Shown here: positions 1 through 53,998 of the stretch, piece by piece
How the letters are laid out: each line of letters begins with the position of its first letter
Numbering within the stretch: position 1 is the first letter of the stretch
From: Escherichia phage vB_EcoM_DE15
Sequence record: NC_079184.1
Direction: 5' to 3' (one strand)
DNA: 53,998 bases
Notes under the pieces: model-generated
Seen by the model: only the letters and a program-made list of their open reading frames with translations
Databases searched by the model: none
Told to the model about the DNA's origin: nothing
Position numbers and translations under genes: made by a program

Positions 1-92
1 CGATTATATGCGAGAAGAGATTCGATGCGTTAGCGTCGTTTCTCTTTGAGCTAGAATAAGACAAGTAAATTAAATATTTATTTATTCCCAAT

Positions 93-390
93 ATTGCTAC
101 AATATTAAGAGTAATATTAGGAATGCGTAAAGTTAAAACCAAATGGTACATGGTCGGTCAACTGTATCTCCTTCGGAGAAGGTACTTGGACCAATCTTCG
201 TTCACGGTCGGTCAGCTGTATCTCGCCGAAATTTGTTCGAACAGAAGTCCGACTATGAAATAATTTTTTTATAATTTTTTTTTTATTTTTCAATATTGCT
301 ACAGAATTAATGAGACTAGAATTCGTAACAAAGCTACGAGACTCGAATTGTTTCAATATTAACGAGACTCAATCTGTGACAATATTATAA
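93..390. repeat. Repeat-rich non-coding leader: direct repeats GGTCGGTCA(A/G)CTGTATCTC at 152-170 and 206-224; three GAGACT(A/C)(G/A)AAT copies at 312, 338, 364 with 26-nt spacing; poly-A/T tract 250-290; palindromic CAATATTG octamers
   Basis: Read directly from sequence; no + strand ORF in 1-651. Confidence 0.6.
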
Positions 391-567
391 TTTTATTTTT
401 GGGACGGCGAGGAGGGGAAGCCCAACGTCCTATCGGACTTAAAATACGGTCCCTACCCCAACTTTTTCCTACAGCCTATCGGCTTTCAAACAACACCAAG
501 TTAGGCGCTTCGCTTATGGGTCAAGGTCAAAGTCTCCGTGCTGTTGTAACAATGGCACAGGTTTGTG

Positions 568-588
568 ATATTAGTTGGACGTGAATTG
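568..588 (+). promoter_or_regulatory. Phage promoter-like motif (ATTAGTTGG core) upstream of the RNA polymerase gene
   Basis: Copy of the recurring 20-nt motif ACATTAGTTGGAT(A/T)TGAA; here ATATTAGTTGGACGTGAATTG. Confidence 0.4.
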
Positions 589-651
589 TGTAATGGCTAC
601 GCTATTATAATCCGTTTCAGTTAAATCATACACAATCTTGGAGACTTACAA

Positions 652-2592
652 ATGACTACTATCACCACTCAAACTATCAAATCCGTTGTTCCTGCTATCA
701 CTGCTCTGGTATACCGTGCCAAAGAGAAACAGAACTATATGCAGCCTCAGACTTGTGCTATTGCTGCCTTAGCCATCTTCAAGATGATGACGTCTTTCAC
801 TCGTGATGACGTTGTCCCTGCCATCGCGATGGTTGAACTGGCTTCTGCTTCTATTGCTGATGCCAACCGTTATAACAACGATTTGAAAGCAATGCACTAT
901 GTTGACCCAGCTATCAACCTCATTGGTCTGGCTAAGCACTTTGGCTTCATCACCATGAACGAAGACAAGTCATTCCAACAGACTGACACATGGGTTGAAC
1001 TGGTTACAACCAAAGACACCGCAGTGCCATTCACTGAGCGTGTTACATCTGAATCTCGTCGCAAGCCTTTCGTTAAAGGTGGCAAAGTTAAGCCATCCAA
1101 AACTCTGAAAGCTGCAATCGAATTCCTGCAAGATACTGAGTACCATGTGGAGACTGAGATGGTTCGCATCATCCAGTCCATGCTTGAGCAACGTACTTAT
1201 GGTGGCTTGCAGATGCCAGAAGCAATCCAGACTGAACTTCATGTTTGGAACAATGCTGTAGCAATGATGAATCAGGACACACTGTATTCTGACTACTTTG
1301 CTGACAACCGTGGTCGCCTGTATCATGTAGCATGTGCTGGTCCTAACCCACAATCTTCTGACTTTGCTCGTTGCTTGTATTCTCACAATGTTGAGAACAT
1401 CGTTAAGAAGTTTAACGAAGATGGTTCTACTACCATTGCATACAATATGTTCATGGCAGAACTGGAAGACATTTCCGGTGGTGAATGGTGCACTGCCAAG
1501 CGTTTGACTTATGTTGCTCAGAATCCAGCTGGTTCACTTGCTCGCATGATGAACATGCCTAAAGCTGAACGTCCTTCCAAGCCATTCACTTATGTTCGTC
1601 TGGCTCTGGATTGGTTCAAGTTTGAGACTACAGGTGAATGCGATTCTCGTGTAGGCTTTGGCTTAGATGCTAAATGTTCTGGTACTCAATATCTGGCATT
1701 CATTGCTGGCAATATGGAAATGGCTCGTGCAACAGGTCTGGTTGATTCTGAGACTAAAGCATCTGACCCATACCAGTTGAGTCTTCGTGAACTGTTGAAG
1801 CTGTTGGACAAGTCTTCAATGAAACCATCTCCTGAAATCATGGATGAATTCTTGAATCCGAAAGCTGGTCGTAAGTTTATCAAAACTCCGTACATGGCTA
1901 TTCAATATGGTGGTGGTAAAGCTGCACTAACTGGTTCATCTGACTTCATCAGCTACATGACGGAAGCTCTCCAGATTCCTATGGAGAAAGCTGAGGCATT
2001 TGCTGAACTGTGTGTAGAAGCAATCCATAACGCATTGGGTGCTAAGATTAACATGTTCATTGAGAAAGCTGCTGAGGCTGCATACAACCGTTGTGTTGAA
2101 CTCAACAAAGAGTACATCACATATCGTCACACTGATGGTCAGGTTGTAATGAAGCCTTGCTTCCCATCTCGTGAAATCTGTGAGGCATTCAGCATTCGTG
2201 TTGACAGCCAAACTCGTGTTATCTTTGGTCAGATTCAGGAGAATAAGCCTTGGACCATTCGTGAATCCAACCCAACTAAAGAAGAATTCAAGCGTACTTT
2301 CGTTGTTAACTACATTCAAGGTATTGACGCATTGGTTGCTCGTACTGTTGCAGTTAAAGCTAAAGAAGCTGGTCTTCGTGGTTTCACTTCAATCCACGAT
2401 TGTTTCCGTTGCTGTTTGGCAGATGCTCCACGTATGATGGAAGTTATTCGTGCAGCATATGTTGAAATCTTTGTAACCAACAATCAATTCGAGAATCTGT
2501 CTAAGCAACTTGGTGGCATTCAGATGTATCATGAGAACATCGTAACTGAAGAACTCCTGATGTCTGAACACGCTTACTACTTCTGTCAATAA
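652..2592 (+). CDS. Single-subunit (T7-type) DNA-dependent RNA polymerase, compact 646-aa form
   Basis: Motif A GLDAKCSGTQY (T7 DGSCSGIQH), motif B RKFIKTPYMAIQYGG (T7 RxxxKxxxxxxYG), motif C IHDCF (T7 HDSFG); only ~130 aa precede the palm region. Confidence 0.8.
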   Translation: MTTITTQTIKSVVPAITALVYRAKEKQNYMQPQTCAIAALAIFKMMTSFTRDDVVPAIAMVELASASIADANRYNNDLKAMHYVDPAINLIGLAKHFGFITMNEDKSFQQTDTWVELVTTKDTAVPFTERVTSESRRKPFVKGGKVKPSKTLKAAIEFLQDTEYHVETEMVRIIQSMLEQRTYGGLQMPEAIQTELHVWNNAVAMMNQDTLYSDYFADNRGRLYHVACAGPNPQSSDFARCLYSHNVENIVKKFNEDGSTTIAYNMFMAELEDISGGEWCTAKRLTYVAQNPAGSLARMMNMPKAERPSKPFTYVRLALDWFKFETTGECDSRVGFGLDAKCSGTQYLAFIAGNMEMARATGLVDSETKASDPYQLSLRELLKLLDKSSMKPSPEIMDEFLNPKAGRKFIKTPYMAIQYGGGKAALTGSSDFISYMTEALQIPMEKAEAFAELCVEAIHNALGAKINMFIEKAAEAAYNRCVELNKEYITYRHTDGQVVMKPCFPSREICEAFSIRVDSQTRVIFGQIQENKPWTIRESNPTKEEFKRTFVVNYIQGIDALVARTVAVKAKEAGLRGFTSIHDCFRCCLADAPRMMEVIRAAYVEIFVTNNQFENLSKQLGGIQMYHENIVTEELLMSEHAYYFCQ

Positions 2593-2600
2593 GAGAAACA

Positions 2601-2630
2601 GGGCTGGCAATAGCTGGCCCTATTCTTGTT
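2601..2630 (+). terminator. Hairpin (8-bp stem incl. 2 GU, AATA loop) followed by T-rich run after the RNAP gene
   Basis: GGGCTGGC-AATA-GCTGGCCC then TATTCTTGTT. Confidence 0.4.
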
Positions 2631-2693
2631 CATCAACAACTAAATCCCAATATTCAAGCAATATTGCTGCATGTAATATTGCTCCGATATTCG

Positions 2694-2714
2694 ACATTAG
2701 TTGGATATGAAGTA
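2694..2714 (+). promoter_or_regulatory. Phage promoter-like motif ACATTAGTTGGATATGAAG
   Basis: Member of recurring 20-nt motif family. Confidence 0.4.
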
Positions 2715-3670
2715 AAAGAATACGGAGAAATATTCCGCATGTCATGTTGAATCATTCTAGAAACATTCAGCATGTCAGCTTTGAGTTACAGCGTTGTAAT
2801 GATGTGGCAATCATTGAACTCCCTGGGAAGGCCACCTATAGTTCCAGCAACCATGACTTAGAGTAGGAATATCTATCCGAAACTTGGACTTCATTGTAGT
2901 TTGGTGTGCTTCATCGTGAGAAAGGTTGTGATAACTTTCGTAAGCAGGTGTTGAACTAACAACAGAACATCGTGTTAGCCATCTTGATTAAGTTACAAGA
3001 AAGTCAACAAATCAGCATGTCTATTAGTAACAATCTTGTTCCTTCTCCTATTATCAAGGCCCACCCACAAGCCGGGAGATAACTTTGACAAGACTGGAAC
3101 TTTTGGACATGCTTCTTTCTTTCTACAAGAATTCGAAAGAAGAGAAGAGTCGGAGCAAAGCCGCGAAACTAATCCCGTAGCCCGCCCCCGATTTTGAGCA
3201 ACAAATATTGTGACAATTGCGTCGCAGTATGGCATGTAAATATTGCTACAAATTGGCATGTTGGAATGTGGCAGAATTGTTAGAGGACTAATCACCTCGA
3301 AGATACAATCGTCTACCAATCTGGCATGTTAATTTTGTAACAGTATTTGTGCCAATTTCGCATGTAATAGTTGTATCAGTATTGACCCAATATTCTTGCA
3401 ACCCGCATGAATACTGGCTTCCAGCCAAGCGAAGGCTTTATCATCGCATGTAATATTGTGACAATATTGGGATAAAACCCTTTATTTAAATCATTTAGTT
3501 TATTAATTAAATGGTCGGTTTTCTGTACATAGGTATTCAACTGTTTGTGCCAAATACAAACAAGTTGGCTGCTTCTACAGAACTCCAGTGCTACAAATGT
3601 TCGTGCCAATCTGCTGCAATTTATCTCATTTGGCGGGGTAATATTGTATTAGGTTGGTACGTCATTATTT

Positions 3671-3692
3671 CGATTAGTTGCATGTGAATAAG
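3671..3692 (+). promoter_or_regulatory. Phage promoter-like motif variant GATTAGTTGCATGTGAATAAG
   Basis: Member of recurring motif family, one core substitution. Confidence 0.3.
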
Positions 3693-3964
3693 ACCAAATC
3701 TCTGTAAATTCTGTGACAGATTTTAGAGAGATTATGTCTCCAAGCTAATCATTGTAGTTCTTCGGCACTTAATGTGTCACATATATAGCCTGTGAAAAAC
3801 GTGTGGTTTATTGCTGGATTGCAACGCGCCCACCAGACTAGGGAGTCCGTGATGGCGGCACACAGGAATACTATATAACTCCCTACAACTTTAAGGTGGA
3901 TTGAGGTAAGACAAGACCTCCACAATCGTTCTGTAGGGAGTTTTCTTTAACTTGGGAGAATAAA

Positions 3965-4213
3965 ATGGATACTGTGACTAAAGCTGCTTACTTTAAAGAC
4001 TTGTCAGATGGTCAAATATTTTCTATTCGCTCTGTAAAGTGGATTAAAGTAAATGAATCAGACAAGTACAATGCTGTAAAGTTCTTTGATTCAAGCAAGG
4101 CATGTACTTTTAGTGACAATATTGTTGTAAATATTGAAGTCGAATTAGAGCCAGATGATTCAAATGATGAAATCATTCTGCGTAAAACTGTTGGATACAC
4201 TAAAGGATTCTGA
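3965..4213 (+). CDS. Hypothetical early protein (82 aa)
   Basis: ORF with GGGAG RBS upstream of ATG. Confidence 0.5.
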   Translation: MDTVTKAAYFKDLSDGQIFSIRSVKWIKVNESDKYNAVKFFDSSKACTFSDNIVVNIEVELEPDDSNDEIILRKTVGYTKGF

Positions 4214-4214
4214 A

Positions 4215-4445
4215 ATGGATTATGCACTGTATCACTATATAAGCAGGACTGGGCTTGTTCGTCACGCTTTGGTCAACATTAAAACCAAAGACATACTGTT
4301 GGCTGGCTTGTCAATTTACGAAAACAATTTAGTATGGAAACGTGCTGTACATCCTGGACATGTTTGGGATGTAATTCAGTCTGACAAATACCACAAAATT
4401 GTTGCAATGGCTAACCGACCAGAGCACATCAAGCCGAGGAAATAA
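4215..4445 (+). CDS. Hypothetical early protein (76 aa; ORF track gives 4155 start)
   Basis: ATG at 4215 directly after upstream stop; tight gene packing. Confidence 0.4.
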   Translation: MDYALYHYISRTGLVRHALVNIKTKDILLAGLSIYENNLVWKRAVHPGHVWDVIQSDKYHKIVAMANRPEHIKPRK

Positions 4446-4447
4446 TC

Positions 4448-4636
4448 ATGGACTTCATCGTCTACTTTAAGTTAAATGGTGTAGAGCAAAGTTTGTACTT
4501 CAATTCTTTACTTCGTTTGCAACAGTGGGCGGAGAAGTTTGTTGGTTACGACTTTGATTACATCAATGCATGTACAACTGACGAACATGAGGAAATCGTG
4601 TTCAGTTCTTTAAATCAAATTCTGGAGGCCAAGTGA
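4448..4636 (+). CDS. Hypothetical early protein (62 aa)
   Basis: ORF, ATG start, packed with neighbours. Confidence 0.45.
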   Translation: MDFIVYFKLNGVEQSLYFNSLLRLQQWAEKFVGYDFDYINACTTDEHEEIVFSSLNQILEAK

Positions 4637-4824
4637 AGAGCAAGATTCTTAAGTCAGCAATGTATAATCTGCATTTCGGACTCAGCTACCCTACAGTAAA
4701 GCGTCAAGAGAAACGATTTTCACGACTACCTGCACGGACTGTTGCCAAAGAGGTTAAGAAGGCGAGCGAGATTCTAAAGTTCGTTATGTGGAAACGTGTT
4801 GTATTAACTCCGGAGACCAAATGA
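4633..4824 (+). CDS. Hypothetical early protein (63 aa, GTG start)
   Basis: ORF in track; start uncertain. Confidence 0.35.
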   Translation: MKSKILKSAMYNLHFGLSYPTVKRQEKRFSRLPARTVAKEVKKASEILKFVMWKRVVLTPETK

Positions 4825-5087
4825 GCCAGTTTAAGTTAAAAGCAGATTTAATCGAGTTGGCCTCTTATGAAGAGAAAATCGAATTCATCCAAGAACGTTT
4901 GGTTGTCAACTACGGTGGTTGGATTGATGTTTCTACAAATGAGTTGGTGGTTCGTATCAAGGAAGAGTTTGGTATTGAAATCACTAACAAACAGTTTTAT
5001 GAAGATGTTCTCACAGATAAAGTTATTCGAGGCATCACAAACAATTTCATGTCCAGCTTTATGGAAGGTGGGCCACGTTTAAAATGA
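4821..5087 (+). CDS. Hypothetical early protein (88 aa; ORF track gives 4788 start)
   Basis: ATG 4821 in frame of ORF 4788..5087. Confidence 0.4.
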   Translation: MSQFKLKADLIELASYEEKIEFIQERLVVNYGGWIDVSTNELVVRIKEEFGIEITNKQFYEDVLTDKVIRGITNNFMSSFMEGGPRLK

Positions 5088-5248
5088 AGAAGCTCAAATA
5101 TATGACCAAAACGGTTACATATATGGCTATGTATGGTGCTTCAAAGCGTAAGGCTAAGAAATTGGCAAGAGCTGCAAATCCTCGTATGCCAGCACGTAAA
5201 GTGGCCAAAATCGTTAATCTGGTATTTGGCAATTGGAGTATTAAGTGA
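5084..5248 (+). CDS. Small basic protein (54 aa)
   Basis: ATGA overlap with upstream stop; translation MKKLKYMTKTVTYMAMYGASKRKAKKLARAANPRMPARKVAKIVNLVFGNWSIK. Confidence 0.3.
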   Translation: MKKLKYMTKTVTYMAMYGASKRKAKKLARAANPRMPARKVAKIVNLVFGNWSIK

Positions 5249-5427
5249 ATTATGAGAATCTGCTATTAAGAACTAGTGGTGGGATGCTCATACTGACCAC
5301 ACCTGAGTTTCATTTCACAAGGGTATACTCCGAAGAATTTAAATCCTGGTTCCCAGCAAATCTAAAAACACGATGGCTTAAAGATTGTGTGCCTGTTGGG
5401 AAGAATGTAAAGCTAAGGAGTAAATAA
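5245..5427 (+). CDS. Hypothetical protein (60 aa, GTG start)
   Basis: ORF in track only. Confidence 0.25.
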   Translation: MNYENLLLRTSGGMLILTTPEFHFTRVYSEEFKSWFPANLKTRWLKDCVPVGKNVKLRSK

Positions 5428-5600
5428 TGAACGACCAGCAATTCAACACATTCATGCAGCAAATTAATCATCAAGAACTGATGGATGCCATTAAAGGCAA
5501 GAAGCCAGTCGAACGTCAATATCGTAAAATTGATAATTATATGCCAACAATCATTGCATGTGTTGGTGTTGCTATTGTTCTCTACTTCCTGGTGAAATAA
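5427..5600 (+). CDS. Small protein with C-terminal transmembrane segment (57 aa)
   Basis: AAGGAG RBS 5415-5420; hydrophobic C-terminus TIIACVGVAIVLYFLV. Confidence 0.4.
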   Translation: MNDQQFNTFMQQINHQELMDAIKGKKPVERQYRKIDNYMPTIIACVGVAIVLYFLVK

Positions 5601-5686
5601 TGTCGATTGCTAAGAAACTGTTATTCTGTATCGTAATGTTCCCTATGGTGCTGCTCGTTGTGGGCAGCTTCATGTACTTAAACTAA
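5600..5686 (+). CDS. Very small membrane peptide (28 aa)
   Basis: TAATG overlap; MSIAKKLLFCIVMFPMVLLVVGSFMYLN. Confidence 0.3.
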   Translation: MSIAKKLLFCIVMFPMVLLVVGSFMYLN

Positions 5687-5695
5687 GGTAATTAA

Positions 5696-6004
5696 ATGGC
5701 TTCTTTACTCGAATTCTCAAATATTGCAAATGTTGCTAAGAATTCTATTCCGGAAAATCCGGACGTAATTGCGTACATGCGTGTTGATGTAAGTTTGTTA
5801 GCTTTTGTAATGGACCACATCAACCTTGTTGAAGCGCAGTTATCTCAGTCTTACGAAACAGTTGACACTCTTCGTGGACTTCGTACAGCAGAGCAACAGG
5901 CTTATGCTGACCTCATGGAGCAAAAGAACAAGCTCCAAGAACAACTGGCAGACGCACTTCAACAAATTGAAGACATGAAGCCACCAGCAGAATCAACCAA
6001 ATAA
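5696..6004 (+). CDS. Hypothetical protein with coiled-coil C-terminus (102 aa)
   Basis: ORF with RBS. Confidence 0.5.
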   Translation: MASLLEFSNIANVAKNSIPENPDVIAYMRVDVSLLAFVMDHINLVEAQLSQSYETVDTLRGLRTAEQQAYADLMEQKNKLQEQLADALQQIEDMKPPAESTK

Positions 6005-6022
6005 TCAAACTTAGGAGTTGTT

Positions 6023-6283
6023 ATGGCTACCAAAACAGGCATGATGATTGTCCCAAGCCGTAATAACTCTTTAAGCGGCTTTACACCATATAAAATCTAC
6101 GAAGTGATTTCTGGCACTGGTGAAGCAAACCTGTCAGAAGTTGCTTTGAAGTTGGGCCGTATGGTCCACTCCGAAATCTCCTGTAACGTAGTTGATGATG
6201 AAGGTAAAATCCGTTTTGTAACAATGGATTTCTTTCGTGAATTTAACCTCAAATCTGAATTAGGAGTCCTGTATCATGAATGA
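6023..6283 (+). CDS. Hypothetical protein (86 aa)
   Basis: ORF with GGAG RBS. Confidence 0.5.
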   Translation: MATKTGMMIVPSRNNSLSGFTPYKIYEVISGTGEANLSEVALKLGRMVHSEISCNVVDDEGKIRFVTMDFFREFNLKSELGVLYHE

Positions 6284-6464
6284 GGATGATGATGATGTTG
6301 TTTGCCCGAAGTGTGGCAGCAATAACGTAGACCATGTAGCACACGAAGCAGTGGGAATGTATGGTCCCGTAGTTCTGGACAGTGCATTCTGTGTAGATTG
6401 TGGTTTAAACATTTATCATGGAAAACTTATAGACAATAGTGGGAATATCCCGCCAAAAGGATAA
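6276..6464 (+). CDS. Small zinc-ribbon protein (CPKCG...CVDCG)
   Basis: Two CxxC pairs. Confidence 0.45.
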   Translation: MNEDDDDVVCPKCGSNNVDHVAHEAVGMYGPVVLDSAFCVDCGLNIYHGKLIDNSGNIPPKG

Positions 6465-6466
6465 TC

Positions 6467-6694
6467 ATGAAATTTAAATGTGTTGCTTCAACCAAAGATT
6501 ATGTTCCAGTTGGCTTCATCGTTGAAGGTGAAGCTATCTCACCTTTGGAATTTAAAGTGACCAAATCGGCTGAGAGTGTTTCTCCAGCATTTCGTAAAGG
6601 TGCTGTAGTGCCTATGAATGGTACATTCTGGACATGGCAGCGCGACCATGAAGCAGAATTTGCAGACATTTGTGAACAAGGTTTATTGCAATGA
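6467..6694 (+). CDS. Hypothetical protein, paralog A (75 aa)
   Basis: N-terminus MKFKCVASTK..., shares KFKCV.ST and W.W pattern with next gene. Confidence 0.5.
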   Translation: MKFKCVASTKDYVPVGFIVEGEAISPLEFKVTKSAESVSPAFRKGAVVPMNGTFWTWQRDHEAEFADICEQGLLQ

Positions 6695-6921
6695 CAAAGT
6701 TTAAATGTGTGAAATCAACCTCTTCATCTGAACATACTCCGAAAGTTGGGGATGTGATTGAGGGAGAACTTATCCACATACAGAGAAGACACGGAACAGA
6801 CACTCGAATAGTTATTTCGAATGTTGGAAACCGAATGGCTGCAAACGGAAGGCCATATTGGAACATTGGTGAAAAGGTTCCGCTAAAAGGTAGTGTCTGG
6901 TCCTGGGAAGAAGTTAAATAA
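6691..6921 (+). CDS. Hypothetical protein, paralog B (76 aa)
   Basis: N-terminus MTKFKCVKST...; tandem duplicate of previous gene. Confidence 0.5.
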   Translation: MTKFKCVKSTSSSEHTPKVGDVIEGELIHIQRRHGTDTRIVISNVGNRMAANGRPYWNIGEKVPLKGSVWSWEEVK

Positions 6922-6984
6922 TTTCCTCAACCACTTTTGTAATGAGAGTGGTTGCTGAATATTATTAATTAACTTGGAGCATTT

Positions 6985-7275
6985 ATGAAACAACGTACTC
7001 GTTTACAACGTGACCCAGCCACAGGTCGCATGTTGCCAGCATACTTGAAAGTTGGTGACTTGGTTTACACTCGCGACTTTGCTTTTGACATTTGCCCAAG
7101 CAAAGCATATGAAGTTCTTGCCACCAGCTTGTCTGGTCCTAAAGTAATATTTGGTGCACTTGAGCCAATCCAGTTAACCGGAACTCAGTTTGTCATTAAA
7201 GACGAATCTGGTTGCAACCGAATCTTCAATCTTGAAGGAGGTTTATCCAAATGGGAGAAGGTGAAGCGTGGGTAA
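6985..7275 (+). CDS. Hypothetical protein (96 aa)
   Basis: ORF with RBS. Confidence 0.5.
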   Translation: MKQRTRLQRDPATGRMLPAYLKVGDLVYTRDFAFDICPSKAYEVLATSLSGPKVIFGALEPIQLTGTQFVIKDESGCNRIFNLEGGLSKWEKVKRG

Positions 7276-7501
7276 GAATTATATCGAAATGTTTAAGCGA
7301 TTGTCTGTAAATGGGCAGGAGTTCTTGTTAAACGATGCAAGACAAGATATTGAATTGTCTGACAAGTATTCTTATTTTGCCCAAAAGACAATTGTGAAGT
7401 GGACATTCTCTTACATGTCCGCCAGTATTCCAGGAGAAACGCTCGTAATTAGCGGTTCTGGAGATTCAGTTTTAGCAGCTTTGGAGAAACTAAAGCAATG
7501 A
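7268..7501 (+). CDS. Hypothetical protein (77 aa)
   Basis: ORF. Confidence 0.4.
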   Translation: MGKNYIEMFKRLSVNGQEFLLNDARQDIELSDKYSYFAQKTIVKWTFSYMSASIPGETLVISGSGDSVLAALEKLKQ

Positions 7502-7785
7502 ACAAGAATTCAATTTTGCGTTATGTTGGTAAAACAAACTACAACTTTACCAACGGTAAGAAATACAAAATCGTCGCAGGTCGTGGTGACGGGGTTCCTC
7601 GCAACAACGGTACACTCGGTGCGTATATTCAATCTCCTTTGGGTTTTGTCGTTAATGATGATAACAGCAATTTATGTTATCGTACATTCTCCGATAATTG
7701 GGAACTTGTGAAAGATTCTGGTGAAGTTAGTTGGTATAAACCTGAATCAACAATCGACCCAATTCCTATTTCAAAATCTATGTGA
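7498..7785 (+). CDS. Hypothetical protein (95 aa)
   Basis: ORF. Confidence 0.45.
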   Translation: MNKNSILRYVGKTNYNFTNGKKYKIVAGRGDGVPRNNGTLGAYIQSPLGFVVNDDNSNLCYRTFSDNWELVKDSGEVSWYKPESTIDPIPISKSM

Positions 7786-7826
7786 TTAACAATGGGCATC
7801 TTCTGTAGGTGTCCATGATTAATCCA

Positions 7827-7848
7827 ACATTAGTTGAATGTGAATAAC
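7827..7848 (+). promoter_or_regulatory. Phage promoter-like motif ACATTAGTTGAATGTGAATAAC
   Basis: Motif family member 18 nt upstream of next gene. Confidence 0.45.
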
Positions 7849-7865
7849 AACTACTGGAGCAGATT

Positions 7866-8306
7866 ATGCCAATCGTATTCGAAGGTAAGGCCAACGTATT
7901 TACTGTGGATGCACAAACTGTAACTTGTACTGTGAATGTTGTTGGTGTAATGGGTGCTGGTGTTGCAAAAGAGTACAAACGTCGCTACCCAGAGGCATTT
8001 AAGAACTACAGAACTGCGTGTAATCGTGGGTTCAAAACTGGACAATTGTTGCTGCAACGTCTTAATGATGGGCGTCTTGGACTATGTTTCCCAACAAAGC
8101 AACATTGGCAAAATCCTTCTCAACTTGAATGGATTGAGCAAGGTCTTATTAAGCTGGTGGAAACTTACAAGCGGTGTGGAATCACTTCACTTGCAATAAC
8201 CCCACTTGGTTGTGCAAATGGGCAGTTGGATTATGCTACTCAAGTTCGTCCACTTATGCTTAAATATTTAAATCAGTTGGATATTCCAGTATTCATCTGC
8301 AAATGA
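7866..8306 (+). CDS. Macro-domain protein (ADP-ribose binding/hydrolase-like)
   Basis: NVVGVMGAGVAKEY resembles the macro N-x(5)-G-G-G-V loop; SLAITPLGCANGQLD resembles the second glycine loop. Confidence 0.55.
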   Translation: MPIVFEGKANVFTVDAQTVTCTVNVVGVMGAGVAKEYKRRYPEAFKNYRTACNRGFKTGQLLLQRLNDGRLGLCFPTKQHWQNPSQLEWIEQGLIKLVETYKRCGITSLAITPLGCANGQLDYATQVRPLMLKYLNQLDIPVFICK

Positions 8307-8342
8307 TTATCAGGGTGCATTTACGAGTGTACCCGAATAATC

Positions 8343-8363
8343 CAATTAGTTGGATTTGAAGAG
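8343..8363 (+). promoter_or_regulatory. Phage promoter-like motif CAATTAGTTGGATTTGAAGAG
   Basis: Motif family member. Confidence 0.45.
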
Positions 8364-8432
8364 ACAAAGCTATTCCGTGGTTAGCAATGTCACTGAAACT
8401 TAAACTGTAATTAACTTAAGAGAATCTTAATC

Positions 8433-8810
8433 ATGGCACAATATTCAGATGTAAACACTGGCATTATCGGTCCTAACGGCTTCAAGAAAGACCCAAAACA
8501 TCCTGACATTCGTGGACGTATTAACGTTGACGGAATCTGGTATTGGGTATCTGGCTGGAATAAGCAAGCAAATGGTAATGAGTTTACCTCACTTGCATTG
8601 ACCATCATGACTCAGGAACAGGTTGATGAAATGATGCGTAAGCGTGAAGAGAAAGCTAAAGCCAAAGCTCAACCTCAAGCCGCTGCACAACAGCAACAGC
8701 AACGTCAGCAACCTTCTGCTGCACAGCAACAGCAAGCTCCTGCTCAACAACAGCAGGGTAATTACAATCCGAACGAGCCGAAAGGCTTCGACGACGACAT
8801 TCCATTCTAA
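8433..8810 (+). CDS. Small protein with Q/A-rich linker and C-terminal DDDIPF (host SSB acidic tip); SSB-like or SSB-tail mimic
   Basis: C-terminus NEPKGFDDDIPF matches the E. coli SSB tail; preceding low-complexity Gln-rich linker. Confidence 0.55.
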   Translation: MAQYSDVNTGIIGPNGFKKDPKHPDIRGRINVDGIWYWVSGWNKQANGNEFTSLALTIMTQEQVDEMMRKREEKAKAKAQPQAAAQQQQQRQQPSAAQQQQAPAQQQQGNYNPNEPKGFDDDIPF

Positions 8811-8932
8811 TTGGGGATGCCCTATGAAAATTCTATGTTTTATAGGGCTACATAATTGGGAAATTTCACATGAAAACGATTATGTAACCTTTTGGGTTTG
8901 TAGGCATTGTTCAGCAATGCGTGAGGAATATC

Positions 8933-9829
8933 ATGGCAACTAACGTTATTGAAATACCTGCCAACTTAGTCAAAACTGGCGACGTTGTAATTCATGAAGG
9001 TAAAGAGTATCTGATTGGGTATGTCTTCAGAATGGGTGTAGTTCAACTGCAATATTCTGGTGGATGTTTCAATTTTGAGTGGGACCAGGCAGTCAAAATC
9101 TTGGATAAACGTCCTACTACAGACTCCTTTGCAAAACCGGGCGCAACAACACGCGCAGTATTGGCAAGTCAAGTTCGACCCGGCAACACTTTATCTTATG
9201 GAATCAGGCTCTTTAAGATAAAGGAAGTTAAAGACCTGGGGGAAAGTGAGGTTCGCTTAATCCACGAAACAGGCTACTTTGACTTTTTACACAACCGCGT
9301 AGTCCATATTGTTAACGAGCCACCAGCTTTGGAAACTCCAACAATGGCATTCAACACCGAGATAAAGCCAGTGTTCCTTCCTTACGAGGGAGCAGTGAAA
9401 CCATTCTCAGATGAAGAAGATGTTAAAGGTGCTGATGTTGAAGTTGGCGATGTTATCCGGTATAAAGGTGATTGGGCAACTGTCACAAATGCGTACAAAC
9501 ACCCAAATTCACCATACAATAAAATCAATATTAACTACGGCGACGTAAAAGGTTTGCAAGTACGTCTGATATTAACTGGAACTTATTCGAGAAAGGTAAG
9601 AGCAGTAATGGAAACATTAAATATTCAAAATGCAATCGAAGCACAACGTATTCTTCTGCAAAAGCTGGAGCAAATGCTTGATTTAACCCAGCTTCCTCCA
9701 ACAGAAGATGGCAAGATGGCAATTGGCAATGCATCAATTCGTGTGGACAAGGCAACAGTTGTTAAAGCCGCACGCGATGAAATGAAAGCTGCCGCAAACA
9801 AATCAGCAGAGCTTATCAAGAAGCTGTAA
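8933..9829 (+). CDS. Hypothetical protein (~298 aa; ORF track gives GTG 8921)
   Basis: ATG 8933 with GAGGA RBS. Confidence 0.5.
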   Translation: MATNVIEIPANLVKTGDVVIHEGKEYLIGYVFRMGVVQLQYSGGCFNFEWDQAVKILDKRPTTDSFAKPGATTRAVLASQVRPGNTLSYGIRLFKIKEVKDLGESEVRLIHETGYFDFLHNRVVHIVNEPPALETPTMAFNTEIKPVFLPYEGAVKPFSDEEDVKGADVEVGDVIRYKGDWATVTNAYKHPNSPYNKININYGDVKGLQVRLILTGTYSRKVRAVMETLNIQNAIEAQRILLQKLEQMLDLTQLPPTEDGKMAIGNASIRVDKATVVKAARDEMKAAANKSAELIKKL

Positions 9830-9881
9830 TTAACAGAGGTCATTCCACTTCGAGTGGCCTCGATTAATTATCGGAGGAATT

Positions 9882-10091
9882 ATGGAAATACATATGTCTG
9901 GAGGTTTCTCCGGAGCAAAGATGCAAGGTGTAGTTTGTCCTGATTGTGGTCATGGTGGTGGCTCAAGCTACCCATGTTGGTGCAGTAGATGCTACGACAA
10001 AGGTAATAAAGTTTTAATGCTACCTTCCGTAAACAAATTCACTTATGTTTGCAGTTGGTCTGAATCCTTAAAATTCCAACAGAGTAAATAG
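9882..10091 (+). CDS. Small Cys-rich zinc-binding protein
   Basis: CPDCGHGGGSSYPCWCSRC; GGAGG RBS. Confidence 0.45.
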   Translation: MEIHMSGGFSGAKMQGVVCPDCGHGGGSSYPCWCSRCYDKGNKVLMLPSVNKFTYVCSWSESLKFQQSK

Positions 10092-10227
10092 TATATGTGG
10101 GATATTTATCTTGAAGGTGTTGACGAGCCAATTTCAACACTTAACACACAATTTGTTACGGTTGGGTGTGCAATCCTCTACAAAGGTAAGCTGTACACCG
10201 TATCTAAAATCGTTCAGAGGTTTTAAT

Positions 10228-10578
10228 GTGAAAACTTTATACATTGCACTAACAATCTTATTCGGAGTATTCGCATTCAAATCGGAAGCGTCTGTTCGTA
10301 ACTTCCAATGTGGCGGATACAAAATGTCCGTTGAAACAATTACAATGAACCAGCCACTCATTGCAACAATTTCTTTGCACGAAGGTACTTGGATTGAGAT
10401 TCCAGATAACGGAAATCCTAACCCAATGTCCACAGTGTTCTATAACACACAGAGCAGTAAGCTGGCTTTAGTTGGTGTTGACGCTGAGGAACGTTTAGTG
10501 CTACAGATTTATCGTGACATTGACTTCTTTCATGCCAAATTTCCACTGTTATCCACATATTGTAAGGAAGTTAAATGA
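10228..10578 (+). CDS. Putative secreted protein with N-terminal signal peptide (GTG start)
   Basis: MKTLYIALTILFGVFAFKSEA signal-like N-terminus; ORF track starts it at TTG 10111. Confidence 0.35.
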   Translation: MKTLYIALTILFGVFAFKSEASVRNFQCGGYKMSVETITMNQPLIATISLHEGTWIEIPDNGNPNPMSTVFYNTQSSKLALVGVDAEERLVLQIYRDIDFFHAKFPLLSTYCKEVK

Positions 10579-10808
10579 CGTCATCCGAATTTACCATTGA
10601 TGGAGTACCGTACTTACTTGAATCCAGTTGCGAATATCGTCACTGGTCAGTAATTCGCGACCGAGTAGTCAAATTCTTGGAGCGAGTAGGGAAAGATGCA
10701 GCTATTCTGACTACAGCCACAGTAGAAGGGACAACCGAAATCAATCGGGAGCTTGTATCTTTTAAATTAACCATCAACCCAACAGGGAATCCATTCCGTG
10801 AAAGTTGA
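10575..10808 (+). CDS. Hypothetical protein (77 aa)
   Basis: ORF. Confidence 0.4.
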   Translation: MTSSEFTIDGVPYLLESSCEYRHWSVIRDRVVKFLERVGKDAAILTTATVEGTTEINRELVSFKLTINPTGNPFRES

Positions 10809-11067
10809 AGAACTGGCTGACCAACTTAAGGCAGCAAAACGAGAGTCTGCAAATCAATCAGAACGCGTTGCAAAACTGAAAGGGCAAGGCTCAACGTCTG
10901 AAGAAATCCAGTTATTTACAGATAATGTCTGGTTTTCAATGAATCGTGCACAATTTATCGAGATTCAGGAAGAACGTCTTACTGAACTGGAGAAGCGTGT
11001 AGAAACACTTGAGAGCTTGCTTGTAACACTGCAAGAAACTCTGGACCAGGAACTGAAAAATGTCTAA
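10798..11067 (+). CDS. Hypothetical coiled-coil protein (89 aa, GTG start)
   Basis: ORF. Confidence 0.4.
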   Translation: MKVEELADQLKAAKRESANQSERVAKLKGQGSTSEEIQLFTDNVWFSMNRAQFIEIQEERLTELEKRVETLESLLVTLQETLDQELKNV

Positions 11068-11476
11068 CGTTAAGCTGGGCCAACGCTCCCTTGACCGACT
11101 CAAGGGTGTAAATCCTTCATTGGTGGCAGTTTTCAAGCGTGCATGTGAAACAATGCCGTTTGATGTAACTGTTCTTGAAGGATTGCGTACTTATGAGCGT
11201 CAACAAGAGCTTTTAAAGCAAGGTGCAACCAAAGTTTCAGTTAGCCGACACATGTCAGGCAACGCCTTAGACCTTGCACCATATCCGATTGACTGGAATG
11301 ACCTCGAACGATTTAAAGTTCTAGCTCATCACATGTTCAAAGCTGCAAAAGAGCTTGGAATTACCATTCGTTGGGGTGGAAACTGGAGCCGTATTGATGA
11401 AAATCAGCCGTATCCACCACTTGCACCAGGTAAGAAGAAGCTGATTGATATGCCGCACTTCGAACTTCCAGCATAA
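11060..11476 (+). CDS. Peptidase M15 family (L-alanyl-D-glutamate / D-Ala-D-Ala peptidase-like) peptidoglycan hydrolase
   Basis: SRHMSGNALDL (SxHxxGxAxD) and DMPHFE zinc-ligand motifs. Confidence 0.7.
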   Translation: MSNVKLGQRSLDRLKGVNPSLVAVFKRACETMPFDVTVLEGLRTYERQQELLKQGATKVSVSRHMSGNALDLAPYPIDWNDLERFKVLAHHMFKAAKELGITIRWGGNWSRIDENQPYPPLAPGKKKLIDMPHFELPA

Positions 11477-11484
11477 CTTCATCA

Positions 11485-12042
11485 ATGGAGAATCCGATGG
11501 AAAACCAAATTACTCAAGCAGTAGAACAACTTAAGTCCTGGCGTAGAGACGAAACCTTATTGGTTCGTTTCTACACAGGCGAAACTAATTCTGAATTTGT
11601 AGATGCGTGGATTGATGGCCTGTCTTGGCGTCACTATGATTTCGACATGCGGGAGTATTTGCATGAAGAATACGGCATTGAATACCCAGAAGCCGGTGCA
11701 TATGACGTAATTGAATCAAATGAAGAGGATGTTACCGAAGTTTGCTTTGCCAATGGACTGTTCAGCATTCGCAGATACGACAAATTCAACGAACTGCTTG
11801 TTGATACTGATTTGGATGTAATTCTTGCAGCATTCCGCAGTGGTGAGATTGATATTTTCACTGTGGATGATTTGAACGACATGTTTATTGCACGTTGCGA
11901 CTCAATTACAGAATATTTGAAGCAAAGTGAGGCACTGGATATTCCAGACCGACTTGCACCATATATTGATTGGGATGCAATCACCAGAGATTATGGAAGT
12001 GACTACATTTTCTCTGAGGGAATATTATTCTTAAATGCGTGA
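11485..12042 (+). CDS. Highly acidic protein, possible ArdA-like anti-restriction DNA mimic
   Basis: VRFYTGETNSEFVDAWIDGLSW resembles the ArdA N-terminal pattern as I recall it; strongly D/E-rich throughout. Confidence 0.35.
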   Translation: MENPMENQITQAVEQLKSWRRDETLLVRFYTGETNSEFVDAWIDGLSWRHYDFDMREYLHEEYGIEYPEAGAYDVIESNEEDVTEVCFANGLFSIRRYDKFNELLVDTDLDVILAAFRSGEIDIFTVDDLNDMFIARCDSITEYLKQSEALDIPDRLAPYIDWDAITRDYGSDYIFSEGILFLNA

Positions 12043-12274
12043 TTTAAATATTGCTGAACTTGAGGCTGGATTGATTGTTCACCACCAGCCTCGAAACACT
12101 TTCTATCGTATTCTTGGGCCTACAAAGATTAAAACTCACTGCGGAAGTTGGGTGGATGGGTTTGCTTACCAAGAAGTGAAGAAGTACGGGGACCATACTT
12201 TCTTAAGTATTGATTCCTCTACTATCTACACACGACCGAAAGAGCTATTTGACTCAGACTGGAAAACACTATAG
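12035..12274 (+). CDS. Hypothetical protein (79 aa)
   Basis: ORF. Confidence 0.4.
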   Translation: MRDLNIAELEAGLIVHHQPRNTFYRILGPTKIKTHCGSWVDGFAYQEVKKYGDHTFLSIDSSTIYTRPKELFDSDWKTL

Positions 12275-12343
12275 TTCCAGGCGGGTTTCTTCGAAGTGCC
12301 AAGCGGGTTTTGTACTCGCATTGGCCTTCGGCTTTAGTCTGAA

Positions 12344-12364
12344 ACATTAGTGGGATTTGATTCT
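12344..12364 (+). promoter_or_regulatory. Phage promoter-like motif (first of three in tandem)
   Basis: ACATTAGTGGGATTTGATTC. Confidence 0.4.
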
Positions 12365-12494
12365 GACCACTTAGGGAAGAAAGGCATTATACACTTATCG
12401 CCAAATGGGTGTCAAGCACTTTCTTCATTTATTTTAATTTATTCTTATTATTCTTTTTGTTTGGAATATTGGAATAATTCTGAAACATTAATTG

Positions 12495-12516
12495 GAATTG
12501 AATTAGTGTAATTCTG
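12495..12516 (+). promoter_or_regulatory. Phage promoter-like motif (second of three)
   Basis: ACATTAATTGGAATTGAATTAG, preceded by a 70-nt AT-rich tract. Confidence 0.4.
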
Positions 12517-12621
12517 TCTGTACTCTTTTCCACTAGCAATTGTAGAGGAAGTCCACTGCAATAAGCGCAGCCTCAAACAACCAAGTCTGGACAACTTGGG
12601 AAGAGAGTACAGCACAAAATC

Positions 12622-12642
12622 ACATTAGTTTGAATTGAAACA
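12622..12642 (+). promoter_or_regulatory. Phage promoter-like motif (third of three)
   Basis: ACATTAGTTTGAATTGAAAC. Confidence 0.4.
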
Positions 12643-12651
12643 ACATCAGAT

Positions 12652-12724
12652 AAGAGCTTTGTAACTAGGTAGTCCGTCTGGTACCAAGACGTGTGAGAAC
12701 GTTCGATTCGTTCTACAAAGCTCT
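12652..12724 (+). other. Structured element: perfect 12-bp stem (AAGAGCTTTGTA / TACAAAGCTCTT) closing two internal hairpins, one T-arm-like (GAACG-TTCGATT-CGTTC)
   Basis: Inverted repeats read directly; located just downstream of third tandem promoter. Confidence 0.35.
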
Positions 12725-13273
12725 TTTCGATGGAATGTTTCCATCATATACATTTATCTTTTAACATAGGCCAAAGGGCCGGAATACTTATCCACAGAAA
12801 GCTATTCACTTGTTATAGGCGATGTATTGGGATGAATTGGAACTAAATAAGCAAGCTGTTAGGGCTGAATAATTAGAGGGTAATGCCTCATGCTTATGTT
12901 AGTCATTCGAAAATAGGTTTGTGCCACAAGCTGCTGGTGCTCCGAGGAAGTCGGACAAACAGGGCTTAGAGTGGCATAATCCGCACAAAACCGCGCCACC
13001 AGCTATGCCAAAGCGGGTGGTTTGGGTGAATGTATTGGGAAGGGTTGCAAAGCCTCTGTGACACGCCTGAGCCGCAAGGCGACGACACTCATGTGATTAG
13101 CGTATCGCACCCTAACGGGAGTAACCCTTCGCCAATGCAGTTATCCAGAATTGACACAAACGGTAGGCAGTGGCCCGATTTTCGGCCTTCCTGCGCTACT
13201 CTGTGGCCTGTTTCCTGGGCCAAAAGATGAGAAGAGAAGTCACAAACACTGAATCGAAAATTGGAGAGTTCCT

Positions 13274-13588
13274 ATGATTCGCAAGCATTCTGCTAAAGTT
13301 TTGACGTTAAGAAGGGTAAGGGTCGGTCTTACAGGTAATGAAGAGGAAACAATACACTTCGTCCTGGTTGGAGGTCTTTGGTACTACAATGGTACTAATG
13401 CCTTTTCCGTGAGAATCTCAGAAAAAGATGGGTTCTGGAAGCACACTTTCGAAGAGATACTAGGCACCAGTGCCAAATACACCCTTGCAGAAATTAAGAA
13501 ATATTTCTATATAGGCCCAAACAAGTCCATGCAAATAGCAATCCGCAAATGGACAACAAACCAACCGATTTACGGAGTTCCATTTTGA
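13274..13588 (+). CDS. Hypothetical protein (104 aa)
   Basis: GGAGAG RBS, ATG start. Confidence 0.45.
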   Translation: MIRKHSAKVLTLRRVRVGLTGNEEETIHFVLVGGLWYYNGTNAFSVRISEKDGFWKHTFEEILGTSAKYTLAEIKKYFYIGPNKSMQIAIRKWTTNQPIYGVPF

Positions 13589-13875
13589 ACTTACAAGACA
13601 AATCTAAAGAAGAGTTGATTGAGATTATCCAGAAAGAGCACGAACTCGCTGGCATCACAATTAACTTTGAACTCCAGGCAATGCAAGCTGTTGCTTTGGG
13701 TCATGGTCTAATGGCTACACTCATTCATGCCAAGAATGTGTTAGGCGTTGACAACGAAAAATACCAAATTCTGGAGAAAGCTGCGCAAGAGCGGATTTCG
13801 CAGTGCTTGGTGACATTAGTTGATTTGGGAATCGACGCAGAAACTGCGAACAAACGTATCCTACAAGGCCACTAA
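13549..13875 (+). CDS. Hypothetical protein (108 aa)
   Basis: ORF; overlaps upstream gene by 40 nt, start uncertain. Confidence 0.35.
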   Translation: MDNKPTDLRSSILNLQDKSKEELIEIIQKEHELAGITINFELQAMQAVALGHGLMATLIHAKNVLGVDNEKYQILEKAAQERISQCLVTLVDLGIDAETANKRILQGH

Positions 13876-13876
13876 A

Positions 13877-14551
13877 ATGTCTTATCATGATGATGACAAA
13901 GAGATTGCACTATCAACGTGTAAGCAATGGCTCAATGATAATGATGCCGTCTATCTTGCCAAGGAAGATGTTATCATTATGTGGGTCCATTTTAATCCAG
14001 AATCGAAGCGCGGTGAGTGGCAACGCTACAAGATGAAAGAGGCTTGTCGCATAATTAAAGCCACACGCGCTGGCTTCTCTGCTATGAAGTATATTAAGCC
14101 AGAGATGCTGATGCTTGCTGCACAGGAAGAAGAACGTGCATATAAGCAAGCTGTTAAATCTCGTTCAACTGTTCCTCCAGAGTTCTTTAATTTGGAGCGC
14201 GCTGGACACTTCAACAATTTAGAAATGTTGACACTGTGCCTGTTGCAAGAATTAGTTGGAAGAGGACAAAACATTGAAGCTGTTTGTCTTGGGGAACTCA
14301 TGAAAGAGTTGTTCTCGGCAAAGGGCTTTGCTGTGCCAAATCGAACTTTACGCTGGAAATTGTTGCGAGCAGTCGCGCAAGAAGCTGGTGTAGTTGTTCG
14401 TGACAGAACAAACCGACTCACTGTAACTGGAGTTGGGCGTTTTGTAGCAATCCAGATTGAGGGTTATGACGAATCAATCATCACTGAACTCACTGTCGCT
14501 GAGACAAAGGATTTAGTAAATAAAACATTAGAACGATTCAATAGATATTGA
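13877..14551 (+). CDS. Hypothetical protein (224 aa; ORF track gives 13820)
   Basis: ATG 13877 immediately after upstream stop. Confidence 0.45.
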   Translation: MSYHDDDKEIALSTCKQWLNDNDAVYLAKEDVIIMWVHFNPESKRGEWQRYKMKEACRIIKATRAGFSAMKYIKPEMLMLAAQEEERAYKQAVKSRSTVPPEFFNLERAGHFNNLEMLTLCLLQELVGRGQNIEAVCLGELMKELFSAKGFAVPNRTLRWKLLRAVAQEAGVVVRDRTNRLTVTGVGRFVAIQIEGYDESIITELTVAETKDLVNKTLERFNRY

Positions 14552-14580
14552 GTCGTTTGTCGAATCAGAGCAGTTCTGAA

Positions 14581-14601
14581 ACATTAGTTGGATGTGGAAA
14601 G
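14581..14601 (+). promoter_or_regulatory. Phage promoter-like motif ACATTAGTTGGATGTGGAAAG
   Basis: Motif family member. Confidence 0.45.
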
Positions 14602-14675
14602 AGAAAGGCTCTTTAATTTTTATCTAAGTCACGTCACCGTGGCGTGCAAAACTATTCAATATAAGGTATATACAA

Positions 14676-15014
14676 ATGGCTAAGATTGTAACCGTAACTC
14701 AGTACGAAGCTAACGATGGTTCCCTGTTCCTGACCGAAGCAGAGTGTAATGCACATGACTTCAAACTGGAAAACGGTGCTAAAATTGAGAAAGCTGCCGA
14801 AGCGTACCTGAACACCGTTGGCGCTATCGACCGTTCTCGCTCCATGCAGAAGAACACCATCGAGCAGTTCCTGGCATTCTACCTGCCGTGGGTTGAAGCT
14901 GGTGAGCCGGAAGTTGAGCGTACTAAGTTCGATACTCCGAAAGAAGCTAAAGTTGCTGACGCAAGTGTTGCCGAAGCTGCCGAAGCTGCTGTTGAAGAAG
15001 CTCCGGTATTCTAA
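14676..15014 (+). CDS. Acidic protein (112 aa) with host-like high-expression codon usage
   Basis: CTG/CCG/CGT-rich codons unlike neighbours; Ala/Glu-rich C-terminus. Confidence 0.5.
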   Translation: MAKIVTVTQYEANDGSLFLTEAECNAHDFKLENGAKIEKAAEAYLNTVGAIDRSRSMQKNTIEQFLAFYLPWVEAGEPEVERTKFDTPKEAKVADASVAEAAEAAVEEAPVF

Positions 15015-16104
15015 GTTGCCGATGGCAAACTTGAGAGACTAAGCTAAATCGATCTGGCATGCACTGGAAGATTTCCGGTGCTGCCTTGAACCCATTCTGA
15101 AAGGAAGAGTGGGCTTCAATGAGCATTCTTGTGATTAGAGTTGGGAGGTAGGCCGATGCCCAAGCTCATGGCCCAGACAAGAGTGTTCATTGAAGTTACT
15201 TCAATATGGATTGTCGCCAAGTTGTGGAAGGACGTGCACACAGATTTAACGAAGAAAAGTAACAGCCTGAGAACTGTGAAAATTTCCCGTTATGTCGTGG
15301 GGAAGTGCACCATAGCTTGGGTTCTTCACGTAGATATTACTCAGATATTTGCGGCTCGCTGAATGTGAGCATCCATATTGAAGTAGTTTTCTGAGTCTTA
15401 CGACGGGCCTAAACTGCCTGAAGTTATTGCGACTGTTTTATTCATTTAAAATAAATGCAAATGATTCTGAAATGCGAGTTGCGGCTTAATTAAATTTAAG
15501 TCCTCTCCGTGGTCTTCCAATCCCACGTAACCAAATTTGGCGCATTGTGGCTTCGAGATGTGATTAATAAATCGGAGCAATAATTAATTTGTATTCTGCG
15601 ATGCAATGCAGGCTTAAGTCCCTCAGTGCGCGTGGGGATGTGACAGAGTACAAACTTAATTATGCAGTTGGATATTTCTAGAGGACGGACGAGCACACTG
15701 GAATGTCTTCAATTGGTTTAGTGTGAGAAGCTATGCCAATATGAAACGTAACTCCTTGGGGAAGTGCTCCTCTGGATTTCCCTCCACACAGGAATCTCAA
15801 GCCTGTGGCAGCGACTTCGAAGCTGCACTGCGTAACCTAAATTCACCCTAAAGTGAGTTGCCCTGAGTATGGAAATAAACTGCTCATAACCGATGGTATC
15901 TACAAAGGTAGATTAAATCAGGTTGCCTGTTGGTACTTGGGTTCAACACCTGCTTGCACTCGCAAAGTAGTGCCTCGTACCTGAGATGAAGTGAGTCGGG
16001 ACCATCAATCCCACGTTATGTCAAAACACAGTAGGCGGCTCACGGATTCTACAAGCCTCGCAGTTCGGGAAAACCTGCGTTATCAAAACCCCCCTCTTTT
16101 ATTT

Positions 16105-16196
16105 GGACGAGTAGCTCAGAAGGTTTGCATTGTGCTCAGTCAGGTAGAGCAATCTGTTCGACAGATGTGTCGTTGGTTCGAATCCAACCTCGTCCA
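16105..16196 (+). tRNA. tRNA-like gene (anticodon loop GUUCGAC, anticodon UCG, Arg) carrying a 20-nt insertion in the D-loop; possibly pseudo-tRNA
   Basis: Acceptor GGACGAG/CTCGTCC, TA at 8-9, D-stem GCTC/GAGC, T-arm GTTGG-TTCGAAT-CCAAC, discriminator A; D-loop 29 nt with duplicated GCTCAG. Confidence 0.4.
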
Positions 16197-16228
16197 CCCA
16201 CTTTAATAATAGCAATACTGGAGTCCTT

Positions 16229-16369
16229 ATGGATTTTGATGCACTTGATAATTTAGACTTCGGTGCTGCCGAAGAAGCAATTGAAGAACTTAAGAAGAAA
16301 CAGGACGAAGAAGCAATCGTTCCTGGTGAGGGCGATAACGACTGCTCAAGTGGTGCGTGCGCCATCTAA
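16229..16369 (+). CDS. Small acidic peptide (46 aa) ending CSSGACAI
   Basis: GGAG RBS; MDFDALDNLDFGAAEEAIEELKKKQDEEAIVPGEGDNDCSSGACAI. Confidence 0.3.
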   Translation: MDFDALDNLDFGAAEEAIEELKKKQDEEAIVPGEGDNDCSSGACAI

Positions 16370-16377
16370 GGTGATTC

Positions 16378-16614
16378 ATGCAACAGCTTAAGTCAATCTT
16401 TCTTGGCGTCTTGACTGCATTGGGTATTCTCCTTGCAGTGTTCCTCAAAGGCAAAAGCTCAGGCAAAGCCGAGGAGCGCCAGGAAGCCAAAGAGAAGCAA
16501 TTCGATTCCATTAAAGAATCTATCGAGATTAAAACGCATGTTCAGAAAGAAGTGTCTAGCAGTTCTGATAGCAATGTCGATAGTGAGTTGCTCTCAAAGT
16601 GGGTTCGTAAGTGA
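16378..16614 (+). CDS. Small membrane protein, i-spanin-like (N-terminal TM helix plus charged coiled-coil)
   Basis: AAGGTGA RBS; MQQLKSIFLGVLTALGILLAVFLKG then K/E-rich region. Confidence 0.35.
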   Translation: MQQLKSIFLGVLTALGILLAVFLKGKSSGKAEERQEAKEKQFDSIKESIEIKTHVQKEVSSSSDSNVDSELLSKWVRK

Positions 16615-16738
16615 TTACTGCATGATTGCACAACCAATCTATTTGGATGTTGCAGAAGTGAAAGTTTTATCACGCGAAACCAAAACACAGATTTTAGTCC
16701 ACAATGAAACGTGGGCACAAAAGTGTTCGAAACGATGA
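16538..16738 (+). CDS. Lipoprotein in alternate frame overlapping the previous gene, o-spanin-like
   Basis: MFRKKCLAVLIAMSIVSC: signal peptide with lipobox-like IVSC. Confidence 0.3.
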   Translation: MFRKKCLAVLIAMSIVSCSQSGFVSDYCMIAQPIYLDVAEVKVLSRETKTQILVHNETWAQKCSKR

Positions 16739-17181
16739 AATTATCAAAGCAGTATATTTACGACAGAGTTTCTAAGCGTCAGGAACCTACTTGGCAAGTA
16801 GACACAGATGGGTATTTATCTGCTTCGATTACTTTGCCAGAAGGCACTTTCAACGTAAGAAAACACATCTTGGTGTTCTACAAAACAAACGGATACATTC
16901 CAGATTTTGTGGACCATAAAGACAACAACAAATTAAACAATGCTCCAGACAACTTGCGAGAAGCAAGCAAGTGCCAGAATCAACAGAACTCCAAACGACC
17001 AAAGAATAACTCTTCTGGCGTTAAGGGTGTGTCACTAACCAAACACGGTAAATGGCAAGTTCGTATTATGGCAAATGGTGTGAAGCATTACGGTGGATTG
17101 TTTGACTCTCTCGAAGATGCCAAACAACACATAGAATCATTACGATTGAAATTACATAGTGATTTTGCTCGTAGTGTGTAG
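16735..17181 (+). CDS. HNH homing endonuclease with AP2-like DNA-binding domain
   Basis: DHKDNNKLNNAPDNLREASKCQNQQN (HNH) and GVKGVSLTKHGKWQVRIMANGVKHYGGLF (AP2-like). Confidence 0.65.
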   Translation: MKLSKQYIYDRVSKRQEPTWQVDTDGYLSASITLPEGTFNVRKHILVFYKTNGYIPDFVDHKDNNKLNNAPDNLREASKCQNQQNSKRPKNNSSGVKGVSLTKHGKWQVRIMANGVKHYGGLFDSLEDAKQHIESLRLKLHSDFARSV

Positions 17182-18097
17182 AGTTAGCTTACCCGACAGT
17201 GAGTGAACAAGACGGACGTCTATAACTTCCCACATGGCCTAGCTAGTTGGTGGTGTAAAAGACTGACCAAGGTGACGACAGCCAAAGTCGAGGGAGTGCG
17301 CGACTTTAAATAACGAGACTCTAGCAACTTGTTGCGATGATGGTGTAAGCCCATGCGTTTGGAAGCAGGACTCCAACTCAAACAAACCTGCAAGTTGCTC
17401 TGGGCATAACAATTGAAATTGCTGCCTCGCATTGAACGCGAGAAAGTTCAGGTAGTCACTTCCTAGAACAGTGTCCGAGAACACCCTCGCCAAAGTGCTT
17501 GAGAACGTTAGCTCTGTCTTGCCAGCATTAATGGCACGTTGGCCGCGTAAAGGCCACAGCGTCTGACCAACGTATCGGTCACCAAATTCAATGGATTCGT
17601 AGAGTTAATTAAACCTGCACGATGGGATAGGGATGAAGCATCCGAGGCCGACTGTGTAATTGTGAACTTATCGTTCGCCGAATCCGCCAATTTACCTCCA
17701 ACAGTTATGCCTCTGTTCAAAAGGCTCAAGAGAGCGTCTGGCATACCGTAGCGATACGGCTTAGTTGCGCTGATTGTGTTGTGCAGAAAGAAAGTTCAGG
17801 CTTTCGTTTGGGTTACTCCTCATCCCGAAGTTAGCTGGATTCAAAATCCAGACTATGTTCCTATACACATGAAATATGCAAGTCGAGGGTTCTTAATGTT
17901 CAAACATGATGCGAGCATTAAGCGGGTTTATACTTTTCCCCGATGGTCCCCATAAACAAGGCTGATTCACTTGGGCGGTTCGAATCAAATTTAATAAGTG
18001 TCTTGGCCGCAGTGGAAACATCATTTAAGCCAATGTTTTGTAATGTTCGTAATAGTCCACGTCAGGACACTTAATTAAATTTTAACTGGAGAGAGAC

Positions 18098-18319
18098 ATG
18101 AAAACTGCTGAAATTGCCGAAGAGATTTATAAGGCCGTAATAGCCAGCCAAATCACAAGTGAAGTCCTGCACATGGATATTGAAGAAGTTCGCAATGCCT
18201 TTGGTGGTTTTGCAATCTTGTCAATAGAAGCTGCGGAAGCACTGACAAACACGTACAATCAACGCGAATATGAAAAGCGTTCTGTACTAAATGCGTCATT
18301 ACAGGCGTCATTAAAATAA
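18098..18319 (+). CDS. Hypothetical protein (73 aa)
   Basis: GGAGAG RBS. Confidence 0.45.
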   Translation: MKTAEIAEEIYKAVIASQITSEVLHMDIEEVRNAFGGFAILSIEAAEALTNTYNQREYEKRSVLNASLQASLK

Positions 18320-18375
18320 TACCATTATCATGGTGCGGAGCTAATTAATCTCCCACCATATGAACCGGAGAGCAA

Positions 18376-19026
18376 ATGATTACTGCAACACTCGTTGACC
18401 ACATGGGCAGCGACCTCACAACTGTTAATGCTGCACGAGTTTCCTATGGTGCAGAGTCGCATGAAATATCTTTACGTGACGAGAAGCTGATTGAGTTTCT
18501 TGCAAAGCATAAGCACATTACGCCGTTTCGCCACGCACAGGTAACATTGCGTTGCAAAGCTCCAATCTTCATTGCACGTCAGCTTGGCAAACATCAAACT
18601 GGCTTTAGTTGGAATGAGGTTAGCCGTCGTTACAAAGATGGTGAAGCAATCTCTATTGAATGCTTTGTACCAGATGTTGTATTTGGTCGTCCTGAAAAGT
18701 TGATGACTCAGACTGCACAACCGTTGCCGCAAGATTTTGCTGACGATATTCATTATCGCATGGAAAGCCATAACAAGGCTTGCATCGCTGAGTATGAAAC
18801 GTTAATTGGTTTGGGGATTGCCCCAGAGCAAGCTCGCATGGTTCTTCCACAATCCATGACGACTGAATGGATTTGGACTGGCTCACTTTATGGCTGGGCA
18901 TCTATGTATAATCAACGTTCCTCCGAACATGCGCAATATGAAGTTCGCTTGTTTGCGGAAGAAGTGAATAAAATCATGTCAGAACTGTTCCCAATTTGTT
19001 GGAAGGCTCTGACCAACCAGGAATAA
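18376..19026 (+). CDS. thyX: ThyX-like flavin-dependent thymidylate synthase homolog with altered RHR motif
   Basis: AARVSYG, PFRHA, SRRY align to ThyX signature regions; canonical RHR position reads KHQ. Confidence 0.5.
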   Translation: MITATLVDHMGSDLTTVNAARVSYGAESHEISLRDEKLIEFLAKHKHITPFRHAQVTLRCKAPIFIARQLGKHQTGFSWNEVSRRYKDGEAISIECFVPDVVFGRPEKLMTQTAQPLPQDFADDIHYRMESHNKACIAEYETLIGLGIAPEQARMVLPQSMTTEWIWTGSLYGWASMYNQRSSEHAQYEVRLFAEEVNKIMSELFPICWKALTNQE

Positions 19027-19030
19027 ATAA

Positions 19031-20794
19031 ATGAACGTCAAGCAATGTGTGGCTAAGATTAAGCACGATGTACCAGACTGTAAATCCACATCTGGCAAGT
19101 CTTTACAGGTTTGGTTGAATGTCGATGAAGCTGGTAATAAGAACTTCTCTGGTTACTGCTTTGCGTGTGGCGTTCTAGTACCAAATCCTTATGGCAATAA
19201 TCCGGAGAACATTCCAGAGATTAAAGTCAAAACTCCAGAAGAAATTCAGGAAGAAGTTGATGAAATCACTGCTTGTCCTCCGTTTGATTTAACCCATCGC
19301 AGCATTGAGCCGGAGTTCTGGAAAGCTGCTGGTGTTCGACTTCTGTATTCAGAGTATGATGGTAAGACTCCAAATGCTCTGGCACATGGCTACACCAAAA
19401 ATGGTAAACTTGTTCGTTGGAAGATTAAACTTCTGAACAAGAAAGTTATGTGGTCCGTTGGCGACACCCAGGGTAACGACCCTTACAACTGGATGGCTGC
19501 AAAAGCAATTGGCGGTAAGACACTGTTCATCACAGAAGGTGAAGAAGACTGTATCGCATTGCGTCAAATCCTCAAAACCATGAACCGTGGTGGTGCATAT
19601 GAAGATTTGGATTTTGCTGTAATTAGTTTGAGTGACGGGAGTGATTCCGTACACAAATGTTTGTCACCAGTTGCAGAAGAAATTAAGCAACGTTGGGAGC
19701 AGGTTGTTATTGTATTTGATGACGATGAACCTGGACGTAAAGCTGCAAAAGAAGCATGCCGATTGTTGCCTGGTGCAATGATTGCAACTCTTCCGGCTAA
19801 CGATGCCAACGATTGTTTGAAGCGTGGCTTGCTCAAAGCTACTCAATCTGCTGTTGTATTCCGTGCTGCTCGTCCTCTACCTACAGCACTTGTCAATAAA
19901 GAACTTCTTATGGAAGAACTTGATGATGAGGTTGAACAAGGTGTGGACTATCCTTGGCCCAAGTTAACCGACTTAATGTTTGGTCAACGTCGAGCCGAAG
20001 TTATTACAATCGGTGGTGCAGAAGGTGGTGGTAAAACTACGCTGTCCCGTCAGATTGTGCATCACAACATTACCAAGCATGATTGGGGAGTGTTTACTGC
20101 ATACATGGAGGAAACTCCTACAGAAACATTGCGCCGAATGGCTGGCCTCAATGACAACTTGCCATATTGGGAGCCTGCGTTTACTCGTGAAGACCCTCGA
20201 TATGATGAAGCTAAGTTCCGTCAAACTGCTGCGAAGATGCTTCGTAACATGGAGATTTGGGACCGCAAGCAAGCTGGAGAAGACCCTTATGAAACCTGGG
20301 ATGGGTTAAAGACGATTCTTCGTCAGATTGGACCAGACATTGATATGTTTGTCCTTGATAACTTAACCTACTTATCGGAAGGGATTTCTGCCTCAGAGAA
20401 GAACGACTTCTTAGGTAAGCTGTATGCAGATATTACTAAGCTGGCAGACCAATATCAGTTCCATGTAAATATTCTGTCGCACCTTAACCCTGTGGCAAAA
20501 GGTCAACGACCTCATGAGGATGGTGGACGTATTAAGAAGTCAGACTTTACTGGCTCCCGTGCTGCTGCTAAGTATTCTCATGGTATGTTCGGCTTTGAGC
20601 GTAATAGCCAGGCAGTTGACCCAAACTGTTCTATCATTCGTTCTATTAAGGCTCGTAAGAGTGGTAAAACAGAAGGCTTCAAAACGTACTACGACACCGA
20701 ATCTGGTCGAATCATTCAACGTTCTTGGGATGACTCGCTGTTCGAAACTAAAGAGATTGTTCAACTTACCAAGAAGAACGGTCCTCATCAATAA
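19031..20794 (+). CDS. DNA primase/helicase (T7 gp4-like)
   Basis: N-terminal Cys zinc finger, TOPRIM FITEGEEDCIAL, Walker A GGAEGGGKTT. Confidence 0.85.
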   Translation: MNVKQCVAKIKHDVPDCKSTSGKSLQVWLNVDEAGNKNFSGYCFACGVLVPNPYGNNPENIPEIKVKTPEEIQEEVDEITACPPFDLTHRSIEPEFWKAAGVRLLYSEYDGKTPNALAHGYTKNGKLVRWKIKLLNKKVMWSVGDTQGNDPYNWMAAKAIGGKTLFITEGEEDCIALRQILKTMNRGGAYEDLDFAVISLSDGSDSVHKCLSPVAEEIKQRWEQVVIVFDDDEPGRKAAKEACRLLPGAMIATLPANDANDCLKRGLLKATQSAVVFRAARPLPTALVNKELLMEELDDEVEQGVDYPWPKLTDLMFGQRRAEVITIGGAEGGGKTTLSRQIVHHNITKHDWGVFTAYMEETPTETLRRMAGLNDNLPYWEPAFTREDPRYDEAKFRQTAAKMLRNMEIWDRKQAGEDPYETWDGLKTILRQIGPDIDMFVLDNLTYLSEGISASEKNDFLGKLYADITKLADQYQFHVNILSHLNPVAKGQRPHEDGGRIKKSDFTGSRAAAKYSHGMFGFERNSQAVDPNCSIIRSIKARKSGKTEGFKTYYDTESGRIIQRSWDDSLFETKEIVQLTKKNGPHQ

Positions 20795-20859
20795 CAGAGC
20801 TGCTACGCTGCATGGTTCGCCCACCAGCGTAGCCCTCACCAATCCATTGGAGCCATACT

Positions 20860-22794
20860 GTGTTGTATCCTTGGGAAAACATGTACGCCAGTGACATTGA
20901 AACAACTGGCCTGTTGGAGCAAATGCGTAAGCAAGCTGCACCACGTCTTCACAACATTGGATATATTGATGTTCTGACTCGTGAAGAAACTGTAATAGAG
21001 TGGACCGACAGAAAATCTATCCAAGCATTTCTGGATACAGGCCCAACATTAATCATGCACAACGGCGCAACCTTTGACTTTGAAGCACTGAGGTTCCTAG
21101 GCTACGACGTTTCAAAATGTACACTAATTGATACTTTGTTTATCAGTTGGTATCTGCAACCTCGTCGTGTTAAGCACGGCTTAGAAGGTTACGGCGAAGA
21201 GTTTGGTGTGCCAAAACCAGTCATTGAAGATTGGGAAAATCAAACTCAAGAAGAGTACAACCATCGTGTGATGGAAGACTGCAAGATTCAGTTGAAGCTG
21301 TGGGAACAGCAATACATTCAACTCTTGAAGATTTATAAATCTCCTAGCGAAGTTAAGCGCTTCGTTGAATATCTGATGACAAAAGCTCGTCAACAAGTTA
21401 TTCAACAACGTACTCGCTGGAAGCTGAACATTGAGAAGGCATTGGCGTTTAAGGCCAAGCTGGAGCCAATGATTAAAGAGAAGACGGACGCATTGGAAGC
21501 ATCAATGCCGCGTGTTCCGGAATACGTTATCAAAACCCGTCCAGCTAAATGCCACAAGATGAACGGGCAACTGTCTGCCACTGGAATTAAGTGGAAGGCC
21601 ATTTGTGATGCAAACGGTTTGGACTGGAAAGACCCAGACTTAGCTATCAAGGTTCTTAAAGGCTATAAGAAGCCTAATGCTGGTTCACATGTTCAAATTA
21701 AAGATTGGTTGTTCAGCTTAGGCTGGGAACCAGAAACCTTTAAGTTTGACCGTAATAAGGAAACAGGTGAAACTCGCCAGATTCCACAAATCACTGTGAA
21801 GGATGAGGATGGCAATCCTGAAATATGTCCGAGCTTGCATAAGCTGGCGGAAAGAAACCCCGACTCTGGTATTCAACATCTTATTGGGATGGGCGTGTAT
21901 AAACACCGTCTGTCTGTTGTTAATGGCTTCCTTCGCGACGTCGATGAAGATGGGTTCCTTACTGCACGATGCGGTGGCCTTACCAATACTTTACGCCTTA
22001 AACATCGCGAACTTGTTAACCTCCCTTCTATTCGTGTATTTGGCGGTGAAGAACTGCGTTCAATGTTGGAAGCGTGGCGCGAAGACTACGAACAGTTAGG
22101 CTCTGACTTGTGTTCTCTGGAAGACCGCTGTAAGCACCACTTCCAGTGGATGTATGACCCTGAATACGTTAAGAAGCAGTTGGCACCAGACTATGATGCT
22201 CACCTTGCAATTGGCGTGATTGGTGGATTCATTACTGAACAAGAATCCCAGGACCACAAGGACGGAATTAAGAAGTGTAAACAACGTCCAATGTTTAAGA
22301 CCACAAACTATGCTTGTCAGTATGGTGCTGGTGTACCAACTGTAGCTCGTTCTGCTGGCTGTGACCAGACTACTGCTGCACGACTGCATAAAGCATATTG
22401 GGACTTGAACTGGTCTATTAAAGAGATTGCTGCAAACACTAAAGTGGTAACAATTGATGGTCAGATGTGGCAACAGAATCCAGTAAACAAATTCTGGTAT
22501 TCACTGCGTACAGAGAAAGACCGCTTCTCCACATTGTGTCAGGGTACTGGTGCATATGTGTTTGATGTTTGGTGCAACAACATCATTGCAATTTGTAATG
22601 AACGTTGGGGCTGTGACCCACTTCTGTCCGGACAATTCCACGACGAATTGATTCTCCAAGTTAAGAAAGGTTTCCGTGATTTGTGGACGGACTTGCTTAA
22701 TGAGGCAATGGACCGAACCAACAAAGAACTTAAACTTAACCGTGATTGTGCATGTGATGTGCAGTTCGGTGATAACTACGCGGAGATTCACTGA
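20860..22794 (+). CDS. Family A DNA polymerase with 3'-5' exonuclease domain (644 aa)
   Basis: Exo I DIETTGL; motif B KQRPMFKTTNYACQYGAG; motif C QFHDELIL. Confidence 0.8.
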   Translation: MLYPWENMYASDIETTGLLEQMRKQAAPRLHNIGYIDVLTREETVIEWTDRKSIQAFLDTGPTLIMHNGATFDFEALRFLGYDVSKCTLIDTLFISWYLQPRRVKHGLEGYGEEFGVPKPVIEDWENQTQEEYNHRVMEDCKIQLKLWEQQYIQLLKIYKSPSEVKRFVEYLMTKARQQVIQQRTRWKLNIEKALAFKAKLEPMIKEKTDALEASMPRVPEYVIKTRPAKCHKMNGQLSATGIKWKAICDANGLDWKDPDLAIKVLKGYKKPNAGSHVQIKDWLFSLGWEPETFKFDRNKETGETRQIPQITVKDEDGNPEICPSLHKLAERNPDSGIQHLIGMGVYKHRLSVVNGFLRDVDEDGFLTARCGGLTNTLRLKHRELVNLPSIRVFGGEELRSMLEAWREDYEQLGSDLCSLEDRCKHHFQWMYDPEYVKKQLAPDYDAHLAIGVIGGFITEQESQDHKDGIKKCKQRPMFKTTNYACQYGAGVPTVARSAGCDQTTAARLHKAYWDLNWSIKEIAANTKVVTIDGQMWQQNPVNKFWYSLRTEKDRFSTLCQGTGAYVFDVWCNNIIAICNERWGCDPLLSGQFHDELILQVKKGFRDLWTDLLNEAMDRTNKELKLNRDCACDVQFGDNYAEIH

Positions 22795-23039
22795 TGCGTG
22801 TTCTGGCAGTATACGACCTTCATGGTCAACAACTTTATCAAGCGGCTGGAGATGTTCCGGCCACAGAATTGGCGTTGTCTTTAGTTGAGATGCACGCTTT
22901 GGCATTATTTGGTGATGGGTTTACAGACAACTCTGTCTATAAAGCCACAATTAAATCGTTGAAGGAATCAAAAGATTTCTCCGACACTCAATCAATCCTG
23001 TCCAGCGTGGATATGGATTCTCACATTATTGAAATTTAA
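22794..23039 (+). CDS. Hypothetical protein (81 aa)
   Basis: ORF overlapping polymerase stop (TGATG). Confidence 0.45.
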   Translation: MRVLAVYDLHGQQLYQAAGDVPATELALSLVEMHALALFGDGFTDNSVYKATIKSLKESKDFSDTQSILSSVDMDSHIIEI

Positions 23040-23050
23040 AGGTACTCAAA

Positions 23051-23917
23051 ATGGCATTTGCTGCTCCTACACTGGCCTCGAACAAGACTCCTTCTGCTGC
23101 ACCATTACTGGAAGCGGGTGGTTATCCTGCTCGTGTTTGCCGTATTATCGACCTGGGCTTACAGCCTGGTTCTGCTAAATATCCTACTCCGTCCCTGAAA
23201 CTTCTGGTGACTTTCGAACTGCTCGACGAGTACATGAAAGAAGTTGACGGTGAGGGCAAAATGGTCATGGTTCAAGACCCAGACGAAGATGACGGCATCA
23301 TGATGGCGAAGAATCTTGAAGACAAGCCGCGTTGGTTTGACTTTGAGTTTACCTATAATGCTGACGGCTTCATGGGTGAGAACTCCCACATCTACAAATT
23401 CGCTAAGGCGATTGATGCACTGGAAGTTAAACCTAACCTGGAACAAGGCATTCAGGGCCATCCTGCCAAGAACCTGCCGGACTGGTTGGGCGAACCTCTG
23501 ATTGTTGGCATTGTTCAATATACCAAGCAGTCAGGTAAGAATGCTGGTCAGGTTGCGAACAAAGTTGCTACCTTCTCCCCGATGAAGTCTAAAGAGAAGA
23601 AAGAAGCTAAAGCCCTGGTTAACCCGACTGTCTTCTTTGACATGTCCGAGCCGGACTTAGAAGTATTCAACAAACTGCCAGGTGGCGAATCTCCGTATGC
23701 AATCAAGAACCGTATTACTTCCGGTGTTGATTTCTACAAGACTAAGCTGTCTGCACTGTTAGGCGGTAAACCTGCCGATGAAGGTGCTGTACCGAATCAG
23801 GCCTCTGATGAAGAAGTTGATGCAGCTATGAAAGCTGAACTGGAAGCACAGGCTGCTGCAAAAGCACAGCGTGAAGCGGAAGGTGGTGCTGCTGGCGGTA
23901 CGGGTATGCCGTTCTAA
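23051..23917 (+). CDS. Highly expressed 288-aa protein of replication module; possible ssDNA-binding protein
   Basis: Host-like codon usage; acidic Ala-rich C-terminal region ending in Phe; position between polymerase and exonuclease. Confidence 0.3.
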   Translation: MAFAAPTLASNKTPSAAPLLEAGGYPARVCRIIDLGLQPGSAKYPTPSLKLLVTFELLDEYMKEVDGEGKMVMVQDPDEDDGIMMAKNLEDKPRWFDFEFTYNADGFMGENSHIYKFAKAIDALEVKPNLEQGIQGHPAKNLPDWLGEPLIVGIVQYTKQSGKNAGQVANKVATFSPMKSKEKKEAKALVNPTVFFDMSEPDLEVFNKLPGGESPYAIKNRITSGVDFYKTKLSALLGGKPADEGAVPNQASDEEVDAAMKAELEAQAAAKAQREAEGGAAGGTGMPF

Positions 23918-23927
23918 TTATAAATAT

Positions 23928-23951
23928 GGCTCCTTCGGGAGCCTTTAATTT
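23928..23951 (+). terminator. Perfect UUCG-tetraloop hairpin (GGCTCC-TTCG-GGAGCC) followed by TTTAATTT
   Basis: Read directly from sequence; sits 11 nt after the upstream stop. Confidence 0.55.
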
Positions 23952-23964
23952 GGAGCTTACCAAA

Positions 23965-24987
23965 GTGAGTAAGAAACGAGTTTTGTTGCTGGTTGACGGC
24001 GACATGGTTGCATTCAGTCACTGTGCTGCTGAGGAATACGGCAAAGATTCAGAAGATATTAACTTTGCTAAGATTCAAATGTCAATGGATTCCAAGATGG
24101 AATTCCTTGCGAAACGTGTAGGAGCTACAGAAGTAGTTACCTGCATTTCACCATCCAAAACATTCCGTAACGTTCTCGCCGAGAATTACAAAGGCAATCG
24201 TGATGACGTATGGCGACCAGAAAACTTGAAGAATGCGAAAGCACATCTTATGGTTGCCTGGAACGGTGTATGGATGAAAGGTCTGGAAGCAGATGACCTT
24301 CTTGCTGTATTCGCACGTCATGAATACGAAATGACAATGGGTAAACGTAATGAGATTAAGAGCCTCAAGCGCATTGGTCCTTGCACATATGATGAAGTCT
24401 GGATTGCGTCGTTGGACAAAGACTTGCGACAAATCGGGCAGAACGGTAGTGTTGGTCCAGTAATTAAACATTATCAATGGGAACGAGAAACCCAGGGTAT
24501 TGGTGAGAAGGTTGTAACTCCGAAGGATTACGGCGAACTCAAACTAATCATCAAGGACAATGGCAAGTCGAAGAAGAAAGAAGTTAAGGGCAATGGCCCT
24601 AAATTCTTCTTGCATCAATTGCTTATTGGCGACTCAACGGATAACGTTATGGGTTGCGGAGTTCTTGAAGAAAGAATTTACAAAACTGGTGCCAAAGCCG
24701 GAGAAACTTATTTCCGTCGTGATGGCATTGGTGCAGTTGCTTCATTCGAAATGCTGGATGGTACAACATCCTATGCAGAAGGTTTGAAGAAAGTTATTGG
24801 TGCATACATTATGCGCTTCGGAGATGGTTGGGAACAAGAGCTGCTCAAAGTGGGCCGTCTTGTTTACATGCACCATCAAATTGAAAAGGGTAATTGTGTT
24901 CGCTTGTGGCATTACAAGAACATTAACGAATACTTTGACCTTAAAGAGAATCGTATCCTCACTCAAGAAGAGTACCTCCAGAAATAA
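23965..24987 (+). CDS. 5'-3' exonuclease (FEN / T7 gp6-like); GTG start after hairpin (ORF track ATG 23926)
   Basis: LLLVDGDMVAF N-terminal acidic motif; GGAG RBS before GTG 23965. Confidence 0.7.
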   Translation: MSKKRVLLLVDGDMVAFSHCAAEEYGKDSEDINFAKIQMSMDSKMEFLAKRVGATEVVTCISPSKTFRNVLAENYKGNRDDVWRPENLKNAKAHLMVAWNGVWMKGLEADDLLAVFARHEYEMTMGKRNEIKSLKRIGPCTYDEVWIASLDKDLRQIGQNGSVGPVIKHYQWERETQGIGEKVVTPKDYGELKLIIKDNGKSKKKEVKGNGPKFFLHQLLIGDSTDNVMGCGVLEERIYKTGAKAGETYFRRDGIGAVASFEMLDGTTSYAEGLKKVIGAYIMRFGDGWEQELLKVGRLVYMHHQIEKGNCVRLWHYKNINEYFDLKENRILTQEEYLQK

Positions 24988-24998
24988 TTGGAGTTGGA

Positions 24999-25523
24999 AT
25001 GGCTTACGGTTATTGTGGAACGGAAGCCAAGTTTGTATCTTGGCTCCAATCTGCTATTCGAAGTGTTTGGTCTAAACACCCAAGCAAACTTGCGCTAATA
25101 CAATCTCGACGCATTGCATTGAAGGTCGGTGACTCAAAGAAACCAATCTTCCACATTCAATGTTACCATTGCAAGAAGTTGTATAAGCTCAAAGAGATTG
25201 AAGTAAACCACAAAGTTCAAGTTGGTGGCCTCCTTAAATTGGAAGACCTGCACCGCTTTGTGGACAACCTTCTACTGGTTCAGCCAGAAGATTTGGAATT
25301 GCTGTGTAAAGATTGTCACGGCATTATCACATACATGGAACGATATGGTGTATCACGTCGTGATGCAGTCATTGAGAAGAAGTGTATTGCGTTTGCCAAA
25401 TTGTCTGACGAAGAGCAAATTGCCAAGTGCAATCTTGCTAAAATAGAGCCAGTTCCTAAAACCAAAATCGGACGCAAGAATGCTGTTCGAGAATACCTGA
25501 GAAAGAATCTTAATGTCTATTAA
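24999..25523 (+). CDS. HNH endonuclease
   Basis: CYHCKK...EVNHKV...LLCKDCHG. Confidence 0.6.
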   Translation: MAYGYCGTEAKFVSWLQSAIRSVWSKHPSKLALIQSRRIALKVGDSKKPIFHIQCYHCKKLYKLKEIEVNHKVQVGGLLKLEDLHRFVDNLLLVQPEDLELLCKDCHGIITYMERYGVSRRDAVIEKKCIAFAKLSDEEQIAKCNLAKIEPVPKTKIGRKNAVREYLRKNLNVY

Positions 25524-26268
25524 GCTCCTCGATGATGGTACAAAATACACAAAGGCTCACGCACATGATTGGGAAGACCCAGACTGCCGTATCAAAGGGC
25601 GCTGTGAACTCTTCATCAAGATTGACGGAATTCGAGCTATCCGTAATAAATCAGGTAGTGTCTGGAGTCGTAATTCCAAACCCCTACCTCATTTGGACCA
25701 CTTACAGTTCAGAGATGCTGAGATATTCCGTAATAGTTGGAATGAGACTTCTAGCATCCTCGGACGTATTGACCCGCCAAGCATCCCTCTAACCCAGGAC
25801 AATGTGTATGAGCTTAGTGATGGTGCTGTTGACCCACGCTTGTACATCGGCTGGTGCAAAGACCCAAGCAATGAAAACCTTAAGGCATTGATGGATAAAT
25901 ATCTGGCGCTTGGTCATGAAGGTATCATTGTCCGTGATGCAAAAGGTAAATGGTGGAAGATTGTACCATATAAATATGCCGATGTGAAGATTACTGGCAT
26001 GAAAGAAGGTACTGGTGCTCTTAAAGGTATGTGTGGTTCTATCTCCTCGAACTACGGCAGTGCTGGCTCAATGGTGAAAGATTGTCTGGCAGACCACGGT
26101 ATTCCAGAATCTAACACATTGATTCGTAAGTGGTTGTGGGAACATCGCCACGAGCTAATTGGTTCGATTATGCAAGTTCGATATCGTGAGAAGACAGAAG
26201 CTGGCAAGTTCCGGTTCCCGTCACTCGTTCGTTTACGTGCAGACAAAAGTGAGGAAAGTTTTGATTAA
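25513..26268 (+). CDS. ATP-dependent DNA ligase (small)
   Basis: Motif I KIDGIRA (KxDGxR). Confidence 0.7.
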   Translation: MSIKLLDDGTKYTKAHAHDWEDPDCRIKGRCELFIKIDGIRAIRNKSGSVWSRNSKPLPHLDHLQFRDAEIFRNSWNETSSILGRIDPPSIPLTQDNVYELSDGAVDPRLYIGWCKDPSNENLKALMDKYLALGHEGIIVRDAKGKWWKIVPYKYADVKITGMKEGTGALKGMCGSISSNYGSAGSMVKDCLADHGIPESNTLIRKWLWEHRHELIGSIMQVRYREKTEAGKFRFPSLVRLRADKSEESFD

Positions 26269-26887
26269 GCGATTAGCTGTTATTCTCAATGGACCTCCTG
26301 GCTGCGGTAAAGACACCATTGCAAATAAGATTGTTGCTGCCGAGGAACCTTACTTTCTTGGCAGACGCAAATTCATTAAACACCAGTTTAAGGATGCACT
26401 GTATGAGCATACTGCCAAACACTTTCAAGTTGATGTGGACAAGTTTATCCACTACGCTTCGGACCGTGACCTCAAAGACTCTATCTCCCTTGCAGGTCTT
26501 GGTGGCAGAACACCTCGTCAGGCTCTTATTCACGTTAGCGAAGATGTGTATAAACCTCGCCACGGACAAGACTACTTCGGTAAGGTTGAAGCTGCTCGTG
26601 TTGAAGAACTCGCGGGGCGTATGGGTGGCATTATTAATGTCATTTATCCCGATGGCGGTTTTGGTGATGAAGTCGTTGCCATTGAGTCTGCTTATGATTT
26701 TGTCCTCATTGTGCGTTTGCATCGTGATGGTTTTGATTTCAAGGGCGATTCTCGCAGATACATCGAACTCCCAAACACACCTACCCGCGTAACAGTGGAT
26801 GAACATCTAATTGATGGTAAAGTGGGTGATTCTGTATTCAAAGTGTTCAACTGGATTGAGCGCGTAACTCATCAAGTAGAGAAATAA
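26261..26887 (+). CDS. Deoxynucleoside monophosphate kinase-like P-loop protein (TTG start)
   Basis: VILNGPPGCGKDT Walker A; FKDAL; resembles T4 gp1 as recalled; GAGGAAAG RBS. Confidence 0.55.
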   Translation: MIKRLAVILNGPPGCGKDTIANKIVAAEEPYFLGRRKFIKHQFKDALYEHTAKHFQVDVDKFIHYASDRDLKDSISLAGLGGRTPRQALIHVSEDVYKPRHGQDYFGKVEAARVEELAGRMGGIINVIYPDGGFGDEVVAIESAYDFVLIVRLHRDGFDFKGDSRRYIELPNTPTRVTVDEHLIDGKVGDSVFKVFNWIERVTHQVEK

Positions 26888-26889
26888 TC

Positions 26890-27495
26890 ATGTCTTGTAT
26901 GACTCAAGTTGTTGCTGTAAAGCGAGTGCATCCTAATGCGAAATTACCTGTGTACGCTACTGCTGGCGCTGCTGCTGCTGACGTTTGCACTATCTCCAAC
27001 AGCACTGTTGTTATCAATCCCGGCTGCTCTGCTGTTTTCGATACTGGCCTCCAGTTCGAGGTTCCAATTGGATACGAACTCAAAGTGCATAGCCGTTCTG
27101 GTCATGGCTTTAAGTCTGGTATTCGCCTGGCAAACTGTACAGGGATTCTGGACTCCGATTATCGTGGTAATCTTATGGTTAAGCTGCACAACGATTCGGA
27201 CACAGCCTTTGTGGTTCAGCCAGGTGAACGTATTTGTCAGGTGCAAGTTAGTAAAGCTACTCAACACCATTTCGTCGAAGTTGACCGCCTGAATGCAACT
27301 GGTCGTGGTGAAGGTGGATTTGGTTCTACTGGACGTGTAGAAGTTGGTGAGCATGGCAACAGTCGTGTAGCACCTGGCAGCTACGACCCAAGTATTACTG
27401 TGCCGTCGAATGGTTCACACTCACACATCATCACTGGCCCAAGTGGAGTCTACGACGTAGGAACTCCAACCCACAACCCCAACATTACCAAGTAA
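26890..27495 (+). CDS. dut: dUTPase with ~50-aa C-terminal extension
   Basis: GILDSDYRGNLMV (motif III) and RGEGGFGSTG (motif V). Confidence 0.75.
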   Translation: MSCMTQVVAVKRVHPNAKLPVYATAGAAAADVCTISNSTVVINPGCSAVFDTGLQFEVPIGYELKVHSRSGHGFKSGIRLANCTGILDSDYRGNLMVKLHNDSDTAFVVQPGERICQVQVSKATQHHFVEVDRLNATGRGEGGFGSTGRVEVGEHGNSRVAPGSYDPSITVPSNGSHSHIITGPSGVYDVGTPTHNPNITK

Positions 27496-27514
27496 TGTAC
27501 CTCATGGAGCATCC

Positions 27515-27721
27515 ATGTTAGAACAGTTGGAAGAACTTCTTTCACATCTTAATGCGGAAGATAACGAAATGGCCTTAGAGTTTAAGGCCAAGTTGAAACA
27601 ACTCCAGGATAAAGCAGACAAAGATGCCTTGTGGCGTGAGTGTCTGGTATCCGGTGGAGTTGATAATTGGTCCTGGTATTCCGAATCCCTTCAGGAGTAT
27701 TGGGACACCTACGGCTATTAA
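27515..27721 (+). CDS. Hypothetical protein (68 aa)
   Basis: ORF. Confidence 0.4.
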   Translation: MLEQLEELLSHLNAEDNEMALEFKAKLKQLQDKADKDALWRECLVSGGVDNWSWYSESLQEYWDTYGY

Positions 27722-27738
27722 TCTGGAACCTATCTGAA

Positions 27739-28068
27739 ATGAAACTGTCCTCACCTGTTGTAGTAAATAACCGCAAAGTTAAGTTTGCATATCTCAAGTC
27801 CAACGTTACCTCCACTGGTGGCGGGACTTATCTCACCCGTGCACTTGCAGTTCGCAATGAAACAGGTGCGGATGTTATCGTTTTCATGCTTCCTCATGGT
27901 GAGAACACAATCAAGAACGTCGAACGTATCAAGCGTGGGCGCGAAGATTTAATGTCGGCTGTTAAGCCGCTGATACTGCCATTTAAGATTGTGGTGGTTG
28001 TTGGTTCTACCCAAGCATATCTTGAAGATTTCTATAAAGATATGGCCTGGAGCGATATTAAATATTAA
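27739..28068 (+). CDS. Hypothetical protein (109 aa); possible small terminase subunit by position
   Basis: ATG 27739; upstream of large terminase. Confidence 0.3.
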   Translation: MKLSSPVVVNNRKVKFAYLKSNVTSTGGGTYLTRALAVRNETGADVIVFMLPHGENTIKNVERIKRGREDLMSAVKPLILPFKIVVVVGSTQAYLEDFYKDMAWSDIKY

Positions 28069-28123
28069 GCGACACGCATAATTAGGGAGGCTATCTGGCC
28101 TCCTATCTTATTCGGAGTCGCTT

Positions 28124-28309
28124 ATGCGCACAATACAATGTCCTAACTGCCATTATGAAATTGCAGAAGATGATTTCATAACGCAACAATGTCCTATCTG
28201 TGATTCATATATGCCACTAAACCGCCTGTATTTAAAGGCCGATTCTGGTTTAGGCAGCATCATTCGCATCAATCCCGTGCAAACTCAGCCATTAGTGGAT
28301 TGTGATTAA
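28124..28309 (+). CDS. Small zinc-ribbon protein
   Basis: CPNCHYEI...CPICDSYMP. Confidence 0.4.
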   Translation: MRTIQCPNCHYEIAEDDFITQQCPICDSYMPLNRLYLKADSGLGSIIRINPVQTQPLVDCD

Positions 28310-30347
28310 AAACAAAGAGAACGAATCAATGTCAAAGACTGATGACCTCGGACCGGAGTTTAATGATACAGTAGCCTCGTATCTTGCCAAGCACTACGGT
28401 GACGTATTAAAAGTCTCAAGAGAAAGATTCTGTATTCTATCTTTGCCATTGCTCCGTCGATATATTTCAGAAAATACTGCAATAGTTGACAGCTATGAAG
28501 AACAAATTCAAGCAGAGTTAGAAGGCCAGGGTCTTGAAAACGATGCTGTATTGCGTTCCGTTTTCAGAGCACAACTTGAGCGTCTTCGCTCTGGCGACAA
28601 GAAAGACTCAACTGCCTATGCAGACGAGTTGAAGAAAGGTATTCAAGCTGGTGTTACTGACCGTGTTGTGGGTTCTACTTTGGAAGAGCCAAACTCGGAA
28701 TACGATAACACCGATGAACTCGTAGACAAGATTCTGCACGACCCACATAACGTGGACCCAACTGTAATCCCTGCCAAGGTTGCAGAACGTGTTCGCAAAA
28801 TCTTGATGAAAAGTTTCGAAGCCTTTGGTAAATGGCAGTTCCATATCCAGATGGGATTTCCATTTCAAGCACAAGACTTTCACGATGTGATATTTAACGT
28901 TGGGCAAAAGGTTGTTGATGGTGAGATTGACCGCTTAATAGTGACCATTCCTCCACGACACTCTAAGACCCAGCTTATGAGTATTGCATTGCCCTTGTAT
29001 TCATTTTGCCACAATGAATCAAGTCACAACATTATCACCTCGTATGCAGAAGACGTTGTTCTTGAATCGAGTGGTTACATCCGTGCTGTAATGATGGACC
29101 CACTGTTCCAACGCATATTTCCGAAGGTGAGAATCGACCCCAACAAACGTTCACTTGAGCGTTGGGGTACAACCAAAGCTGGAGTTATGCACGCAGTACC
29201 TACTGGTGGTAAGCTAACTGGTAAAGGTGCTGGTCTTCTTGTTGCAAAATACTCCGGCTGTTTCGTGGTGGATGACGTTATCAAACCGAAAGATGCTTAC
29301 TCTGACACAGTTCGAGCAGAAATCAACGACCGATTTGATAACACCTTTATGTCCCGTCTTGCCAACGATGGTTGCATAACTGATTCATACGGAAACCAAA
29401 TTAAGTGTGCCCGTACACCAATGGTTATCATCATGCAGCGAGTTCATGACCAGGATTTAGTTGGTTACATACTCCGTGGTGGCTCTTCCGACAAATACCA
29501 TTATCTCAATATCCCAGCGATTATTGAGAAAGGTGTTGGAAGTGCTGAGTGGTATGATAAGTTAATCAAGAAGCAGAACTACACTCATGCTATTCCCATT
29601 CTGTATAATTTGAACAGGAAGGAAGAGAAGTCTGCATTATGGCCTTCACGTAAGAGTTTAGAATCTCTGGAGGCAATGAAAGAGTCTAACCCATACACAT
29701 ACAATTCACAGTATGCTGGCGACCCATCTGCACAAGGCCACGGCCTTATCAAAGAAGATTGGTGGCAAGAGTATGAACCAGACGTTTTCGACAGAAGTCG
29801 CATAGTCAGAAGTTTTATCACAGCGGATACGGCATCAACTGCCAAATCTTATTCTGATTATTCGGTCCTTAAGCATTGGGGCGTGACTAAAGAGCGTGAT
29901 GTTTATTGTTTAGATATTATGCTCGGTAAGTTTGAAACTCCAGAACTCAAGACTGCTATTATCGACTTCTGGAACAAATGCAACAAGTTGGACTTGAAAT
30001 GTGTAGGTTGTATTCCTCGTGCATTGTACATGGAAGACAAGTCTGCTGGACAATTCTTGAACCAACAATTCATTAGAGATGGGAGTGTCCGAGTTTTACC
30101 ACTGCCTCGTGATGGCATTAATGGTAATGACAAGGTAACTCGATTCCTTAACGCAATCCCATATTTCTCGCAAAAGAGAATATTCTTCCCTGCTGGTCAT
30201 GAACACATTGACCACGTTAGACGTGAAATACTTGGATTCACTTCTTTGGGTAGTGGTACTGGACACGACGATTGCGTCGATAACGTTTCAGATATGGTTG
30301 CAATCGAATTCTCTGGCCCAAGTGCCAACTACTCCGCATGGATGTAA
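28302..30347 (+). CDS. Terminase large subunit (alternative ATG start 28329)
   Basis: Size 681 aa, position before portal, ATPase/nuclease-like layout. Confidence 0.7.
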   Translation: MIKNKENESMSKTDDLGPEFNDTVASYLAKHYGDVLKVSRERFCILSLPLLRRYISENTAIVDSYEEQIQAELEGQGLENDAVLRSVFRAQLERLRSGDKKDSTAYADELKKGIQAGVTDRVVGSTLEEPNSEYDNTDELVDKILHDPHNVDPTVIPAKVAERVRKILMKSFEAFGKWQFHIQMGFPFQAQDFHDVIFNVGQKVVDGEIDRLIVTIPPRHSKTQLMSIALPLYSFCHNESSHNIITSYAEDVVLESSGYIRAVMMDPLFQRIFPKVRIDPNKRSLERWGTTKAGVMHAVPTGGKLTGKGAGLLVAKYSGCFVVDDVIKPKDAYSDTVRAEINDRFDNTFMSRLANDGCITDSYGNQIKCARTPMVIIMQRVHDQDLVGYILRGGSSDKYHYLNIPAIIEKGVGSAEWYDKLIKKQNYTHAIPILYNLNRKEEKSALWPSRKSLESLEAMKESNPYTYNSQYAGDPSAQGHGLIKEDWWQEYEPDVFDRSRIVRSFITADTASTAKSYSDYSVLKHWGVTKERDVYCLDIMLGKFETPELKTAIIDFWNKCNKLDLKCVGCIPRALYMEDKSAGQFLNQQFIRDGSVRVLPLPRDGINGNDKVTRFLNAIPYFSQKRIFFPAGHEHIDHVRREILGFTSLGSGTGHDDCVDNVSDMVAIEFSGPSANYSAWM

Positions 30348-30349
30348 AT

Positions 30350-30562
30350 ATGGCGGTTATCACTCGATTAGATGCCCGCTCACGCAAGAACAATTCCTTC
30401 CAGATTCAAGATTTGGAAGGAAACATTTTGTGTGTGATTGAGGCAGTTTCTACCACAGAGAGCGACTGTGTTAAGTTAAAGCACGAGTCAAATCTGCGAC
30501 TCCACACCTCCGACAACATTCAAATTGTTAAGGGTAATGGAACTATTCTAAGGAAGAAATAA
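30350..30562 (+). CDS. Hypothetical protein (70 aa)
   Basis: ATG after terminase stop. Confidence 0.35.
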   Translation: MAVITRLDARSRKNNSFQIQDLEGNILCVIEAVSTTESDCVKLKHESNLRLHTSDNIQIVKGNGTILRKK

Positions 30563-31878
30563 TGACTTCCAAGAAGAAAAACAATCTTTCTGTTAAAGTT
30601 GCAGATGGGTTAGAAAACCTTGTAACGGGGTTGGGCGGTCAGGCAGATAAGTCCACTTTTAACCAGTGGACTTTCTCAAACAAGAACGCGAACTATCGCG
30701 AACTTATGAACCGCTTCCGTGAGGATTGGGTGGCACAGAAAGTGTGTACCGTTATTCCTCAAGATATGACGCGTAAGTGGCGACATATTGATAGTGAAGA
30801 AGGACGCAAAGCGGATAAGAAACTTCGTATTCGTAAGCTGTTCCGTGAAGCATATCAATGGGCCAGATTGTATGGTACTTCATTTGTTCTGCTCGACCTG
30901 AAAGGTACGGGTAAACTCGATACGCCGTTGCGACTGGATAACTTGAAGACTGGATGTATTAAATCCATGAGAGTTATTGACCGCTCACGCCTATTTGCCG
31001 CAGGGACTATGGTTCTGGACCCTTTGAGTCCTCACTATGGTTTGCCAGAGTATTACACTTTGGCTGGGTATCCCGGCTATATCCATTACACTCGTTTCCT
31101 TCGGTTCGAGGGTACTGAACTACCGCTGTTCGAATTCCAACGTAACATGTGGTATTCCGATTCGGTACTTATTCCACTGCTGAAAACGATTGACCAATTC
31201 TATACAACTGCTGCTGCTGCTGCCAGCCTTGCCCAAGAAGCCACCATTGATGTGGTAACTGTTGAAGGCTTGCAATCTTTGCTTACATCACCGGAAGGTG
31301 AAGCTGCTGTGATGAAGCGCTTCAAACTTATGAAGCTGGCAAAGAGTATTTATAACGTCTTAATTCTCGATAACACTGAGAAGTATGACACCAAGTCAAT
31401 TGCACTATCTGGTGTGAAAGATTTGATTTGGGAATACTTGAAGATAGTTGCTGCCGCAGTTGGTATTCCGGCTACACGTTTCCTTTCTGCATCTCCAGAC
31501 GGTATGAATGCTACGGGCGAATCTGACCTCGTAAACTATATCGACTTGTTGACTGGCTTGCAGACTTCTGTGTTCGACCCTCGTTTAGATGTGGTAGACA
31601 AGATTGTCCAGGCGCACTTTGGCATTGAAGAATATAACTACGAATGGTTAGATATCTTCCCTGAATCCAATGTTGAGAAAGCGAAGCGAGCTAAAGATTT
31701 GGCATTTGCTGTTGACCTGCTGGTTAACAACGGTACTATCACTACCGAAGTTGCAAACGAAGTCATGTTCCATTCGGGCGTGTTCGGAACTTGTGACCTT
31801 GGCAAACCAAATCCTAATCCTCCTAACATCCAAAAGGGTAACGCAAGTGAAGCAAAACCAAAACCTGGTTCAGCTTAA
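30562..31878 (+). CDS. Portal protein (putative)
   Basis: Position after terminase, 438 aa. Confidence 0.5.
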   Translation: MTSKKKNNLSVKVADGLENLVTGLGGQADKSTFNQWTFSNKNANYRELMNRFREDWVAQKVCTVIPQDMTRKWRHIDSEEGRKADKKLRIRKLFREAYQWARLYGTSFVLLDLKGTGKLDTPLRLDNLKTGCIKSMRVIDRSRLFAAGTMVLDPLSPHYGLPEYYTLAGYPGYIHYTRFLRFEGTELPLFEFQRNMWYSDSVLIPLLKTIDQFYTTAAAAASLAQEATIDVVTVEGLQSLLTSPEGEAAVMKRFKLMKLAKSIYNVLILDNTEKYDTKSIALSGVKDLIWEYLKIVAAAVGIPATRFLSASPDGMNATGESDLVNYIDLLTGLQTSVFDPRLDVVDKIVQAHFGIEEYNYEWLDIFPESNVEKAKRAKDLAFAVDLLVNNGTITTEVANEVMFHSGVFGTCDLGKPNPNPPNIQKGNASEAKPKPGSA

Positions 31879-32911
31879 CGACGAAGATACCGTGAATGAA
31901 GTAGTTTTGTTGAACGACAAGGCTACTTTAACGACCCGTCGTTTACGTGACTCTGGCGAAATGATTGCAGAATGCACCATCGCTCGTACTGGCATTATGC
32001 TGTACAAGGCGAAAGAACTTGGTGAAATTGCAAAACATCTGGACCCAGAATCTATTTGCCGTGTTCGTACCAAGCCGGAAGTATTATTTGACGAAGCAAC
32101 CATCGAAGGCTGTCGTTCAATCCCGGTTACTATCGGCCATCCGAAAAATGATGTTAACATCAAGAACAACAAAGAACTCCAGAAAGGGTTCATCGAAGGG
32201 CGTCCAGTTGCAGACGGTTCTTTCTTAGCTGCATCAATCGTTTTGAATGACGAGCAAGCTATTCGATTAGTTGATTCTGGTGTTGACCAAATCTCCTTGG
32301 GCCATAATGCTGAACTGGCTGTATCAGAAGATGATGAAGCCGACTTCGATAAAGTTCGCATTATCCCTAACCATGCTGCAATTGTTGTTCGTGGTCGTGC
32401 TCAGACTACTCGCATTGGTGACTCTGGTGAAGAGATTGCCATTGTTGATAAGGCAACCTTTGACGTTGTTGAAGCAGAGCGTGATGCAGCGCTTGACAAG
32501 ATTAGTGTCCTTGAGCAGAAACTTGCTGATGCAGAAACTGCACGACTATCCGATGAAGCCATTCAGGCTGAGGTAGACAAACGTGTAATTGCTCGTACAG
32601 CACTGCTTGTTGATGTGGCACGTCTTGGCGACGAGTTCTCCAACCTCGATTTCTCCGGCAAAACCGATGCAGAAATTAAGTTGGCTGTAGTTAATAAATT
32701 GCATGACAAGGATTTCAGCGATAAGAGCGAAGACTATATCTCCGCCCGTTTCGATGCGGCTCTTGAAGATTGCGATTCCATTACTTTGGGAGATGCCCTG
32801 AATCAGTCTATGCAATTCTCTGCTAAGAAAGATTCAGAAGCTCGTAAACCTAAAGTTTCTATTTCCGAAGAAGCTAACAAACGTCGTTTAGAACGCTTCA
32901 ACTCTTTATAA
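31847..32911 (+). CDS. Putative prohead protease / scaffolding protein (GTG start; ORF track 31670)
   Basis: Coiled-coil acidic C-terminal half; position between portal and capsid. Confidence 0.45.
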   Translation: MKQNQNLVQLNDEDTVNEVVLLNDKATLTTRRLRDSGEMIAECTIARTGIMLYKAKELGEIAKHLDPESICRVRTKPEVLFDEATIEGCRSIPVTIGHPKNDVNIKNNKELQKGFIEGRPVADGSFLAASIVLNDEQAIRLVDSGVDQISLGHNAELAVSEDDEADFDKVRIIPNHAAIVVRGRAQTTRIGDSGEEIAIVDKATFDVVEAERDAALDKISVLEQKLADAETARLSDEAIQAEVDKRVIARTALLVDVARLGDEFSNLDFSGKTDAEIKLAVVNKLHDKDFSDKSEDYISARFDAALEDCDSITLGDALNQSMQFSAKKDSEARKPKVSISEEANKRRLERFNSL

Positions 32912-32920
32912 GGTAAGACA

Positions 32921-33394
32921 ATGCCAAAGCAAGATTGGTCTATTAATACTGGTGAAGCATATGCAGGTGAACAATATGGCCTGGCTACCACCAACTCCCA
33001 GCGCCTGACCTACGTTGCCGAAGAAGAAATGGCAAACTTTGGTCTGGCTGTTGTTCAGGGCACGGCCTCTAATCAGGTTAAACCTGGTATTGAAGCAGAC
33101 GGCACTGTTCTGGGCATTACCATGCGCCAGATTAACATCGAATCAGCCACTCGTCCTGGTGACGGTACTGTTGCTATTAAAGTTGGCTGGCCTCTGGGCG
33201 TTATGCTGTCTGGCCCAATCATGGTCAAACTGAAAACCGCAATCACCGATAAAGACATTGGCGTATCTGACACTGGTCAATTTGGTGGCGTTGGTGCTGG
33301 CTATACTAAAGCAACCAACCTGACTGCACTTCGTTATCCGGCTGCTGCTGGTGATGTTGTTCCGGTAATGATTAACGTAGTCCCAAAGCCGTAA
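32921..33394 (+). CDS. Head structural / decoration-like protein (157 aa), highly expressed
   Basis: Host-like codon usage; slippery CCCAAAG 6 codons before stop. Confidence 0.5.
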   Translation: MPKQDWSINTGEAYAGEQYGLATTNSQRLTYVAEEEMANFGLAVVQGTASNQVKPGIEADGTVLGITMRQINIESATRPGDGTVAIKVGWPLGVMLSGPIMVKLKTAITDKDIGVSDTGQFGGVGAGYTKATNLTALRYPAAAGDVVPVMINVVPKP

Positions 33395-33969
33395 CGCCAC
33401 CTCCAGCTCCTGCGGTGTCTGCTGTAGCAGGGACTGTAACTGCGGACGCATCTGCATCTGATGCCACTGTAACTGTAGACAAACTGTTTACGTTTGAGAA
33501 CTCTACAGCAACAGATTACAACTTCGCCGTTACTCCTGCTGTAGCTGGTGTTTCTGTGGCGGCAAACGGCACTGTGACTGTACTAAGTGCAACGACTACA
33601 GCCACTTCTGCGACAATCAAGGCAACGAATAAAACAGAGCCTGGTGTAACTGCATCTAAAGTGATTACGATTAAGCCTAAACCTCCTGCACCTACGGTGT
33701 CTGCTGTAGCTGGAGTTGTAACGGCTGATGCGTCTTCTACTGATGCCACTGTAACTGTAGACAAACTGTTCAAGTTTGGTAACTCTGCAGCAACAGACTA
33801 CACCTACGCTATTACGCCTCCTGTGATTGGCGTTTCTGTGGCTGCAAACGGTACTGTAACCGTCTTGAATGAGACAACTACCGATACCTCTGCCACGGTT
33901 AAGGCAACAAACAAAACAACCTCCAGCGTGACTGCAACTAAAGAAATTGCTATTACGCCGAAGTCTTAA
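33382..33969 (+). CDS. -1 frameshift extension of the previous gene adding two tandem ~95-aa Ig-like repeats
   Basis: No start codon or RBS; -1 frame opens at 33376; repeats share SAVAG..TADAS..DATVTVDKLF..GVSVAANGTVTVL..KATNKT. Confidence 0.5.
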   Translation, partial: PKAVTPPPAPAVSAVAGTVTADASASDATVTVDKLFTFENSTATDYNFAVTPAVAGVSVAANGTVTVLSATTTATSATIKATNKTEPGVTASKVITIKPKPPAPTVSAVAGVVTADASSTDATVTVDKLFKFGNSAATDYTYAITPPVIGVSVAANGTVTVLNETTTDTSATVKATNKTTSSVTATKEIAITPKS

Positions 33970-33977
33970 GTTGTGAT

Positions 33978-33998
33978 GGCGCAATTAATAGTTGCGCC
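33978..33998 (+). other. 7-bp stem-loop GGCGCAA-TTAATAG-TTGCGCC between Ig-like extension and capsid gene
   Basis: Read from sequence. Confidence 0.4.
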
Positions 33999-34024
33999 TC
34001 ACCAAACAAAACGGATTAATTTAC

Positions 34025-35032
34025 ATGCCTAAGATGATTAAACTGGCGGACGGTTCTGAATTCGAACTGAACGACGCTATCACCCGTATTCAGGATTCTG
34101 GCACTGTTGTCCTGAATGACGACGATGCAGTATTCTTTCAACGCCAGCTTGAGTACATTGAAGCTCAAACTTACGACACTCTGTATCCAGAACTGGAAGC
34201 TCGTGCTGCTTTCGGTGTGGACACTACTGGTGGTGCTGGCGTAAACACTCTGACCTACCGTTCTTACAACCATGTTGGTAAAGCTCAGGTAATTAACGCC
34301 CGTGCAACCGACCTGCCTAAATCCAGCATTTCTGGTAAAGAATACAGTATCCCTGTTAAATCTGTTGGTACTGCATTCGACTACGATATTGATGAAGTGG
34401 CATCCGCTGCTGTTACTGGCCTCCCGCTGGAAACTCGTAAAGCAAATGCTGCTATTCGTGGTTACGAACAGTATGTTAACTCTGCTGCATGGTACGGCGA
34501 TAAAGCTAACGGCTTTGTTGGCTTCTTCGAAAACCCAGACATTACCAAAGCAACTGTTGCTCAGGGTGCTGGCGGTTCTACCAAGTGGGCCGAAAAGACC
34601 CCGACCGAAGTTATTGCTGACCTGACTGCTGCTGTGTCTGCAATGTATGCTTCTACTCTGAAAATCATGCGCCCGGACGAAATCTGGATGCCTGTCGAGC
34701 ATGAGCAGTACATCTTCAACACTGCACGTTCTGAGCAGTCTGACAAGACGATTGGTCAATTCTTCATTGACAACAACCAGTTCATCAACTCCCGCGATAA
34801 AATCAAGGGTCTGAACGCAATCAAAGGCCATGGCGATTCTGGTTCTGATTGCTTCGTCGTTGTTTGCCGCAATGCAATGGGCAACCGTACTTTCCGTCTG
34901 CGTGAGCCTCTGCCGCTGACCTGGCAACCAGTACAGCTTCATGGCCTGGTTTATGAAGTTCCTGGCCGTGGTCGTTTCGCTGGCTTCCAAGCGATGTATC
35001 CGGCAGCAATCTCCATCAACTCCGGCATCTGA
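34025..35032 (+). CDS. Major capsid protein (putative)
   Basis: 335 aa, host-like codon usage, position after scaffold; ATG 34025 preferred over TTG 33992. Confidence 0.65.
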   Translation: MPKMIKLADGSEFELNDAITRIQDSGTVVLNDDDAVFFQRQLEYIEAQTYDTLYPELEARAAFGVDTTGGAGVNTLTYRSYNHVGKAQVINARATDLPKSSISGKEYSIPVKSVGTAFDYDIDEVASAAVTGLPLETRKANAAIRGYEQYVNSAAWYGDKANGFVGFFENPDITKATVAQGAGGSTKWAEKTPTEVIADLTAAVSAMYASTLKIMRPDEIWMPVEHEQYIFNTARSEQSDKTIGQFFIDNNQFINSRDKIKGLNAIKGHGDSGSDCFVVVCRNAMGNRTFRLREPLPLTWQPVQLHGLVYEVPGRGRFAGFQAMYPAAISINSGI

Positions 35033-35038
35033 TAAATA

Positions 35039-35058
35039 GGGCGGGACTATTCTCGCCC
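35039..35058 (+). terminator. Strong hairpin GGGCGGGA-CTAT-TCTCGCCC after capsid gene
   Basis: Read from sequence; no clear U-tract. Confidence 0.4.
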
Positions 35059-35078
35059 ATAACTTAAGAGAAATAGTA

Positions 35079-35519
35079 ATGCAGATTAAGAACAACGAAT
35101 CACGCAACCTTCAATTCTTCTTCTACAAGAAGGGAAAGTCTGGCAAAGCTGAACTGGACTTTGTTCACATTCCTGGTGGCGCAACTGTAGAAATCGACGA
35201 TGAAATCTACAAATCTCTTACGGCATCTCTGACGGAAGTTGAAGAACTGCGCGAAGAAGTGGTTCCGCTTGATGACGAGAATATCGGTGCTTCTGTTAAG
35301 ACCGGTAAAGAAGCTCTTGTCATTAAAGAGTATTACAGCACTGGCAAAACTCGCAAAGTCAACCTGGTTAAAGAGGCAATCAAAGCTGGCTCTCTTACCA
35401 TTGTTGAACGTGTGAAAGTTGGTATGCCTGACATTGATGCTATTCTGACTAAGAATGGTATTGATATTAAGGGTATGCCGGAAGACGTTAAACTGGCACT
35501 CTACGATAAGTTGGCGTAA
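35079..35519 (+). CDS. Virion protein (head-tail joining region)
   Basis: ORF, position. Confidence 0.4.
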   Translation: MQIKNNESRNLQFFFYKKGKSGKAELDFVHIPGGATVEIDDEIYKSLTASLTEVEELREEVVPLDDENIGASVKTGKEALVIKEYYSTGKTRKVNLVKEAIKAGSLTIVERVKVGMPDIDAILTKNGIDIKGMPEDVKLALYDKLA

Positions 35520-35909
35520 ATGATAACACTGACCGATTTGGTTAAACGTTATCCGGCAATGGCTGACATGACCTCAGAGCGTTTTGATATTCTAGTTGAA
35601 GATGCAAAACTTATCATGGGGACAATCGAATCGCGTTGGTGTGGGTTTTATGACCCAGCTATGGCATCACTTATAGCGCATTGGTCTGCAACAATTGATG
35701 ACCTAATGCCTGGTGATGCCGCAATGCCAGCTATGCCTGTTAGTCGTACCGATGTGGACGATGTTCAGGTAGAGTTTAGCGACCGAATCATTTCAACAAT
35801 TCCTTATGTTGAAGCTGATTTCATGTCTACTGTGTACGGTCAACGTTACTTGCAATGGCGGCGAATGGCATTTGCTGGGCCGAGGGTTAGCCCTGGGTCG
35901 CAGTTTTGA
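35520..35909 (+). CDS. Head-tail connector/completion protein (putative)
   Basis: ORF, position. Confidence 0.4.
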   Translation: MITLTDLVKRYPAMADMTSERFDILVEDAKLIMGTIESRWCGFYDPAMASLIAHWSATIDDLMPGDAAMPAMPVSRTDVDDVQVEFSDRIISTIPYVEADFMSTVYGQRYLQWRRMAFAGPRVSPGSQF

Positions 35910-36268
35910 TTAACCAGCGTCGGGCATTTAACCGCTACACAACCACTCGTATGTATCTTGAGGTATATCAAGAAGGTTACTACGATGACAAAAATAATTG
36001 GGTTGGTGATTCATATGCTCCAAAGAAACCCATCCGATGTACTCCCATACCTTATGGTGACAGGGATTCTGGCGTAAGCGGTCAATCGCTTAAAGCTACA
36101 GAAGTCGGAGAGCGCCAACCTGCATTCATGCAAGTACATTCCCGAACTGAAATGCCGATGAAGTCTATCCTAACTATCTACGGCCTTCGTTATAAAGTTA
36201 TTTCTGTTTCTGACTACAAGGCAGCTGGATTCTTTGAAGTCATTGCTGCAAAGGAGCTAGAGAAATGA
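35906..36268 (+). CDS. Head-tail connector/completion protein (putative)
   Basis: ORF, position. Confidence 0.4.
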   Translation: MINQRRAFNRYTTTRMYLEVYQEGYYDDKNNWVGDSYAPKKPIRCTPIPYGDRDSGVSGQSLKATEVGERQPAFMQVHSRTEMPMKSILTIYGLRYKVISVSDYKAAGFFEVIAAKELEK

Positions 36269-36777
36269 TTTATGATGAAGATATTCAGGCGATGAAGGAT
36301 ATTGTGGACGTCTGTGTTGGCGTCCCACGCTTCTCTTATGAGATGCAGATAAACGCACCTCGACCATCTGATAACTATGCCGCAATAAAATGTGTGTCGT
36401 CAGTTAATCCAGGCTTTGATGAAACTCGAATCGAAGTACGCGATGGTGAGGAGGTATTTGTTACGAGAGGGATTCGAATCTTAACCTTCTATATTCTCTT
36501 CTCACGTCGTGGGAGTGAATATGTTAAGTTTGATAATTCCTTCTTCCGTCCAGATGTTCAGGCCATGCTTAAGAGCAAGGGCTTTGCAACACTTGACAAA
36601 AATCCACTGAATCTTGCCTCGTTAACTCTTGAGACGAATTGGGAATTCCGAGAAGGAATCCAAATCAAATTCAATGTTCTACGTGAAGACGTAATGAGCA
36701 TTGGAACAATGTCTGACGCCAGTGTTGGCGGCAAATTCTACGACGGTGGTGAACCCATCCTAATTAAGGGAATCTAA
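36265..36777 (+). CDS. Tail completion protein (putative)
   Basis: ORF, position. Confidence 0.4.
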   Translation: MIYDEDIQAMKDIVDVCVGVPRFSYEMQINAPRPSDNYAAIKCVSSVNPGFDETRIEVRDGEEVFVTRGIRILTFYILFSRRGSEYVKFDNSFFRPDVQAMLKSKGFATLDKNPLNLASLTLETNWEFREGIQIKFNVLREDVMSIGTMSDASVGGKFYDGGEPILIKGI

Positions 36778-38226
36778 ATGGCAATTCCAATTTCCGACAT
36801 CATCCAGGTCAACATTGCGGTAAGTCCTAACGCTGTTGCCGTGGAAGGTTTTGGTCCTCTTCTGTTTCTGAGCAAGGAGTTTACTCCAGCCCCAGGCGAA
36901 GCTGTTCCTGTTCGTCAGTATACCAGCATGGCTGCTGTATCTGCTGATTTCCCATCTGGTGAAATTTATCAAGCTGCTCTGGCATGGTATTCTCAGAAAC
37001 CAACTCCAAAGTATTTCCTCGTAGGTGCTATCACCCATGAAGATGTTACTCTGGCAACTCCTGGTACTGTAACCGCATCTTCTGCTGCGACTCTGGAAAC
37101 CATTACTGCGTTAACTAATGGTGTTCTGTCCATTAATATTAACGGCGTTGATAAGTCTACTGCACCAATCAATTTCTCGTCCGCAGACGATTTTGCTGCT
37201 GCTGCATCAATGCTTAATGCTGCATTTGTTGCTGCCGATATTCCTGCAACTGTTACGCAGACCACAGGCACTTTCAAAATCACTACCAACGAAACTGGCG
37301 TAAATTCCATCATTGGTAACGTGTACGGTTCTGCTGCTGCGGCATTTAAACTTGATTCTGCTTCAAGCCCTGTGCATGTTCAAGGTACTGATGAAGTATC
37401 TATCGGCACCGACTTGAATGCAATCTTGAACTCTACGTTCGACTTCTTCTTTGTTGCTATTGACCGCAAATATCGTGGCAGTGCTGATGGTAATAACCAG
37501 ATGACTGTTGCCAAATGGGCAGAAGCAAACGGCAAAGTATTTGGTTGGGCTGATAGCGACCCGCAGATTCTGGTTCCTGGTGCTGAGTCTAGCTTTAAGC
37601 GTGCCAAAGAGCAGAACCTCCAACGCACTCTGTTGGTGTATGATGCGTCTGATAATGGCGACGAGTATCCAGAAGTTTCTATCCTGGGCCGTGCATCGAC
37701 TGTTAACTTCAACGTTGCAAACTCTTCGCTCGTTCTGGCATTTAAACAAGGTCCAGCTATCAAGACTGCTGACTTGTCCCCGAACCAGCTTGCTGCACTT
37801 GAGCGTGTGAATGGTAACGCATTCATCAACGTCGGCGGGAACACTATGTTCTACAACGGCAAGATGGCTGACGGTACTTGGTTCGATACCGTGCAGGGTG
37901 TTTCTTGGTTAACCTCCAAGATTCGTGCTAACGTGTTCAACCTGTTCTACACCTCCACTACCAAGATTCCTTGGACGGACACTGGTGTTGCTCTGGTGAA
38001 CCAGCAAGTAACCCTGGCTCTGGAACTGGCAGTGACCAATGGTCTGATTGCTCCAGGTTACGACAATGAAGGCAACTTCTATCCAGATGGCTACAAAGTC
38101 TTGGCTACCGACTTGGCTCTGATGCAATCTCAGAAAGGTGCTCGTATCTGGGAAGGCACTTCCTTCATTGCAATTGGCTCTGGCGCATTGCAGGGTGCAG
38201 TTATCTCTGGCAACTTCGTTCAGTAA
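36778..38226 (+). CDS. Tail sheath protein (putative)
   Basis: 482 aa followed by ~150-aa tube-like gene, chaperone and tape measure. Confidence 0.5.
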   Translation: MAIPISDIIQVNIAVSPNAVAVEGFGPLLFLSKEFTPAPGEAVPVRQYTSMAAVSADFPSGEIYQAALAWYSQKPTPKYFLVGAITHEDVTLATPGTVTASSAATLETITALTNGVLSININGVDKSTAPINFSSADDFAAAASMLNAAFVAADIPATVTQTTGTFKITTNETGVNSIIGNVYGSAAAAFKLDSASSPVHVQGTDEVSIGTDLNAILNSTFDFFFVAIDRKYRGSADGNNQMTVAKWAEANGKVFGWADSDPQILVPGAESSFKRAKEQNLQRTLLVYDASDNGDEYPEVSILGRASTVNFNVANSSLVLAFKQGPAIKTADLSPNQLAALERVNGNAFINVGGNTMFYNGKMADGTWFDTVQGVSWLTSKIRANVFNLFYTSTTKIPWTDTGVALVNQQVTLALELAVTNGLIAPGYDNEGNFYPDGYKVLATDLALMQSQKGARIWEGTSFIAIGSGALQGAVISGNFVQ

Positions 38227-38236
38227 GGTGCGATAA

Positions 38237-38692
38237 GTGAAACAATATTCTTTCTATAATACCGACCTCATTATCGACGGTGCTCGTGTAGATGGTTTTA
38301 CCTCTGGTAATTCCATCATCACTGCTCGTCGTAACGCACCTCAACACCTGCCTGTTATTGACGCGTATGGTAAGTTGGCTGTAGCTACTACGGCTGACTT
38401 ATCTGGTACTATTACTTTCCCGCTTCTGCAAACCGCAGACTGGAACGAAATCTTGTACAGCCGTGCTCAGTTAACTCAGGCAACTGGTCTGTCTGGCAAC
38501 AAATCTCTGTGGCAACCGCTCCAGATTCAGATTGTTGACAAGATGGGTGATGTGCTGGTCAATGGTGTAAACGGCGCTATCTTGCAGCAACCTGCAATTC
38601 AGCGTGGTGTGTCCTTCACGTCTAACGTGTGGTCTATCTTTGTAGAGCGCCTCCAGATTAAGACTGGTTCTTATCCGGAAATTGGCGTTTAA
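38237..38692 (+). CDS. Tail tube protein (putative)
   Basis: 151 aa, position. Confidence 0.45.
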   Translation: MKQYSFYNTDLIIDGARVDGFTSGNSIITARRNAPQHLPVIDAYGKLAVATTADLSGTITFPLLQTADWNEILYSRAQLTQATGLSGNKSLWQPLQIQIVDKMGDVLVNGVNGAILQQPAIQRGVSFTSNVWSIFVERLQIKTGSYPEIGV

Positions 38693-38703
38693 TTGGAGTA
38701 AGT

Positions 38704-39162
38704 ATGGCTTGTGAATTGCTTCAACGTGAATTCACAAACTCCAAAGGCGAAACAGTGTTAGTCGTTGTTCGACAATTGTCGGCTTCGGCTGCACTGTCTC
38801 TTCACGCGGAGTTGGTAAGCAAGTTAGGCTCACGAGTATTCCCATTCATCGAAGGTAAATATAACTTCGCTGATATTATATACTTGATGCAGCAAGTAGA
38901 GCATACCGTATTCACAGAATTGTTTAAGCGTGTTATCAGCATGCACTCGTCCATAGATGGACAAGAAATCAAACCTGCATTATATGATATGCAGTTCAAT
39001 GGCGAATTGATGTTGTCTTGCCATGTCTTTGCTTTCGTGCTCGAAGCAAACTTCCTTGATTTTTTCAAGCAAGGGCTCGAAATCAACGAACAGAGACGAT
39101 TGGAGGCGGAGGAAGCATCCAAGCTGGCAGAGCAGAAGAATTCGAGTCCGGAGACAGTTTAG
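38704..39162 (+). CDS. Tail assembly chaperone (G-like)
   Basis: Acidic C-terminus; TTTTTTC slippery site at 39060; position before tape measure. Confidence 0.55.
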   Translation: MACELLQREFTNSKGETVLVVVRQLSASAALSLHAELVSKLGSRVFPFIEGKYNFADIIYLMQQVEHTVFTELFKRVISMHSSIDGQEIKPALYDMQFNGELMLSCHVFAFVLEANFLDFFKQGLEINEQRRLEAEEASKLAEQKNSSPETV

Positions 39163-39338
39163 TATCCCTGTTCCCCGACATAAAATATTTTCTGCATCGT
39201 CCTATAATCGAAGATAGTTCTCTCTGCAAGTTACGTGAATTGCAAGATGGAACCTATTCGATTATGGACTTATTGCTATTCCACGACATTCTCGATTTGC
39301 GTAAGAAACTCGAACCAGTAGATGAAGACAATGGCTAA
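39060..39338 (+). CDS. -1 frameshift extension of tail assembly chaperone (GT-like product)
   Basis: -1 frame opens exactly at the slippery heptamer (stop TGA 39057-39059) and runs 92 codons to 39338. Confidence 0.5.
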   Translation, partial: FFQARARNQRTETIGGGGSIQAGRAEEFESGDSLVSLFPDIKYFLHRPIIEDSSLCKLRELQDGTYSIMDLLLFHDILDLRKKLEPVDEDNG

Positions 39339-42300
39339 TCAAAAAGATTTAATGAAGTTGAGCGTTAATGAGTTAATTGCATTAGGCTCTCAAAGCGGTC
39401 TGACTTTCCATGCTGGTATGAAGAAGTCGCACATGGTTCAACAACTTAGTGCGAGCGCTGCTTCGGGATGGCTGGATACAAATGCAGAATTAATGGGTGG
39501 GTCGTTCGAAGATGACAGTTTGATTACTGAATCTTTGGGTGACTCTTCCATGATTTCAGACGCTGCCCACATTGCACAAGTGCTTTCAAGTGCTGGCTAC
39601 ACAGAAGCATTTCATGCAGCAATGAATGGCCCATCACACCATGTAGAAGCTGTTCACGCATACATGGAAAGGCTTGGCGTTAGCACAGATGATGTGTGGA
39701 TGCACATGCCAAAGCCAAATCCGAACCTACCGCAAGGTAGCTTCAACATGCTTAATGCCTATATGCGAGATACTTTGCAAGGGCATCAAGATATTATGCC
39801 GGAAATCCCAGGCCATTATGCTGGGGATATTATGGCTGAATACTCCACCAACCGTGGAAACATTGCTGACTCCTACAACTACATGGCCCACATGTATGTT
39901 GACCGTGAGCAATATAGCAATCATGAACAATACGCAAGAGACATTAGTCGAGTTGCCAAACGTCTGGAACGAGAGTTACCCTCAGCCTTTAAGGAAGTTG
40001 GGTATACATCCGCATCTAATGTAGGAAATAAATCGGCCCCACATATTTCTTACATGGATGCACTCCCTCAGATTGGTTCTCCTTCGATTGTTTCTGGCAT
40101 TGCACATCCTCGTGCACCTCTTAACGCATCTGGACTTCCTCTTGGTTCTTATGGTTCTGGCATAAATCCAGAATACTCCCTCACTGCCTCGCTAACTGGT
40201 GGCACTGGTTGGAGTGAACCAAGCAAGGCTTTATATTCCTCTATTAGCGAAGCTGTTAAATCTGCTGCCAAAGTTTATTCTGGTTCCAAAGGGATGATGA
40301 ATACTCGTCACGAAGTATCTGACCGTGACATGATTATGGACAGTGCAACTCGCTACACAGATTTGGAAGAAGCCAGAAGCGGATACGAAAACCTTCGTTC
40401 TGAACTTGCAGATGAACCAGCTTATTCTGCATCAAGTGTTCGAGCTATTCTCGAAAACACTTACGATAGAATGGATGCCGAACCTGTTCGCATTCCAAAG
40501 ATGAAGGGAGCTTCACAGCGAGTCGATAAAGATTCACTGTCAACATCTACAGATTTTACAGCACAACTTGGAGAGGCCACCAATTGGAACTCTGCAAGAA
40601 TGCGTCGTGAGGAACTTGCGATTGCAAATATGGATAGTGCTGGATTCCGTGATGTATCAGACTATGGTACAGGACGTTCCGAGTCCCCCGTCCGATTCCA
40701 TGACTTAGAACAGGGCAGCCAAGAGTGGCTGGACTTCCGTAAAAATTATGACATAACTGGCTCAACTGTTGGAACTTTCTTAGGAAACAACCCATACACC
40801 CGACCTTGGGCTGGTATGATTGATAAGATTGGCTTATCTCGTAGTAAAGAGCACAGCGATTTCACCAAAAAGATGTTCGCTGATGGTCACAGGACGGAAG
40901 AAGAAGCACGCGCTCGTGTTGGTAAGGAATTTGGATTCGATATCAAACAAATTGGCGCTATAACAAATGACAACTATCCCGCCTTCATGTATTCTCCTGA
41001 TGGTCTTATTGGGGATGATGCCATTTGGGAGCACAAGAATCCGCAAAGGGCTGGTAAGTTTGCTGACCTTCTTAAAGGCGACCATCCAGACTACATGGAC
41101 CAAATTCAATTTGGTATGCACGTTTCTGGCCGTTCTCGTGCTTTGTTCTCACAAACCATCAACGACGAAACACGTTCGCAGTGGATTGAGAAGGACGAAG
41201 GATGGTACGAAAGAAACCGAAATCGCCTTGATTCTGTGCTTGGCCGTCTTGATGCTGGGCGAGAGTTTGTTAGAAACAATGCTGGATTAGAACGAGAAGA
41301 GCTGATTGCTGGTGCAAGAAGTGCAATGACTGGTGATGGAATCTGGAAAGATATTCGTCAAAGGTCTACTCGTGGCTATTCTGCTGCTGCTGGTACTCCA
41401 GAAGACCCGTTTATTGGTTCACGTTCTTCGTACAATCCAGAAGCATCCTACTCTGACTACAAGCCAAACTTTGTAATGCACGAGCAAAACTTTCCGGCAA
41501 CTACTGGAAATGGTGACACCGGAAATGACTCGATGGCATTGTCTGTTAAGAAAGGTATTCTTGCTGCTCAGGAAGAAAACAGGCAGAAAGGTATTGGTGC
41601 AGATGCAGACTTTGATGGCAAAGCCGATTCAATGGGCTGGAACCGTGAAAGATTTGATGCTGCCAATGGCGGTGGATATTCTGGCGGTGGTGGTGGTCGT
41701 GGCGGCAACTTCACAAGTGGTGGCAACTACTATGATGACTACGGTCGCATGGGTGGTTCGTTAGCTGCTGGCATTGCTGGTGGCAGTATTGGTTCAGCAA
41801 CCAACGGAGTTATGCAAGCATTGATGGCAACTCCTGCTGGACGTATGGCTGCTGTAGGCATTGGTGCTATTCAGATTGGCAATGAAGCTGCTGAATACAT
41901 GAATGACTTTATCGGCAACTCGCTTGATGCTGGTGTGATAAATCCTAATGAATATTCTTCCATGTCGCAAGGCTTGGAGATGTTAGGACTCAACTCACAA
42001 CAAGCGGCACGTCTGAATCAAACCACACATAGTGCCTATAACACCATGCTTAACGGCGACCCCAGCGCCGCTGTGAACATCGTTCGCGGCAGTAGGGGAT
42101 TGCTCACCATAGGTGATATTCGTGCGACAGGCGGCGACCCTGTGGCCCTGGCTCGCATCATGCAGGAAAGGGGCAAGGAGCGTGGCTGGAGTCAGGCCCG
42201 TATCGCAGGTGCTGCCGAAATGGCTGGCCTACAGGGTATGGCGCGAGCATACGACCGCACGGAATACAGCCATGAGCAAGCTGGCTCGGTGGTAGAAGCG

Positions 42301-43047
42301 GGTAGAAACTCCGACTTTGCCGAAGGTATGGCCCAATCGGAAATGTTGCAGGGAAGCCGCGCACGGATGCTGCCGAGCTACAACGTGCCACAAAGTGTCC
42401 TATCTAATGGCGCTTCTGTATTTGAGGCTGGCAGTGATGCACTTGACAGTGTACGCACTGGATTCAACAGGACACGAGAGTTTGCTGGAAGTGTTTACGA
42501 CTTTATTGCTCAGGAAGAATCTGGCGGTCGTGAATACAACAAAGATGGTTCTCGTGTAACAAGTCCAACTGGCGCTCGTGGGATAATGCAGATTCTCCCT
42601 TCGACTGCCCGTGACCCAGGATTTGGAATCAGGCCGTCTGATGGAACTCCAGAAGATGATGCACGAGTTGGTCGTGAATACTATGACGCAATGTACAAGC
42701 GTTATGGCGACCACGAGAAAGCAATGGCTGCTTACACCGATGGTCCTGGCACTGTTGACAAAGCTGTTGATAAGAATGGGTTGGATTGGCTTACTGCTGT
42801 TCCTGCACAGGCACAGAATCGCGTCAAAGCATTCCGTGAATGGTCCAAGTCTTCTCAATCTTTGGAAGAAGGTGCTACAGGGTTTACTCGTAATGGAATG
42901 TCATACGGTCAAACCCAAACTGTTGTTAATGTTAAGATTGATGCTAAGGTCAACAACCAGACTGCTTCTGCTACAGTTGCAATTCCTGGTGGTCAGACTG
43001 TGACTCAACAAATGAACATGAACAACGGTGCGCAACAAAGACGTTAA
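39322..43047 (+). CDS. Tape measure protein (1241 aa) with internal YqaJ-like PD-(D/E)xK nuclease domain and C-terminal lytic transglycosylase (SLT) domain
   Basis: QGSQEWLDFRKNYDITGSTVGTFLG and YSPDGLIGDDAIWEHKNP (YqaJ-like); EESGGREY...GARGIMQILPSTA (SLT); Gly-rich hydrophobic stretch. Confidence 0.65.
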   Translation: MKTMANQKDLMKLSVNELIALGSQSGLTFHAGMKKSHMVQQLSASAASGWLDTNAELMGGSFEDDSLITESLGDSSMISDAAHIAQVLSSAGYTEAFHAAMNGPSHHVEAVHAYMERLGVSTDDVWMHMPKPNPNLPQGSFNMLNAYMRDTLQGHQDIMPEIPGHYAGDIMAEYSTNRGNIADSYNYMAHMYVDREQYSNHEQYARDISRVAKRLERELPSAFKEVGYTSASNVGNKSAPHISYMDALPQIGSPSIVSGIAHPRAPLNASGLPLGSYGSGINPEYSLTASLTGGTGWSEPSKALYSSISEAVKSAAKVYSGSKGMMNTRHEVSDRDMIMDSATRYTDLEEARSGYENLRSELADEPAYSASSVRAILENTYDRMDAEPVRIPKMKGASQRVDKDSLSTSTDFTAQLGEATNWNSARMRREELAIANMDSAGFRDVSDYGTGRSESPVRFHDLEQGSQEWLDFRKNYDITGSTVGTFLGNNPYTRPWAGMIDKIGLSRSKEHSDFTKKMFADGHRTEEEARARVGKEFGFDIKQIGAITNDNYPAFMYSPDGLIGDDAIWEHKNPQRAGKFADLLKGDHPDYMDQIQFGMHVSGRSRALFSQTINDETRSQWIEKDEGWYERNRNRLDSVLGRLDAGREFVRNNAGLEREELIAGARSAMTGDGIWKDIRQRSTRGYSAAAGTPEDPFIGSRSSYNPEASYSDYKPNFVMHEQNFPATTGNGDTGNDSMALSVKKGILAAQEENRQKGIGADADFDGKADSMGWNRERFDAANGGGYSGGGGGRGGNFTSGGNYYDDYGRMGGSLAAGIAGGSIGSATNGVMQALMATPAGRMAAVGIGAIQIGNEAAEYMNDFIGNSLDAGVINPNEYSSMSQGLEMLGLNSQQAARLNQTTHSAYNTMLNGDPSAAVNIVRGSRGLLTIGDIRATGGDPVALARIMQERGKERGWSQARIAGAAEMAGLQGMARAYDRTEYSHEQAGSVVEAGRNSDFAEGMAQSEMLQGSRARMLPSYNVPQSVLSNGASVFEAGSDALDSVRTGFNRTREFAGSVYDFIAQEESGGREYNKDGSRVTSPTGARGIMQILPSTARDPGFGIRPSDGTPEDDARVGREYYDAMYKRYGDHEKAMAAYTDGPGTVDKAVDKNGLDWLTAVPAQAQNRVKAFREWSKSSQSLEEGATGFTRNGMSYGQTQTVVNVKIDAKVNNQTASATVAIPGGQTVTQQMNMNNGAQQRR

Positions 43048-43052
43048 TGAGT

Positions 43053-43068
43053 TGGGGAGAAATCCCCA
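43053..43068 (+). terminator. Hairpin TGGGGA-GAAA-TCCCCA after tape measure gene
   Basis: Read from sequence. Confidence 0.4.
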
Positions 43069-43078
43069 GCTTACTTTA

Positions 43079-43099
43079 ACATTAGTTGAATATGTATTA
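43079..43099 (+). promoter_or_regulatory. Phage promoter-like motif ACATTAGTTGAATATGTATT upstream of baseplate genes
   Basis: Motif family member. Confidence 0.45.
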
Positions 43100-43119
43100 A
43101 TTTCAATAGGTATATTGCA

Positions 43120-44229
43120 ATGCCGTGGCTACGCAGAGTTGAGGTAATAGTTTCACGTAAAGAAGACCCAAGCATTCGAACAATATTTAAATCACATCGT
43201 ATTGATTTTGAAGTTCGTTCTACTGTTGGGTGGCCCGCCGATACAGCAAACATAACTCTGTTTAACTTGTCATTAGAAGAAGTTAAGTTCCTCCAGGACA
43301 AGACCTACGGAGATATGTATATTGAAATTCGTGCAGGGTATGCAGAAGATGAACGTTCGGACTCTGGTGGTGGAACCTCTAGTGGCGGTGTTAAGAAGTT
43401 TGGTCAAAAGGCCGAACAGAGCGACCGCGTAACAGTGTCCACATCACTACCAACCATCTTCTCTGGAATTATTACAAACGCAGTTGGCTACAGAAAGCCT
43501 CCTGAACATGTAACACAATTGTTTTGTATTTCCAAGGCATATGGTGCATCCACTGATTTCAAACAGTTGACTGCAATCAAGCCTGGAACCAAGCTCATTG
43601 ATGCAATGCGCTCAATGTGTTCTGACTATGGATTCAATACCATCTCCACATTTGGTGTTGAAGATTCGGTCCTTGAAACAGTGATGCCTCGTGGGCGTGT
43701 GTTTCATGACACATTCTTAAACGAATTTCGTAACATGCTTGGCGAGTATAACTTGCTATACACTGTTACAACTGGTGAAGTGCAAATCTTCCCAGACACC
43801 TTTGGTGATAAAGATGCAGTAAACAGAATGTCCAAAGACAGAGAGCCAGTTAAGCTGGATGCCAACTCAGTCATTGGAAACCCTGTTGCTGGAATCTGCA
43901 CCTACACTTTAAACACATTCCTAAACCCATCTTTCCAACCAGGGATGATTCTTGATGTATCTCCTTTGCTTGGAGACAAGCTACTTGCCAATGGTGTGAC
44001 CTCTGTTTCAGGGGAAGGTATTGTACTCAATACAGACCAGTCCGTATTCCGGTGGGCTGTTGAAGACAAATACTTTATCATGGAAGTTGTGCATAAAGGT
44101 TCGACTCACACAACCACTTATCAAACATCAATCACTGCAATATTGGGTGGCAATACAATGATGGGTGGTAAGGAAGCTGCGTGGCAGGAAATGTATGCTA
44201 ACAGTGGAATGGCAATGGAGTCATTTTAA
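43120..44229 (+). CDS. Baseplate-proximal virion protein (Mu gp43-like by position)
   Basis: Position after tape measure. Confidence 0.35.
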   Translation: MPWLRRVEVIVSRKEDPSIRTIFKSHRIDFEVRSTVGWPADTANITLFNLSLEEVKFLQDKTYGDMYIEIRAGYAEDERSDSGGGTSSGGVKKFGQKAEQSDRVTVSTSLPTIFSGIITNAVGYRKPPEHVTQLFCISKAYGASTDFKQLTAIKPGTKLIDAMRSMCSDYGFNTISTFGVEDSVLETVMPRGRVFHDTFLNEFRNMLGEYNLLYTVTTGEVQIFPDTFGDKDAVNRMSKDREPVKLDANSVIGNPVAGICTYTLNTFLNPSFQPGMILDVSPLLGDKLLANGVTSVSGEGIVLNTDQSVFRWAVEDKYFIMEVVHKGSTHTTTYQTSITAILGGNTMMGGKEAAWQEMYANSGMAMESF

Positions 44230-45116
44230 TGTCTATCTTTGATACCGACCTCATTGGTGGTGTGTCCTCTGGCTTGAAGAATTTCAGTTACGGGCATCAT
44301 CCATCTATTGTTATGTGGTCCAATGGACCTGCATCCCAGAAAGAAGAAGAGTCAGGACTGTTTGGTGGGTTTGCGAAATCTCTTGAGAGCTTGCCTGTTG
44401 TTGGCGAATCTGCCGTCGAAAGTTTTAACTCTTTTAAATTCGATGCTATGGTCAGTGAAGAGCACGCATCGGAAACAACTGTAACCAAGTTCCCCGTTAG
44501 TTCTGGGTTCATGGTTAGCGACCATGTTATTAATCAGAACAGGGTACTTAAGTTAACCGCTGTTGCTGTCAACATGCAGAACTCCTCCATGTGGACTGCA
44601 TCTGTACAAGGTTTGTCTGTTGCTTCTGGTGCAATCTTCAATAGTCCTGTTATCCCAATTCTTGGTGGAATTGCTGGTGGCGTTGCTTCTGCATTTGAGA
44701 CAAGCAACCGAATCCAGTCCACTTATGATTTGTTTAACAGCTTCCGTGTTACGGGGCAGAAGTTATACATCTCCACCATTCTGGGACCCTATTTGAATTG
44801 TGTAGTAACCTCAATCAAAACCAAACATGATAAGATGACTTCCGCAATGTTGTCAGTTGAAATCTTGTTTGAAGAGCTGCAAACAATAGGAGAAGATGTT
44901 CTTGCTAGCGAGGCTCGCAAGGCGATGGAATCAATGTCCGACTACTCTGAATTTGCAAAGGTTGCTCAAAGTTTGGGGATGGGTGTTCTTGGAGGTGTTC
45001 CGCTTCCTGGACTTGGTGCTCTTGGCACTCTTCCGACCAAACAGTTATCTAACTTGAAAGGTAAGTTGAGTAAACTGGCTTCTCCACTTTCTTCCATCAA
45101 GGGGCGTATCCTATGA
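44229..45116 (+). CDS. Baseplate hub-like protein (by position)
   Basis: TAATG overlap with upstream gene. Confidence 0.35.
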   Translation: MSIFDTDLIGGVSSGLKNFSYGHHPSIVMWSNGPASQKEEESGLFGGFAKSLESLPVVGESAVESFNSFKFDAMVSEEHASETTVTKFPVSSGFMVSDHVINQNRVLKLTAVAVNMQNSSMWTASVQGLSVASGAIFNSPVIPILGGIAGGVASAFETSNRIQSTYDLFNSFRVTGQKLYISTILGPYLNCVVTSIKTKHDKMTSAMLSVEILFEELQTIGEDVLASEARKAMESMSDYSEFAKVAQSLGMGVLGGVPLPGLGALGTLPTKQLSNLKGKLSKLASPLSSIKGRIL

Positions 45117-45475
45117 TTGAGCAGGAACATCAAGCTCTAAAGCAAATTGCTGAACTTCTGCCAACCGGATACGTGAAGAGTGTGCCTTACAGCATAAGGA
45201 AGGATGTATCGTTTGAGTTTAATGGTGTGACAGTTAAAATGTCTGCACTGTACTTAAACGAACCTTTAAACTGTTACATGTTTGACTTAGCGTGGGGAGC
45301 CACGAATAAAATATTCGGAATCCCTATTCGATGTGGTATTGATATTCTTAAGCAATACAAGACTCCGCTTCCAAACATGTATGCAGCTAACACAGTATTC
45401 CCTGGTGAAGAAATAACAAGCTACCGACAACTCTACCTATTCATTATTGACGAGAGTGTACTCGAACGTGGCTAG
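45113..45475 (+). CDS. Baseplate assembly protein (hypothetical)
   Basis: ORF. Confidence 0.35.
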   Translation: MIEQEHQALKQIAELLPTGYVKSVPYSIRKDVSFEFNGVTVKMSALYLNEPLNCYMFDLAWGATNKIFGIPIRCGIDILKQYKTPLPNMYAANTVFPGEEITSYRQLYLFIIDESVLERG

Positions 45476-46262
45476 TCATAACAATAACCAAAATGCTCCT
45501 GACATTAACACAAGTTATCCAGGGCACATTTACAACTTCGATGCAGCAACCCAAACTTGTGAGGTCCAGCTTGCAATCGAAAACTTGTTCGTGGGTTATG
45601 CCGAAGCCTACACCTTGCAGCCAAAACAAAGGTTGCAGGGTGTTCCTGTTCAGTTTATTCAGGGTGGCGGCTGGAGTTTAACTCATCCGGTTCCAGATGG
45701 AACCCCATGCTACGTCCATTTCTCCCAGCGAGGAATAGACCATTGGTTGTCGGAGAACAAGAGTAGTGCTGGCTTAGTAAACGGGCGACCTGCCCCAGAG
45801 TTCAGCCAACTGTTCTCCCACAATGCTGCCGTATGTACTATCGGGACTCAGCCTTTGACCAAAGTTATTCCAGGATTTAATGGTGGAGTAACAGAGCTGC
45901 GTAATGCGGACAGGAGCCAAAGACTAACATTGCATGGTGATGGTTTAATTGAAATCATTACTGGTGCTGCGAAGATTCAAATCACAAAAGATTCGGAGAT
46001 TCTCGTTGAAGTTACGTCGCAAGCTACAGTTAAAGCGCCGCAGATTACATTGGATGGCGATACGACCGTTACAAAATCTTTAACAGTGTTAGGTGGCATG
46101 GCTGTATCTGGGACCAAAGATGGCTCTACTGCAACGTTCACTGGTGACTTCAAGATGGACGGCAACATGGTTCAAACTGGCTCCCTCACTCTTAATGGTA
46201 TTAAGGTTGATGGTCATACTCACACTAACCCAGAAGGCGGCGATGTTGGGCCGATGAAATAA
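45447..46262 (+). CDS. Baseplate spike-like protein (start uncertain, TTG 45447 or GTG 45468)
   Basis: ORF, position. Confidence 0.35.
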   Translation: MTRVYSNVASHNNNQNAPDINTSYPGHIYNFDAATQTCEVQLAIENLFVGYAEAYTLQPKQRLQGVPVQFIQGGGWSLTHPVPDGTPCYVHFSQRGIDHWLSENKSSAGLVNGRPAPEFSQLFSHNAAVCTIGTQPLTKVIPGFNGGVTELRNADRSQRLTLHGDGLIEIITGAAKIQITKDSEILVEVTSQATVKAPQITLDGDTTVTKSLTVLGGMAVSGTKDGSTATFTGDFKMDGNMVQTGSLTLNGIKVDGHTHTNPEGGDVGPMK

Positions 46263-46633
46263 TGGCTGGAAATTTAGCTCTTGATTCAAACCACGACATT
46301 ATTATCGGTCGTGGAACAACTCGTATTTCAGGTGCTGCTCAAGTCGCTCAATTGGTTAAGTGCAGATTGCTGACAATCTTCGGAGAATGGAAGCTCGACA
46401 ATTCGTTGGGCTTGCCTTGGTTCGAAGCAATCTTCACAAAGCAAGTGCGTCCCTCGGATATTGAGGCGGCAATAGCCAACATTATTCGTGGAACTGCTGG
46501 TGTTCAGCAACTTATATCCATAGATATTGATGCAGACTACCGAGCAAGAAGCCTTGGAATCTCCTTTACTGCATTGTCTGATTATGGCAACATCACGGAA
46601 TTCTTAACATGGCAACAATCAAATACGGCGTAA
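46262..46633 (+). CDS. Baseplate wedge protein (GPW/gp25-like)
   Basis: ~120 aa, position before J-like gene. Confidence 0.45.
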   Translation: MAGNLALDSNHDIIIGRGTTRISGAAQVAQLVKCRLLTIFGEWKLDNSLGLPWFEAIFTKQVRPSDIEAAIANIIRGTAGVQQLISIDIDADYRARSLGISFTALSDYGNITEFLTWQQSNTA

Positions 46634-47766
46634 CAGAGAACGGTTTTGTTCGCAAGCCTGTGGCCGACGTTGTATCAAGTCTTAATAACAAATTCATTGC
46701 TGCATTTGGTTCCAACTTTGATATAAGTCCGGAATCTCCTGACGGGCAATATATTGGAATTATGGCCGATGAAATCGCCTCGTGCTGGGAACAGGCTGAA
46801 CAAGTATTTAACGCATTCCGTCCAGGTGCTGTATCAGGCATTGGACTAGACAACGTTTGCGAATTAACAAATACTGTTCGATATGTTGACAAGCCTTCTC
46901 AAGCAACTGTCTTGTGCGATGGTGATATGGGAACTACTGTTCCTGCTGGTTCTATCGTAACGGATGGCACCATGCGCTTTATTCTCGACACAGATGTAAC
47001 ACTTCCAGGTGACGTAACTGTTATTGCAGAAGAGCCTGGTGAGTATTATATTGCACCGAGAACAATCAACCAAATCGTAACTCCTGTTGCCGGATGGAAT
47101 TCTGTAATTAACGAAACAGTTGGCGAGACTGGTATTAACTATGAATCAGACCCACAACTCCGAGCACGTCGAGAAAAGACTACGGCAGTCAGCAGCACAG
47201 CCACAGTCGAAGCCATCTATGCTTCACTCGCTGACCTCGATATTGATTACATTCGTGTTCGTGATAATGATACCGGCTCTCCTATTGGCAATCAGCCTTC
47301 GGGCACTGTATTTGTTGTAGTTGATGGCGGTACGAGTAATGATATTGCACGTCGAATCTACAATGCCAAAACTGGCGGAGTTCCGACATATGGCGATATC
47401 ACAATTACTGTAGCAGACTCGAAAGGCTACCCACACGATATTCATTTCAGCCGACCAACTTACACCGACATTTATGTCAAAGGTACGTTCCGTCGTCGTG
47501 CAAATGCCAACATAAGTTCGAACGATGCTATTCGTCAGCTTACAGATGCAACCATTGAATATCTCAACTCCCTGCAACCAGGGCAGAGTGTGGTATGGTC
47601 CAACATGTTTGCTCCTATCATGGCTGCAACACAGTATCTTGAGATTGATTCACTGTTTATTGGTATTGCACCAAACCCAACTGGCATAGCAACGATAGAA
47701 TTGGATATCGACAAACGTGCTCGTGGGGTTGCTGCTAACATAACTTACACTGATGTGACGGTATAA
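46609..47766 (+). CDS. Baseplate J-like protein
   Basis: 385 aa, position in P2/Mu-like order. Confidence 0.5.
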   Translation: MATIKYGVTENGFVRKPVADVVSSLNNKFIAAFGSNFDISPESPDGQYIGIMADEIASCWEQAEQVFNAFRPGAVSGIGLDNVCELTNTVRYVDKPSQATVLCDGDMGTTVPAGSIVTDGTMRFILDTDVTLPGDVTVIAEEPGEYYIAPRTINQIVTPVAGWNSVINETVGETGINYESDPQLRARREKTTAVSSTATVEAIYASLADLDIDYIRVRDNDTGSPIGNQPSGTVFVVVDGGTSNDIARRIYNAKTGGVPTYGDITITVADSKGYPHDIHFSRPTYTDIYVKGTFRRRANANISSNDAIRQLTDATIEYLNSLQPGQSVVWSNMFAPIMAATQYLEIDSLFIGIAPNPTGIATIELDIDKRARGVAANITYTDVTV

Positions 47767-47767
47767 T

Positions 47768-48409
47768 ATGGCTGGTAAACATGGCTTAGATATGCTGCTT
47801 TCACAGTATGCACTGTCGCCAAACCTTCGTAAGTATATTTCAATCTTCTTAGAAGAGTTTGCAGAAGTTAAACAGGCCATGACTGACTCAGTTAAGTACA
47901 GATACTTAGCAGATTCGTTCGGAGTCATGGTTGACGACCTTGCGTATATTGTGGGAGCTTCTCGTGTAATACAAGGTGCTGCGGCACTTGGGTATTTTGG
48001 CTTCTACGCCAACCCAGGTGCATTTCCTGCTGGTGATGACAACGACCCAGGTATTGGTGGTATTCTGAAATCAGATTACGACAAAGACTCTGGAGACTTT
48101 GTTCGAACAGATGGTCAGTTAAAGGATGCAATACGTGCCAGAATCATTAAGATAACTGGCAACTGCACCATTGAACAGCTTATCATGTATATCGAGTTGG
48201 TCGTAGGAAGGGAACTGAAACTCCAAATCGTAGAGGGGTTTCAGACAATGGACTACATTATTCATGAAGAGTTGTCTGTGGCCGAGAAAGTTCTCATGGC
48301 CTACATGCTCCCGAACTTTAAGCCTGTTGGAGTTAAGATTACCCTAAGAGATACTAAAGGTAACATCGCTCTGGTTTATGGTTCCAAAGATTATCCTCCG
48401 GAGAAATAA
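47768..48409 (+). CDS. Baseplate gpI-like protein
   Basis: Position. Confidence 0.4.
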   Translation: MAGKHGLDMLLSQYALSPNLRKYISIFLEEFAEVKQAMTDSVKYRYLADSFGVMVDDLAYIVGASRVIQGAAALGYFGFYANPGAFPAGDDNDPGIGGILKSDYDKDSGDFVRTDGQLKDAIRARIIKITGNCTIEQLIMYIELVVGRELKLQIVEGFQTMDYIIHEELSVAEKVLMAYMLPNFKPVGVKITLRDTKGNIALVYGSKDYPPEK

Positions 48410-49554
48410 TGACTCAACGTCTTAAGTTTAATTTTCCCTGGGCGCAAGATGGTGAAGTTAAAGACCCGGACTTGGATACCACTGCGCCAAGTTTTATCGA
48501 AAACAGGTACGCCAATCTGGGCTGGGAAGCTGAAAAGCCTCCCAATGAGTGGCAGAACTTCTTATCCCAAATTAGTGATTTGAAGATTATATCTCTGCTG
48601 TTCAGTGGCATTGCTGAGTTTGATTCAAGTGTGACTTATCAAGTTGGTGCAGTATCTTCTCTCAATGGTGTTGTTCGTGTATACACACCCACAGGTTGGG
48701 AAGAGGTGATGGACCTCAAGAGGGTCGACTACCTTAATGACGTCAGTAACTTGAAGTCCCTCTACGATAATCACTTGGCTGCAACCAATCCACATAAAGA
48801 AACTGTGGATACCATTACAGATAAAACTTATAGCAAAACTGATATAGATGATGCCTTTGGAAGCCCTACAGACCCAAGGACCATCGTGTATCATAAGCTA
48901 CAAACTGGCCGCGTACACCAAGAAACTCCACAACAGCTTGGAACACTTCCAACATCTGGTGGCAAGTTTTCCGGACCTGTGTCACTGTTGGGTGGTATGA
49001 AGTTTGGAACAAACATCACAATTCAAATGAACCCAGGAAATGGGAGAATTGAGATGCGAGCAGGTAATAGGATTCTATCCATTGATGCACTTGGCAATGT
49101 TCTGTGGAGCATAGTTGGTGGTGCAGAATATCCAGTGATGACAGAGCTGAATTACTCAGAATTTCAGATTCGCTGGGGAAACAGGTTTGCACTCCCTACA
49201 CCATATTTGCAAATGGACTTTGCGAGAAGCATTAATGATGGTTCATCTGTTCGTGACTGGACAATCACAACCACAGAAACACCAGTGTTTCACCCTAGCG
49301 GTGGGTTGAAGATAGATGACAACACTGTCACGTTTTCAGGATTTAATATCACTATTCCGACAACCATAGTTGCACTCACCAGAAACTCTGCTGGCGCACT
49401 TGGGAGGGGCAACTCAGATGCTCCATCTGGAGGATATACGAGCCTAAACACCCTGCTTACAAACTTGGGTGTATCAGATGCTGCATACATTGTCAGTATT
49501 ACTTGTTACCCAACACTTACCGCTTATCAGAAATCAATGTTAGTGAGGCCATAA
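48409..49554 (+). CDS. Tail fiber protein (proximal)
   Basis: Position; fiber-like composition. Confidence 0.45.
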   Translation: MTQRLKFNFPWAQDGEVKDPDLDTTAPSFIENRYANLGWEAEKPPNEWQNFLSQISDLKIISLLFSGIAEFDSSVTYQVGAVSSLNGVVRVYTPTGWEEVMDLKRVDYLNDVSNLKSLYDNHLAATNPHKETVDTITDKTYSKTDIDDAFGSPTDPRTIVYHKLQTGRVHQETPQQLGTLPTSGGKFSGPVSLLGGMKFGTNITIQMNPGNGRIEMRAGNRILSIDALGNVLWSIVGGAEYPVMTELNYSEFQIRWGNRFALPTPYLQMDFARSINDGSSVRDWTITTTETPVFHPSGGLKIDDNTVTFSGFNITIPTTIVALTRNSAGALGRGNSDAPSGGYTSLNTLLTNLGVSDAAYIVSITCYPTLTAYQKSMLVRP

Positions 49555-50939
49555 TGGCAATTCGTCCTAAACTGAACCGAGTCTGGACTTCAAACAACTC
49601 TGTCGCAAGACGTGACCCAGGGGATGAAAAATACCTCAAGGGTTGGGTTGCGGAGATTCCGACCTATCAGGTTCTTAACTACCTGCAATACAAGATTGAC
49701 ACCACAATGCTTGCACAAGCAGAGCGTGGAATCTTTGAGTGGGGAAATGATGTAAGTTATGGCGTTGGTAGTTTGGCTTGGGACGAAACAGACAAGACTA
49801 TCTATGTTTGTACTGTCACCAACCCTAACAAAACACTACGCCCAAGTGCAAACTCTGCACAGTGGAGTCCAAGCTCCATCCAAGTTCCTCGTGCAAATTA
49901 TGACTCAATTGTGGCAGCAATCAATGCACACATTGCAGACATAACCTCAAACCCGCACAAAGTAACTGCTGCACAAATTGGTGCATACAACAAGTCCGAA
50001 CTTGATTCGATTGTTGCCAACTATCGTGCAATGGTACAGGCACACGTAACGGACTACAACAACCCGCACCAACTTACTGCAACTCAGGTTGGTGCTGTTC
50101 CTGTAACTGGTGGCGCATATACTGGTGAAGTAACTTTCACAACTGTGTATCTGAATGATTCCAAAACTGCACAGATTGTAAATGACGGTGGATTGTATCT
50201 TCGTAATGGAAGCTACTACCTTGGAGTCAATGGAACCACAGGAAATCCAGAGGCAGGCACTGCTTCAAGTAAGTCGCGTATTGTAACGGAACTAAACTTC
50301 CCAGATGTTAAGGCAGCACAAGAGCCTGGGTATGCTCACCTGGAACCAACATTCCAAATGAACTTTATAAACTCACTTAACATAGTGAGGGGTTCTGGAA
50401 CAGTGTCTTCTACAGAAGGCATGGATATTCGATACGACCAAGCTAATGGTGGTGTGTTCCTGTTTGACCAGGGTGGCATTGGACATTCGATAAGCGGTAG
50501 CGACGAACTTGTAGCAACTGGTGAAAACGTGCCATTTACGATTGCATTTGACTACTACCCAAACAATCCGATAGATTCTACATCTTGGCAGTTTACCATA
50601 GGACTACTTGGGTATAAGGTACTGTTCCGAGTAAACAACAACATGTACTTGGAGATTAGAAACTCTTCTGGCTCCAATGTGCAGAGATGCGCCAACCCCT
50701 ACGTTGTAGCTCCATATACATGGAGCAGGATTGTCGCAACATACGACGGAACTACATATCGTCTATATGTAAATGGCGTACAGATTGCTGAAGAGGCTGG
50801 TGGGTTTGCAACACATAACAACTCTGCCAGTCGCAAATTCATGTTGAACCTTGCAGCAAATGTTCAGAAGGCTGTTAGATTCCGTGGATTTAGGCTCTGG
50901 CCTTACTCGCTTAATGCCAAGCAAATTTCAACTTTATAG
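49554..50939 (+). CDS. Tail fiber protein with NPH-type repeats and C-terminal concanavalin A-like lectin domain
   Basis: NPHKVTAAQIGAY / NPHQLTATQVGAV repeats; C-terminal YRLYVNGV-type jelly-roll pattern; ATG 49554 with GAGG RBS. Confidence 0.5.
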   Translation: MAIRPKLNRVWTSNNSVARRDPGDEKYLKGWVAEIPTYQVLNYLQYKIDTTMLAQAERGIFEWGNDVSYGVGSLAWDETDKTIYVCTVTNPNKTLRPSANSAQWSPSSIQVPRANYDSIVAAINAHIADITSNPHKVTAAQIGAYNKSELDSIVANYRAMVQAHVTDYNNPHQLTATQVGAVPVTGGAYTGEVTFTTVYLNDSKTAQIVNDGGLYLRNGSYYLGVNGTTGNPEAGTASSKSRIVTELNFPDVKAAQEPGYAHLEPTFQMNFINSLNIVRGSGTVSSTEGMDIRYDQANGGVFLFDQGGIGHSISGSDELVATGENVPFTIAFDYYPNNPIDSTSWQFTIGLLGYKVLFRVNNNMYLEIRNSSGSNVQRCANPYVVAPYTWSRIVATYDGTTYRLYVNGVQIAEEAGGFATHNNSASRKFMLNLAANVQKAVRFRGFRLWPYSLNAKQISTL

Positions 50940-50947
50940 GATTCAAA

Positions 50948-51976
50948 ATGGCTAAAGGTTATTCTTTAGATGCGTTGGTTAAGGAGAAGTGGTCGAGATA
51001 TGCCGAATCCTTAACCAGTGGGTTGGACTTTAATGACTTCTACGGTGTGGAAAAGTCCGGCATATACATGGTTGCTGCCAATAATATAGCCACTACACTG
51101 CTAAACATGCCAGAAAAGGTTGCTGGTGTACTCGAGGTAATGCCCTGGACATCAACGGGGCTAAGCATCCAAAGGTACACTACATACAACCTTGCCAGAC
51201 TATATGTTCGCACAAAGGAGTCCCCAAATGTGGACTGGGGTCCGTGGAAGCTTCAGATAGACGCATCAAACATATTTAATACCATATACCCAATTGGTAT
51301 TGTATTGCAGTTTGATAACGCCACCAACCCAAACAATTCATTCCCAGGCACAGTTTGGGAACAAATCCTAGACGGTCGCTCTGCTCGTTCTGCAACTTCT
51401 GCTGAAGCTGGTACAACTGCTGGTCAAATTGGTTCCACTGGTGGCTCTGATACCGCATCTCTTGCTGTGGCAAACATTCCTGGACACACTCACGGAATGC
51501 AAAACCACACGCACAGTATTGCAGCACACACCCACACGATGGCCCACACCCACTCCATCAACCACGACCACGGTGCCGTGACGTCAAGTTCCAGTGGTGC
51601 ACATACACACAGTGTGTCCGGTACTGCCGCAAGCAACGGTGCTCACACGCACACAGCCGGAACTGGTTACACTGGTGCAGGTAACTACATTGGTGCAGGT
51701 ACTGGGACTGGCCTGGGTACGATGACCACTAACTCTGCTGGTGCGCACACACACAGTGTAAGCGGAACTGCTGCGTCTGCTGGTGCACACACCCACTCTG
51801 TAGACTTACCTAACTACACAGGTACAAGTGGTGGCTCCAGTGCTGCCAATACGGGCGGTACGGCGTTAACCACTGGTGGGCCAAGCAACAATGAAACAAC
51901 CTCAACCGGAAGCGGCACAGCCTTCACTGTGACCAACGCCGTTCACTACTATGCCTTCTGGAAACGGGTGGCTTAA
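50948..51976 (+). CDS. Tail fiber / receptor-binding protein with His-x-His repeats
   Basis: GHTHGMQNHTHSIAAHTHTMAHTHS and three GAHTHSVSGTAAS-like units. Confidence 0.55.
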   Translation: MAKGYSLDALVKEKWSRYAESLTSGLDFNDFYGVEKSGIYMVAANNIATTLLNMPEKVAGVLEVMPWTSTGLSIQRYTTYNLARLYVRTKESPNVDWGPWKLQIDASNIFNTIYPIGIVLQFDNATNPNNSFPGTVWEQILDGRSARSATSAEAGTTAGQIGSTGGSDTASLAVANIPGHTHGMQNHTHSIAAHTHTMAHTHSINHDHGAVTSSSSGAHTHSVSGTAASNGAHTHTAGTGYTGAGNYIGAGTGTGLGTMTTNSAGAHTHSVSGTAASAGAHTHSVDLPNYTGTSGGSSAANTGGTALTTGGPSNNETTSTGSGTAFTVTNAVHYYAFWKRVA

Positions 51977-51984
51977 GGAAAACA

Positions 51985-52326
51985 ATGGAACGATTATCCA
52001 TTCAGATGTTTCTGGACCTCATGCACCAATATGGCGTATGGCACGGCTTGCTCGCTGGTCTGACGGCTTTAATCCGTGGGGCATATGAGAGTGAGGGTTT
52101 AAGCAAGGCGTTGCTAGATGCGACGCTGTGCAGCTTAATCGGCCTGTTTGCATTTCAGGTCGCTGGCACATTTGAGACTTTCACGACTAACGTCACTATG
52201 CAGTTAGTTTTGGCTATCGTGATTGGTGTCATCGGTGCTAACCTCATTATCACAACTGTCAGAGAAAGTTTCTCTGGCGCAATCAAACAACTTAATCCTT
52301 TGACGTGGTTCAAGAAGGCACGATGA
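51985..52326 (+). CDS. Holin (putative, 3 TM segments)
   Basis: Three hydrophobic stretches in 113 aa; directly upstream of lysin. Confidence 0.5.
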   Translation: MERLSIQMFLDLMHQYGVWHGLLAGLTALIRGAYESEGLSKALLDATLCSLIGLFAFQVAGTFETFTTNVTMQLVLAIVIGVIGANLIITTVRESFSGAIKQLNPLTWFKKAR

Positions 52327-52343
52327 AATGATAAGGAACTCGG

Positions 52344-52898
52344 ATGCTATCATTCAAAGTTCTTGCACTTCTGACAGCTTTAGTTCACATCAACGCCCCA
52401 GCTTCGGTTGGGGCAGTGAATTCTGCTATTACAGATTTTGCAAGTCATTCCTATTTAAATGGAAGTCTGAAATTATCTTCTTCACAACGCAAAGAGCTAG
52501 AATGCTACACTAAAGTAATCTGGTACGAAGCTCGCGGAGAAGACAAACATGGAAAGATTCTGGTAGCTAATGTCGTCCGTAATAGAACAGAGTTCGGGAA
52601 GCCATTCGCTAACACCGTTTGTAATGTTGTCTATCAACGCAATCAATTTGCATGGACACGAGAAGCAAAGAAGAAGAATGCTCAATGGAAGCATGTAGCA
52701 AAGATTAATTATGCCACAGAACAACAACAAGTTCTGGACACCATTAATGTTGCAATCTCTTTTGTACTATTTAATCAACCCTCTGTCACCAAAGCAACTC
52801 ACTTTTGTACAGCATCGGAGAAGTGCAACTTCAAGAATGTCAAAGGTCTGGGACGTTATGGTGGCCATAAATTCTATGAGTATCTAGGAAATCTGTAA
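52344..52898 (+). CDS. SleB-type cell wall hydrolase with N-terminal signal/SAR-like segment (endolysin candidate)
   Basis: [21 protein letters not shown] matches the SleB/Hydrolase_2 core; N-terminal [25 protein letters not shown]. Confidence 0.65.
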
Positions 52899-53998
52899 TG
52901 GCTTACACTACCTTTTCACAAACCAAGAATAACCAACTATTAGAACCAATGTTCTTTGGTCAGAACGTTAACGTTGCTCGATATGACCAACAGAAGTACA
53001 GCGTCTTCGAGAAGTTAATCGAGAAGCAGTTATCTTTCTTTTGGCGACCTGAAGAGGTTGATGTTAGCCAGGACCGAATTGACTATGCTGGTCTGCCTGA
53101 ATGCGAGAAGCACATCTTTACCAGCAATTTACGATACCAAATCCTGCTTGATTCCATTCAGGGACGTGGACCAACCACAGTTTTGCTGCCAATTGTGAGC
53201 ATTCCTGAACTGGAAACTTGGATTGAAACTTGGTCTTTCTCAGAGACAATTCACTCCCGTTCTTACACGCATATTATTCGTAATATCGTGACAGACCCAA
53301 GTGTAATTTTCGATGAAATTGTGGAGAATGAGCACATTAAAATGCGTGCAATCGGCATCTCCCAATATTATGACGAGCTTCAACATCTAACTTCCATGTG
53401 GCATCTGCATGAAGATAAAGTTTCCCTTCGTGAGCTTAAGAAGAAGCTGTATTTATGCCTCATGTCCATCAATGCACTAGAAGCAATCCGCTTTTATGTC
53501 AGCTTTGCTTGCTCATTTGCCTTCGCTGAACGCAAGTTGATGGAAGGAAATGCCAAGATTATTCGCTTAATTGCTCGTGATGAAGCACTCCATTTGACCG
53601 GAACTCAACACATGCTGAACCTTCTTGCAAGTGGTGTTGATGACCCAGAAATGGCAGAAATTGCTAAAGAATGCCGTCAAGAATGCCAACTCATGTTCGA
53701 AAATGTGGCCCAACAAGAGAAAGATTGGGCTGATTATTTGTTCAAAGATGGCTCAATGATTGGCTTAAATAAGCAAATTCTGTGCGGATATGTGGAATAT
53801 ATCACGAATATTCGTATGCAAGCAGTTGGATTGGATGCTCCATTCAAAGGTGCTACTAACCCGATTCCTTGGATTAACGCATGGTTGAATTCGGATGCTG
53901 TACAGGTTGCTCCACAAGAAACGGAGATTAGTTCGTACCTTGTCGGGCAGATTGATTCCGAAGTTGACACCAATGCTCTGGGCGGATTTGAGCTTTAA
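52898..53998 (+). CDS. nrdB: Class Ia ribonucleotide reductase beta subunit (NrdB), host-like
   Basis: [11 protein letters not shown]...[18 protein letters not shown]...[18 protein letters not shown] strongly resembles enterobacterial NrdB as recalled. Confidence 0.85.

Follow-up and report, generated by a model that had tools for sequence, protein, structure and literature searches.

The combination of a contractile-tail virion module with T7-style transcription and replication genes in Escherichia phage vB_EcoM_DE15 is a known hallmark of the Chaseviridae

The genome of Escherichia phage vB_EcoM_DE15 (sequence record NC_079184.1, 53,998 nucleotides, analysed at full length and called the window here) carries genes for a myovirus-type virion alongside those for a T7-like replisome and a single-subunit RNA polymerase. 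This raises the question whether such a mosaic is real and whether it is new. An earlier note had described the combination as rare and similar to the phiEcoM-GJ1 group. Independent domain evidence for each module bears out the mixture, and every element listed, from the RNA polymerase to the tail fibres, lies where it had been placed, all on the + strand (Table 1). ORFs of at least 60 aa on this strand make up 89% of the window, in agreement with single-strand coding; the longest ORF of the - strand (363 aa) is antisense to the capsid gene. Stop-start junctions of the ATGA/TAATG type are indeed frequent, with 22 on the + strand versus 5 on the - strand (ORFs of at least 50 aa), and of the former about 14 lie between genuine gene neighbours. 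The mixture is real, but it has been a published hallmark of the group since 2008 and is a defining trait of the ICTV family Chaseviridae; the finding is not new. The 2008 phiEcoM-GJ1 paper already names the hybrid architecture in its title, and the ICTV profile and a 2026 paper describe the same hybrid of a myovirus structure with an Autographiviridae-type RNA polymerase.

Concerning its identity, the window is almost certainly the genome, complete or nearly so, of a virulent phage infecting E. coli, its terminal repeat collapsed into a single copy, and belongs to the genus Carltongylesvirus (Chaseviridae; Cleopatravirinae), as the taxonomy lines of its DNA matches read. Only 79 of 50,697 phage records have DNA in common with it, so the combination is rare as claimed. 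Escherichia phages SA91KD, ST32 and Bp7/Bp10 are 95-96% identical over 90-97% of its length (SA91KD: 95.2% in bases 1-25000 with 90% covered, 96.1% in bases 25001-50000 with 97% covered). Likeness to the phiEcoM-GJ1 group is confirmed by these taxonomy lines and by a nucleotide identity of 91-92%, over 83-93% of the window, to phiEcoM-GJ1 (NC_010106), the type phage of the genus, which has the identical architecture. Novelty of the architecture fails on near-identity to well-described phages, the earlier note's own ground for refutation. SA91KD (NC_079183), ST32, Bp7/Bp10, JL1 and EcoM1, all of genus Carltongylesvirus, are, like phiEcoM-GJ1, colinear with the window, starting at the identical base and agreeing in gene order and strand. 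From SA91KD the window differs by a Macro-domain gene, an HNH gene (16711-17181), a T7 gp5.9-like ORF and an 81-aa ORF, all absent there, and by a divergent tail-fibre region (50.3-51.9 kb). Compared with phiEcoM-GJ1, it lacks the HNH endonucleases adjoining the helicase, polymerase and terminase genes and has an additional tandem Ig-like ORF, placed between the genes for the cement and capsid proteins. SA91KD is the nearest record, with a whole-genome (VIRIDIC-like) similarity of 89.9%, and no record in the phage collection of August 2025 exceeds 90% genome-wide. The usual ICTV genus line lies at about 70% nucleotide similarity, and similarity to Carltongylesvirus members is at genus level. 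The species line of the ICTV profile is 95%, above the value for SA91KD. Measured against that collection, the isolate is not identical to any described phage and is probably, at most, a separate species of a known genus. Its size and G+C content (44.05%) lie inside the Chaseviridae range, given in the ICTV 2022 profile as linear dsDNA of 52-56 kb with 39.3-52.5% G+C.

Table 1. Features of the window, with the evidence for each where given
Feature	Position	Strand	Evidence or remark
Single-subunit (T7-family) RNA polymerase, 646 aa	652-2592	+	Pfam RNA_pol E 1.2e-18; phrog_414 E 7e-98
Predicted direct terminal repeat, one copy, holding the RNA polymerase gene	~439-~3147	+	blastn to Mangalitsa repeat
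Promoter-like 18-mer ACATTAGTTGGATGTGAA, ten copies	568-43096	+	pattern matching, at most 3 mismatches
Early/middle small genes	3965-12274	+	
Macro-domain protein	7866-8306	+	
SSB	8433-8810	+	name from relatives' annotation only
M15 peptidase endolysin	11060-11476	+	
ArdA-like antirestriction protein	11485-12042	+	weak match E 0.006 and relatives' annotation
tmRNA-like element	15381-15578	+	
Start-less tag frame ANDSEMRVAA and stop	15457-15489	+	GCA...TAA
tRNA gene with 23-nt D-loop insertion	16105-16196	+	Rfam tRNA 45.2 bits
Structured RNA candidate, ORF-free, highly conserved	17700-18079	+	covariation support
Nucleotide metabolism/replication module	18376-27495	+	domain matches and annotations of relatives
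Primase-helicase	19031-20794	+	Toprim and DnaB_C/AAA_25
Family A DNA polymerase (DNA_pol_A)	20860-22794	+	
5'-3' exonuclease	23926-24987	+	
Packaging and head module	28302-36777	+	
Large terminase	28302-30347	+	
Portal	30562-31878	+	
Major capsid protein	33992-35032	+	
Tail sheath	36778-38226	+	phrog_205 E 4e-102; solved Pam3 sheath 8hdr_M E 1e-17
Tail tube	38237-38692	+	solved 'Tube protein' 9mt4_P, E 9e-11
Tail assembly chaperone	38704-39162	+	overlapping downstream frame to 39217
Tape-measure-position virion protein, 1241 aa	39322-43047	+	
Baseplate and three tail-fibre genes	43120-51976	+	
Baseplate hub, Dit-like, plug, spike, W-like, J-like wedge and DUF2612 proteins	43120-48409	+	
Holin, cell-wall hydrolase endolysin, ribonucleotide reductase small subunit	51985-53998	+	arrangement as in SA91KD record

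The RNA polymerase gene by which Chaseviridae are defined is present as ORF 652-2592. Its product is 99.7% identical in amino acids to that of Bp7 and 91.7% to GJ1 gp01, and only 21-25% to non-chasevirus enzymes; the phrog_414 match spans profile positions 154-816. No solved structure matched it by sequence, as it has diverged too far from T7. Out-of-family relatives are found in single-subunit-polymerase phages, for example Xp10-like phages and members of the Autographiviridae. The label 'podovirus-type' given earlier is right as to the T7 family, but the relationship is remote and the term loose, since some relatives are siphoviruses such as Xp10. The features in common with Autographiviridae are a Pfam RNA_pol polymerase, primase and helicase fused in one protein, a family A polymerase, a ligase and a 5'-3' exonuclease, a gp5.9-like ORF, coding on one strand only, predicted direct terminal repeats and a predicted phage-specific promoter that recurs through the window. 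Unlike theirs, its polymerase has 646 aa, is at most about 21-25% identical, lacks the first ~150 profile positions and is encoded inside the predicted terminal repeat, and the virion genes are of the contractile-tail type. Membership in the Autographiviridae was rejected on the presence of sheath, tube and baseplate genes in place of a podovirus virion, which has a short non-contractile tail and internal core proteins. The predicted repeat of about 3 kb is also longer than that of T7, which is far shorter. Its boundaries in the window are set by homology only, to the Mangalitsa repeat predicted by PhageTerm at record positions 1-3234. A second copy or a long end repeat was not found within the window, and since the repeat is not duplicated there, we can only infer the physical genome ends. 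According to the ICTV profile, chasevirus genomes are non-permuted with direct terminal repeats of about 3 kb.

The promoter-like 18-mer starts at positions 568, 2694, 3671, 7827, 8343, 12344, 12485, 12622, 14581 and 43079; these ten copies, exclusively on the + strand, compare with 0.07 expected. They match sites annotated as 'putative phage promoters' in GJ1 and in SA91KD, where they occupy equivalent positions. As the ICTV profile lists chasevirus promoters as not yet identified, their promoter function is a prediction.

A DNA polymerase and a helicase/primase of its own, likewise expected of Chaseviridae, lie in the replication module, which further encodes ThyX, the 5'-3' exonuclease, an endonuclease VII-like protein, an ATP-dependent DNA ligase, a dNMP kinase-like protein and a dUTPase. 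Besides the proteins in Table 1, the head module comprises a DUF2213 protease/scaffold-like protein, cement and tandem Ig-like proteins, head-tail connectors and the tail terminator. The sheath call is upheld by both its profile and its structure match, and all sheath relatives beyond the family are myoviruses of the Felixounavirus/Pakpunavirus type. Judged by its cement protein, Pam3 gp18 plug and Pam3 sheath, the virion module is closest to Pam3/E217-type simple myoviruses; at the sequence-profile level only, it shares with them sheath, tube, cement protein (Pfam 'E217 gp24/Pam3 gp6'), a Pam3 gp18-like plug and a Dit-like protein. To our knowledge, Pam3/E217-type phages have neither a single-subunit RNA polymerase nor a T7-like replisome. 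The earlier description of the baseplate as Mu/P2-like holds only as regards the order of genes (V-W-J-I) and PHROG names. Relatives are myoviruses by electron microscopy, and from its genes and these relatives the isolate presumably has a contractile tail. The ribonucleotide reductase small subunit is the last gene and finishes at the window's end.

The modules differ in deep ancestry, with polymerase relatives among Xp10-like phages and Autographiviridae and sheath relatives among Felixounavirus/Pakpunavirus-type myoviruses. An assembly chimera, in which a T7-like podovirus contig (left ~28 kb) was joined to a myovirus contig (right ~26 kb), would account for the a priori oddity of the combination and for the slight climb of GC along the window from ~0.40 to ~0.46. 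Its probability is practically nil: it is already refuted because over 20 phages, sequenced independently and originating from several continents, including SA91KD, ST32, Bp7, GJ1 and Mangalitsa, are colinear across the supposed junction. Moreover, the promoter motif occurs in both halves (568-14581 and 43079) and the window size fits Chaseviridae. It is also very improbable that a chasevirus backbone recently took in whole modules from other families, which would make the isolate a hybrid of a new kind. Some exchange is evident: the Macro-domain gene is found among chaseviruses only in TH37 and otherwise has its match in Kuravirus podophages, at 81% identity, three segments (16734-17187 with the HNH gene, 22798-23029 and 27354-27716) are isolate-specific, and sheath identity inside the genus spans 65% to 97%. 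However, what was exchanged amounts to single accessory genes, 0.2-0.5 kb in size, and each core module is found at 90% identity or more and in the same order in other Carltongylesvirus genomes. For no core gene (polymerase, terminase, sheath, capsid) was the nearest relative found outside Chaseviridae. The mosaic is of ancient origin, is fixed in the family and does not stem from recent recombination in the isolate.

Transcription and replication probably work as in T7-like phages, and from the gene set and established knowledge of such systems we propose the following life cycle. The left end would enter first, bringing in the RNA polymerase gene as part of the ~2.7-3.2 kb direct terminal repeat. 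Host polymerase would express the phage enzyme from a sigma-70-like promoter near 359-388, upstream of its gene, and this enzyme would transcribe the single-strand gene array rightwards from the ten ~18-nt promoters of the + strand. Replication would be carried out by a T7-like replisome of primase-helicase, family A polymerase, SSB, 5'-3' exonuclease, ligase and endonuclease VII-like resolvase, supported by ThyX, dUTPase, the dNMP kinase-like protein and NrdB. Unit genomes ending in direct terminal repeats would be packaged by the large terminase into HK97-fold heads. A Pam3/E217-like contractile tail would be built from sheath, tube and chaperone, a tape measure carrying the lytic transglycosylase, and a simple baseplate of the V-W-J-I type. 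Lysis would be brought about by holin, endolysin and spanins.

The protein at the tape-measure position has a C-terminal SLT lytic transglycosylase (aa 1061-1152; Pfam SLT E 1e-12) and, at aa ~455-655, a predicted lambda-exonuclease/YqaJ-like domain (Pfam YqaJ E 2e-13; solved structure 3syy by sequence, E 8e-7). Residues D112, E122, K124 and Q146 (numbered as in the 225-aa query fragment) do not vary, nor do the motifs D(SPDG), ExK and QGSxEW. An AF2 model of the domain (pLDDT 72.8) resembles LHK-Exo (3syy) and lambda exonuclease (1avq) in Foldseek searches (E 1e-10, TM 0.68-0.80). Model and alignment agree on a nuclease-like fold with the Asp/Glu-x-Lys catalytic residues intact. In virions of the relative 4HA13, the sheath and the tape-measure homologue have been detected by LC-MS/MS.

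Two further elements are RNAs. The tag frame at 15457-15489 begins with an alanine resume codon and ends in a degradation-type ...AA and a stop; its length is ten codons at 15 of 15 loci, and the window and 4HA13 differ by synonymous third-position changes. A stop-codon hairpin lies at the tag end, a terminal hairpin at 15550-15556/15572-15578, and downstream of the tag an H-type pseudoknot (S1 15508-15512/15523-15527, S2 15517-15520/15537-15540) in which both stems are 100% paired and three of four S2 pairs covary. The element is kept across Chaseviridae, phiEcoM-GJ1 included, and in two Ackermannviridae phages. An upstream PK1 pseudoknot could not be established in it. ARAGORN at default found no tRNA-like domain, giving just low-confidence models at 75% thresholds, and a scan of the window found no T-arm with complementary acceptor strands. 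Rfam tmRNA models score 20-27 bits versus gathering scores of 47-50. A full tmRNA (SsrA) was rejected for lack of a tRNA-like domain (G3:U70 acceptor stem, T-arm, CCA end), and the element is best called tmRNA-like only. The nearby tRNA, whose D-loop insertion is shared by GJ1, reads best as tRNA-Arg(UCG); ARAGORN favours tRNA-Leu(CAG), for which the D-stem is poor, and GJ1 is annotated at the equivalent site as 'tRNA-Arg, may contain an intron'. The structured RNA candidate, also present in GJ1, sits just upstream of a 73-aa ORF, thyX and the replication genes. It comprises an H-type pseudoknot (17701-17725), a GNRA hairpin (17746-17759), an invariant motif (17870-17891), a long 3' hairpin (17990-18079) and long-range helices. 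Neither RNA matches an Rfam family at curated threshold, and the literature searched holds nothing linking either to Chaseviridae.

The architecture serves only the correct taxonomic placement of the window as a virulent phage of a kind studied for E. coli biocontrol. It is outweighed by the by-products, namely the tag template, the structured RNA and the nuclease-like domain in an ejected tape-measure protein, which offer testable leads for a family in which little is yet established about transcription signals and early biology. Tentatively, and with some doubt on our part, Cleopatravirinae, the window included, and some Ackermannviridae may encode a trans-translation-type tag template of their own, alongside a second, undescribed structured RNA at 17700-18079. 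The template may be a diverged or split tmRNA-like RNA in which ANDSEMRVAA replaces the host ANDENYALAA. If true, the phage could commandeer or redirect ribosome rescue and the tagging of proteins in infection, and such a template in two unrelated phage families would bear on phage manipulation of ribosome rescue.

The DNA belongs to a well-described group of phages. When the window was queried in three parts by megablast, 79 related records were retrieved among 50,697 phage records, and the resemblance to the phiEcoM-GJ1 group which an earlier, sequence-only note had proposed proved correct. The best matches are known Carltongylesvirus phages, namely SA91KD (vB_EcoM_SA91KD, the nearest record), ST32, Bp7/Bp10, JL1 and EcoM1, with 94-96% identity over 85-99% per query; phiEcoM-GJ1 (GJ1), the type phage of the genus, matches at 91-92% identity over 83-93%. 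The matched records are assigned to Chaseviridae, Cleopatravirinae, Carltongylesvirus. The window is colinear with its relatives: its first base coincides with base 1 in the records of both SA91KD and GJ1, and its end is the stop codon of nrdB, the final gene in both. Length (53,998 bp) and G+C content (44.05%) lie inside the family range. Intergenomic similarity to the complete SA91KD genome is 89.9% in a VIRIDIC-style calculation, which is within the genus and below the 95% species line of the ICTV profile. The isolate is at most a new species-level member of a known genus. Two labels among the relatives were conspicuous. PP952070.1, 'Staphylococcus phage Pel53' (host listed: Staphylococcus hyicus), is 86-88% identical to the window phage over most of its length, and its host label looks doubtful; 'vB_EcoP_Bp7' is named podovirus-style despite the same sheath and tube genes.

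Gene content was checked by profile searches, independently of the relatives' annotation, and the modules that the earlier note had read from the sequence were recovered. For transcription and replication these are a single-subunit RNA polymerase, a Toprim plus DnaB-like primase-helicase, a family A polymerase and a 5'-3' exonuclease N-terminal domain; for packaging and head, a large terminase nuclease domain, a portal and an HK97-type capsid protein. The sheath, a call on which the proposed contractile tail depends, matches phrog_205 (E 4e-102), Pfam DUF3383 and solved sheaths including that of Pam3, a simple myovirus with solved virion structures (best E 1e-17). The tail tube matches solved 'Tube protein' chains (E 9e-11), and a tail terminator, an assembly chaperone and a cement protein are also present. 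The baseplate genes follow the V-W-J-I order, with a hub, a Dit-like protein, a Pam3-gp18-like plug, a spike N-terminal domain, W-like and J-like wedge subunits and DUF2612. At the right end, three fibre genes are followed by holin, endolysin and NrdB; the latter, a ribonucleotide reductase small subunit, stands alone, no large-subunit gene being found among the ORFs examined. The single coding strand was likewise borne out: ORFs of 60 aa or more on the + strand account for 89% of the window, and the sole long minus-strand ORF (363 aa) is an antisense shadow of the capsid gene. Where both partners are ORFs of 50 aa or more, stop-start junctions of the ATGA/TAATG type occur 22 times on the + strand versus 5 times on the minus strand. 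An ORF located between the genes for the cement and major capsid proteins, which GJ1 lacks, contains a tandem duplication; its product, a small protein with two Ig-like domains, probably decorates the head.

The polymerase had been called 'podovirus-type'. It is indeed of the single-subunit type; the wording is slightly loose, as the nearest relatives outside Chaseviridae (21-25% identity) include Xp10-like siphoviruses besides Caulobacter and Stenotrophomonas phages and some Autographiviridae. The protein is short (646 aa, aligned to PHROG profile positions 154-816). Its assignment to the family relies on Pfam and PHROG profiles; it has diverged too far to match any solved structure by sequence, a comparison with the PDB giving no match at E 1e-3. 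Outside Chaseviridae the sheath is nearest to those of myoviruses of Felixounavirus, Pakpunavirus and similar groups. Judged from these sequence comparisons, the architecture is mosaic at depth. The combination is fixed in at least five genera, so the architecture is old and stable and did not arise in this isolate. The earlier note had named near-identity to a well-described phage as a result that would count against it, and such near-identity is what was found. The architecture was correctly described and is already known as a textbook feature of a recognised family: the ICTV profile gives myovirus morphology for chaseviruses, a 2026 paper on another Carltongylesvirus describes the same 'hybrid features' and puts the genus at 17 genomes, and LC-MS/MS of virions of the relative 4HA13 detected sheath, tube-initiator, baseplate and tape-measure proteins.

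Four segments have no DNA-level counterpart in either SA91KD or GJ1: a Macro-domain ORF, an HNH endonuclease, an 81-aa ORF and a 68-aa gp5.9-like ORF. They are ordinary accessory-gene exchanges. Among chaseviruses, the Macro-domain ORF was found only in the relative TH37 (96% amino acid identity), its next relatives being in Kuravirus (SU10-like) podophages at ~81% identity. By this distribution of related sequences the accessory gene looks horizontally exchanged, possibly with a counter-defence role. At the segment encoding the gp5.9-like ORF, SA91KD and GJ1 carry different sequence.

Features of the window with their coordinates
Feature	Coordinates	Strand	Remarks
Sigma-70-like promoter	359-388		ahead of polymerase gene
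Predicted direct terminal repeat	~439-3147		RNA polymerase gene inside
18-mer copies	568-585; further starts 2694, 3671, 7827, 8343, 12344, 12485, 12622, 14581, 43079	+	at most 3 mismatches
Macro-domain ORF (ADP-ribose-binding/hydrolase family)	7866-8306	+	directly 3' of promoter motif
tmRNA-like element	15381-15578 (tag frame 15457-15489)	+	start-less frame, pseudoknot, sub-threshold Rfam
Only tRNA	16105-16196	+	23-nt D-loop insertion
HNH endonuclease	16711-17181		no DNA counterpart in SA91KD or GJ1
Structured RNA candidate	17700-18079	+	covariation; just 5' of 73-aa ORF, thyX and replication genes
Candidate RNA, H-type pseudoknot	17701-17725	+
Candidate RNA, GNRA hairpin	17746-17759	+
Candidate RNA, invariant motif	17870-17891	+
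Candidate RNA, long hairpin	17990-18079	+
81-aa ORF	22794-23039		no DNA counterpart in SA91KD or GJ1
68-aa ORF, T7 gp5.9 RecBCD-inhibitor family	27515-27721	+	Pfam E 1.7e-9
Tandem 282-nt duplication	33399-33962, inside ORF 33415-33969	+	77% identity; two Ig-like domains
ORF in tape-measure position	39322-43047	+	C-terminal SLT transglycosylase
Ribonucleotide reductase small subunit	52898-53998	+	last gene

A sigma-70-like promoter precedes the polymerase gene, and the GJ1 record annotates one at the same place. The terminal repeat is predicted by homology to the PhageTerm-predicted repeat of the relative Mangalitsa. The 18-mer ACATTAGTTGGATGTGAA has 10 matches, all on the + strand, versus 0.07 expected; its sites coincide with 'putative phage promoters' in GJ1 and SA91KD, and one copy lies directly 5' of the RNA polymerase gene. 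Sigma-70-like matches are depleted in 1-18500 (27 vs 38.8 ± 6.2 in shuffles) and in 15000-19100 (0 vs 7.4 ± 2.4). As the gene set and T7 biology suggest, a host-type sigma-70 promoter would drive the polymerase gene, itself within the predicted terminal repeat, and the polymerase would in turn serve the 18-mer promoters, all directed along the + strand. Three 18-mer copies flank a dip to 25-29% G+C (12400-12550) that lies in an ORF-poor stretch, a layout that, speculatively, resembles the T7 primary origin. According to the ICTV profile promoters in Chaseviridae are not yet identified, and the promoter and origin picture therefore remains a prediction. The ~1.4 kb 3' of the RNA polymerase gene (2593-3964) are almost ORF-free and include the predicted right boundary of the repeat (~3147); a block at 3201-3400 is conserved at 95-98%, and a search of 2590-3970 against Rfam at E up to 10 gave only noise.

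Region 15363-16100 is devoid of a conserved ORF, although members of the genus share it at 95-99% identity. Its core is conserved across Chaseviridae genera; it recurs in Erwinia chaseviruses (82-86% identity) and in unannotated DNA of Ackermannviridae (Klebsiella phages Magnus and cp16, Escherichia phage PC3; 71-80%). The core contains a frame without start codon, preceded by AUAAAU, GCA AAT GAT TCT GAA ATG CGA GTT GCG GCT TAA, which reads ANDSEMRVAA*; E. coli SsrA carries the tag ANDENYALAA. A pattern scan of both strands of the window and all fetched loci found this frame solely at the orthologous site, with ten codons in every locus (variants ANDSEIRVAA, ANDSEMRVDA, ANDNEMRAAA, ANDDVVLMAA and ANDSEVLMAA). 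Within the tag, all four differences between the window and 4HA13 are third-codon and synonymous, which argues for translation of the frame. An alternative coding reading, a +1-frame AUG mini-ORF over the tag (MQMILKCELRLN), was rejected: in the alignment the Ackermannviridae copies break it off after 5 codons.

On its 3' side the tag is followed by a hairpin that encloses the stop codon, an H-type pseudoknot and a terminal hairpin. Pairing in the two pseudoknot stems is complete (100%) throughout the nine sequences compared, with stem 2 taking the forms CCAA/UUGG, CCGA/UCGG, UCGA/UCGA and CCAG/CUGG. Over the four helices tested, double changes occur in 20 cells versus 6.7 ± 2.1 in shuffles and 0-5 in slid controls. 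Rfam scores are sub-threshold: tmRNA_permuted reaches E 0.17 in the window, and alpha_tmRNA 24.7 bits (E 1.4e-4) in Magnus and 22.6 bits (E 6e-4) in Y2, against a gathering score of 50. No tRNA-like domain was recovered: ARAGORN at default settings gave none, and relaxed ARAGORN settings and a separate scan for T-arm/acceptor complementarity gave only low-confidence or lineage-specific (Y2) candidates; the element is therefore called tmRNA-like, not tmRNA. A literature search retrieved no paper linking Chaseviridae with an ncRNA or tmRNA. The Rfam alignment of the single tRNA gene points to tRNA-Arg(UCG), with U33 and A37 as normal in the anticodon loop; ARAGORN makes a forced tRNA-Leu(CAG) call with a poor D-stem, and the GJ1 record reads 'tRNA-Arg, may contain an intron'. 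The acceptor-stem heptamer of this tRNA, GGACGAG, is found again at 15687.

A second candidate RNA lies between the HNH gene and the 73-aa ORF that precedes thyX. This interval of 0.8 kb is 96-99% identical to GJ1, SA91KD and Mangalitsa, neighbouring thyX reaching only 78-88%; the block upstream of the candidate (17280-17690) is less conserved. A coding explanation for 17190-18100 was discarded, tblastn identity being similar in six frames with frame hopping and no conserved ORF, and Rfam at E up to 10 returned noise and no family for this region. Sabourvirus, Suwonvirus, Loessnervirus, Faunusvirus and Myducvirus each have a gap of 0.8-1.2 kb without ORFs at this position, and five or more Cleopatravirinae genera carry the candidate RNA. 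Support for the structure is covariation, not folding energy: the fold of the whole region 17380-18100 is not significant by itself (z -1.9 on the + strand, -1.1 on the minus strand), whereas RNAalifold of nine sequences gave 107 pairs, 16 with compensatory changes versus 3.0 ± 1.5 in shuffles. The structure with its H-type pseudoknot was tested on an alignment of 13 sequences that spans five genera plus two metagenomic viral contigs; pairing holds in 94% of cells versus 30-54% with slid partners, and 19 pairs show double changes versus 7.5 ± 1.8 in shuffles (0 of 500). Three further viral contigs, left out when the structure was defined, keep both pseudoknot stems with new sequences (stem 1 AUAG/CUAU, AUGG/CCAU and AAAG/CUUU; stem 2 GCCA/UGGC and GCAU/AUGC). 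Frequent G-U pairs assign the structure to the + strand. Invariant motifs are UCUGGCAUA, UGAAAUAUGCAAG..AGGGUU and CCCAUA. A scan with a 19-base motif placed the candidate RNA on 52-57 kb viral contigs only; two matches in bacterial genomes, within chance expectation and devoid of the other conserved motifs, were dismissed. A CUCC tract is complementary, over one helix, to the Shine-Dalgarno GGAG of the downstream ORF, and this possible pairing suggests that the RNA may control translation of that ORF.

The ORF in tape-measure position, which comes after the chaperone pair as expected of a tape measure, contains a further domain. Over residues ~455-655 the protein resembles Pfam YqaJ (E 2e-13) and, among solved structures, LHK-Exo (E 8e-7). 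When this stretch is aligned with four homologues that stand alone, the SPDG Asp and the Glu-x-Lys and QGSxEW motifs are invariant. A single-sequence AlphaFold prediction reached a pLDDT of 40 and a usable model needed a 5-row alignment (pLDDT 72.8); this model matches LHK-Exo and lambda exonuclease at E 1e-10 and TM 0.68-0.80. The domain is lambda-exonuclease/YqaJ-like, and its catalytic residues are intact. Residues ~10-42 look like a putative SAP/HeH DNA-binding motif. A billion-protein search with the nuclease domain found 4 distant standalone nucleases and zero chasevirus proteins among the matches. The form fused to the tape measure occurs in ~80 Cleopatravirinae records and is confined to this subfamily; outside it the domain is a free RecE-like exonuclease. 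In these phages the predicted nuclease may possibly resect the ~3 kb terminal repeats, or attack host DNA after ejection.

Follow-up and report, generated by a model that had tools for sequence, protein, structure and literature searches.

Repeated elements in the non-coding leader of a phiEcoM-GJ1-like coliphage: a possible early control region of the phage RNA polymerase gene close to the edge of the terminal repeat

The window considered here is the whole stretch of 53,998 nucleotides from Escherichia phage vB_EcoM_DE15 (NC_079184.1), and it is a unit-length Carltongylesvirus (Chaseviridae) genome of a phiEcoM-GJ1-like coliphage. Its first 3 kb share 94-95% identity with the Escherichia phages SA91KD and ST32 and ~88% with phiEcoM-GJ1 (GJ1), with which the window is collinear. 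The stop codon of nrdB forms the last bases of the window, position 1 is the next base, and the linear GenBank records of GJ1 and SA91KD open at the identical base. In the permuted records of flopper, MLP1 and TH29, nrdB continues directly into CGATTA.ATG.GAGAAGAG; as nrdB is joined without interruption to position 1 in records that have been opened elsewhere, position 1 is no physical DNA end, and the window start is an arbitrary cut, set by database convention just 3' of the nrdB stop codon. The region of interest, 93-390, is flanked by nrdB, the last late gene, and the T7-like RNA polymerase gene (652-2592, + strand), and it is the non-coding control region between the two. The leader to which it belongs (1-651) is the only non-coding DNA upstream of the polymerase gene, and it is separated from late transcription by a terminator-like hairpin with a T-run at 23-48 on the + strand (stem 23-38, 6 pairs, tail TTTCTCTTTG), which is invariant in relatives. 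Judged by its sequence, this hairpin would close the late operon after nrdB and thereby form the upstream border of the control region.

Two direct repeats of 19 nt, which an earlier reading of the sequence without database searches (the sequence-only reading) had described as lying 54 nt apart, are indeed present on the + strand at 152-170 and 206-224. They have the sequence GGTCGGTCA(A/G)CTGTATCTC, are identical at 18/19 positions with their starts 54 nt apart, and can be extended to 25 nt at 88% identity (146-170 and 200-224); no further copy with up to three mismatches has been found in the 54 kb searched (0.01 expected). Each repeat encloses a core box, TCGGTCAACTGTA at 154-166 in the first copy and TCGGTCAGCTGTA at 208-220 in the second, and this box, TCGGTCRACTGT, is kept in every genus examined, as TCGGTCGACTGT in Y2, as TCGGTCAACTGC in PM1, in two copies in 4HA13, and in Myduc as CAGTCGACTG, a perfect 10-bp palindrome. 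The 54-nt spacing is confined to this phage and SA91KD, because both carry an 18-nt insertion, GTATCTCCTTCGGAGAAG, that forms a small hairpin (164-181, + strand), and it amounts to 36 nt in the other relatives; JL1 carries the same 18-nt element after its second box. The boxes are located 216-284 nt upstream of the genome end described below (435/436), and the corresponding distances among relatives range from -132 to -287. The conservation across genera, the variable distance from the cut and the palindrome in Myduc support the view that the boxes may act as sites at the DNA level.

On either side of the repeats the leader is rich in further short elements. Upstream lies an AATATT module, CAATATTGCTACAATATTAAGAGTAATATT (89-118, + strand), with three AATATT hexamers 11-12 nt apart, and AATATT-N5-AATATT is conserved in the leaders of Y2, PM1 and 4HA13. 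This module holds the best extended -10-like element of the region, TGcTACAAT (95-103), as well as ATTGCTACAATATTAA, the first member of a 16-mer family, ATTG(C/T)T(A/T)CA(A/G)(T/A)ATTAA, which recurs at 93, 295 and 347 and had been missed before. Downstream of the second repeat, a perfect 10-bp palindrome, TGTTCGAACA, is found at 234-243 (no strand assigned), and it is conserved in the alignment of relatives. It is followed by the A/T homopolymer tract of the sequence-only reading, which we have confirmed at 260-290 on the + strand: T7-ATAA-T10-A-T5, with phased T-runs of an 11-nt period (2.8 copies by Tandem Repeats Finder), TATAAT at 270-275 and a G+C fraction of 0.18-0.20. A comparable A/T tract is present in the leader of Y2, and the segment could serve as an UP-element-like or bent-DNA segment.

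The region further contains a tandem array with a period of 26 nt (291-388, + strand; units 306-331, 332-357 and 358-383). The hexamer GAGACT begins at 312, 338 and 364, with both steps measuring exactly 26 nt as previously reported, but the longer pattern that had been proposed for all three copies, GAGACT(A/C)(G/A)AAT, fits the first two only (2 matches, 0.11 expected), and the third copy reads GAGACTCAATC. As the + strand of the window has 13 GAGACT in total, three in-register copies within 58 nt are far beyond chance, and Tandem Repeats Finder has reported the 26-nt period at 336-387 with a score of 74. Extended -10-like positions recur in register at 297, 323, 349 and 375. A fourth unit that keeps the register, at 375-383, had been overlooked on first inspection, and the middle unit (332-357) has lost both putative promoter hexamers and kept GAGACTCGAATTG. 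The number of GAGACT copies varies among relatives: three are found in this window, SA91KD, TH29, GJ1, ST32 and JL1, two in flopper, PYps23T, MLP1, TH53 and one IMG/VR contig, and none in Y2, 4HA13 and two IMG/VR contigs. Array junction spacers are irregular in ST32 (36 nt), GJ1 (47 nt) and JL1 (24 nt). With the exception of MLP1, which has a downstream insertion, a distance of 70-74 nt separates the 3' end of the array from the cut throughout. In PM1 a recognisably homologous array is present, with three copies of CAATATTAACGGCTC where the window has CAATATTAACGAGACTC. The array is thus a variable-number tandem repeat, with head-to-tail units whose number differs between close relatives. An origin by tandem duplication is supported by the comparison of close relatives, which have zero, two or three copies and an anchored 3' end. 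As a promoter for the phage's own T7-like RNA polymerase the array has been rejected, since TTAAYGAGACT occurs only at 307 and 359 and not ahead of gene blocks; the motif that does recur on the + strand across the genome is ATTAGTTGGAYGTGAA, which is distinct from the array unit. The unit AATTAATGAGACTAGAAT, which presumably bears a faint resemblance to T3-type promoters, has likewise been discarded as a general phage promoter of that type, as it is confined to the leader.

The position of the physical genome ends has been taken from relatives. Chaseviridae genomes have been described as linear with long direct terminal repeats of ~3 kb, GJ1 having earlier been regarded as circularly permuted. 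For six relatives the left end of the repeat is given by a PhageTerm annotation or follows from redundant record ends. Record-end redundancy places it (slash) at CCTGTCG/GACTTAAT in Y2 (repeat 2,608 bp), at CCCTATCG/GGAGATAAAT in PM1 (2,665 bp) and at CCTAT/CGGAC in JL1 (2,995 bp), and PhageTerm places it at CCTATCGGAC/TTAAAT in 4HA13 (3,120 bp), at CCCTAT/CGGGAG in Myduc (3,202 bp) and directly before TTAAAATACGG in Mangalitsa (3,234 bp). The six ends lie within 6 nt of each other and correspond to 434-440 of the window (CCTAT^CG^GAC^TT), where CCTATCG/GAC falls at 435/436 within the conserved palindrome GTCCTATCG/GAC. According to these ends and the alignment, the cut-site palindrome GTCC-TATC-GGAC occupies 427-438 (no strand assigned); its arms covary, with CTCCC-TATC-GGGAG in PM1 and Myduc, and folding of the alignment has identified it as the sole covarying palindrome. 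The right end of the direct terminal repeat is predicted at ~3147-3152 (GAAAGAAGAGAAG/AGTC/GGAGC; no strand assigned), which gives a predicted repeat of ~2.7 kb (436 to ~3150) with the whole polymerase gene inside, compared with 2.6-3.2 kb in the six relatives. Judged by these relatives, 93-390 belongs to the unique DNA and precedes the left edge of the terminal repeat by 45-345 nt; in virion DNA it would sit immediately ahead of the right-hand repeat copy.

A different pair of boundaries has been published for PYps23T, both inside a recurring 16-mer, ATTAGTTGGA/YGTGAA, at positions equivalent to 579/580 and 2705/2706. This 16-mer carries the phage-promoter motif. As six other phages agree on 434-440, and as the junction coincides exactly with the first base that differs between the two 16-mer copies, we have not adopted the PYps23T boundaries as true ends. 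A template switch in ligation-PCR would produce such a boundary, so that the junction has to be considered doubtful. Either way, 93-390 contains no end. The proposal that the repeats mark a physical terminus, with the window start as a true end, draws on the coincidence of that start with the start of the linear records of GJ1 and SA91KD, but it is refuted both for 93-390 and for position 1, which is internal in the permuted records: all mapped or annotated ends of relatives fall at 434-440 (580 in PYps23T) and ~3150 (2706 in PYps23T), and none in 1-390. The sequence-only reading had tied the relevance of the region to the absence of termini elsewhere and to its indispensability; termini are in fact found outside it, and some relatives manage without the array, yet the core box of the direct repeats is conserved family-wide.

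Between the array and the cut lies a further module (386-435, + strand), which consists of a TATAAT-like hexamer, a T-run of 11-12 nt and a G+C-rich segment of 34-36 nt. In every genus examined, the hexamer keeps a fixed distance of 51-54 nt to the cut. The array as a whole is located 47-145 nt upstream of the cut at 435/436, and its end is ~45-60 nt away. On the 3' side of the cut there follow, in this order, a second CCTATCGG (475-482), GGTCAAGGTCAA (519), the 16-mer ATTAGTTGGACGTGAA, which resembles a phage promoter and precedes the RNA polymerase gene (570-585, + strand; six close copies exist, this one included, and each is on the + strand), and the ribosome-binding site.

In phages of the T7 group, the host polymerase must first transcribe the gene of the phage polymerase, typically from tandem promoters. 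The explanation that we favour for the leader, tentatively and as somewhat short of probable, is that tandemly duplicated promoter modules for the host RNA polymerase, together with operator-like boxes, drive the phage RNA polymerase gene. The 26-nt GAGACT array would then represent a tandemly duplicated sigma-70 promoter module with a curved A/T tract upstream, in which the -35-like TTRAYG of each unit may pair at 17-18 nt with the TATTRW of the next one. In an alternative register, each unit would contribute an extended -10-like TGnNNCAAT with a predicted start at GAGACT; the two registers fit the array about equally well, as A/T-rich repeats tend to allow. The last unit (359-388) would fire into the RNA polymerase gene, and the two TCGGTCRACTGT boxes and the AATATT hexamers may be sites for a dimeric regulator of early transcription. 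As the terminal repeat does not include this promoter region, virion DNA would carry the promoter next to the right-end copy of the polymerase gene alone.

The last array unit contains a candidate sigma-70-like promoter, TTAACG-18-TATTAT (359-388, + strand, predicted start near A395), and this stretch is the homologue of the single 'putative host sigma70 promoter' predicted in the GJ1 record (EF460875, 364-393, TTGACG-18-TATTAT). That the region could regulate the first gene, as the sequence-only reading had suggested among other options, is therefore plausible, but the sequence evidence is weak. The candidate matches the consensus at 9/12 positions and scores 7.7 bits, a value reached by 83% of shuffled leaders, whereas the GJ1 orthologue, itself a prediction, has a stronger -35 and scores 11.7 bits, which 5% of shuffles reach. 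A sigma-70 weight-matrix scan of the window leader has given a best score of 8.1 bits against a shuffle mean of 9.1, and a generic sigma-70 scan has given 8 sites where 6.7 are expected, which is not above chance. In the first 4 kb, the + strand has 17 TGn-extended -10-like elements (8.4 +/- 2.8 expected) and the - strand has 8; those on the + strand are mostly located in non-coding parts, within 93-390 at 95, 256 and 375. The hexamers and their spacing have been kept while the spacer sequence differs, in PM1 as TTAACG-17-TATAAA and in Myduc as TTAAGT-18-TATATA, and members of Carltongylesvirus likewise keep the -35/-10-like hexamers and spacing. In Y2, 4HA13 and the IMG/VR relatives no -35 match has been found, and the -10-like hexamer alone is kept. 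A Pfam search of ten early proteins for a DNA-binding domain has given no matches. No transcript mapping for any Chaseviridae phage has been found in the literature searched, the papers on ST32, 4HA13 and Tiny make no mention of promoters in the leader region, and the ICTV profile states that Chaseviridae promoters have not yet been identified.

Further observations on the leader run against its reading as a promoter region. The most conserved part of the array unit, GAGACTCGAATTG, differs from the promoter hexamers; Y2, 4HA13 and the two metagenomic relatives that are devoid of the array must still express their polymerase gene; and the -10-like hexamer is fixed in relation to the cut and not to the gene, which suits a role in packaging at least equally well.

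Such a role is on the unlikely side, yet we regard it as the main rival explanation. The GAGACT array, the TCGGTCRACTGT boxes and the A/T tract would here be accessory sites for binding and bending by the terminase (small subunit). These sites would guide the enzyme to its sequence-specific cut 45 nt downstream, where the left end of the terminal repeat arises. Repeats and a bendable A/T tract beside a cut correspond to the architecture of cosB, and both the array, whose end is 45-60 nt short of the cut site conserved in the family, GTCCTATCG/GAC, and the boxes, which are conserved across genera with a common terminase, lie within a few hundred bp of the cut as expected of terminase sites. Furthermore, the block of TATAAT-like hexamer, T-run and G+C-rich segment keeps its distance of 51-54 nt from the cut rigidly, even where insertions have occurred between the cut and the gene. 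The array is, however, absent from Y2, 4HA13 and the IMG/VR relatives that retain the cut-site module, the distance between box and cut is highly variable (see above), and the right boundary of the repeat has neither GAGACT nor box copies. Stronger blocks, conserved family-wide, are found directly at both cut sites and could suffice for recognition, and no small terminase subunit is known for Chaseviridae. The packaging signal that had been considered from the sequence alone retains some probability through the proximity of the array to the cut.

Promoter and packaging recognition may also share one site, so that leader and cut site would form one coupled device, which we consider unlikely. 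In this arrangement, the boxes, the A/T tract and the promoter-like array would be the recognition region for a terminase that makes long repeats and cuts within the palindrome GTCCTATCG/GAC, ~40 nt beyond the point where transcription from the last promoter unit would begin, and the host promoter would be retained in the virion by the right-end copy of the RNA polymerase gene alone. If true, Chaseviridae would thereby gain their first defined packaging signal and early promoter.

It is quite doubtful that the array has no selected function at all and represents a slippage-prone, A/T-rich duplication (VNTR) in a tolerant spacer, with function restricted to the boxes and the cut-site module. 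In line with such neutrality, copy number and spacers differ between phages that are ~90-95% identical, several relatives are without the array, MLP1 has duplicated a neighbouring segment, and units decay, as seen in 332-357, which has lost the ATATTAAC part. A neutral repeat would nevertheless not be expected to preserve the unit core CAATATTAACG-G-CTC in Pectobacterium phage PM1, the polymerase of which is only 70.6% identical, nor to maintain the exact 26-nt register and a 3' end at a fixed distance from the cut.

We consider it improbable that the leader is a replication origin, in which the 26-nt units would be initiator iterons next to an A/T-rich unwinding element. The direct repeats do adjoin a tract of 18-20% G+C, and the cumulative GC-skew minimum falls in the first 1-2 kb, but this skew is confounded by the location of all genes on one strand. 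No neighbouring gene encodes an initiator, some relatives have no array, and a search of 1-700 for DnaA boxes (TTWTNCACA), sites for IHF, CRP and LexA and the T7 class-II pause site has found none of them. T7 origins consist of phage promoters followed by A/T-rich DNA; the replisome genes of the window are T7-like, but the order of elements in a T7 origin is opposite to that in the leader.

Very improbable, finally, is a transcribed product, either a small structured RNA extending from ~110 to the T-run at 264-290 or a small protein from an ORF at 123-263. TGcTACAAT at 95-103 is followed by a U-run ~160 nt later, and in a consensus fold of nine relatives (-26 kcal/mol) each box is paired with a downstream CCGA and G-U changes are tolerated, but the folds of the leader alignment have shown no compensatory double changes, and Y2 and 4HA13 have kept the box but not its complementary partner. 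Single-sequence folding has given z-scores of only -1.84 (120-295) and of +0.30 (395-500), an RNA-structure explanation is thus not supported, and an Rfam scan of 1-4000 has returned no match in 1-660 and two chance-level matches elsewhere. An ORF is annotated at this place in flopper and PYps23T, but a 1-nt indel after codon 4 leads to two different frames among close relatives, and the length varies from 17 codons in JL1 to 40-66 otherwise, without a properly spaced ribosome-binding site; with its frame not conserved, we have rejected 123-263 as a protein gene.

The main value of these results is corrective: the start of the window is arbitrary, relatives allow the genome end to be located at 435/436, and the repeats lie in the control region of the polymerase gene. 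Current ideas on phages with terminal repeats are not overturned. The early promoters and packaging signals of the family are uncharacterised, and the anatomy of the leader offers concrete targets for them. These phages are under development for the biocontrol of pathogenic E. coli, Erwinia and Pectobacterium; for their annotation and engineering it is therefore important that genome ends and early control elements are placed correctly.

Compared with known systems, the closest precedent is the promoter annotated in GJ1, which refers to orthologous DNA at the same place upstream of the RNA polymerase gene, and the general nature of the region was thus already guessed in 2008. This annotation is silent on the tandem repeats, the boxes and the nearby edge of the terminal repeat; as far as we have searched, the copy-number-variable tandem array, the family-wide box and their adjacency to a conserved palindromic cut site appear to be new. 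In T7 itself, the early host promoters A1-A3 are near-consensus, are located upstream of gene 1 ~125 bp apart, and lie inside the left end just after the 160-bp terminal repeat. The candidates in the leader resemble A1-A3 as stacked, same-direction host promoters near a genome end and ahead of a single-subunit RNA polymerase gene, but they are weak, their spacing of 26 bp would make them mutually exclusive, and the terminal repeat, ~2.7 kb in length, includes the polymerase gene but not the candidates themselves.

Terminase recognition repeats are known from lambda, where cosB comprises R1-R3 with a bending site, and from T3 and T7, where pacB is located at the concatemer junction. As in cosB and pacB, the leader combines short repeats with an A/T-rich bendable tract within ~50-350 bp of a sequence-specific cut, and as at the T7 junction, its repeats are placed in unique DNA that flanks the terminal repeat; it has, however, no sequence similarity to these sites, and relatives that share the cut-site module do without the array. 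Replisomes of the T7 type rely on origins primed from promoters. With iteron origins of plasmids or of the lambda ori type, the leader shares tandem direct repeats beside an A/T-rich segment, but its period is 26 nt and not ~20-22 nt, and such origins differ further in their DnaA and IHF sites and adjacent initiator gene.

Sequence features placed at the two predicted ends of the direct terminal repeat are candidate terminase recognition elements. At the left end, the predicted cut (435/436) lies within the palindrome GTCC-TATC-GGAC (427-438), whose arms covary, and a second copy of CCTATCGG is found 46 nt downstream (475-482). At the right end, a block, TCCTATTAT(C/A)AAGGCCCACCCACAAGCCGGGA (3044-3075), has been kept family-wide and is located ∼70-100 nt 5' of the predicted right cut (∼3147-3152, in the segment 3135-3152).

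The leader upstream of the left cut also differs among relatives by small insertions and duplications. In vB_EcoM_DE15 and SA91KD, an 18-nt hairpin-forming insertion, GTATCTCCTTCGGAGAAG (164-181), follows the first of the two boxes that form the cores of the 19-nt direct repeats (154-166 and 208-220), whereas in JL1 this insertion is placed after the second box instead. Because different boxes are followed by the insertion in these phages, a recurrent fold-back or templated insertion beside CTGTATCTC is suggested. MLP1 shows a partial duplication, 46 nt long, of the segment composed of TGTGAC, T-run and G+C-rich DNA; the duplication is situated after the 26-nt GAGACT tandem array (291-388 in vB_EcoM_DE15) and before the cut, at about -46 to -100 from the latter, and the whole segment therefore seems liable to tandem duplication.

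The hexamer AATATT has 45 copies genome-wide where 19 would be expected; the first 4.1 kb (1-4130) holds 20 of them, most notably in the stretches 2649-2729 and 3204-3468. Two related motifs, GCATGT(A)AATATTG with ∼7 copies between 2660 and 3460 and GTGACAATATT with exact matches at 375, 3458 and 4112, populate the mostly ORF-free spacer 3' of the T7-like RNA polymerase gene. Across the region of this gene (652-2592) the GC skew is slightly negative, being positive over most other parts of the genome, and the cumulative skew runs from a minimum at ∼1-2 kb to a maximum near 50 kb. As a separate observation, GATC occurs once in 53,998 nt, with ∼200 occurrences expected from length alone, which is an extreme avoidance of this Dam/MboI-type site.

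The 16-mer ATTAGTTGGAYGTGAA is present in six copies with at most one mismatch (0.04 expected), all on the + strand (570-585, 2696-2711, 3673-3688, 7829-7844, 8345-8360 and 14583-14598), accompanied by weaker copies at 12346, 12487, 12624, 14251 and 43081. Both boundaries of the 2,339-bp terminal repeat published for Yersinia phage PYps23T (MW147598) fall within this 16-mer, corresponding to 579/580 and 2705/2706, at the first base that distinguishes the two copies; the left end of six other phages of the subfamily, CCTATCG|GAC, lies ∼145 nt upstream of the PYps23T left boundary. Possible sources of this discrepancy are template switching during PCR, nicks at specific sites, or a genuine difference. 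In the annotation of phage phiEcoM-GJ1, the 16-mer carries the prediction label "putative phage promoter"; the copy at 570, 5' of the polymerase gene, is absent from the nine promoters annotated there, and its counterpart 5' of the polymerase gene is retained in Y2 and PM1.

Follow-up and report, generated by a model that had tools for sequence, protein, structure and literature searches.

The closest described systems are the phiEcoM-GJ1-like coliphages, in whose public records the motif considered here is already annotated. The record of phiEcoM-GJ1 (hereafter GJ1), EF460875, lists it as 'putative phage promoter 1-9', and that of SA91KD, NC_079183, carries the feature 'promoter similar to promoter of phiEcoM-GJ1', adjoining terminator hairpins. 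The motif has therefore stood as a putative phage promoter in records of close relatives since 2008, and its prediction is already known. The GJ1 feature tables that hold the putative promoters cite Jamalludeen et al., 2008 (Appl Environ Microbiol 74:516). The 2022 ICTV profile describes chasevirus promoters as 'not yet identified', and the literature searched yielded no 5'-end mapping of transcripts, no rifampicin-resistant transcription and no transcription in vitro for a chasevirus; a multi-omics paper based on ONT-cappable-seq was discarded as chasevirus evidence, its subject being a Listeria phage.

Here we analyse a 53,998-nt stretch of DNA (the window; Escherichia phage vB_EcoM_DE15, NC_079184.1) from a phiEcoM-GJ1-like coliphage (Chaseviridae, Carltongylesvirus) that is approximately 95% identical to ST32 and SA91KD. 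The window contributes one more member to the group and some comparative evidence rather than a discovery. Minor additions are (i) a conserved, unannotated site before the polymerase gene, and (ii) a conserved, perfect antisense sigma-70 promoter within a cluster of three motif copies.

The 20-mers annotated in GJ1 (nnACATTAGTTGGATGTGAA) have the same sequence, strand and syntenic positions as the window sites, seven of which correspond to GJ1 promoters 1, 2, 3, 4, 5, 7 and 9 (Table 1). Flanks are identical or near-identical to GJ1 at seven sites, and SA91KD has promoter features annotated at the corresponding places. When a weight matrix built from the window was applied to GJ1, seven of the nine annotated sites scored 22.6-30.2 bits, promoter 8 scored 19.0 bits, and promoter 6 fell under the 13-bit listing threshold. 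Two copies in the window, at 12485 and at 7827 (where a macro-domain gene is inserted), are extra relative to GJ1. A search of the window for an equivalent of GJ1 promoter 8 found none, and the counterpart of the intragenic promoter 6 reaches only 11.9 bits. The copy before the polymerase gene (568 in the window, 571 in GJ1) is unannotated in both EF460875 and NC_079183.

Table 1. Motif copies, neighbouring hairpins and the polymerase gene in the window, with the corresponding GJ1 'putative phage promoter' where there is one.
Feature	Position	Strand	GJ1 promoter	Remarks
Motif copy ATATTAGTTGGACGTGAA	568..585	+		24.0 bits; ends 66 nt upstream of RNA polymerase start codon
Single-subunit RNA polymerase gene, 646 aa	652..2592	+		PF00940; presumed reader of the motif
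G+C-rich hairpin with T-rich tail, terminator-like	2600..2621	+		Directly after polymerase stop codon
Hairpin	2649-2691			Ends 2 nt upstream of 2694 copy
Motif copy ACATTAGTTGGATATGAA	2694..2711	+	1	27.9 bits
Motif copy CGATTAGTTGCATGTGAA	3671..3688	+	2 (TCATTAGTTGCATGTGAA)	Within long non-coding stretch ahead of early small-gene block
Two-tier hairpin	7784..7824	+		Ends 2 nt upstream of 7827 copy; -17.9 kcal/mol
Motif copy ACATTAGTTGAATGTGAA	7827..7844	+		21 nt before macro-domain gene 7866-8306
Second copy of two-tier module	8305-8342	+		Abuts 8343 copy; -17.2 kcal/mol
Motif copy CAATTAGTTGGATTTGAA	8343..8360	+	3	Precedes ORF 8433-8810; downstream flank shared with GJ1 promoter 3 (ahead of annotated SSB gene)
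Strong hairpin	12292-12330			-22 kcal/mol; 13 nt upstream of 12344 copy
Motif copy ACATTAGTGGGATTTGAT	12344..12361	+	4	First of non-coding triple cluster
Motif copy ACATTAATTGGAATTGAA	12485..12502	+		Second of cluster; after ~65-nt AT-rich tract 12416-12484
Motif copy ACATTAGTTTGAATTGAA	12622..12639	+	5	Third of cluster; downstream flank equals that of GJ1 promoter
Hairpin	14531-14558			Upstream of 14581 copy
Motif copy ACATTAGTTGGATGTGGA	14581..14598	+	7	77 nt before gene 14676-15014
Weak, degenerate motif-like candidate CCATTAGTGGATTGTGAT	28289..28306	+		15.0 bits; before large terminase gene
Hairpin, GGGGA-GAAA-TCCCC core	43048..43073	+		Between tape-measure-like gene and 43079 motif
Motif copy ACATTAGTTGAATATGTA	43079..43096	+	9	23 nt before baseplate-hub gene 43120-44229

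An 18-nt motif family on one strand

A mismatch search, a weight matrix and a de novo scan agree that the ten-site, + strand motif family is real. Across the whole window, ACATTAGTTGGATWTGAA is matched at ≤3 mismatches nine times, always on the + strand, against 0.09 matches expected, and none of 100 shuffled windows reached nine. The tenth site, 3671 (CGATTAGTTGCATGTGAA), has four mismatches to ACATTAGTTGGATWTGAA, yet scores 22.5 bits by position weight matrix, and 16.5 bits when excluded from the matrix. The genome-wide matrix scan that the first-pass annotation had proposed as a check sets the ten sites apart at 22.5-27.9 bits; the runners-up score 15.0 (28289), 14.1 (13813) and 11.9 bits (14249), and nothing comparable occurs on the - strand, where the top score is 10.2 bits. 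The value at 28289 falls within reach of random sequence; that candidate is conserved in GJ1 and takes a variant form in 4HA13. In an independent de novo lag scan (14-mers, ≤2 mismatches), the highest-ranking family apart from codon repeats consisted of just these ten sites, and no other over-represented intergenic motif emerged in the window.

The element is one contiguous block with sharp edges and the consensus aCATTAGTTG(G/A)A(T/A)(G/T)TGAA, in which T4, T5, A6, G10 and G16 are invariant; over the ten sites, information is confined to 18 positions and falls sharply on both sides, so that the length of 20 nt given in the first-pass annotation is not borne out. The consensus offered there is exact at 2694 only, the other sites differing from it at two to four positions, and the copy placed at 12495 in fact occupies 12485-12502. 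Its description of the sites as intergenic holds for all ten by the curated annotation of GJ1 and SA91KD, as does that of copies ahead of the RNA polymerase gene (568) and the baseplate-hub gene (43079). When the ORFs of the window were mapped crudely, six of the ten sites proved free of any ORF overlap and the remaining four overlapped only short TTG/ATG/GTG-start ORFs that are unannotated in the relatives.

Since the motif includes TTGGAT/TTGAAT, which resembles a -35 hexamer, and since the polymerase gene requires a host-type promoter and has the 568 copy upstream of it, the sites might be promoters of the host RNA polymerase, either redirected by a phage factor in the manner of T4 middle promoters and their MotA box or of a non-canonical sigma-70 type. 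However, neither the ten sites nor a set of 49 sites from six genomes showed a second conserved block, -10 or -35 at a fixed distance, the 49 lack -10-like conservation downstream at every spacing, and matches of a sigma-70 consensus scan never coincide with a motif copy; on these grounds a sigma-70 reading of the motif was rejected. In addition, reading through the relatives' annotation brought no sigma-like or MotA-like gene to notice, and recognition by the host enzyme would leave the phage's own polymerase without a promoter. We consider host promoters the most improbable account of the family. Sigma-70-like sites are rarer in the window than in shuffles (27 vs 42.4, sd 6.3; 20 vs 31.1, sd 5.3), a scarcity that fits reliance on a phage enzyme.

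Conservation, drift and flanking hairpins

The motif is found at 6-8 + strand sites each in Erwinia Y2, Pectobacterium PP101, Proteus Myduc and E. coli 4HA13, where 0.2-0.3 would be expected per genome, and is conserved at syntenic intergenic positions across five genera as an island of identity within otherwise diverged spacers. The copy ahead of the polymerase gene is also present in GJ1 (571), PP101 (355), Myduc (172), 4HA13 (122) and L130 (2134); the 14581 copy is syntenic in Y2, PP101, Myduc and 4HA13, and the 43079 copy in five other genomes. An exact-pattern scan of IMG/VR with CATTAGTTGGANNTGA gave, among the matches listed, mostly single chance occurrences.

Among the few independent lineages available, conservation of the motif appears to follow that of the polymerase: relatives whose polymerase is ≥66% identical keep the motif, those at 44-55% carry drifted forms and those at ≤41% lack it. 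It reads nnnTTAGTTGG..TTGAA at 55% identity, GCATTAGTAGGATTTGAA at 52% and CATTAGTTG...ATGGA at 44%. The motif was not found in Aeromonas pAh6-C, in which de novo search gave only one tentative, hairpin-like candidate, and the same search gave nothing convincing as a replacement motif in L131 and L132, whose polymerases are 40-41% identical. Because loss and drift are seen without a replacement motif, the argument from co-evolution is one-sided.

This drift bears on the idea that the sites are operators bound by a phage-encoded repressor, activator or nucleoid-type regulator, or are bound by replication or packaging proteins. Such an idea draws on the three copies lying within 300 bp in a non-coding, AT-rich, origin-like region, and on the many early genes that have no assigned function. 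It is made very unlikely by the asymmetry of the sites, which are neither palindromes nor direct-repeat dimers, by their strict co-orientation with transcription, by the single copies that precede gene blocks 21-80 nt ahead of a start codon (7827, 8343, 14581 and 43079), and by the way in which motif drift tracks polymerase divergence.

Six of the ten copies follow an unusually stable hairpin at a distance of 0-22 nt, and at six of the ten the folding energy of the upstream 50 nt is in the top 3% of the genome. The SA91KD equivalent of the 2600-2621 hairpin is annotated as a rho-independent terminator (2610-2647). The two-tier hairpins comprise an AT-rich outer stem, an internal loop and a G+C inner stem, with compensatory changes in 6 of 16 pairs of the consensus fold across genera. 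The 43048-43073 hairpin recurs at the same place with a different sequence in Y2, PP101, Myduc and 4HA13, with four of its eight predicted pairs changed on both sides across relatives.

RNase III sites lie between T7 genes, and the two-tier hairpin with its internal loop presumably resembles RNase III substrates such as the T7 R-sites. The motif could accordingly act at the RNA level, as a processing or stability site in read-through transcripts (e.g. cleavage by a host or phage endoribonuclease beside a hairpin) rather than in initiation, a reading to which its restriction to the transcribed strand, its position just past stable hairpins and the covariation of their stems across genera also lend themselves; because every gene is on the + strand, a DNA signal and an RNA-level one would show the same strand bias. 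Against this, approximately 26 bits over 18 contiguous positions far exceeds known endoribonuclease sites and is typical of single-subunit polymerase promoters, the motif shifts as the polymerase diverges, and the 2694 copy is situated past a terminator, where read-through RNA should be scarce. The phage polymerase, moreover, needs some promoter, and no other intergenic motif is over-represented. We regard an RNA-level role as very unlikely.

The polymerase and a proposed transcription programme

The presumed reader of the motif is, by sequence and structural model, a true T7-type enzyme. The 646-aa protein matches PF00940 (E 1.2e-18), its motif A (DxxCSGxQ) and motif C (HDxF) regions can be aligned with those of T7, and its AlphaFold model (pLDDT 91.8) has T7 RNA polymerase as the top Foldseek match in the PDB (E 1.9e-19). 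Identity to T7 RNA polymerase is only ~14%, and the alignment places residue 205 at T7 residue 408, which leaves an N-terminal part ~200 aa shorter. By position, a beta-hairpin region at residues ~505-540 corresponds to the T7 specificity loop; it is kept where the motif is kept and altered where the motif is altered, an anecdotal association from a handful of lineages.

We favour, with a probability of roughly 0.85, the prediction that the 18-nt element is the promoter recognised by this enzyme. The analysis shows a conserved family of sites, a T7-type fold for the polymerase and a motif that drifts with it; binding, start site and temporal programme, as set out below, we infer. Recognition by the phage polymerase was also the reading of the first-pass annotation, is the best supported of those considered, and agrees with the annotation in EF460875 and NC_079183, function being predicted.

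Under a cognate-promoter reading, the polymerase gene would first be transcribed by host RNA polymerase from a sigma-70-type promoter near 359-388, and this transcript would stop at hairpin 2600-2621. The newly made phage enzyme could then initiate at the motif copies, the one at 2694 being the first downstream of the polymerase gene and its terminator-like hairpin. The nine copies between 0.5 and 14.6 kb would drive small early/middle genes, the SSB block and DNA-metabolism genes, and that at 568 may let the enzyme reinforce its own synthesis. The 43.1 kb copy may boost the baseplate and tail-fibre block, and the intervening 28 kb would probably be read through from 14581. At most copies, a hairpin (terminator or processing site) followed by a promoter may mark the boundary of a transcription unit. 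The +1 position is most likely the invariant G at motif position 16 (…T|GAA…), in which case the element spans -15 to +3 and, as in T7, is AT-rich from -4 to -1. In the late region (23-54 kb), 43079 is the sole strong copy, with no such copy immediately ahead of the major capsid or terminase genes; transcription there would require very long read-through or a further late signal that has escaped recognition.

If verified, the motif would define the transcription units of the whole family Chaseviridae, and the T7-type polymerase, unusually small at 646 aa, could together with its 18-bp promoter provide an orthogonal expression system.

Comparison with the T7 origin and T7-type promoters

The T7 primary origin of replication consists of the tandem promoters phi1.1A and phi1.1B followed by an AT-rich tract, and we take the cluster at 12344-12639, with its three tandem copies in non-coding DNA and an AT-rich tract between the first two, to resemble it. 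The cluster also contains a perfect sigma-70 promoter on the - strand, such as the T7 origin is not known to have; this promoter is exact in six of seven other genomes or contigs checked, the seventh, Erwinia Y2, keeping the -10 word. A 41-aa - strand ORF (12347-12222) after this promoter was dismissed, since its ATG is merely the reverse complement of CAT in the motif. The conserved non-coding module at 12.29-12.64 kb (terminator hairpin, three tandem phage promoters, AT-rich tract and antisense sigma-70 promoter) might be a chasevirus replication origin activated by convergent host and phage transcription, a suggestion that we regard as tentative and rather doubtful. Were it true, the 646-aa enzyme and its 18-bp promoter would constitute a minimal T7-type transcription and replication-priming system.

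Compared with the T7, T3 and SP6 promoters of the Autographiviridae, the window motif has no sequence similarity to any of the three consensus sequences, most of its copies fall within the first 15 kb and a single strong one is late, the polymerase gene itself has a copy ahead of it, and the virion is that of a myovirus. In its organisation, however, the window agrees with these systems in several respects, including: (i) a single conserved block of ~18-23 bp, (ii) more information than site-finding requires, (iii) multiple co-oriented intergenic copies together with a T7-fold polymerase encoded early in the genome, and (iv) as in T7 systems, a first copy placed after the terminator that closes the host-transcribed polymerase gene.

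The motif family and its local setting

The first 20 kb of the window are ~95% identical to vB_EcoM_SA91KD and ST32 across 84-89% of that stretch and 90% identical to phiEcoM-GJ1 (GJ1), and gene orientation is + strand throughout. The first-pass annotation had described a promoter-like motif at ten + strand sites, and a mismatch search, a weight matrix and a de novo scan agree that this recurring family is real. The proposed consensus, allowing ≤3 mismatches, recovered nine + strand matches against 0.09 expected by chance, a count reached in none of 100 shuffles; site 3671 carries four mismatches yet belongs to the family, scoring 22.5 bits, or 16.5 bits when it is itself excluded from the matrix. 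In the genome-wide matrix scan the ten sites stand apart at 22.5-27.9 bits, with weak candidates at 28289, 13813 and 14249 as runners-up (15.0, 14.1 and 11.9 bits) and a top - strand score of 10.2, and a motif-blind scan returned the same ten positions as the largest family other than codon repeats. One copy placed at 12495 actually lies at 12485, and the conserved block is 18 nt long rather than 20; its edges are abrupt, and the 25 nt before and 45 nt after the window sites hold no further conserved block. The description of the copies as always intergenic agrees with the curated annotation of close relatives, in which all ten fall in intergenic spacers; in a crude ORF map of the window, four overlap short unannotated ORFs only.

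The 50 nt upstream of the motif rank among the genome's most stable 3% by folding energy for six of the ten copies, and the mean over the ten (-14.0 versus -8.5 kcal/mol) was unreached by any resampled mean of ten. Hairpin and motif are separated by 0-6 nt at 568, 2694, 7827, 8343 and 43079, and the stems covary between genera, with both sides changed in 6 of 16 pairs of the SSB-block promoter hairpin and in 4 of 8 pairs of the hub promoter hairpin. Because these upstream hairpins are stable, adjoining and covarying, the units are hairpin-then-promoter modules, matching the SA91KD record, where hairpins just upstream of promoters are labelled rho-independent terminators. Sigma-70-like matches are rarer in the window than in shuffled sequence, and none in the window scan coincides with a motif copy.

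Coordinates of features in the window and in related phages and contigs
Feature	Position	Detail
Sigma-70-type promoter	near 359-388	9/12 match; annotated in GJ1
Motif copy before polymerase gene	568	counterparts: GJ1 571, PP101 355, Myduc 172, 4HA13 122, L130 2134
Conserved block ATGGCTACGCTA	592-612	followed by TATAAT at 606-611
Polymerase gene	652-2592	first long ORF
Terminator-like hairpin	2600-2621	directly 3' of polymerase gene; next motif copy 2694
GGCATGT(A/T)AATATTG-like words	~2669, 3231, 3323, 3359, 3446	plus related inverted repeats
Two hairpin-plus-promoter modules	7784-8360	near-duplicates flanking macro-domain gene
Macro-domain gene	7866-8306	PF01661, E 1.5e-8
Antisense sigma-70 consensus	12386-12415	- strand, between motif copies 12344 and 12485
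AT-rich tract	12416-12484	adjoins antisense consensus
tRNA-Leu (CAG) call	16104-16200	97 nt
Repeats in distant relative L128	11949-12962	seven copies of TTAATATTGTGACA
Repeats in distant relative L130	4771-5905	TCTGGCATGTCAAT
pAh6-C repeat	23744, 24501, 25088, 28889	downstream of polymerase gene
Integrase-contig and homologue loci	L128 18330-19304; L130 151-1035	proteins P0074, P0079, P0107, P0115

Conservation of the motif and its predicted reader

Four phages representing four more genera (Erwinia phage Y2, Pectobacterium phage PP101, Proteus phage Myduc and E. coli phage 4HA13), whose polymerases are 66-77% identical to that of the window, each carry 6-8 + strand motif sites at ≤3 mismatches, against 0.2-0.3 expected. 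Syntenic sites follow the polymerase gene and precede the SSB gene, a gp34/35-like gene and the baseplate hub, and in alignments of otherwise diverged spacers the motif forms an island of identity. The 49 sites from six genomes yield the consensus aCATTAGTTG(G/A)A(T/A)(G/T)TGAA, in which T4, T5, A6 and G16 never vary and T8 and G10 rarely do; no conserved -10-like element was found downstream of these sites.

As the polymerase diverges the motif drifts, to GAGTTAGTTGGAATTGAA in a contig with a 55%-identity polymerase, to tandem copies of GCATTAGTAGGATTTGAA at 52% and to CATTAGTTG...ATGGA at 44%, and no match was found in contigs with 40-41%-identity polymerases or in Aeromonas phage pAh6-C (polymerase of 843 aa, 35% identity). 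A beta-hairpin region of the polymerase (residues ~505-540), in the position expected for the T7 specificity loop, reads SIRVDSQTRVIFGQ in motif-keeping genomes and is altered in lineages with an altered motif; this parallel change is suggestive of a link between the two, though not a statistical test of one.

We consider the motif to be the predicted promoter of the phage polymerase, with a probability of about 0.85. An RNA-level processing signal beside the hairpins, a DNA site bound by a regulator or replication protein, and a promoter to which a phage factor redirects host polymerase are each very improbable, because of the motif's length, asymmetry and high information content, its lack of a -10 element and its drift with polymerase divergence, and because the polymerase would otherwise have no candidate promoter. 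Under the phage-polymerase reading, host polymerase would make the phage enzyme from the sigma-70-type promoter ahead of its gene, and the enzyme, once made, would initiate at the motif copies. For the start site our best guess is the invariant G16, with AA after it, given the lack of conservation beyond the motif. Nine copies lie within the first 15 kb and one at the baseplate block, leaving 28 kb (14581 to 43079) with no strong copy. Expression of the replication, packaging, head and tail genes would rely on read-through or on weak sites, one example being 28289, kept in GJ1 and 4HA13.

Further observations concern the more distant relatives. pAh6-C carries a GGCTC-TTC-GAGCC-(A/C)AAAG repeat, with a 5-bp stem and 3-nt loop, tentatively a candidate promoter or terminator signal of the other chasevirus subfamily. 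Polymerase homologues of 35-55% identity occur on phage-like contigs bearing Phage_integrase genes, and others in bacterial chromosomes or large contigs of Hafnia alvei (4.8 Mb), Lelliottia wanjuensis, Pseudomonas brenneri (6.3 Mb) and P. laurylsulfatiphila; these contexts hint that a family described as strictly lytic has temperate or integrated relatives.

The antisense sigma-70 consensus and the region around the polymerase gene

The most interesting remaining lead is a conserved promoter within the 12.3-12.6 kb motif cluster, a perfect TTGACA-N18-TATAAT consensus (12/12) directed leftward, opposite to all genes. It is the sole 12/12 match in the window, against 0.05 expected. The exact consensus, with GC after the -10, is kept on the - strand at the syntenic non-coding spot in GJ1, SA91KD, PP101, Myduc, 4HA13 and contig L129, with divergent spacer and flanks; in Y2 the spot retains GTATAATGC. 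No annotation of it appears in the relatives' records examined. It may belong to a replication origin or act as an antisense or roadblock element.

The motif copy upstream of the polymerase gene, whose counterparts extend to a relative with a 44%-identity polymerase (L130), suggests positive feedback. The nearby block ATGGCTACGCTA, possibly a component of the polymerase gene's host-type promoter or leader, also occurs in GJ1, PP101, Myduc and 4HA13; it follows the motif in Carltongylesvirus and 4HA13 and precedes it in PP101 and Myduc. Repeated words (window 2640-3480) lie in the ~1.3-kb sparsely coding stretch after that gene, and similar ones fill the same region in distant relatives. Since the 3.1-3.2 kb direct terminal repeat of Myduc and 4HA13 ends in this region, the words may be linked to genome ends or packaging.

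Comparison with annotated relatives and T7 RNA polymerase

GenBank EF460875 (GJ1) already lists nine 'putative phage promoter' features, with 20-mers of nnACATTAGTTGGATGTGAA and variants; seven window sites share flanks with GJ1 promoters 1, 2, 3, 4, 5, 7 and 9. The RefSeq record of SA91KD, the nearest relative, marks the same places as 'promoter, similar to promoter of phiEcoM-GJ1 (Jamalludeen et al. 2008)'. The earlier phage-RNAP promoter reading is thus sound and rediscovers a published, database-annotated prediction. A literature search turned up neither mapped transcripts nor in vitro transcription from this phage group, and the motif's promoter status is therefore a long-standing prediction. 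What goes beyond public annotation is copy 568 (unannotated in EF460875 and NC_079183), copy 12485, which brings its cluster to three, and the macro-domain module. Where one module precedes the SSB gene in GJ1 and SA91KD, the window has an extra module and the macro-domain gene, which looks like an accessory cassette inserted along with its own promoter module. The tRNA-Leu call of the window is long for a tRNA; in what would be the corresponding stretch after promoter 7, the GJ1 record gives a 95-nt tRNA-Arg that 'may contain an intron'.

The 646-aa polymerase matches Pfam RNA_pol (PF00940, E 1.2e-18) and is barely related to T7 RNAP by sequence (E 0.003), with catalytic motifs A (LDAKCSGTQY / FDGSCSGIQH in T7) and C (HDCF / HDSF) aligning. 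Its AlphaFold model, built with 60 homologues, is confident (pLDDT 91.8, pTM 0.85), and in the PDB it most resembles T7 RNAP complexes (E 1.9e-19, probability 1.00, ~14% identity), with mitochondrial RNA polymerases next. Residue 205 aligns opposite T7 residue 408, and the N-terminal part is therefore ~200 aa shorter than that of T7 RNAP.

What the first reader, a model, noticed from the sequence alone, without database searches (positions are those of the whole stretch)
652..2592. Unusually compact single-subunit RNA polymerase
All three catalytic palm motifs of T7-type RNAPs are present, but the protein is 646 aa with only ~130 residues ahead of the palm and a short motif B-to-C interval. 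Most of the T7 N-terminal promoter-binding domain appears to be absent, which suggests a distinct promoter-recognition mode.
Basis: partly seen in the sequence, partly recalled or inferred. Interest (0 to 1): 0.6.

Follow-up and report, generated by a model that had tools for sequence, protein, structure and literature searches.

The report
Compact T7-type phage RNA polymerase
This is the already-annotated RNA polymerase gene of an E. coli Chaseviridae phage; it really is about a quarter smaller than T7's enzyme because the front part is trimmed, and the genome carries a conserved 18-bp motif that is probably its promoter.

Summary
The ORF at 652..2592 (+) is real and complete at 646 aa. It is 99.7% identical to the gene annotated 'RNA polymerase' in Escherichia phages Bp7, ST32 and flopper (Chaseviridae, Carltongylesvirus). 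All T7-family catalytic motifs are present, and the AlphaFold model (pLDDT 91.5) matches T7 and mitochondrial RNAPs.

It is 237 aa shorter than T7 RNAP, and 203 of those residues are missing ahead of the DxxGR motif. Profile alignment shows a trimmed T7 N-terminal domain, not a foreign one. The hairpin, the RRP and LQxTxW/Y blocks and a short thumb are kept. T7 residues 1-214, which include the AT-rich recognition loop, have no detectable counterpart.

No separate N-terminal subunit or N4-type cofactor was found.

Compactness is a clade trait: 93 full-length cluster representatives have a median length of 705 aa.

An 18-bp motif, ACATTAGTTGGATnTGAA, occurs 14 times, always on the coding strand and mostly between genes. 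It is conserved at orthologous sites in Pectobacterium and Proteus relatives, so it is probably the promoter.

The gene is known, its architecture is under-described, and interest is moderate.

The parts
652..2592 (+). RNA polymerase CDS, 646 aa plus stop (T7-family single-subunit RNAP; orthologue of ST32 gp1 and phiEcoM-GJ1 gp01)
638..645 (+). Ribosome-binding site TTGGAGAC, 6 nt before the ATG; conserved as TTGGAG in PM1 and Proteus PA_03
   Evidence: ST32 paper Table 2
622..624 (+). In-frame TAA 10 codons upstream of the ATG; rules out an N-terminal extension
568..585 (+). Candidate phage-RNAP promoter ATATTAGTTGGACGTGAA, 67 nt before the RNAP ATG; an orthologous site lies about 40 nt before the ATG in PM1 and PA_03
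652..1005 (+). N-terminal helical domain, aa 1-118, predicted with winged-helix-like topology. Residues 1-88 have no detectable T7 counterpart.
949..981 (+). Beta-hairpin aa 100-110 (ITMNEDKSFQQ), collinear with the T7 intercalating hairpin (T7 226-246, V237) but about 10 residues shorter
1057..1101 (+). Conserved basic loop RRKPFVKGGKVKPSK (aa 136-150; R136, K142 and G143 invariant or near-invariant); aligns with T7 R291-L305
1099..1266 (+). Truncated thumb region aa 150-205. It includes AIEFLQDTEYHVE, which aligns with T7 AINIAQNTAWKIN (319-331). It is about 40 aa shorter than the T7 thumb.
1303..1317 (+). DxxGR motif DNRGR (aa 218-222), equivalent to T7 D421-R425
1654..1689 (+). Motif A GFGLDAKCSGTQ (catalytic D339, equivalent to T7 D537)
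1870..1914 (+). Motif B RKFIKTPYMAIQYGG (R407, K411, Y419, G420, equivalent to T7 R627, K631, Y639, G640)
2149..2271 (+). Specificity-loop equivalent, aa 500-540. Predicted beta-strands at 506-537, net charge +1. Aligns with T7 ~735-770 and carries a ~10-residue insertion.
2389..2409 (+). Motif C SIHDCFR (H582-D583, equivalent to T7 H811-D812)
2569..2589 (+). C-terminal HAYYFCQ, aligned to the T7 C-terminal FAFA 'foot'; the C-terminus is complete
2600..2631 (+). Terminator-like GC hairpin plus T-rich tail, directly after the RNAP stop codon
2694..2711 (+). Candidate phage promoter ACATTAGTTGGATATGAA just downstream of the RNAP gene; orthologous sites in PM1 (2300) and PA_03 (2206)
3671..3688 (+). 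Candidate phage promoter CGATTAGTTGCATGTGAA
7827..7844 (+). Candidate phage promoter ACATTAGTTGAATGTGAA, 37 nt before the macro-domain gene
8343..8360 (+). Candidate phage promoter CAATTAGTTGGATTTGAA before the SSB gene; orthologous sites in PM1 (6276) and PA_03 (9428)
12344..12639 (+). Cluster of three candidate promoters (12344-12361, 12485-12502, 12622-12639)
13813..13830 (+). Candidate promoter ACATTAGTTGATTTGGGA (weaker 3' half)
14249..14266 (+). Weak candidate site GAATTAGTTGGAAGAGGA inside an ORF; orthologous sites in PM1 (12998) and PA_03 (14007)
14581..14598 (+). Candidate promoter ACATTAGTTGGATGTGGA; orthologous sites in PM1 (13347) and PA_03 (14346)
28289..28306 (+). Candidate promoter CCATTAGTGGATTGTGAT just before the 681-aa ORF at 28302 (terminase large subunit, by position in PM1)
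32264..32281 (+). Weak candidate site CGATTAGTTGATTCTGGT
43079..43096 (+). Candidate promoter ACATTAGTTGAATATGTA before the baseplate-hub gene, preceded by a GC hairpin; orthologous sites in PM1 (41346) and PA_03 (41277)

Best explanation
The window is a Carltongylesvirus (Chaseviridae) genome. ORF 652..2592 is its complete, functional single-subunit RNA polymerase of the T7 family.

The enzyme keeps a full palm and fingers catalytic core, a specificity-loop hairpin and the C-terminal foot. Its N-terminal region is pared down from about 410 residues in T7 to about 205:
- The first 88 residues are a small helical module with no detectable T7 counterpart.
- Residues 89-205 are a shortened version of T7 215-411. 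This stretch holds a helix plus a beta-hairpin in register with the intercalating hairpin, the RRP block, the LQxTxW/Y block and a thumb about 40 residues shorter.
- The part of T7 that carries the AT-rich recognition loop is absent.

Inferred mechanism: host RNAP first transcribes the gene from the left genome end. The phage enzyme then recognises an ~18-bp double-stranded promoter, consensus ACATTAGTTGGATnTGAA. There are 14 copies, all on the coding strand, including one before its own gene and one directly after its terminator. Recognition is mainly through the specificity loop. The short hairpin would open the DNA, and the enzyme would then transcribe the middle and late gene blocks.

Shown here: the gene, its family and fold, its completeness, the domain map, and the statistics and conservation of the motif.

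Inferred only: that the motif is the promoter, which protein elements read it, and that no cofactor is needed.

The confidence of 0.7 refers to the package 'complete compact T7-family RNAP that uses this motif as its promoter'. The identity of the gene alone is above 0.95, and autonomy from cofactors is about 0.5.
For: Identity and family:
- 99.7% aa identity to the annotated RNAP of phages Bp7 and ST32.
- PF00940 at 67.6 bits and PHROG 414 at E = 7e-98.
- AF2 model with pLDDT 91.5 and pTM 0.85.

Catalytic residues are invariant across 34 homologues down to 34% identity and map onto the T7 residues.

Completeness:
- In-frame TAA 10 codons upstream, with stops in all three frames. The same holds in PM1 and PA_03.
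- Lengths of 630-670 aa are conserved in homologues.
- The C-terminus aligns to the end of T7.

Domain map:
- 203 of the 237 missing residues lie before DxxGR.
- N-terminal-only profile alignment places query 89-180 against T7 215-346 (probability 85%, E = 6.5e-6).
- RPOL_N is absent here, while the T7 control hits it.

No partner subunit or cofactor.

Clade-wide compactness: 93 full-length representatives with median 705 aa, 21 of them at or below 660 aa.

Promoter motif:
- The 10-mer with up to 1 mismatch occurs 17 times against 4.07 expected (0 of 100 shuffles reach 17), and 16 of the 17 are on the + strand.
- 14 matrix sites score at least 22 bits, against 12 for the next best, with none on the minus strand.
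- It is the top non-coding 8-mer family in a de novo search.
- 11 of the 14 sites lie in the 13.7% of sequence that is non-coding (P = 8e-8).
- The core is invariant within otherwise diverged intergenic DNA at orthologous positions in PM1 and Proteus PA_03.
- Terminator-then-promoter arrangements occur at 2600/2694 and 43058/43079.
Against: - No biochemical or transcript-mapping data exist for any member of this family in the literature I could search. The ICTV profile states that the promoters are unidentified.
- The matrix scores are partly circular, because the matrix was trained on the same sites.
- Few motif copies lie in the late region (only 28289, 32264 and 43079). Late expression would need long read-through or other promoters.
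- The hairpin equivalence is supported by collinearity and register, but it is not significant on its own (E = 0.11 when the alignment is restricted to query 1-132).
- The closest characterised minimal enzyme, N4 RNAPII, cannot use double-stranded promoters without cofactors. The many small early ORFs of unknown function could include such a factor.
- All structural statements rest on predicted models, not solved structures.
Confidence: 0.7

Rival explanations
1. Cofactor-dependent minimal polymerase, N4 RNAPII style. The 646-aa protein is only the catalytic engine. Promoter recognition or melting would be supplied by one or more separately encoded small early proteins, or by the phage SSB, that bind the ATTAGTTGG motif or locally unwound DNA and recruit the polymerase.
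For: - N4 RNAPII (673 aa in total) also has a truncated N-terminal domain and thumb. It needs gp1 and gp2, and T7's independence from factors is described as the exception among ssRNAPs.
- The AT-rich recognition loop region is missing.
- The putative recognition helix of the winged-helix-like module (aa 87-96) is not basic and is poorly conserved.
- More than 15 small early ORFs have no assigned function. An SSB gene sits directly behind a motif copy.
Against: - The window has no homologue of N4 gp1, gp2 or gp15.
- The enzyme is a single chain, not a heterodimer.
- The specificity-loop equivalent is present with net charge +1, like T7 (+2 by my count). According to the Drc paper's summary of the N4 RNAPII structure, the N4 loop is acidic and rigid.
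- N4 RNAPII promoters are minimal AT-rich -7..+2 elements. Here a long, specific, 18-bp motif exists, as in T7-type systems.
Confidence: 0.25
2. The conserved ATTAGTTGG motif is not the promoter of this polymerase. It could instead be a binding site for a phage regulator, a site for modified host RNAP, or an RNA-level signal. The RNAP would then use a different promoter that has not been recognised.
For: - No experimental start sites exist.
- Only 3 of the 14 sites lie in the 26-kb late region.
- A second repeated element, AATATTGYKAC, shows that the genome carries other regulatory repeats.
Against: - The motif is strictly strand-specific and lies just upstream of gene blocks and after terminator-like hairpins.
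- No sigma-70 -10 element follows it at a fixed distance (sequences).
- It is conserved with the RNAP across genera that share 66-71% identical RNAPs, and it is absent from the Aeromonas phage, whose RNAP is only 35% identical.
- A comparable set of eight consensus promoters was hypothesised for the related phage PP101.
Confidence: 0.15
3. The ORF is an N-terminally truncated or mis-started gene. The true product would be longer, or the N-terminal domain would be encoded elsewhere.
For: - Sibling phages Bp10 and Mangalitsa, and cluster representative P0001, are annotated with a 704-aa product.
- Aeromonas relatives encode 844-884 aa, and Shewanella SppYZU05 has 351 + 527 aa ORFs.
Against: - In this window, stops in all three frames precede the ATG.
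- The 58-aa extension in Bp10 and Mangalitsa comes from a ~160-174 nt indel carrying its own duplicated RBS. It keeps the internal RBS and ATG, has no homologue in the window, and bears no resemblance to T7.
- The Aeromonas extension has no homologue in the window or in T7 and does not hit RPOL_N.
- The ~630-650 aa length is conserved across dozens of homologues down to 35% identity.
Confidence: 0.03

Closest known systems
Annotated RNA polymerases of Chaseviridae (Escherichia phages phiEcoM-GJ1 gp01, ST32 gp1, Bp7, flopper; Erwinia Y2; Pectobacterium PM1 and PP101)
   Same: It is the same gene. Amino-acid identity is 92-99.7% within the genus and 66-77% across Cleopatravirinae. The position is the same: first gene at the left end, inside the ~3.2-kb terminal repeat where that has been mapped.
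   Different: Nothing substantive. The literature calls the enzyme 'large' and 'very similar to T7' without noting that it is 27% shorter or which parts are missing.
Bacteriophage T7 RNA polymerase (883 aa; PDB 1CEZ, 1QLN, 3E2E)
   Same: The fold and all catalytic motifs (DxxGR, A, B, C), the specificity-loop hairpin, the C-terminal foot, a hairpin in register with the intercalating hairpin, and the LQxTxW block. The likely genome strategy is also the same: an early RNAP gene, unidirectional transcription, repeated promoters of ~18-23 bp, and promoters directly after the RNAP gene.
   Different: It is 237 aa shorter. There is no counterpart of T7 1-114 or of the AT-rich recognition loop (93-101). 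Pfam RPOL_N gives no hit. The thumb is about 40 aa shorter and the fingers segment between motifs A and B is 22 aa shorter. Sequence identity is only ~15-19%.
Bacteriophage N4 RNAPII (gp15 269 aa + gp16 404 aa; PDB 6DT7)
   Different: It is a single polypeptide, not a heterodimer. There is no sequence similarity to gp15 and no gp1 or gp2 homologues in the genome. The genome carries a long sequence-specific motif, not minimal AT-rich promoters. By profile score it is closer to T7 than to N4 gp16.
Xp10/OP1-type siphovirus single-subunit RNAP (OP1 ORF33, 774 aa)
   Same: The nearest relatives outside Chaseviridae among isolated phages (22-24% identity over the polymerase core). They are also shorter than T7.
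   Different: About 130 aa longer, with the gene located mid-genome.

Membership tests
T7-like single-subunit DNA-dependent RNA polymerase (Pfam PF00940) | Polymerase-domain HMM match above the curated threshold | tested here: met
   PF00940 at 67.6 bits against a cut-off of 22, aa 322-621; PHROG 414 at E = 7e-98
T7-like single-subunit DNA-dependent RNA polymerase (Pfam PF00940) | Catalytic motifs DxxGR, A (Asp), B (R..K..YG) and C (HD) | tested here: met
   D218/R220/R222, D339, R407/K411/Y419/G420 and H582/D583 are invariant in 34 homologues and aligned to the T7 residues
T7-like single-subunit DNA-dependent RNA polymerase (Pfam PF00940) | Right-hand fold superimposable on T7 or mitochondrial RNAP | tested here: met
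T7-like single-subunit DNA-dependent RNA polymerase (Pfam PF00940) | T7-type N-terminal domain (Pfam RPOL_N, PF14700) | tested here: not met
   No RPOL_N hit even at E <= 10, while the T7 control gives E = 1.2e-34. Only the back half is detectable by profile-profile alignment (query 89-180 against T7 215-346, E = 6.5e-6).
T7-like single-subunit DNA-dependent RNA polymerase (Pfam PF00940) | AT-rich recognition loop (T7 93-101) | tested here: not met
   The alignment to T7 starts at T7 115. Query 1-88 has no significant match to T7 1-214. The basic loop at 136-150 aligns with T7 291-305 instead.
T7-like single-subunit DNA-dependent RNA polymerase (Pfam PF00940) | Intercalating beta-hairpin (T7 ~230-245) | tested here: inconclusive
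   The predicted hairpin at aa 100-110 is in register with the T7 hairpin in two independent alignments. It is about 10 residues shorter, and the alignment is not significant on its own (E = 0.11).
T7-like single-subunit DNA-dependent RNA polymerase (Pfam PF00940) | Specificity loop (T7 739-770) | tested here: met
   Predicted beta-strands at 506-537 align to T7 ~735-770, with a ~10-residue insertion and net charge +1. Its function was not tested.
T7-like single-subunit DNA-dependent RNA polymerase (Pfam PF00940) | Promoter-specific DNA-dependent RNA synthesis | not testable with these tools
   Only indirect evidence: a conserved, strand-specific 18-bp motif
N4 RNAPII-type minimal heterodimeric RNAP | Polymerase split into two polypeptides (gp15-like and gp16-like) | tested here: not met
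   A single uninterrupted ORF of 646 aa
N4 RNAPII-type minimal heterodimeric RNAP | Homology to both the gp16 and gp15 subunits | tested here: inconclusive
N4 RNAPII-type minimal heterodimeric RNAP | Genome encodes gp1 and gp2 (Drc-type) cofactors | tested here: not met
   tblastn of N4 gp1 and gp2 against the window gives nothing below E ~ 4. Functional analogues cannot be excluded.
Chaseviridae (Carltongylesvirus) genome | ~52-56 kb genome, unidirectional genes, T7-like RNAP as first gene, near-identity to type members | tested here: met
   The 53,998-bp window has almost all long ORFs on the + strand. RNAP identity to Bp7 and ST32 is 99.5-99.7%. The gene order matches ST32 and Bp10.
Winged-helix (wHTH) DNA-binding domains | Helix-turn-helix followed by a beta-hairpin wing (fold level) | tested here: met
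Winged-helix (wHTH) DNA-binding domains | Sequence-family membership, or a basic conserved recognition helix | tested here: not met
   No Pfam or PDB sequence hit. Helix 87-96 is largely hydrophobic, poorly conserved and preceded by acidic residues in several homologues. The helix plus wing aligns with T7's own helix plus intercalating hairpin, so this is best read as the topology of the trimmed T7 N-terminal domain and not as an acquired wHTH.

The most novel reading that the evidence does not exclude
This ~73-kDa protein, together with a clade of at least 90 sequence clusters with a median length of ~705 aa, could be the smallest natural single-chain RNA polymerase that is promoter-specific on double-stranded DNA without any cofactor. 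It would read an 18-bp promoter using only a specificity loop plus a miniature winged-helix-like N-terminal module and a short hairpin. That would show that the front ~200 residues of T7 RNAP, including the AT-rich recognition loop, are dispensable for autonomous promoter recognition.
Probability: 0.4. Interest if true: 0.55.

Novelty: already known. Interest (0 to 1): 0.35.

Why it matters
The gene is a known taxonomic hallmark of Chaseviridae, so its existence is not news. Three points still have value.

1. The enzyme is 27% smaller than T7 RNAP and smaller than the two-chain N4 RNAPII. The papers I could read call it 'large' or 'very similar to T7'. A defined domain map of what is and is not retained makes it a natural experiment on how much of the T7 N-terminal domain is needed for promoter-specific initiation.
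2. The ICTV profile says that Chaseviridae promoters have not been identified. The conserved motif ACATTAGTTGGATnTGAA, with its 14 mapped copies, gives a concrete hypothesis that can be tested directly.
3. If the enzyme works alone, a ~650-aa orthogonal RNAP-promoter pair would be useful where coding size matters, such as compact expression circuits and delivery vectors.

Tried and rejected
1. Separate N-terminal subunit. I ran tblastn of T7 residues 1-410, N4 gp15 and the Aeromonas 290-aa N-terminal extension against the window and against PM1 and PA_03, and found nothing. PHROG and Pfam scans of 20 early and middle ORFs found no second RNAP-related ORF.

3. 'The basic loop 136-150 is the AT-rich recognition loop.' The composition is similar (KGGKVKPS against KRGKRPT), but the order along the chain would be reversed. 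The loop aligns instead with T7 291-305. Rejected.

4. Single-sequence hhalign of the N-terminal profile against T7 1-420 or against gp15 found nothing. Only a profile built from 27 T7-like sequences gave signal.

5. Raw genome-wide k-mer counting for motifs was swamped by codon bias. Restricting the count to non-coding sequence worked.

6. The window-derived matrix finds no motif in the Aeromonas (Nefertitivirinae) genome, and de novo 8-mers there gave no clear promoter candidate.

7. An Rfam scan of 1-4200 gave no hits. The sigma-70 consensus scan of 1-4200 found no more sites than in shuffled sequence, so the early host promoters remain unmapped.

8. Papers not held: the phiEcoM-GJ1 genome paper, the Erwinia Y2 paper and the N4 RNAPII structure paper. 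I therefore cannot exclude that one of them comments on the enzyme's size or its promoters. The PP101 promoter consensus appears only in a figure.
Full report
**What is there.** The window has an ATG-initiated ORF at 652..2592 on the + strand, encoding 646 aa (72.8 kDa, pI 6.1). A GGAG-containing ribosome-binding site (TTGGAGAC, 638-645) precedes it. The protein matches Pfam RNA_pol (PF00940) at 67.6 bits against a cut-off of 22 and PHROG 414 'RNA polymerase' at E = 7e-98. A tblastn search of 50,697 phage records shows 99.7% identity to the gene annotated 'RNA polymerase' in Escherichia phage vB_EcoP_Bp7, and 99.1-99.5% identity to those of ST32, SA91KD, SKA49 and flopper. These phages are classified as Chaseviridae, Cleopatravirinae, Carltongylesvirus. 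The window is therefore a genome of that genus, and the gene has been annotated since the family's founding member, phiEcoM-GJ1. The literature treats this RNAP as the family hallmark.

**Check of the observation.** All catalytic motifs are present, invariant in 34 homologues down to 34% identity, and aligned to the T7 residues:
- D218-N-R220-G-R222 corresponds to T7 D421/R423/R425.
- Motif A D339 corresponds to T7 D537.
- Motif B R407/K411/Y419/G420 corresponds to T7 R627/K631/Y639/G640.
- Motif C H582-D583 corresponds to T7 H811-D812.
- The C-terminal YYFCQ aligns to T7's terminal FAFA.

The size bookkeeping against T7 is as follows.

| Segment | Change relative to T7 (aa) |
|---|---|
| Start to DxxGR | -203 |
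| DxxGR to motif A | +5 |
| Motif A to motif B | -22 |
| Motif B to motif C | -9 |
| Motif C to end | -8 |
| Total | -237 |

Two details do not hold. About 205-215 residues precede the palm, not ~130. The B-to-C interval is only marginally short, and the specificity hairpin in it is retained and carries a ~10-residue insertion.

**Is the product really only 646 aa?** In the window an in-frame TAA lies 10 codons upstream of the ATG, and all three frames contain 3-5 stops within 300 nt. The same holds in Pectobacterium phage PM1 and Proteus phage PA_03. Homologues down to about 35% identity are mostly 604-670 aa.

Two sibling phages (Bp10 and Mangalitsa) and cluster representative P0001 are annotated at 704 aa. 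This comes from a ~160-174 nt indel that adds an identical 58-aa acidic peptide in frame. The indel carries a duplicated RBS and keeps the internal RBS and ATG. The peptide has no homologue in this window and no resemblance to T7.

In the other subfamily (Nefertitivirinae) the gene is longer. It is 884 and 844 aa in Aeromonas phages H1 and PVN04, and 351 + 527 aa ORFs in Shewanella SppYZU05. That extension has no homologue in the window or in T7 and does not hit Pfam RPOL_N.

No other ORF in the window hits an RNAP family, N4 gp15, or the N4 cofactors gp1 and gp2.

**What was lost and what was kept.**
- T7 hits Pfam RPOL_N at E = 1e-34. None of the Chaseviridae polymerases do.
- I first read this as a foreign DNA-binding domain replacing T7's promoter-binding domain, and then tested that reading. 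A profile of 93 compact-clade sequences against a profile of 27 T7-like sequences aligns query 9-645 with T7 115-883 (E = 4e-48).
- With the N-terminal parts alone (query 1-195 against T7 1-398), query 89-180 aligns with T7 215-346 at probability 85% and E = 6.5e-6.

In that alignment the correspondences are:

| Query | T7 |
|---|---|
| Helix 87-96 plus hairpin 100-110 | Helix 212-224 plus intercalating hairpin 226-246 |
| VPFT 125-128 | PPKPWT 274-279 |
| Conserved basic loop RRKPFVKGGKVKPSK (136-150) | R291-L305 |
| AIEFLQDTEYHVE (155-167) | AINIAQNTAWKIN (319-331) |
| Thumb, about 40 residues shorter | Thumb |

The winged-helix-like module is therefore best read as the topology of a trimmed T7 N-terminal domain. 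Query residues 1-88 have no significant match to T7 1-214, which contains the AT-rich recognition loop (93-101). On its own the hairpin correspondence is only suggestive (same register, E = 0.11).

The N-terminal region is under selection. N75, K142 and T162 are invariant, and P14, P126, R136 and G143 are nearly so.

**How unusual is it?** An exhaustive profile search of 1.84 billion cluster representatives finds 3,079 ssRNAP-like proteins, 112 of them at E <= 1e-30. The 93 full-length proteins in that strong band have a median length of 705 aa (IQR 666-730), and 21 are 660 aa or shorter. The next band has a median of 808 aa. Compactness is therefore a trait of a sizeable, mostly metagenomic clade, and this protein sits at its short end.

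Among characterised enzymes, N4 RNAPII (269 + 404 = 673 aa) is described as 'one of the smallest members', with truncated N-terminal and thumb domains, and it depends on cofactors gp1 and gp2. The nearest relatives among isolated phages outside Chaseviridae (OP1/Xp10-type) are 774 aa.

In the literature I could search, no paper discusses the small size of the Chaseviridae enzyme. [quoted passage not shown] Searches linking a winged helix, or a truncated N-terminal domain, with T7-like RNAPs returned nothing relevant.

**A probable promoter.** The ICTV profile states that Chaseviridae promoters have not been identified. One paper hypothesised eight consensus promoters for the related phage PP101, but the sequence appears only in a figure.

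In the window, repeat finding turned up a recurring ATTAGTTGGA core. The evidence for it is:
- With up to 1 mismatch it occurs 17 times against 4.07 expected (0 of 100 shuffles reach 17). Sixteen of the 17 are on the + strand.
- An iterated weight matrix separates 14 sites (at least 22 bits) from the next best (12 bits), with none on the minus strand. The consensus is acATTAGTTGGAtnTGAa. These scores are partly circular, because the matrix was trained on the same sites.
- In an independent de novo search, ATTAGTTG/CATTAGTT is the top non-coding 8-mer family.
- Eleven of the 14 sites lie in the 13.7% of sequence that is non-coding on the + strand (P = 8e-8).
- The same core sits at orthologous positions in PM1 (RNAP 71% identical) and Proteus PA_03 (66% identical). 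These positions are upstream of the RNAP gene, just after it, before the SSB gene and before the baseplate-hub gene. There it forms an island of invariance in otherwise unalignable intergenic DNA.
- It is absent from the Aeromonas phage, whose RNAP is only 35% identical and carries the long N-terminus.
- A terminator-like hairpin follows the RNAP stop codon (2600-2621) and precedes the site at 2694. A GC hairpin precedes the site at 43079.
- No sigma-70 -10 element follows the motif at a fixed distance.

I regard this motif as the cognate promoter with roughly 75% confidence.

**Most likely mechanism.** The steps below are inferred unless marked otherwise.
1. Host RNAP transcribes the gene from the left genome end.
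2. The 646-aa enzyme then initiates at the ~18-bp motif, including a copy 67 nt before its own ATG, and drives the unidirectional middle and late gene blocks.
3. Sequence reading is probably by the retained specificity loop.
4. The short hairpin at 100-110 is the candidate DNA-opening element.
5. The contact that T7 makes through its AT-rich loop must be absent or replaced, possibly by the novel 88-residue front module or by the basic loop.

Whether the enzyme is autonomous, like T7, or needs a small phage factor, like N4 RNAPII, cannot be decided here. The long specific motif, the single chain, a specificity loop that is not acidic, and the absence of gp1 and gp2 homologues favour autonomy. 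The N4 precedent and the many early ORFs of unknown function argue for caution.

**Verdict.** The object itself is an already annotated family-hallmark gene, and compact T7-type polymerases have a precedent in N4 RNAPII. What this analysis adds is a domain-level account of the trimming, the clade-wide size distribution, and a concrete promoter hypothesis for a family whose promoters are said to be unknown.

Noticed in passing
window 2593-3964: About 1.35 kb directly after the RNAP gene has no convincing ORF. It is bounded by candidate phage promoters at 2694 and 3671. Comparable ORF-free gaps follow the RNAP gene in PM1, Proteus PA_03, Aeromonas H1 and PVN04, and Shewanella SppYZU05. Rfam gives no hit. 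By analogy with T7, whose primary replication origin and phi1.1A/B promoters lie just after gene 1, this could be an origin or a non-coding RNA region.
   Followed up: partly
window 90-386 and 2660-3468: A second repeated element, AATATTGYKAC, is often adjacent to GCATG(T). It occurs 17 times against 4.6 expected, and 11 of the 17 copies flank the RNAP gene. GCATGTAA is also the top non-coding 8-mer in Proteus PA_03 (10 non-coding copies against 1 coding). It looks like an operator, an iteron or an early-promoter element. Its function is unknown.
   Followed up: partly
L001 5827-6000 (Bp10); L011 211-384 (Mangalitsa); protein P0001: Some phages in the same genus carry a ~160-174 nt indel with a duplicated RBS. 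It fuses an identical 58-aa acidic peptide (MTNEEYRALAADG...) in frame to the RNAP, giving an annotated 704-aa product. It is absent from this window and from ST32.
   Followed up: yes
L007 40276-42930; L008 1544-4078; L009 1562-4273: Nefertitivirinae RNAPs carry an extra N-terminal region of ~200-255 aa with no Pfam hit (884 and 844 aa in the Aeromonas phages). In Shewanella SppYZU05 the gene is annotated as two ORFs (351 + 527 aa), which could be a real split or a frameshift. Residues 13-54 of the Aeromonas H1 extension resemble another early-region sequence in the same phage (L007 45115-45240, 48% identity, E = 2e-4).
   Followed up: partly
window 1 to ~3300 (by homology to L011 1-3234): In Mangalitsa the PhageTerm-predicted direct terminal repeat (1-3234) contains the whole RNAP gene, so packaged genomes would carry two copies. 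The window holds only one copy and shows no self-match between its ends.
   Followed up: partly
window 33399-33962: A tandem duplication of a 282-nt unit (77% identity) lies inside the structural-gene region, across the ORFs at 32921-33394 and 33415-33969.
   Followed up: no
window 16104-16200: A tRNA-Leu (anticodon CAG) gene, 97 nt long, lies in a gap between early and middle genes.
   Followed up: no
window 7866-8306 and 11485-12042: A macro-domain protein (PF01661, E = 1.5e-8) and an ArdA-like anti-restriction protein (PHROG 14321, E = 8e-52) lie among the early genes. The first sits directly behind a candidate phage promoter.
   Followed up: no
proteins P0074, P0079, P0107, P0115: Compact RNAP homologues (604-657 aa, 35-53% identity) sit on large bacterial contigs: Hafnia alvei at 4.8 Mb, Pseudomonas brenneri at 6.3 Mb, and also Lelliottia and P. 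laurylsulfatiphila. This suggests prophage-like or integrated elements that carry this polymerase type.
   Followed up: no
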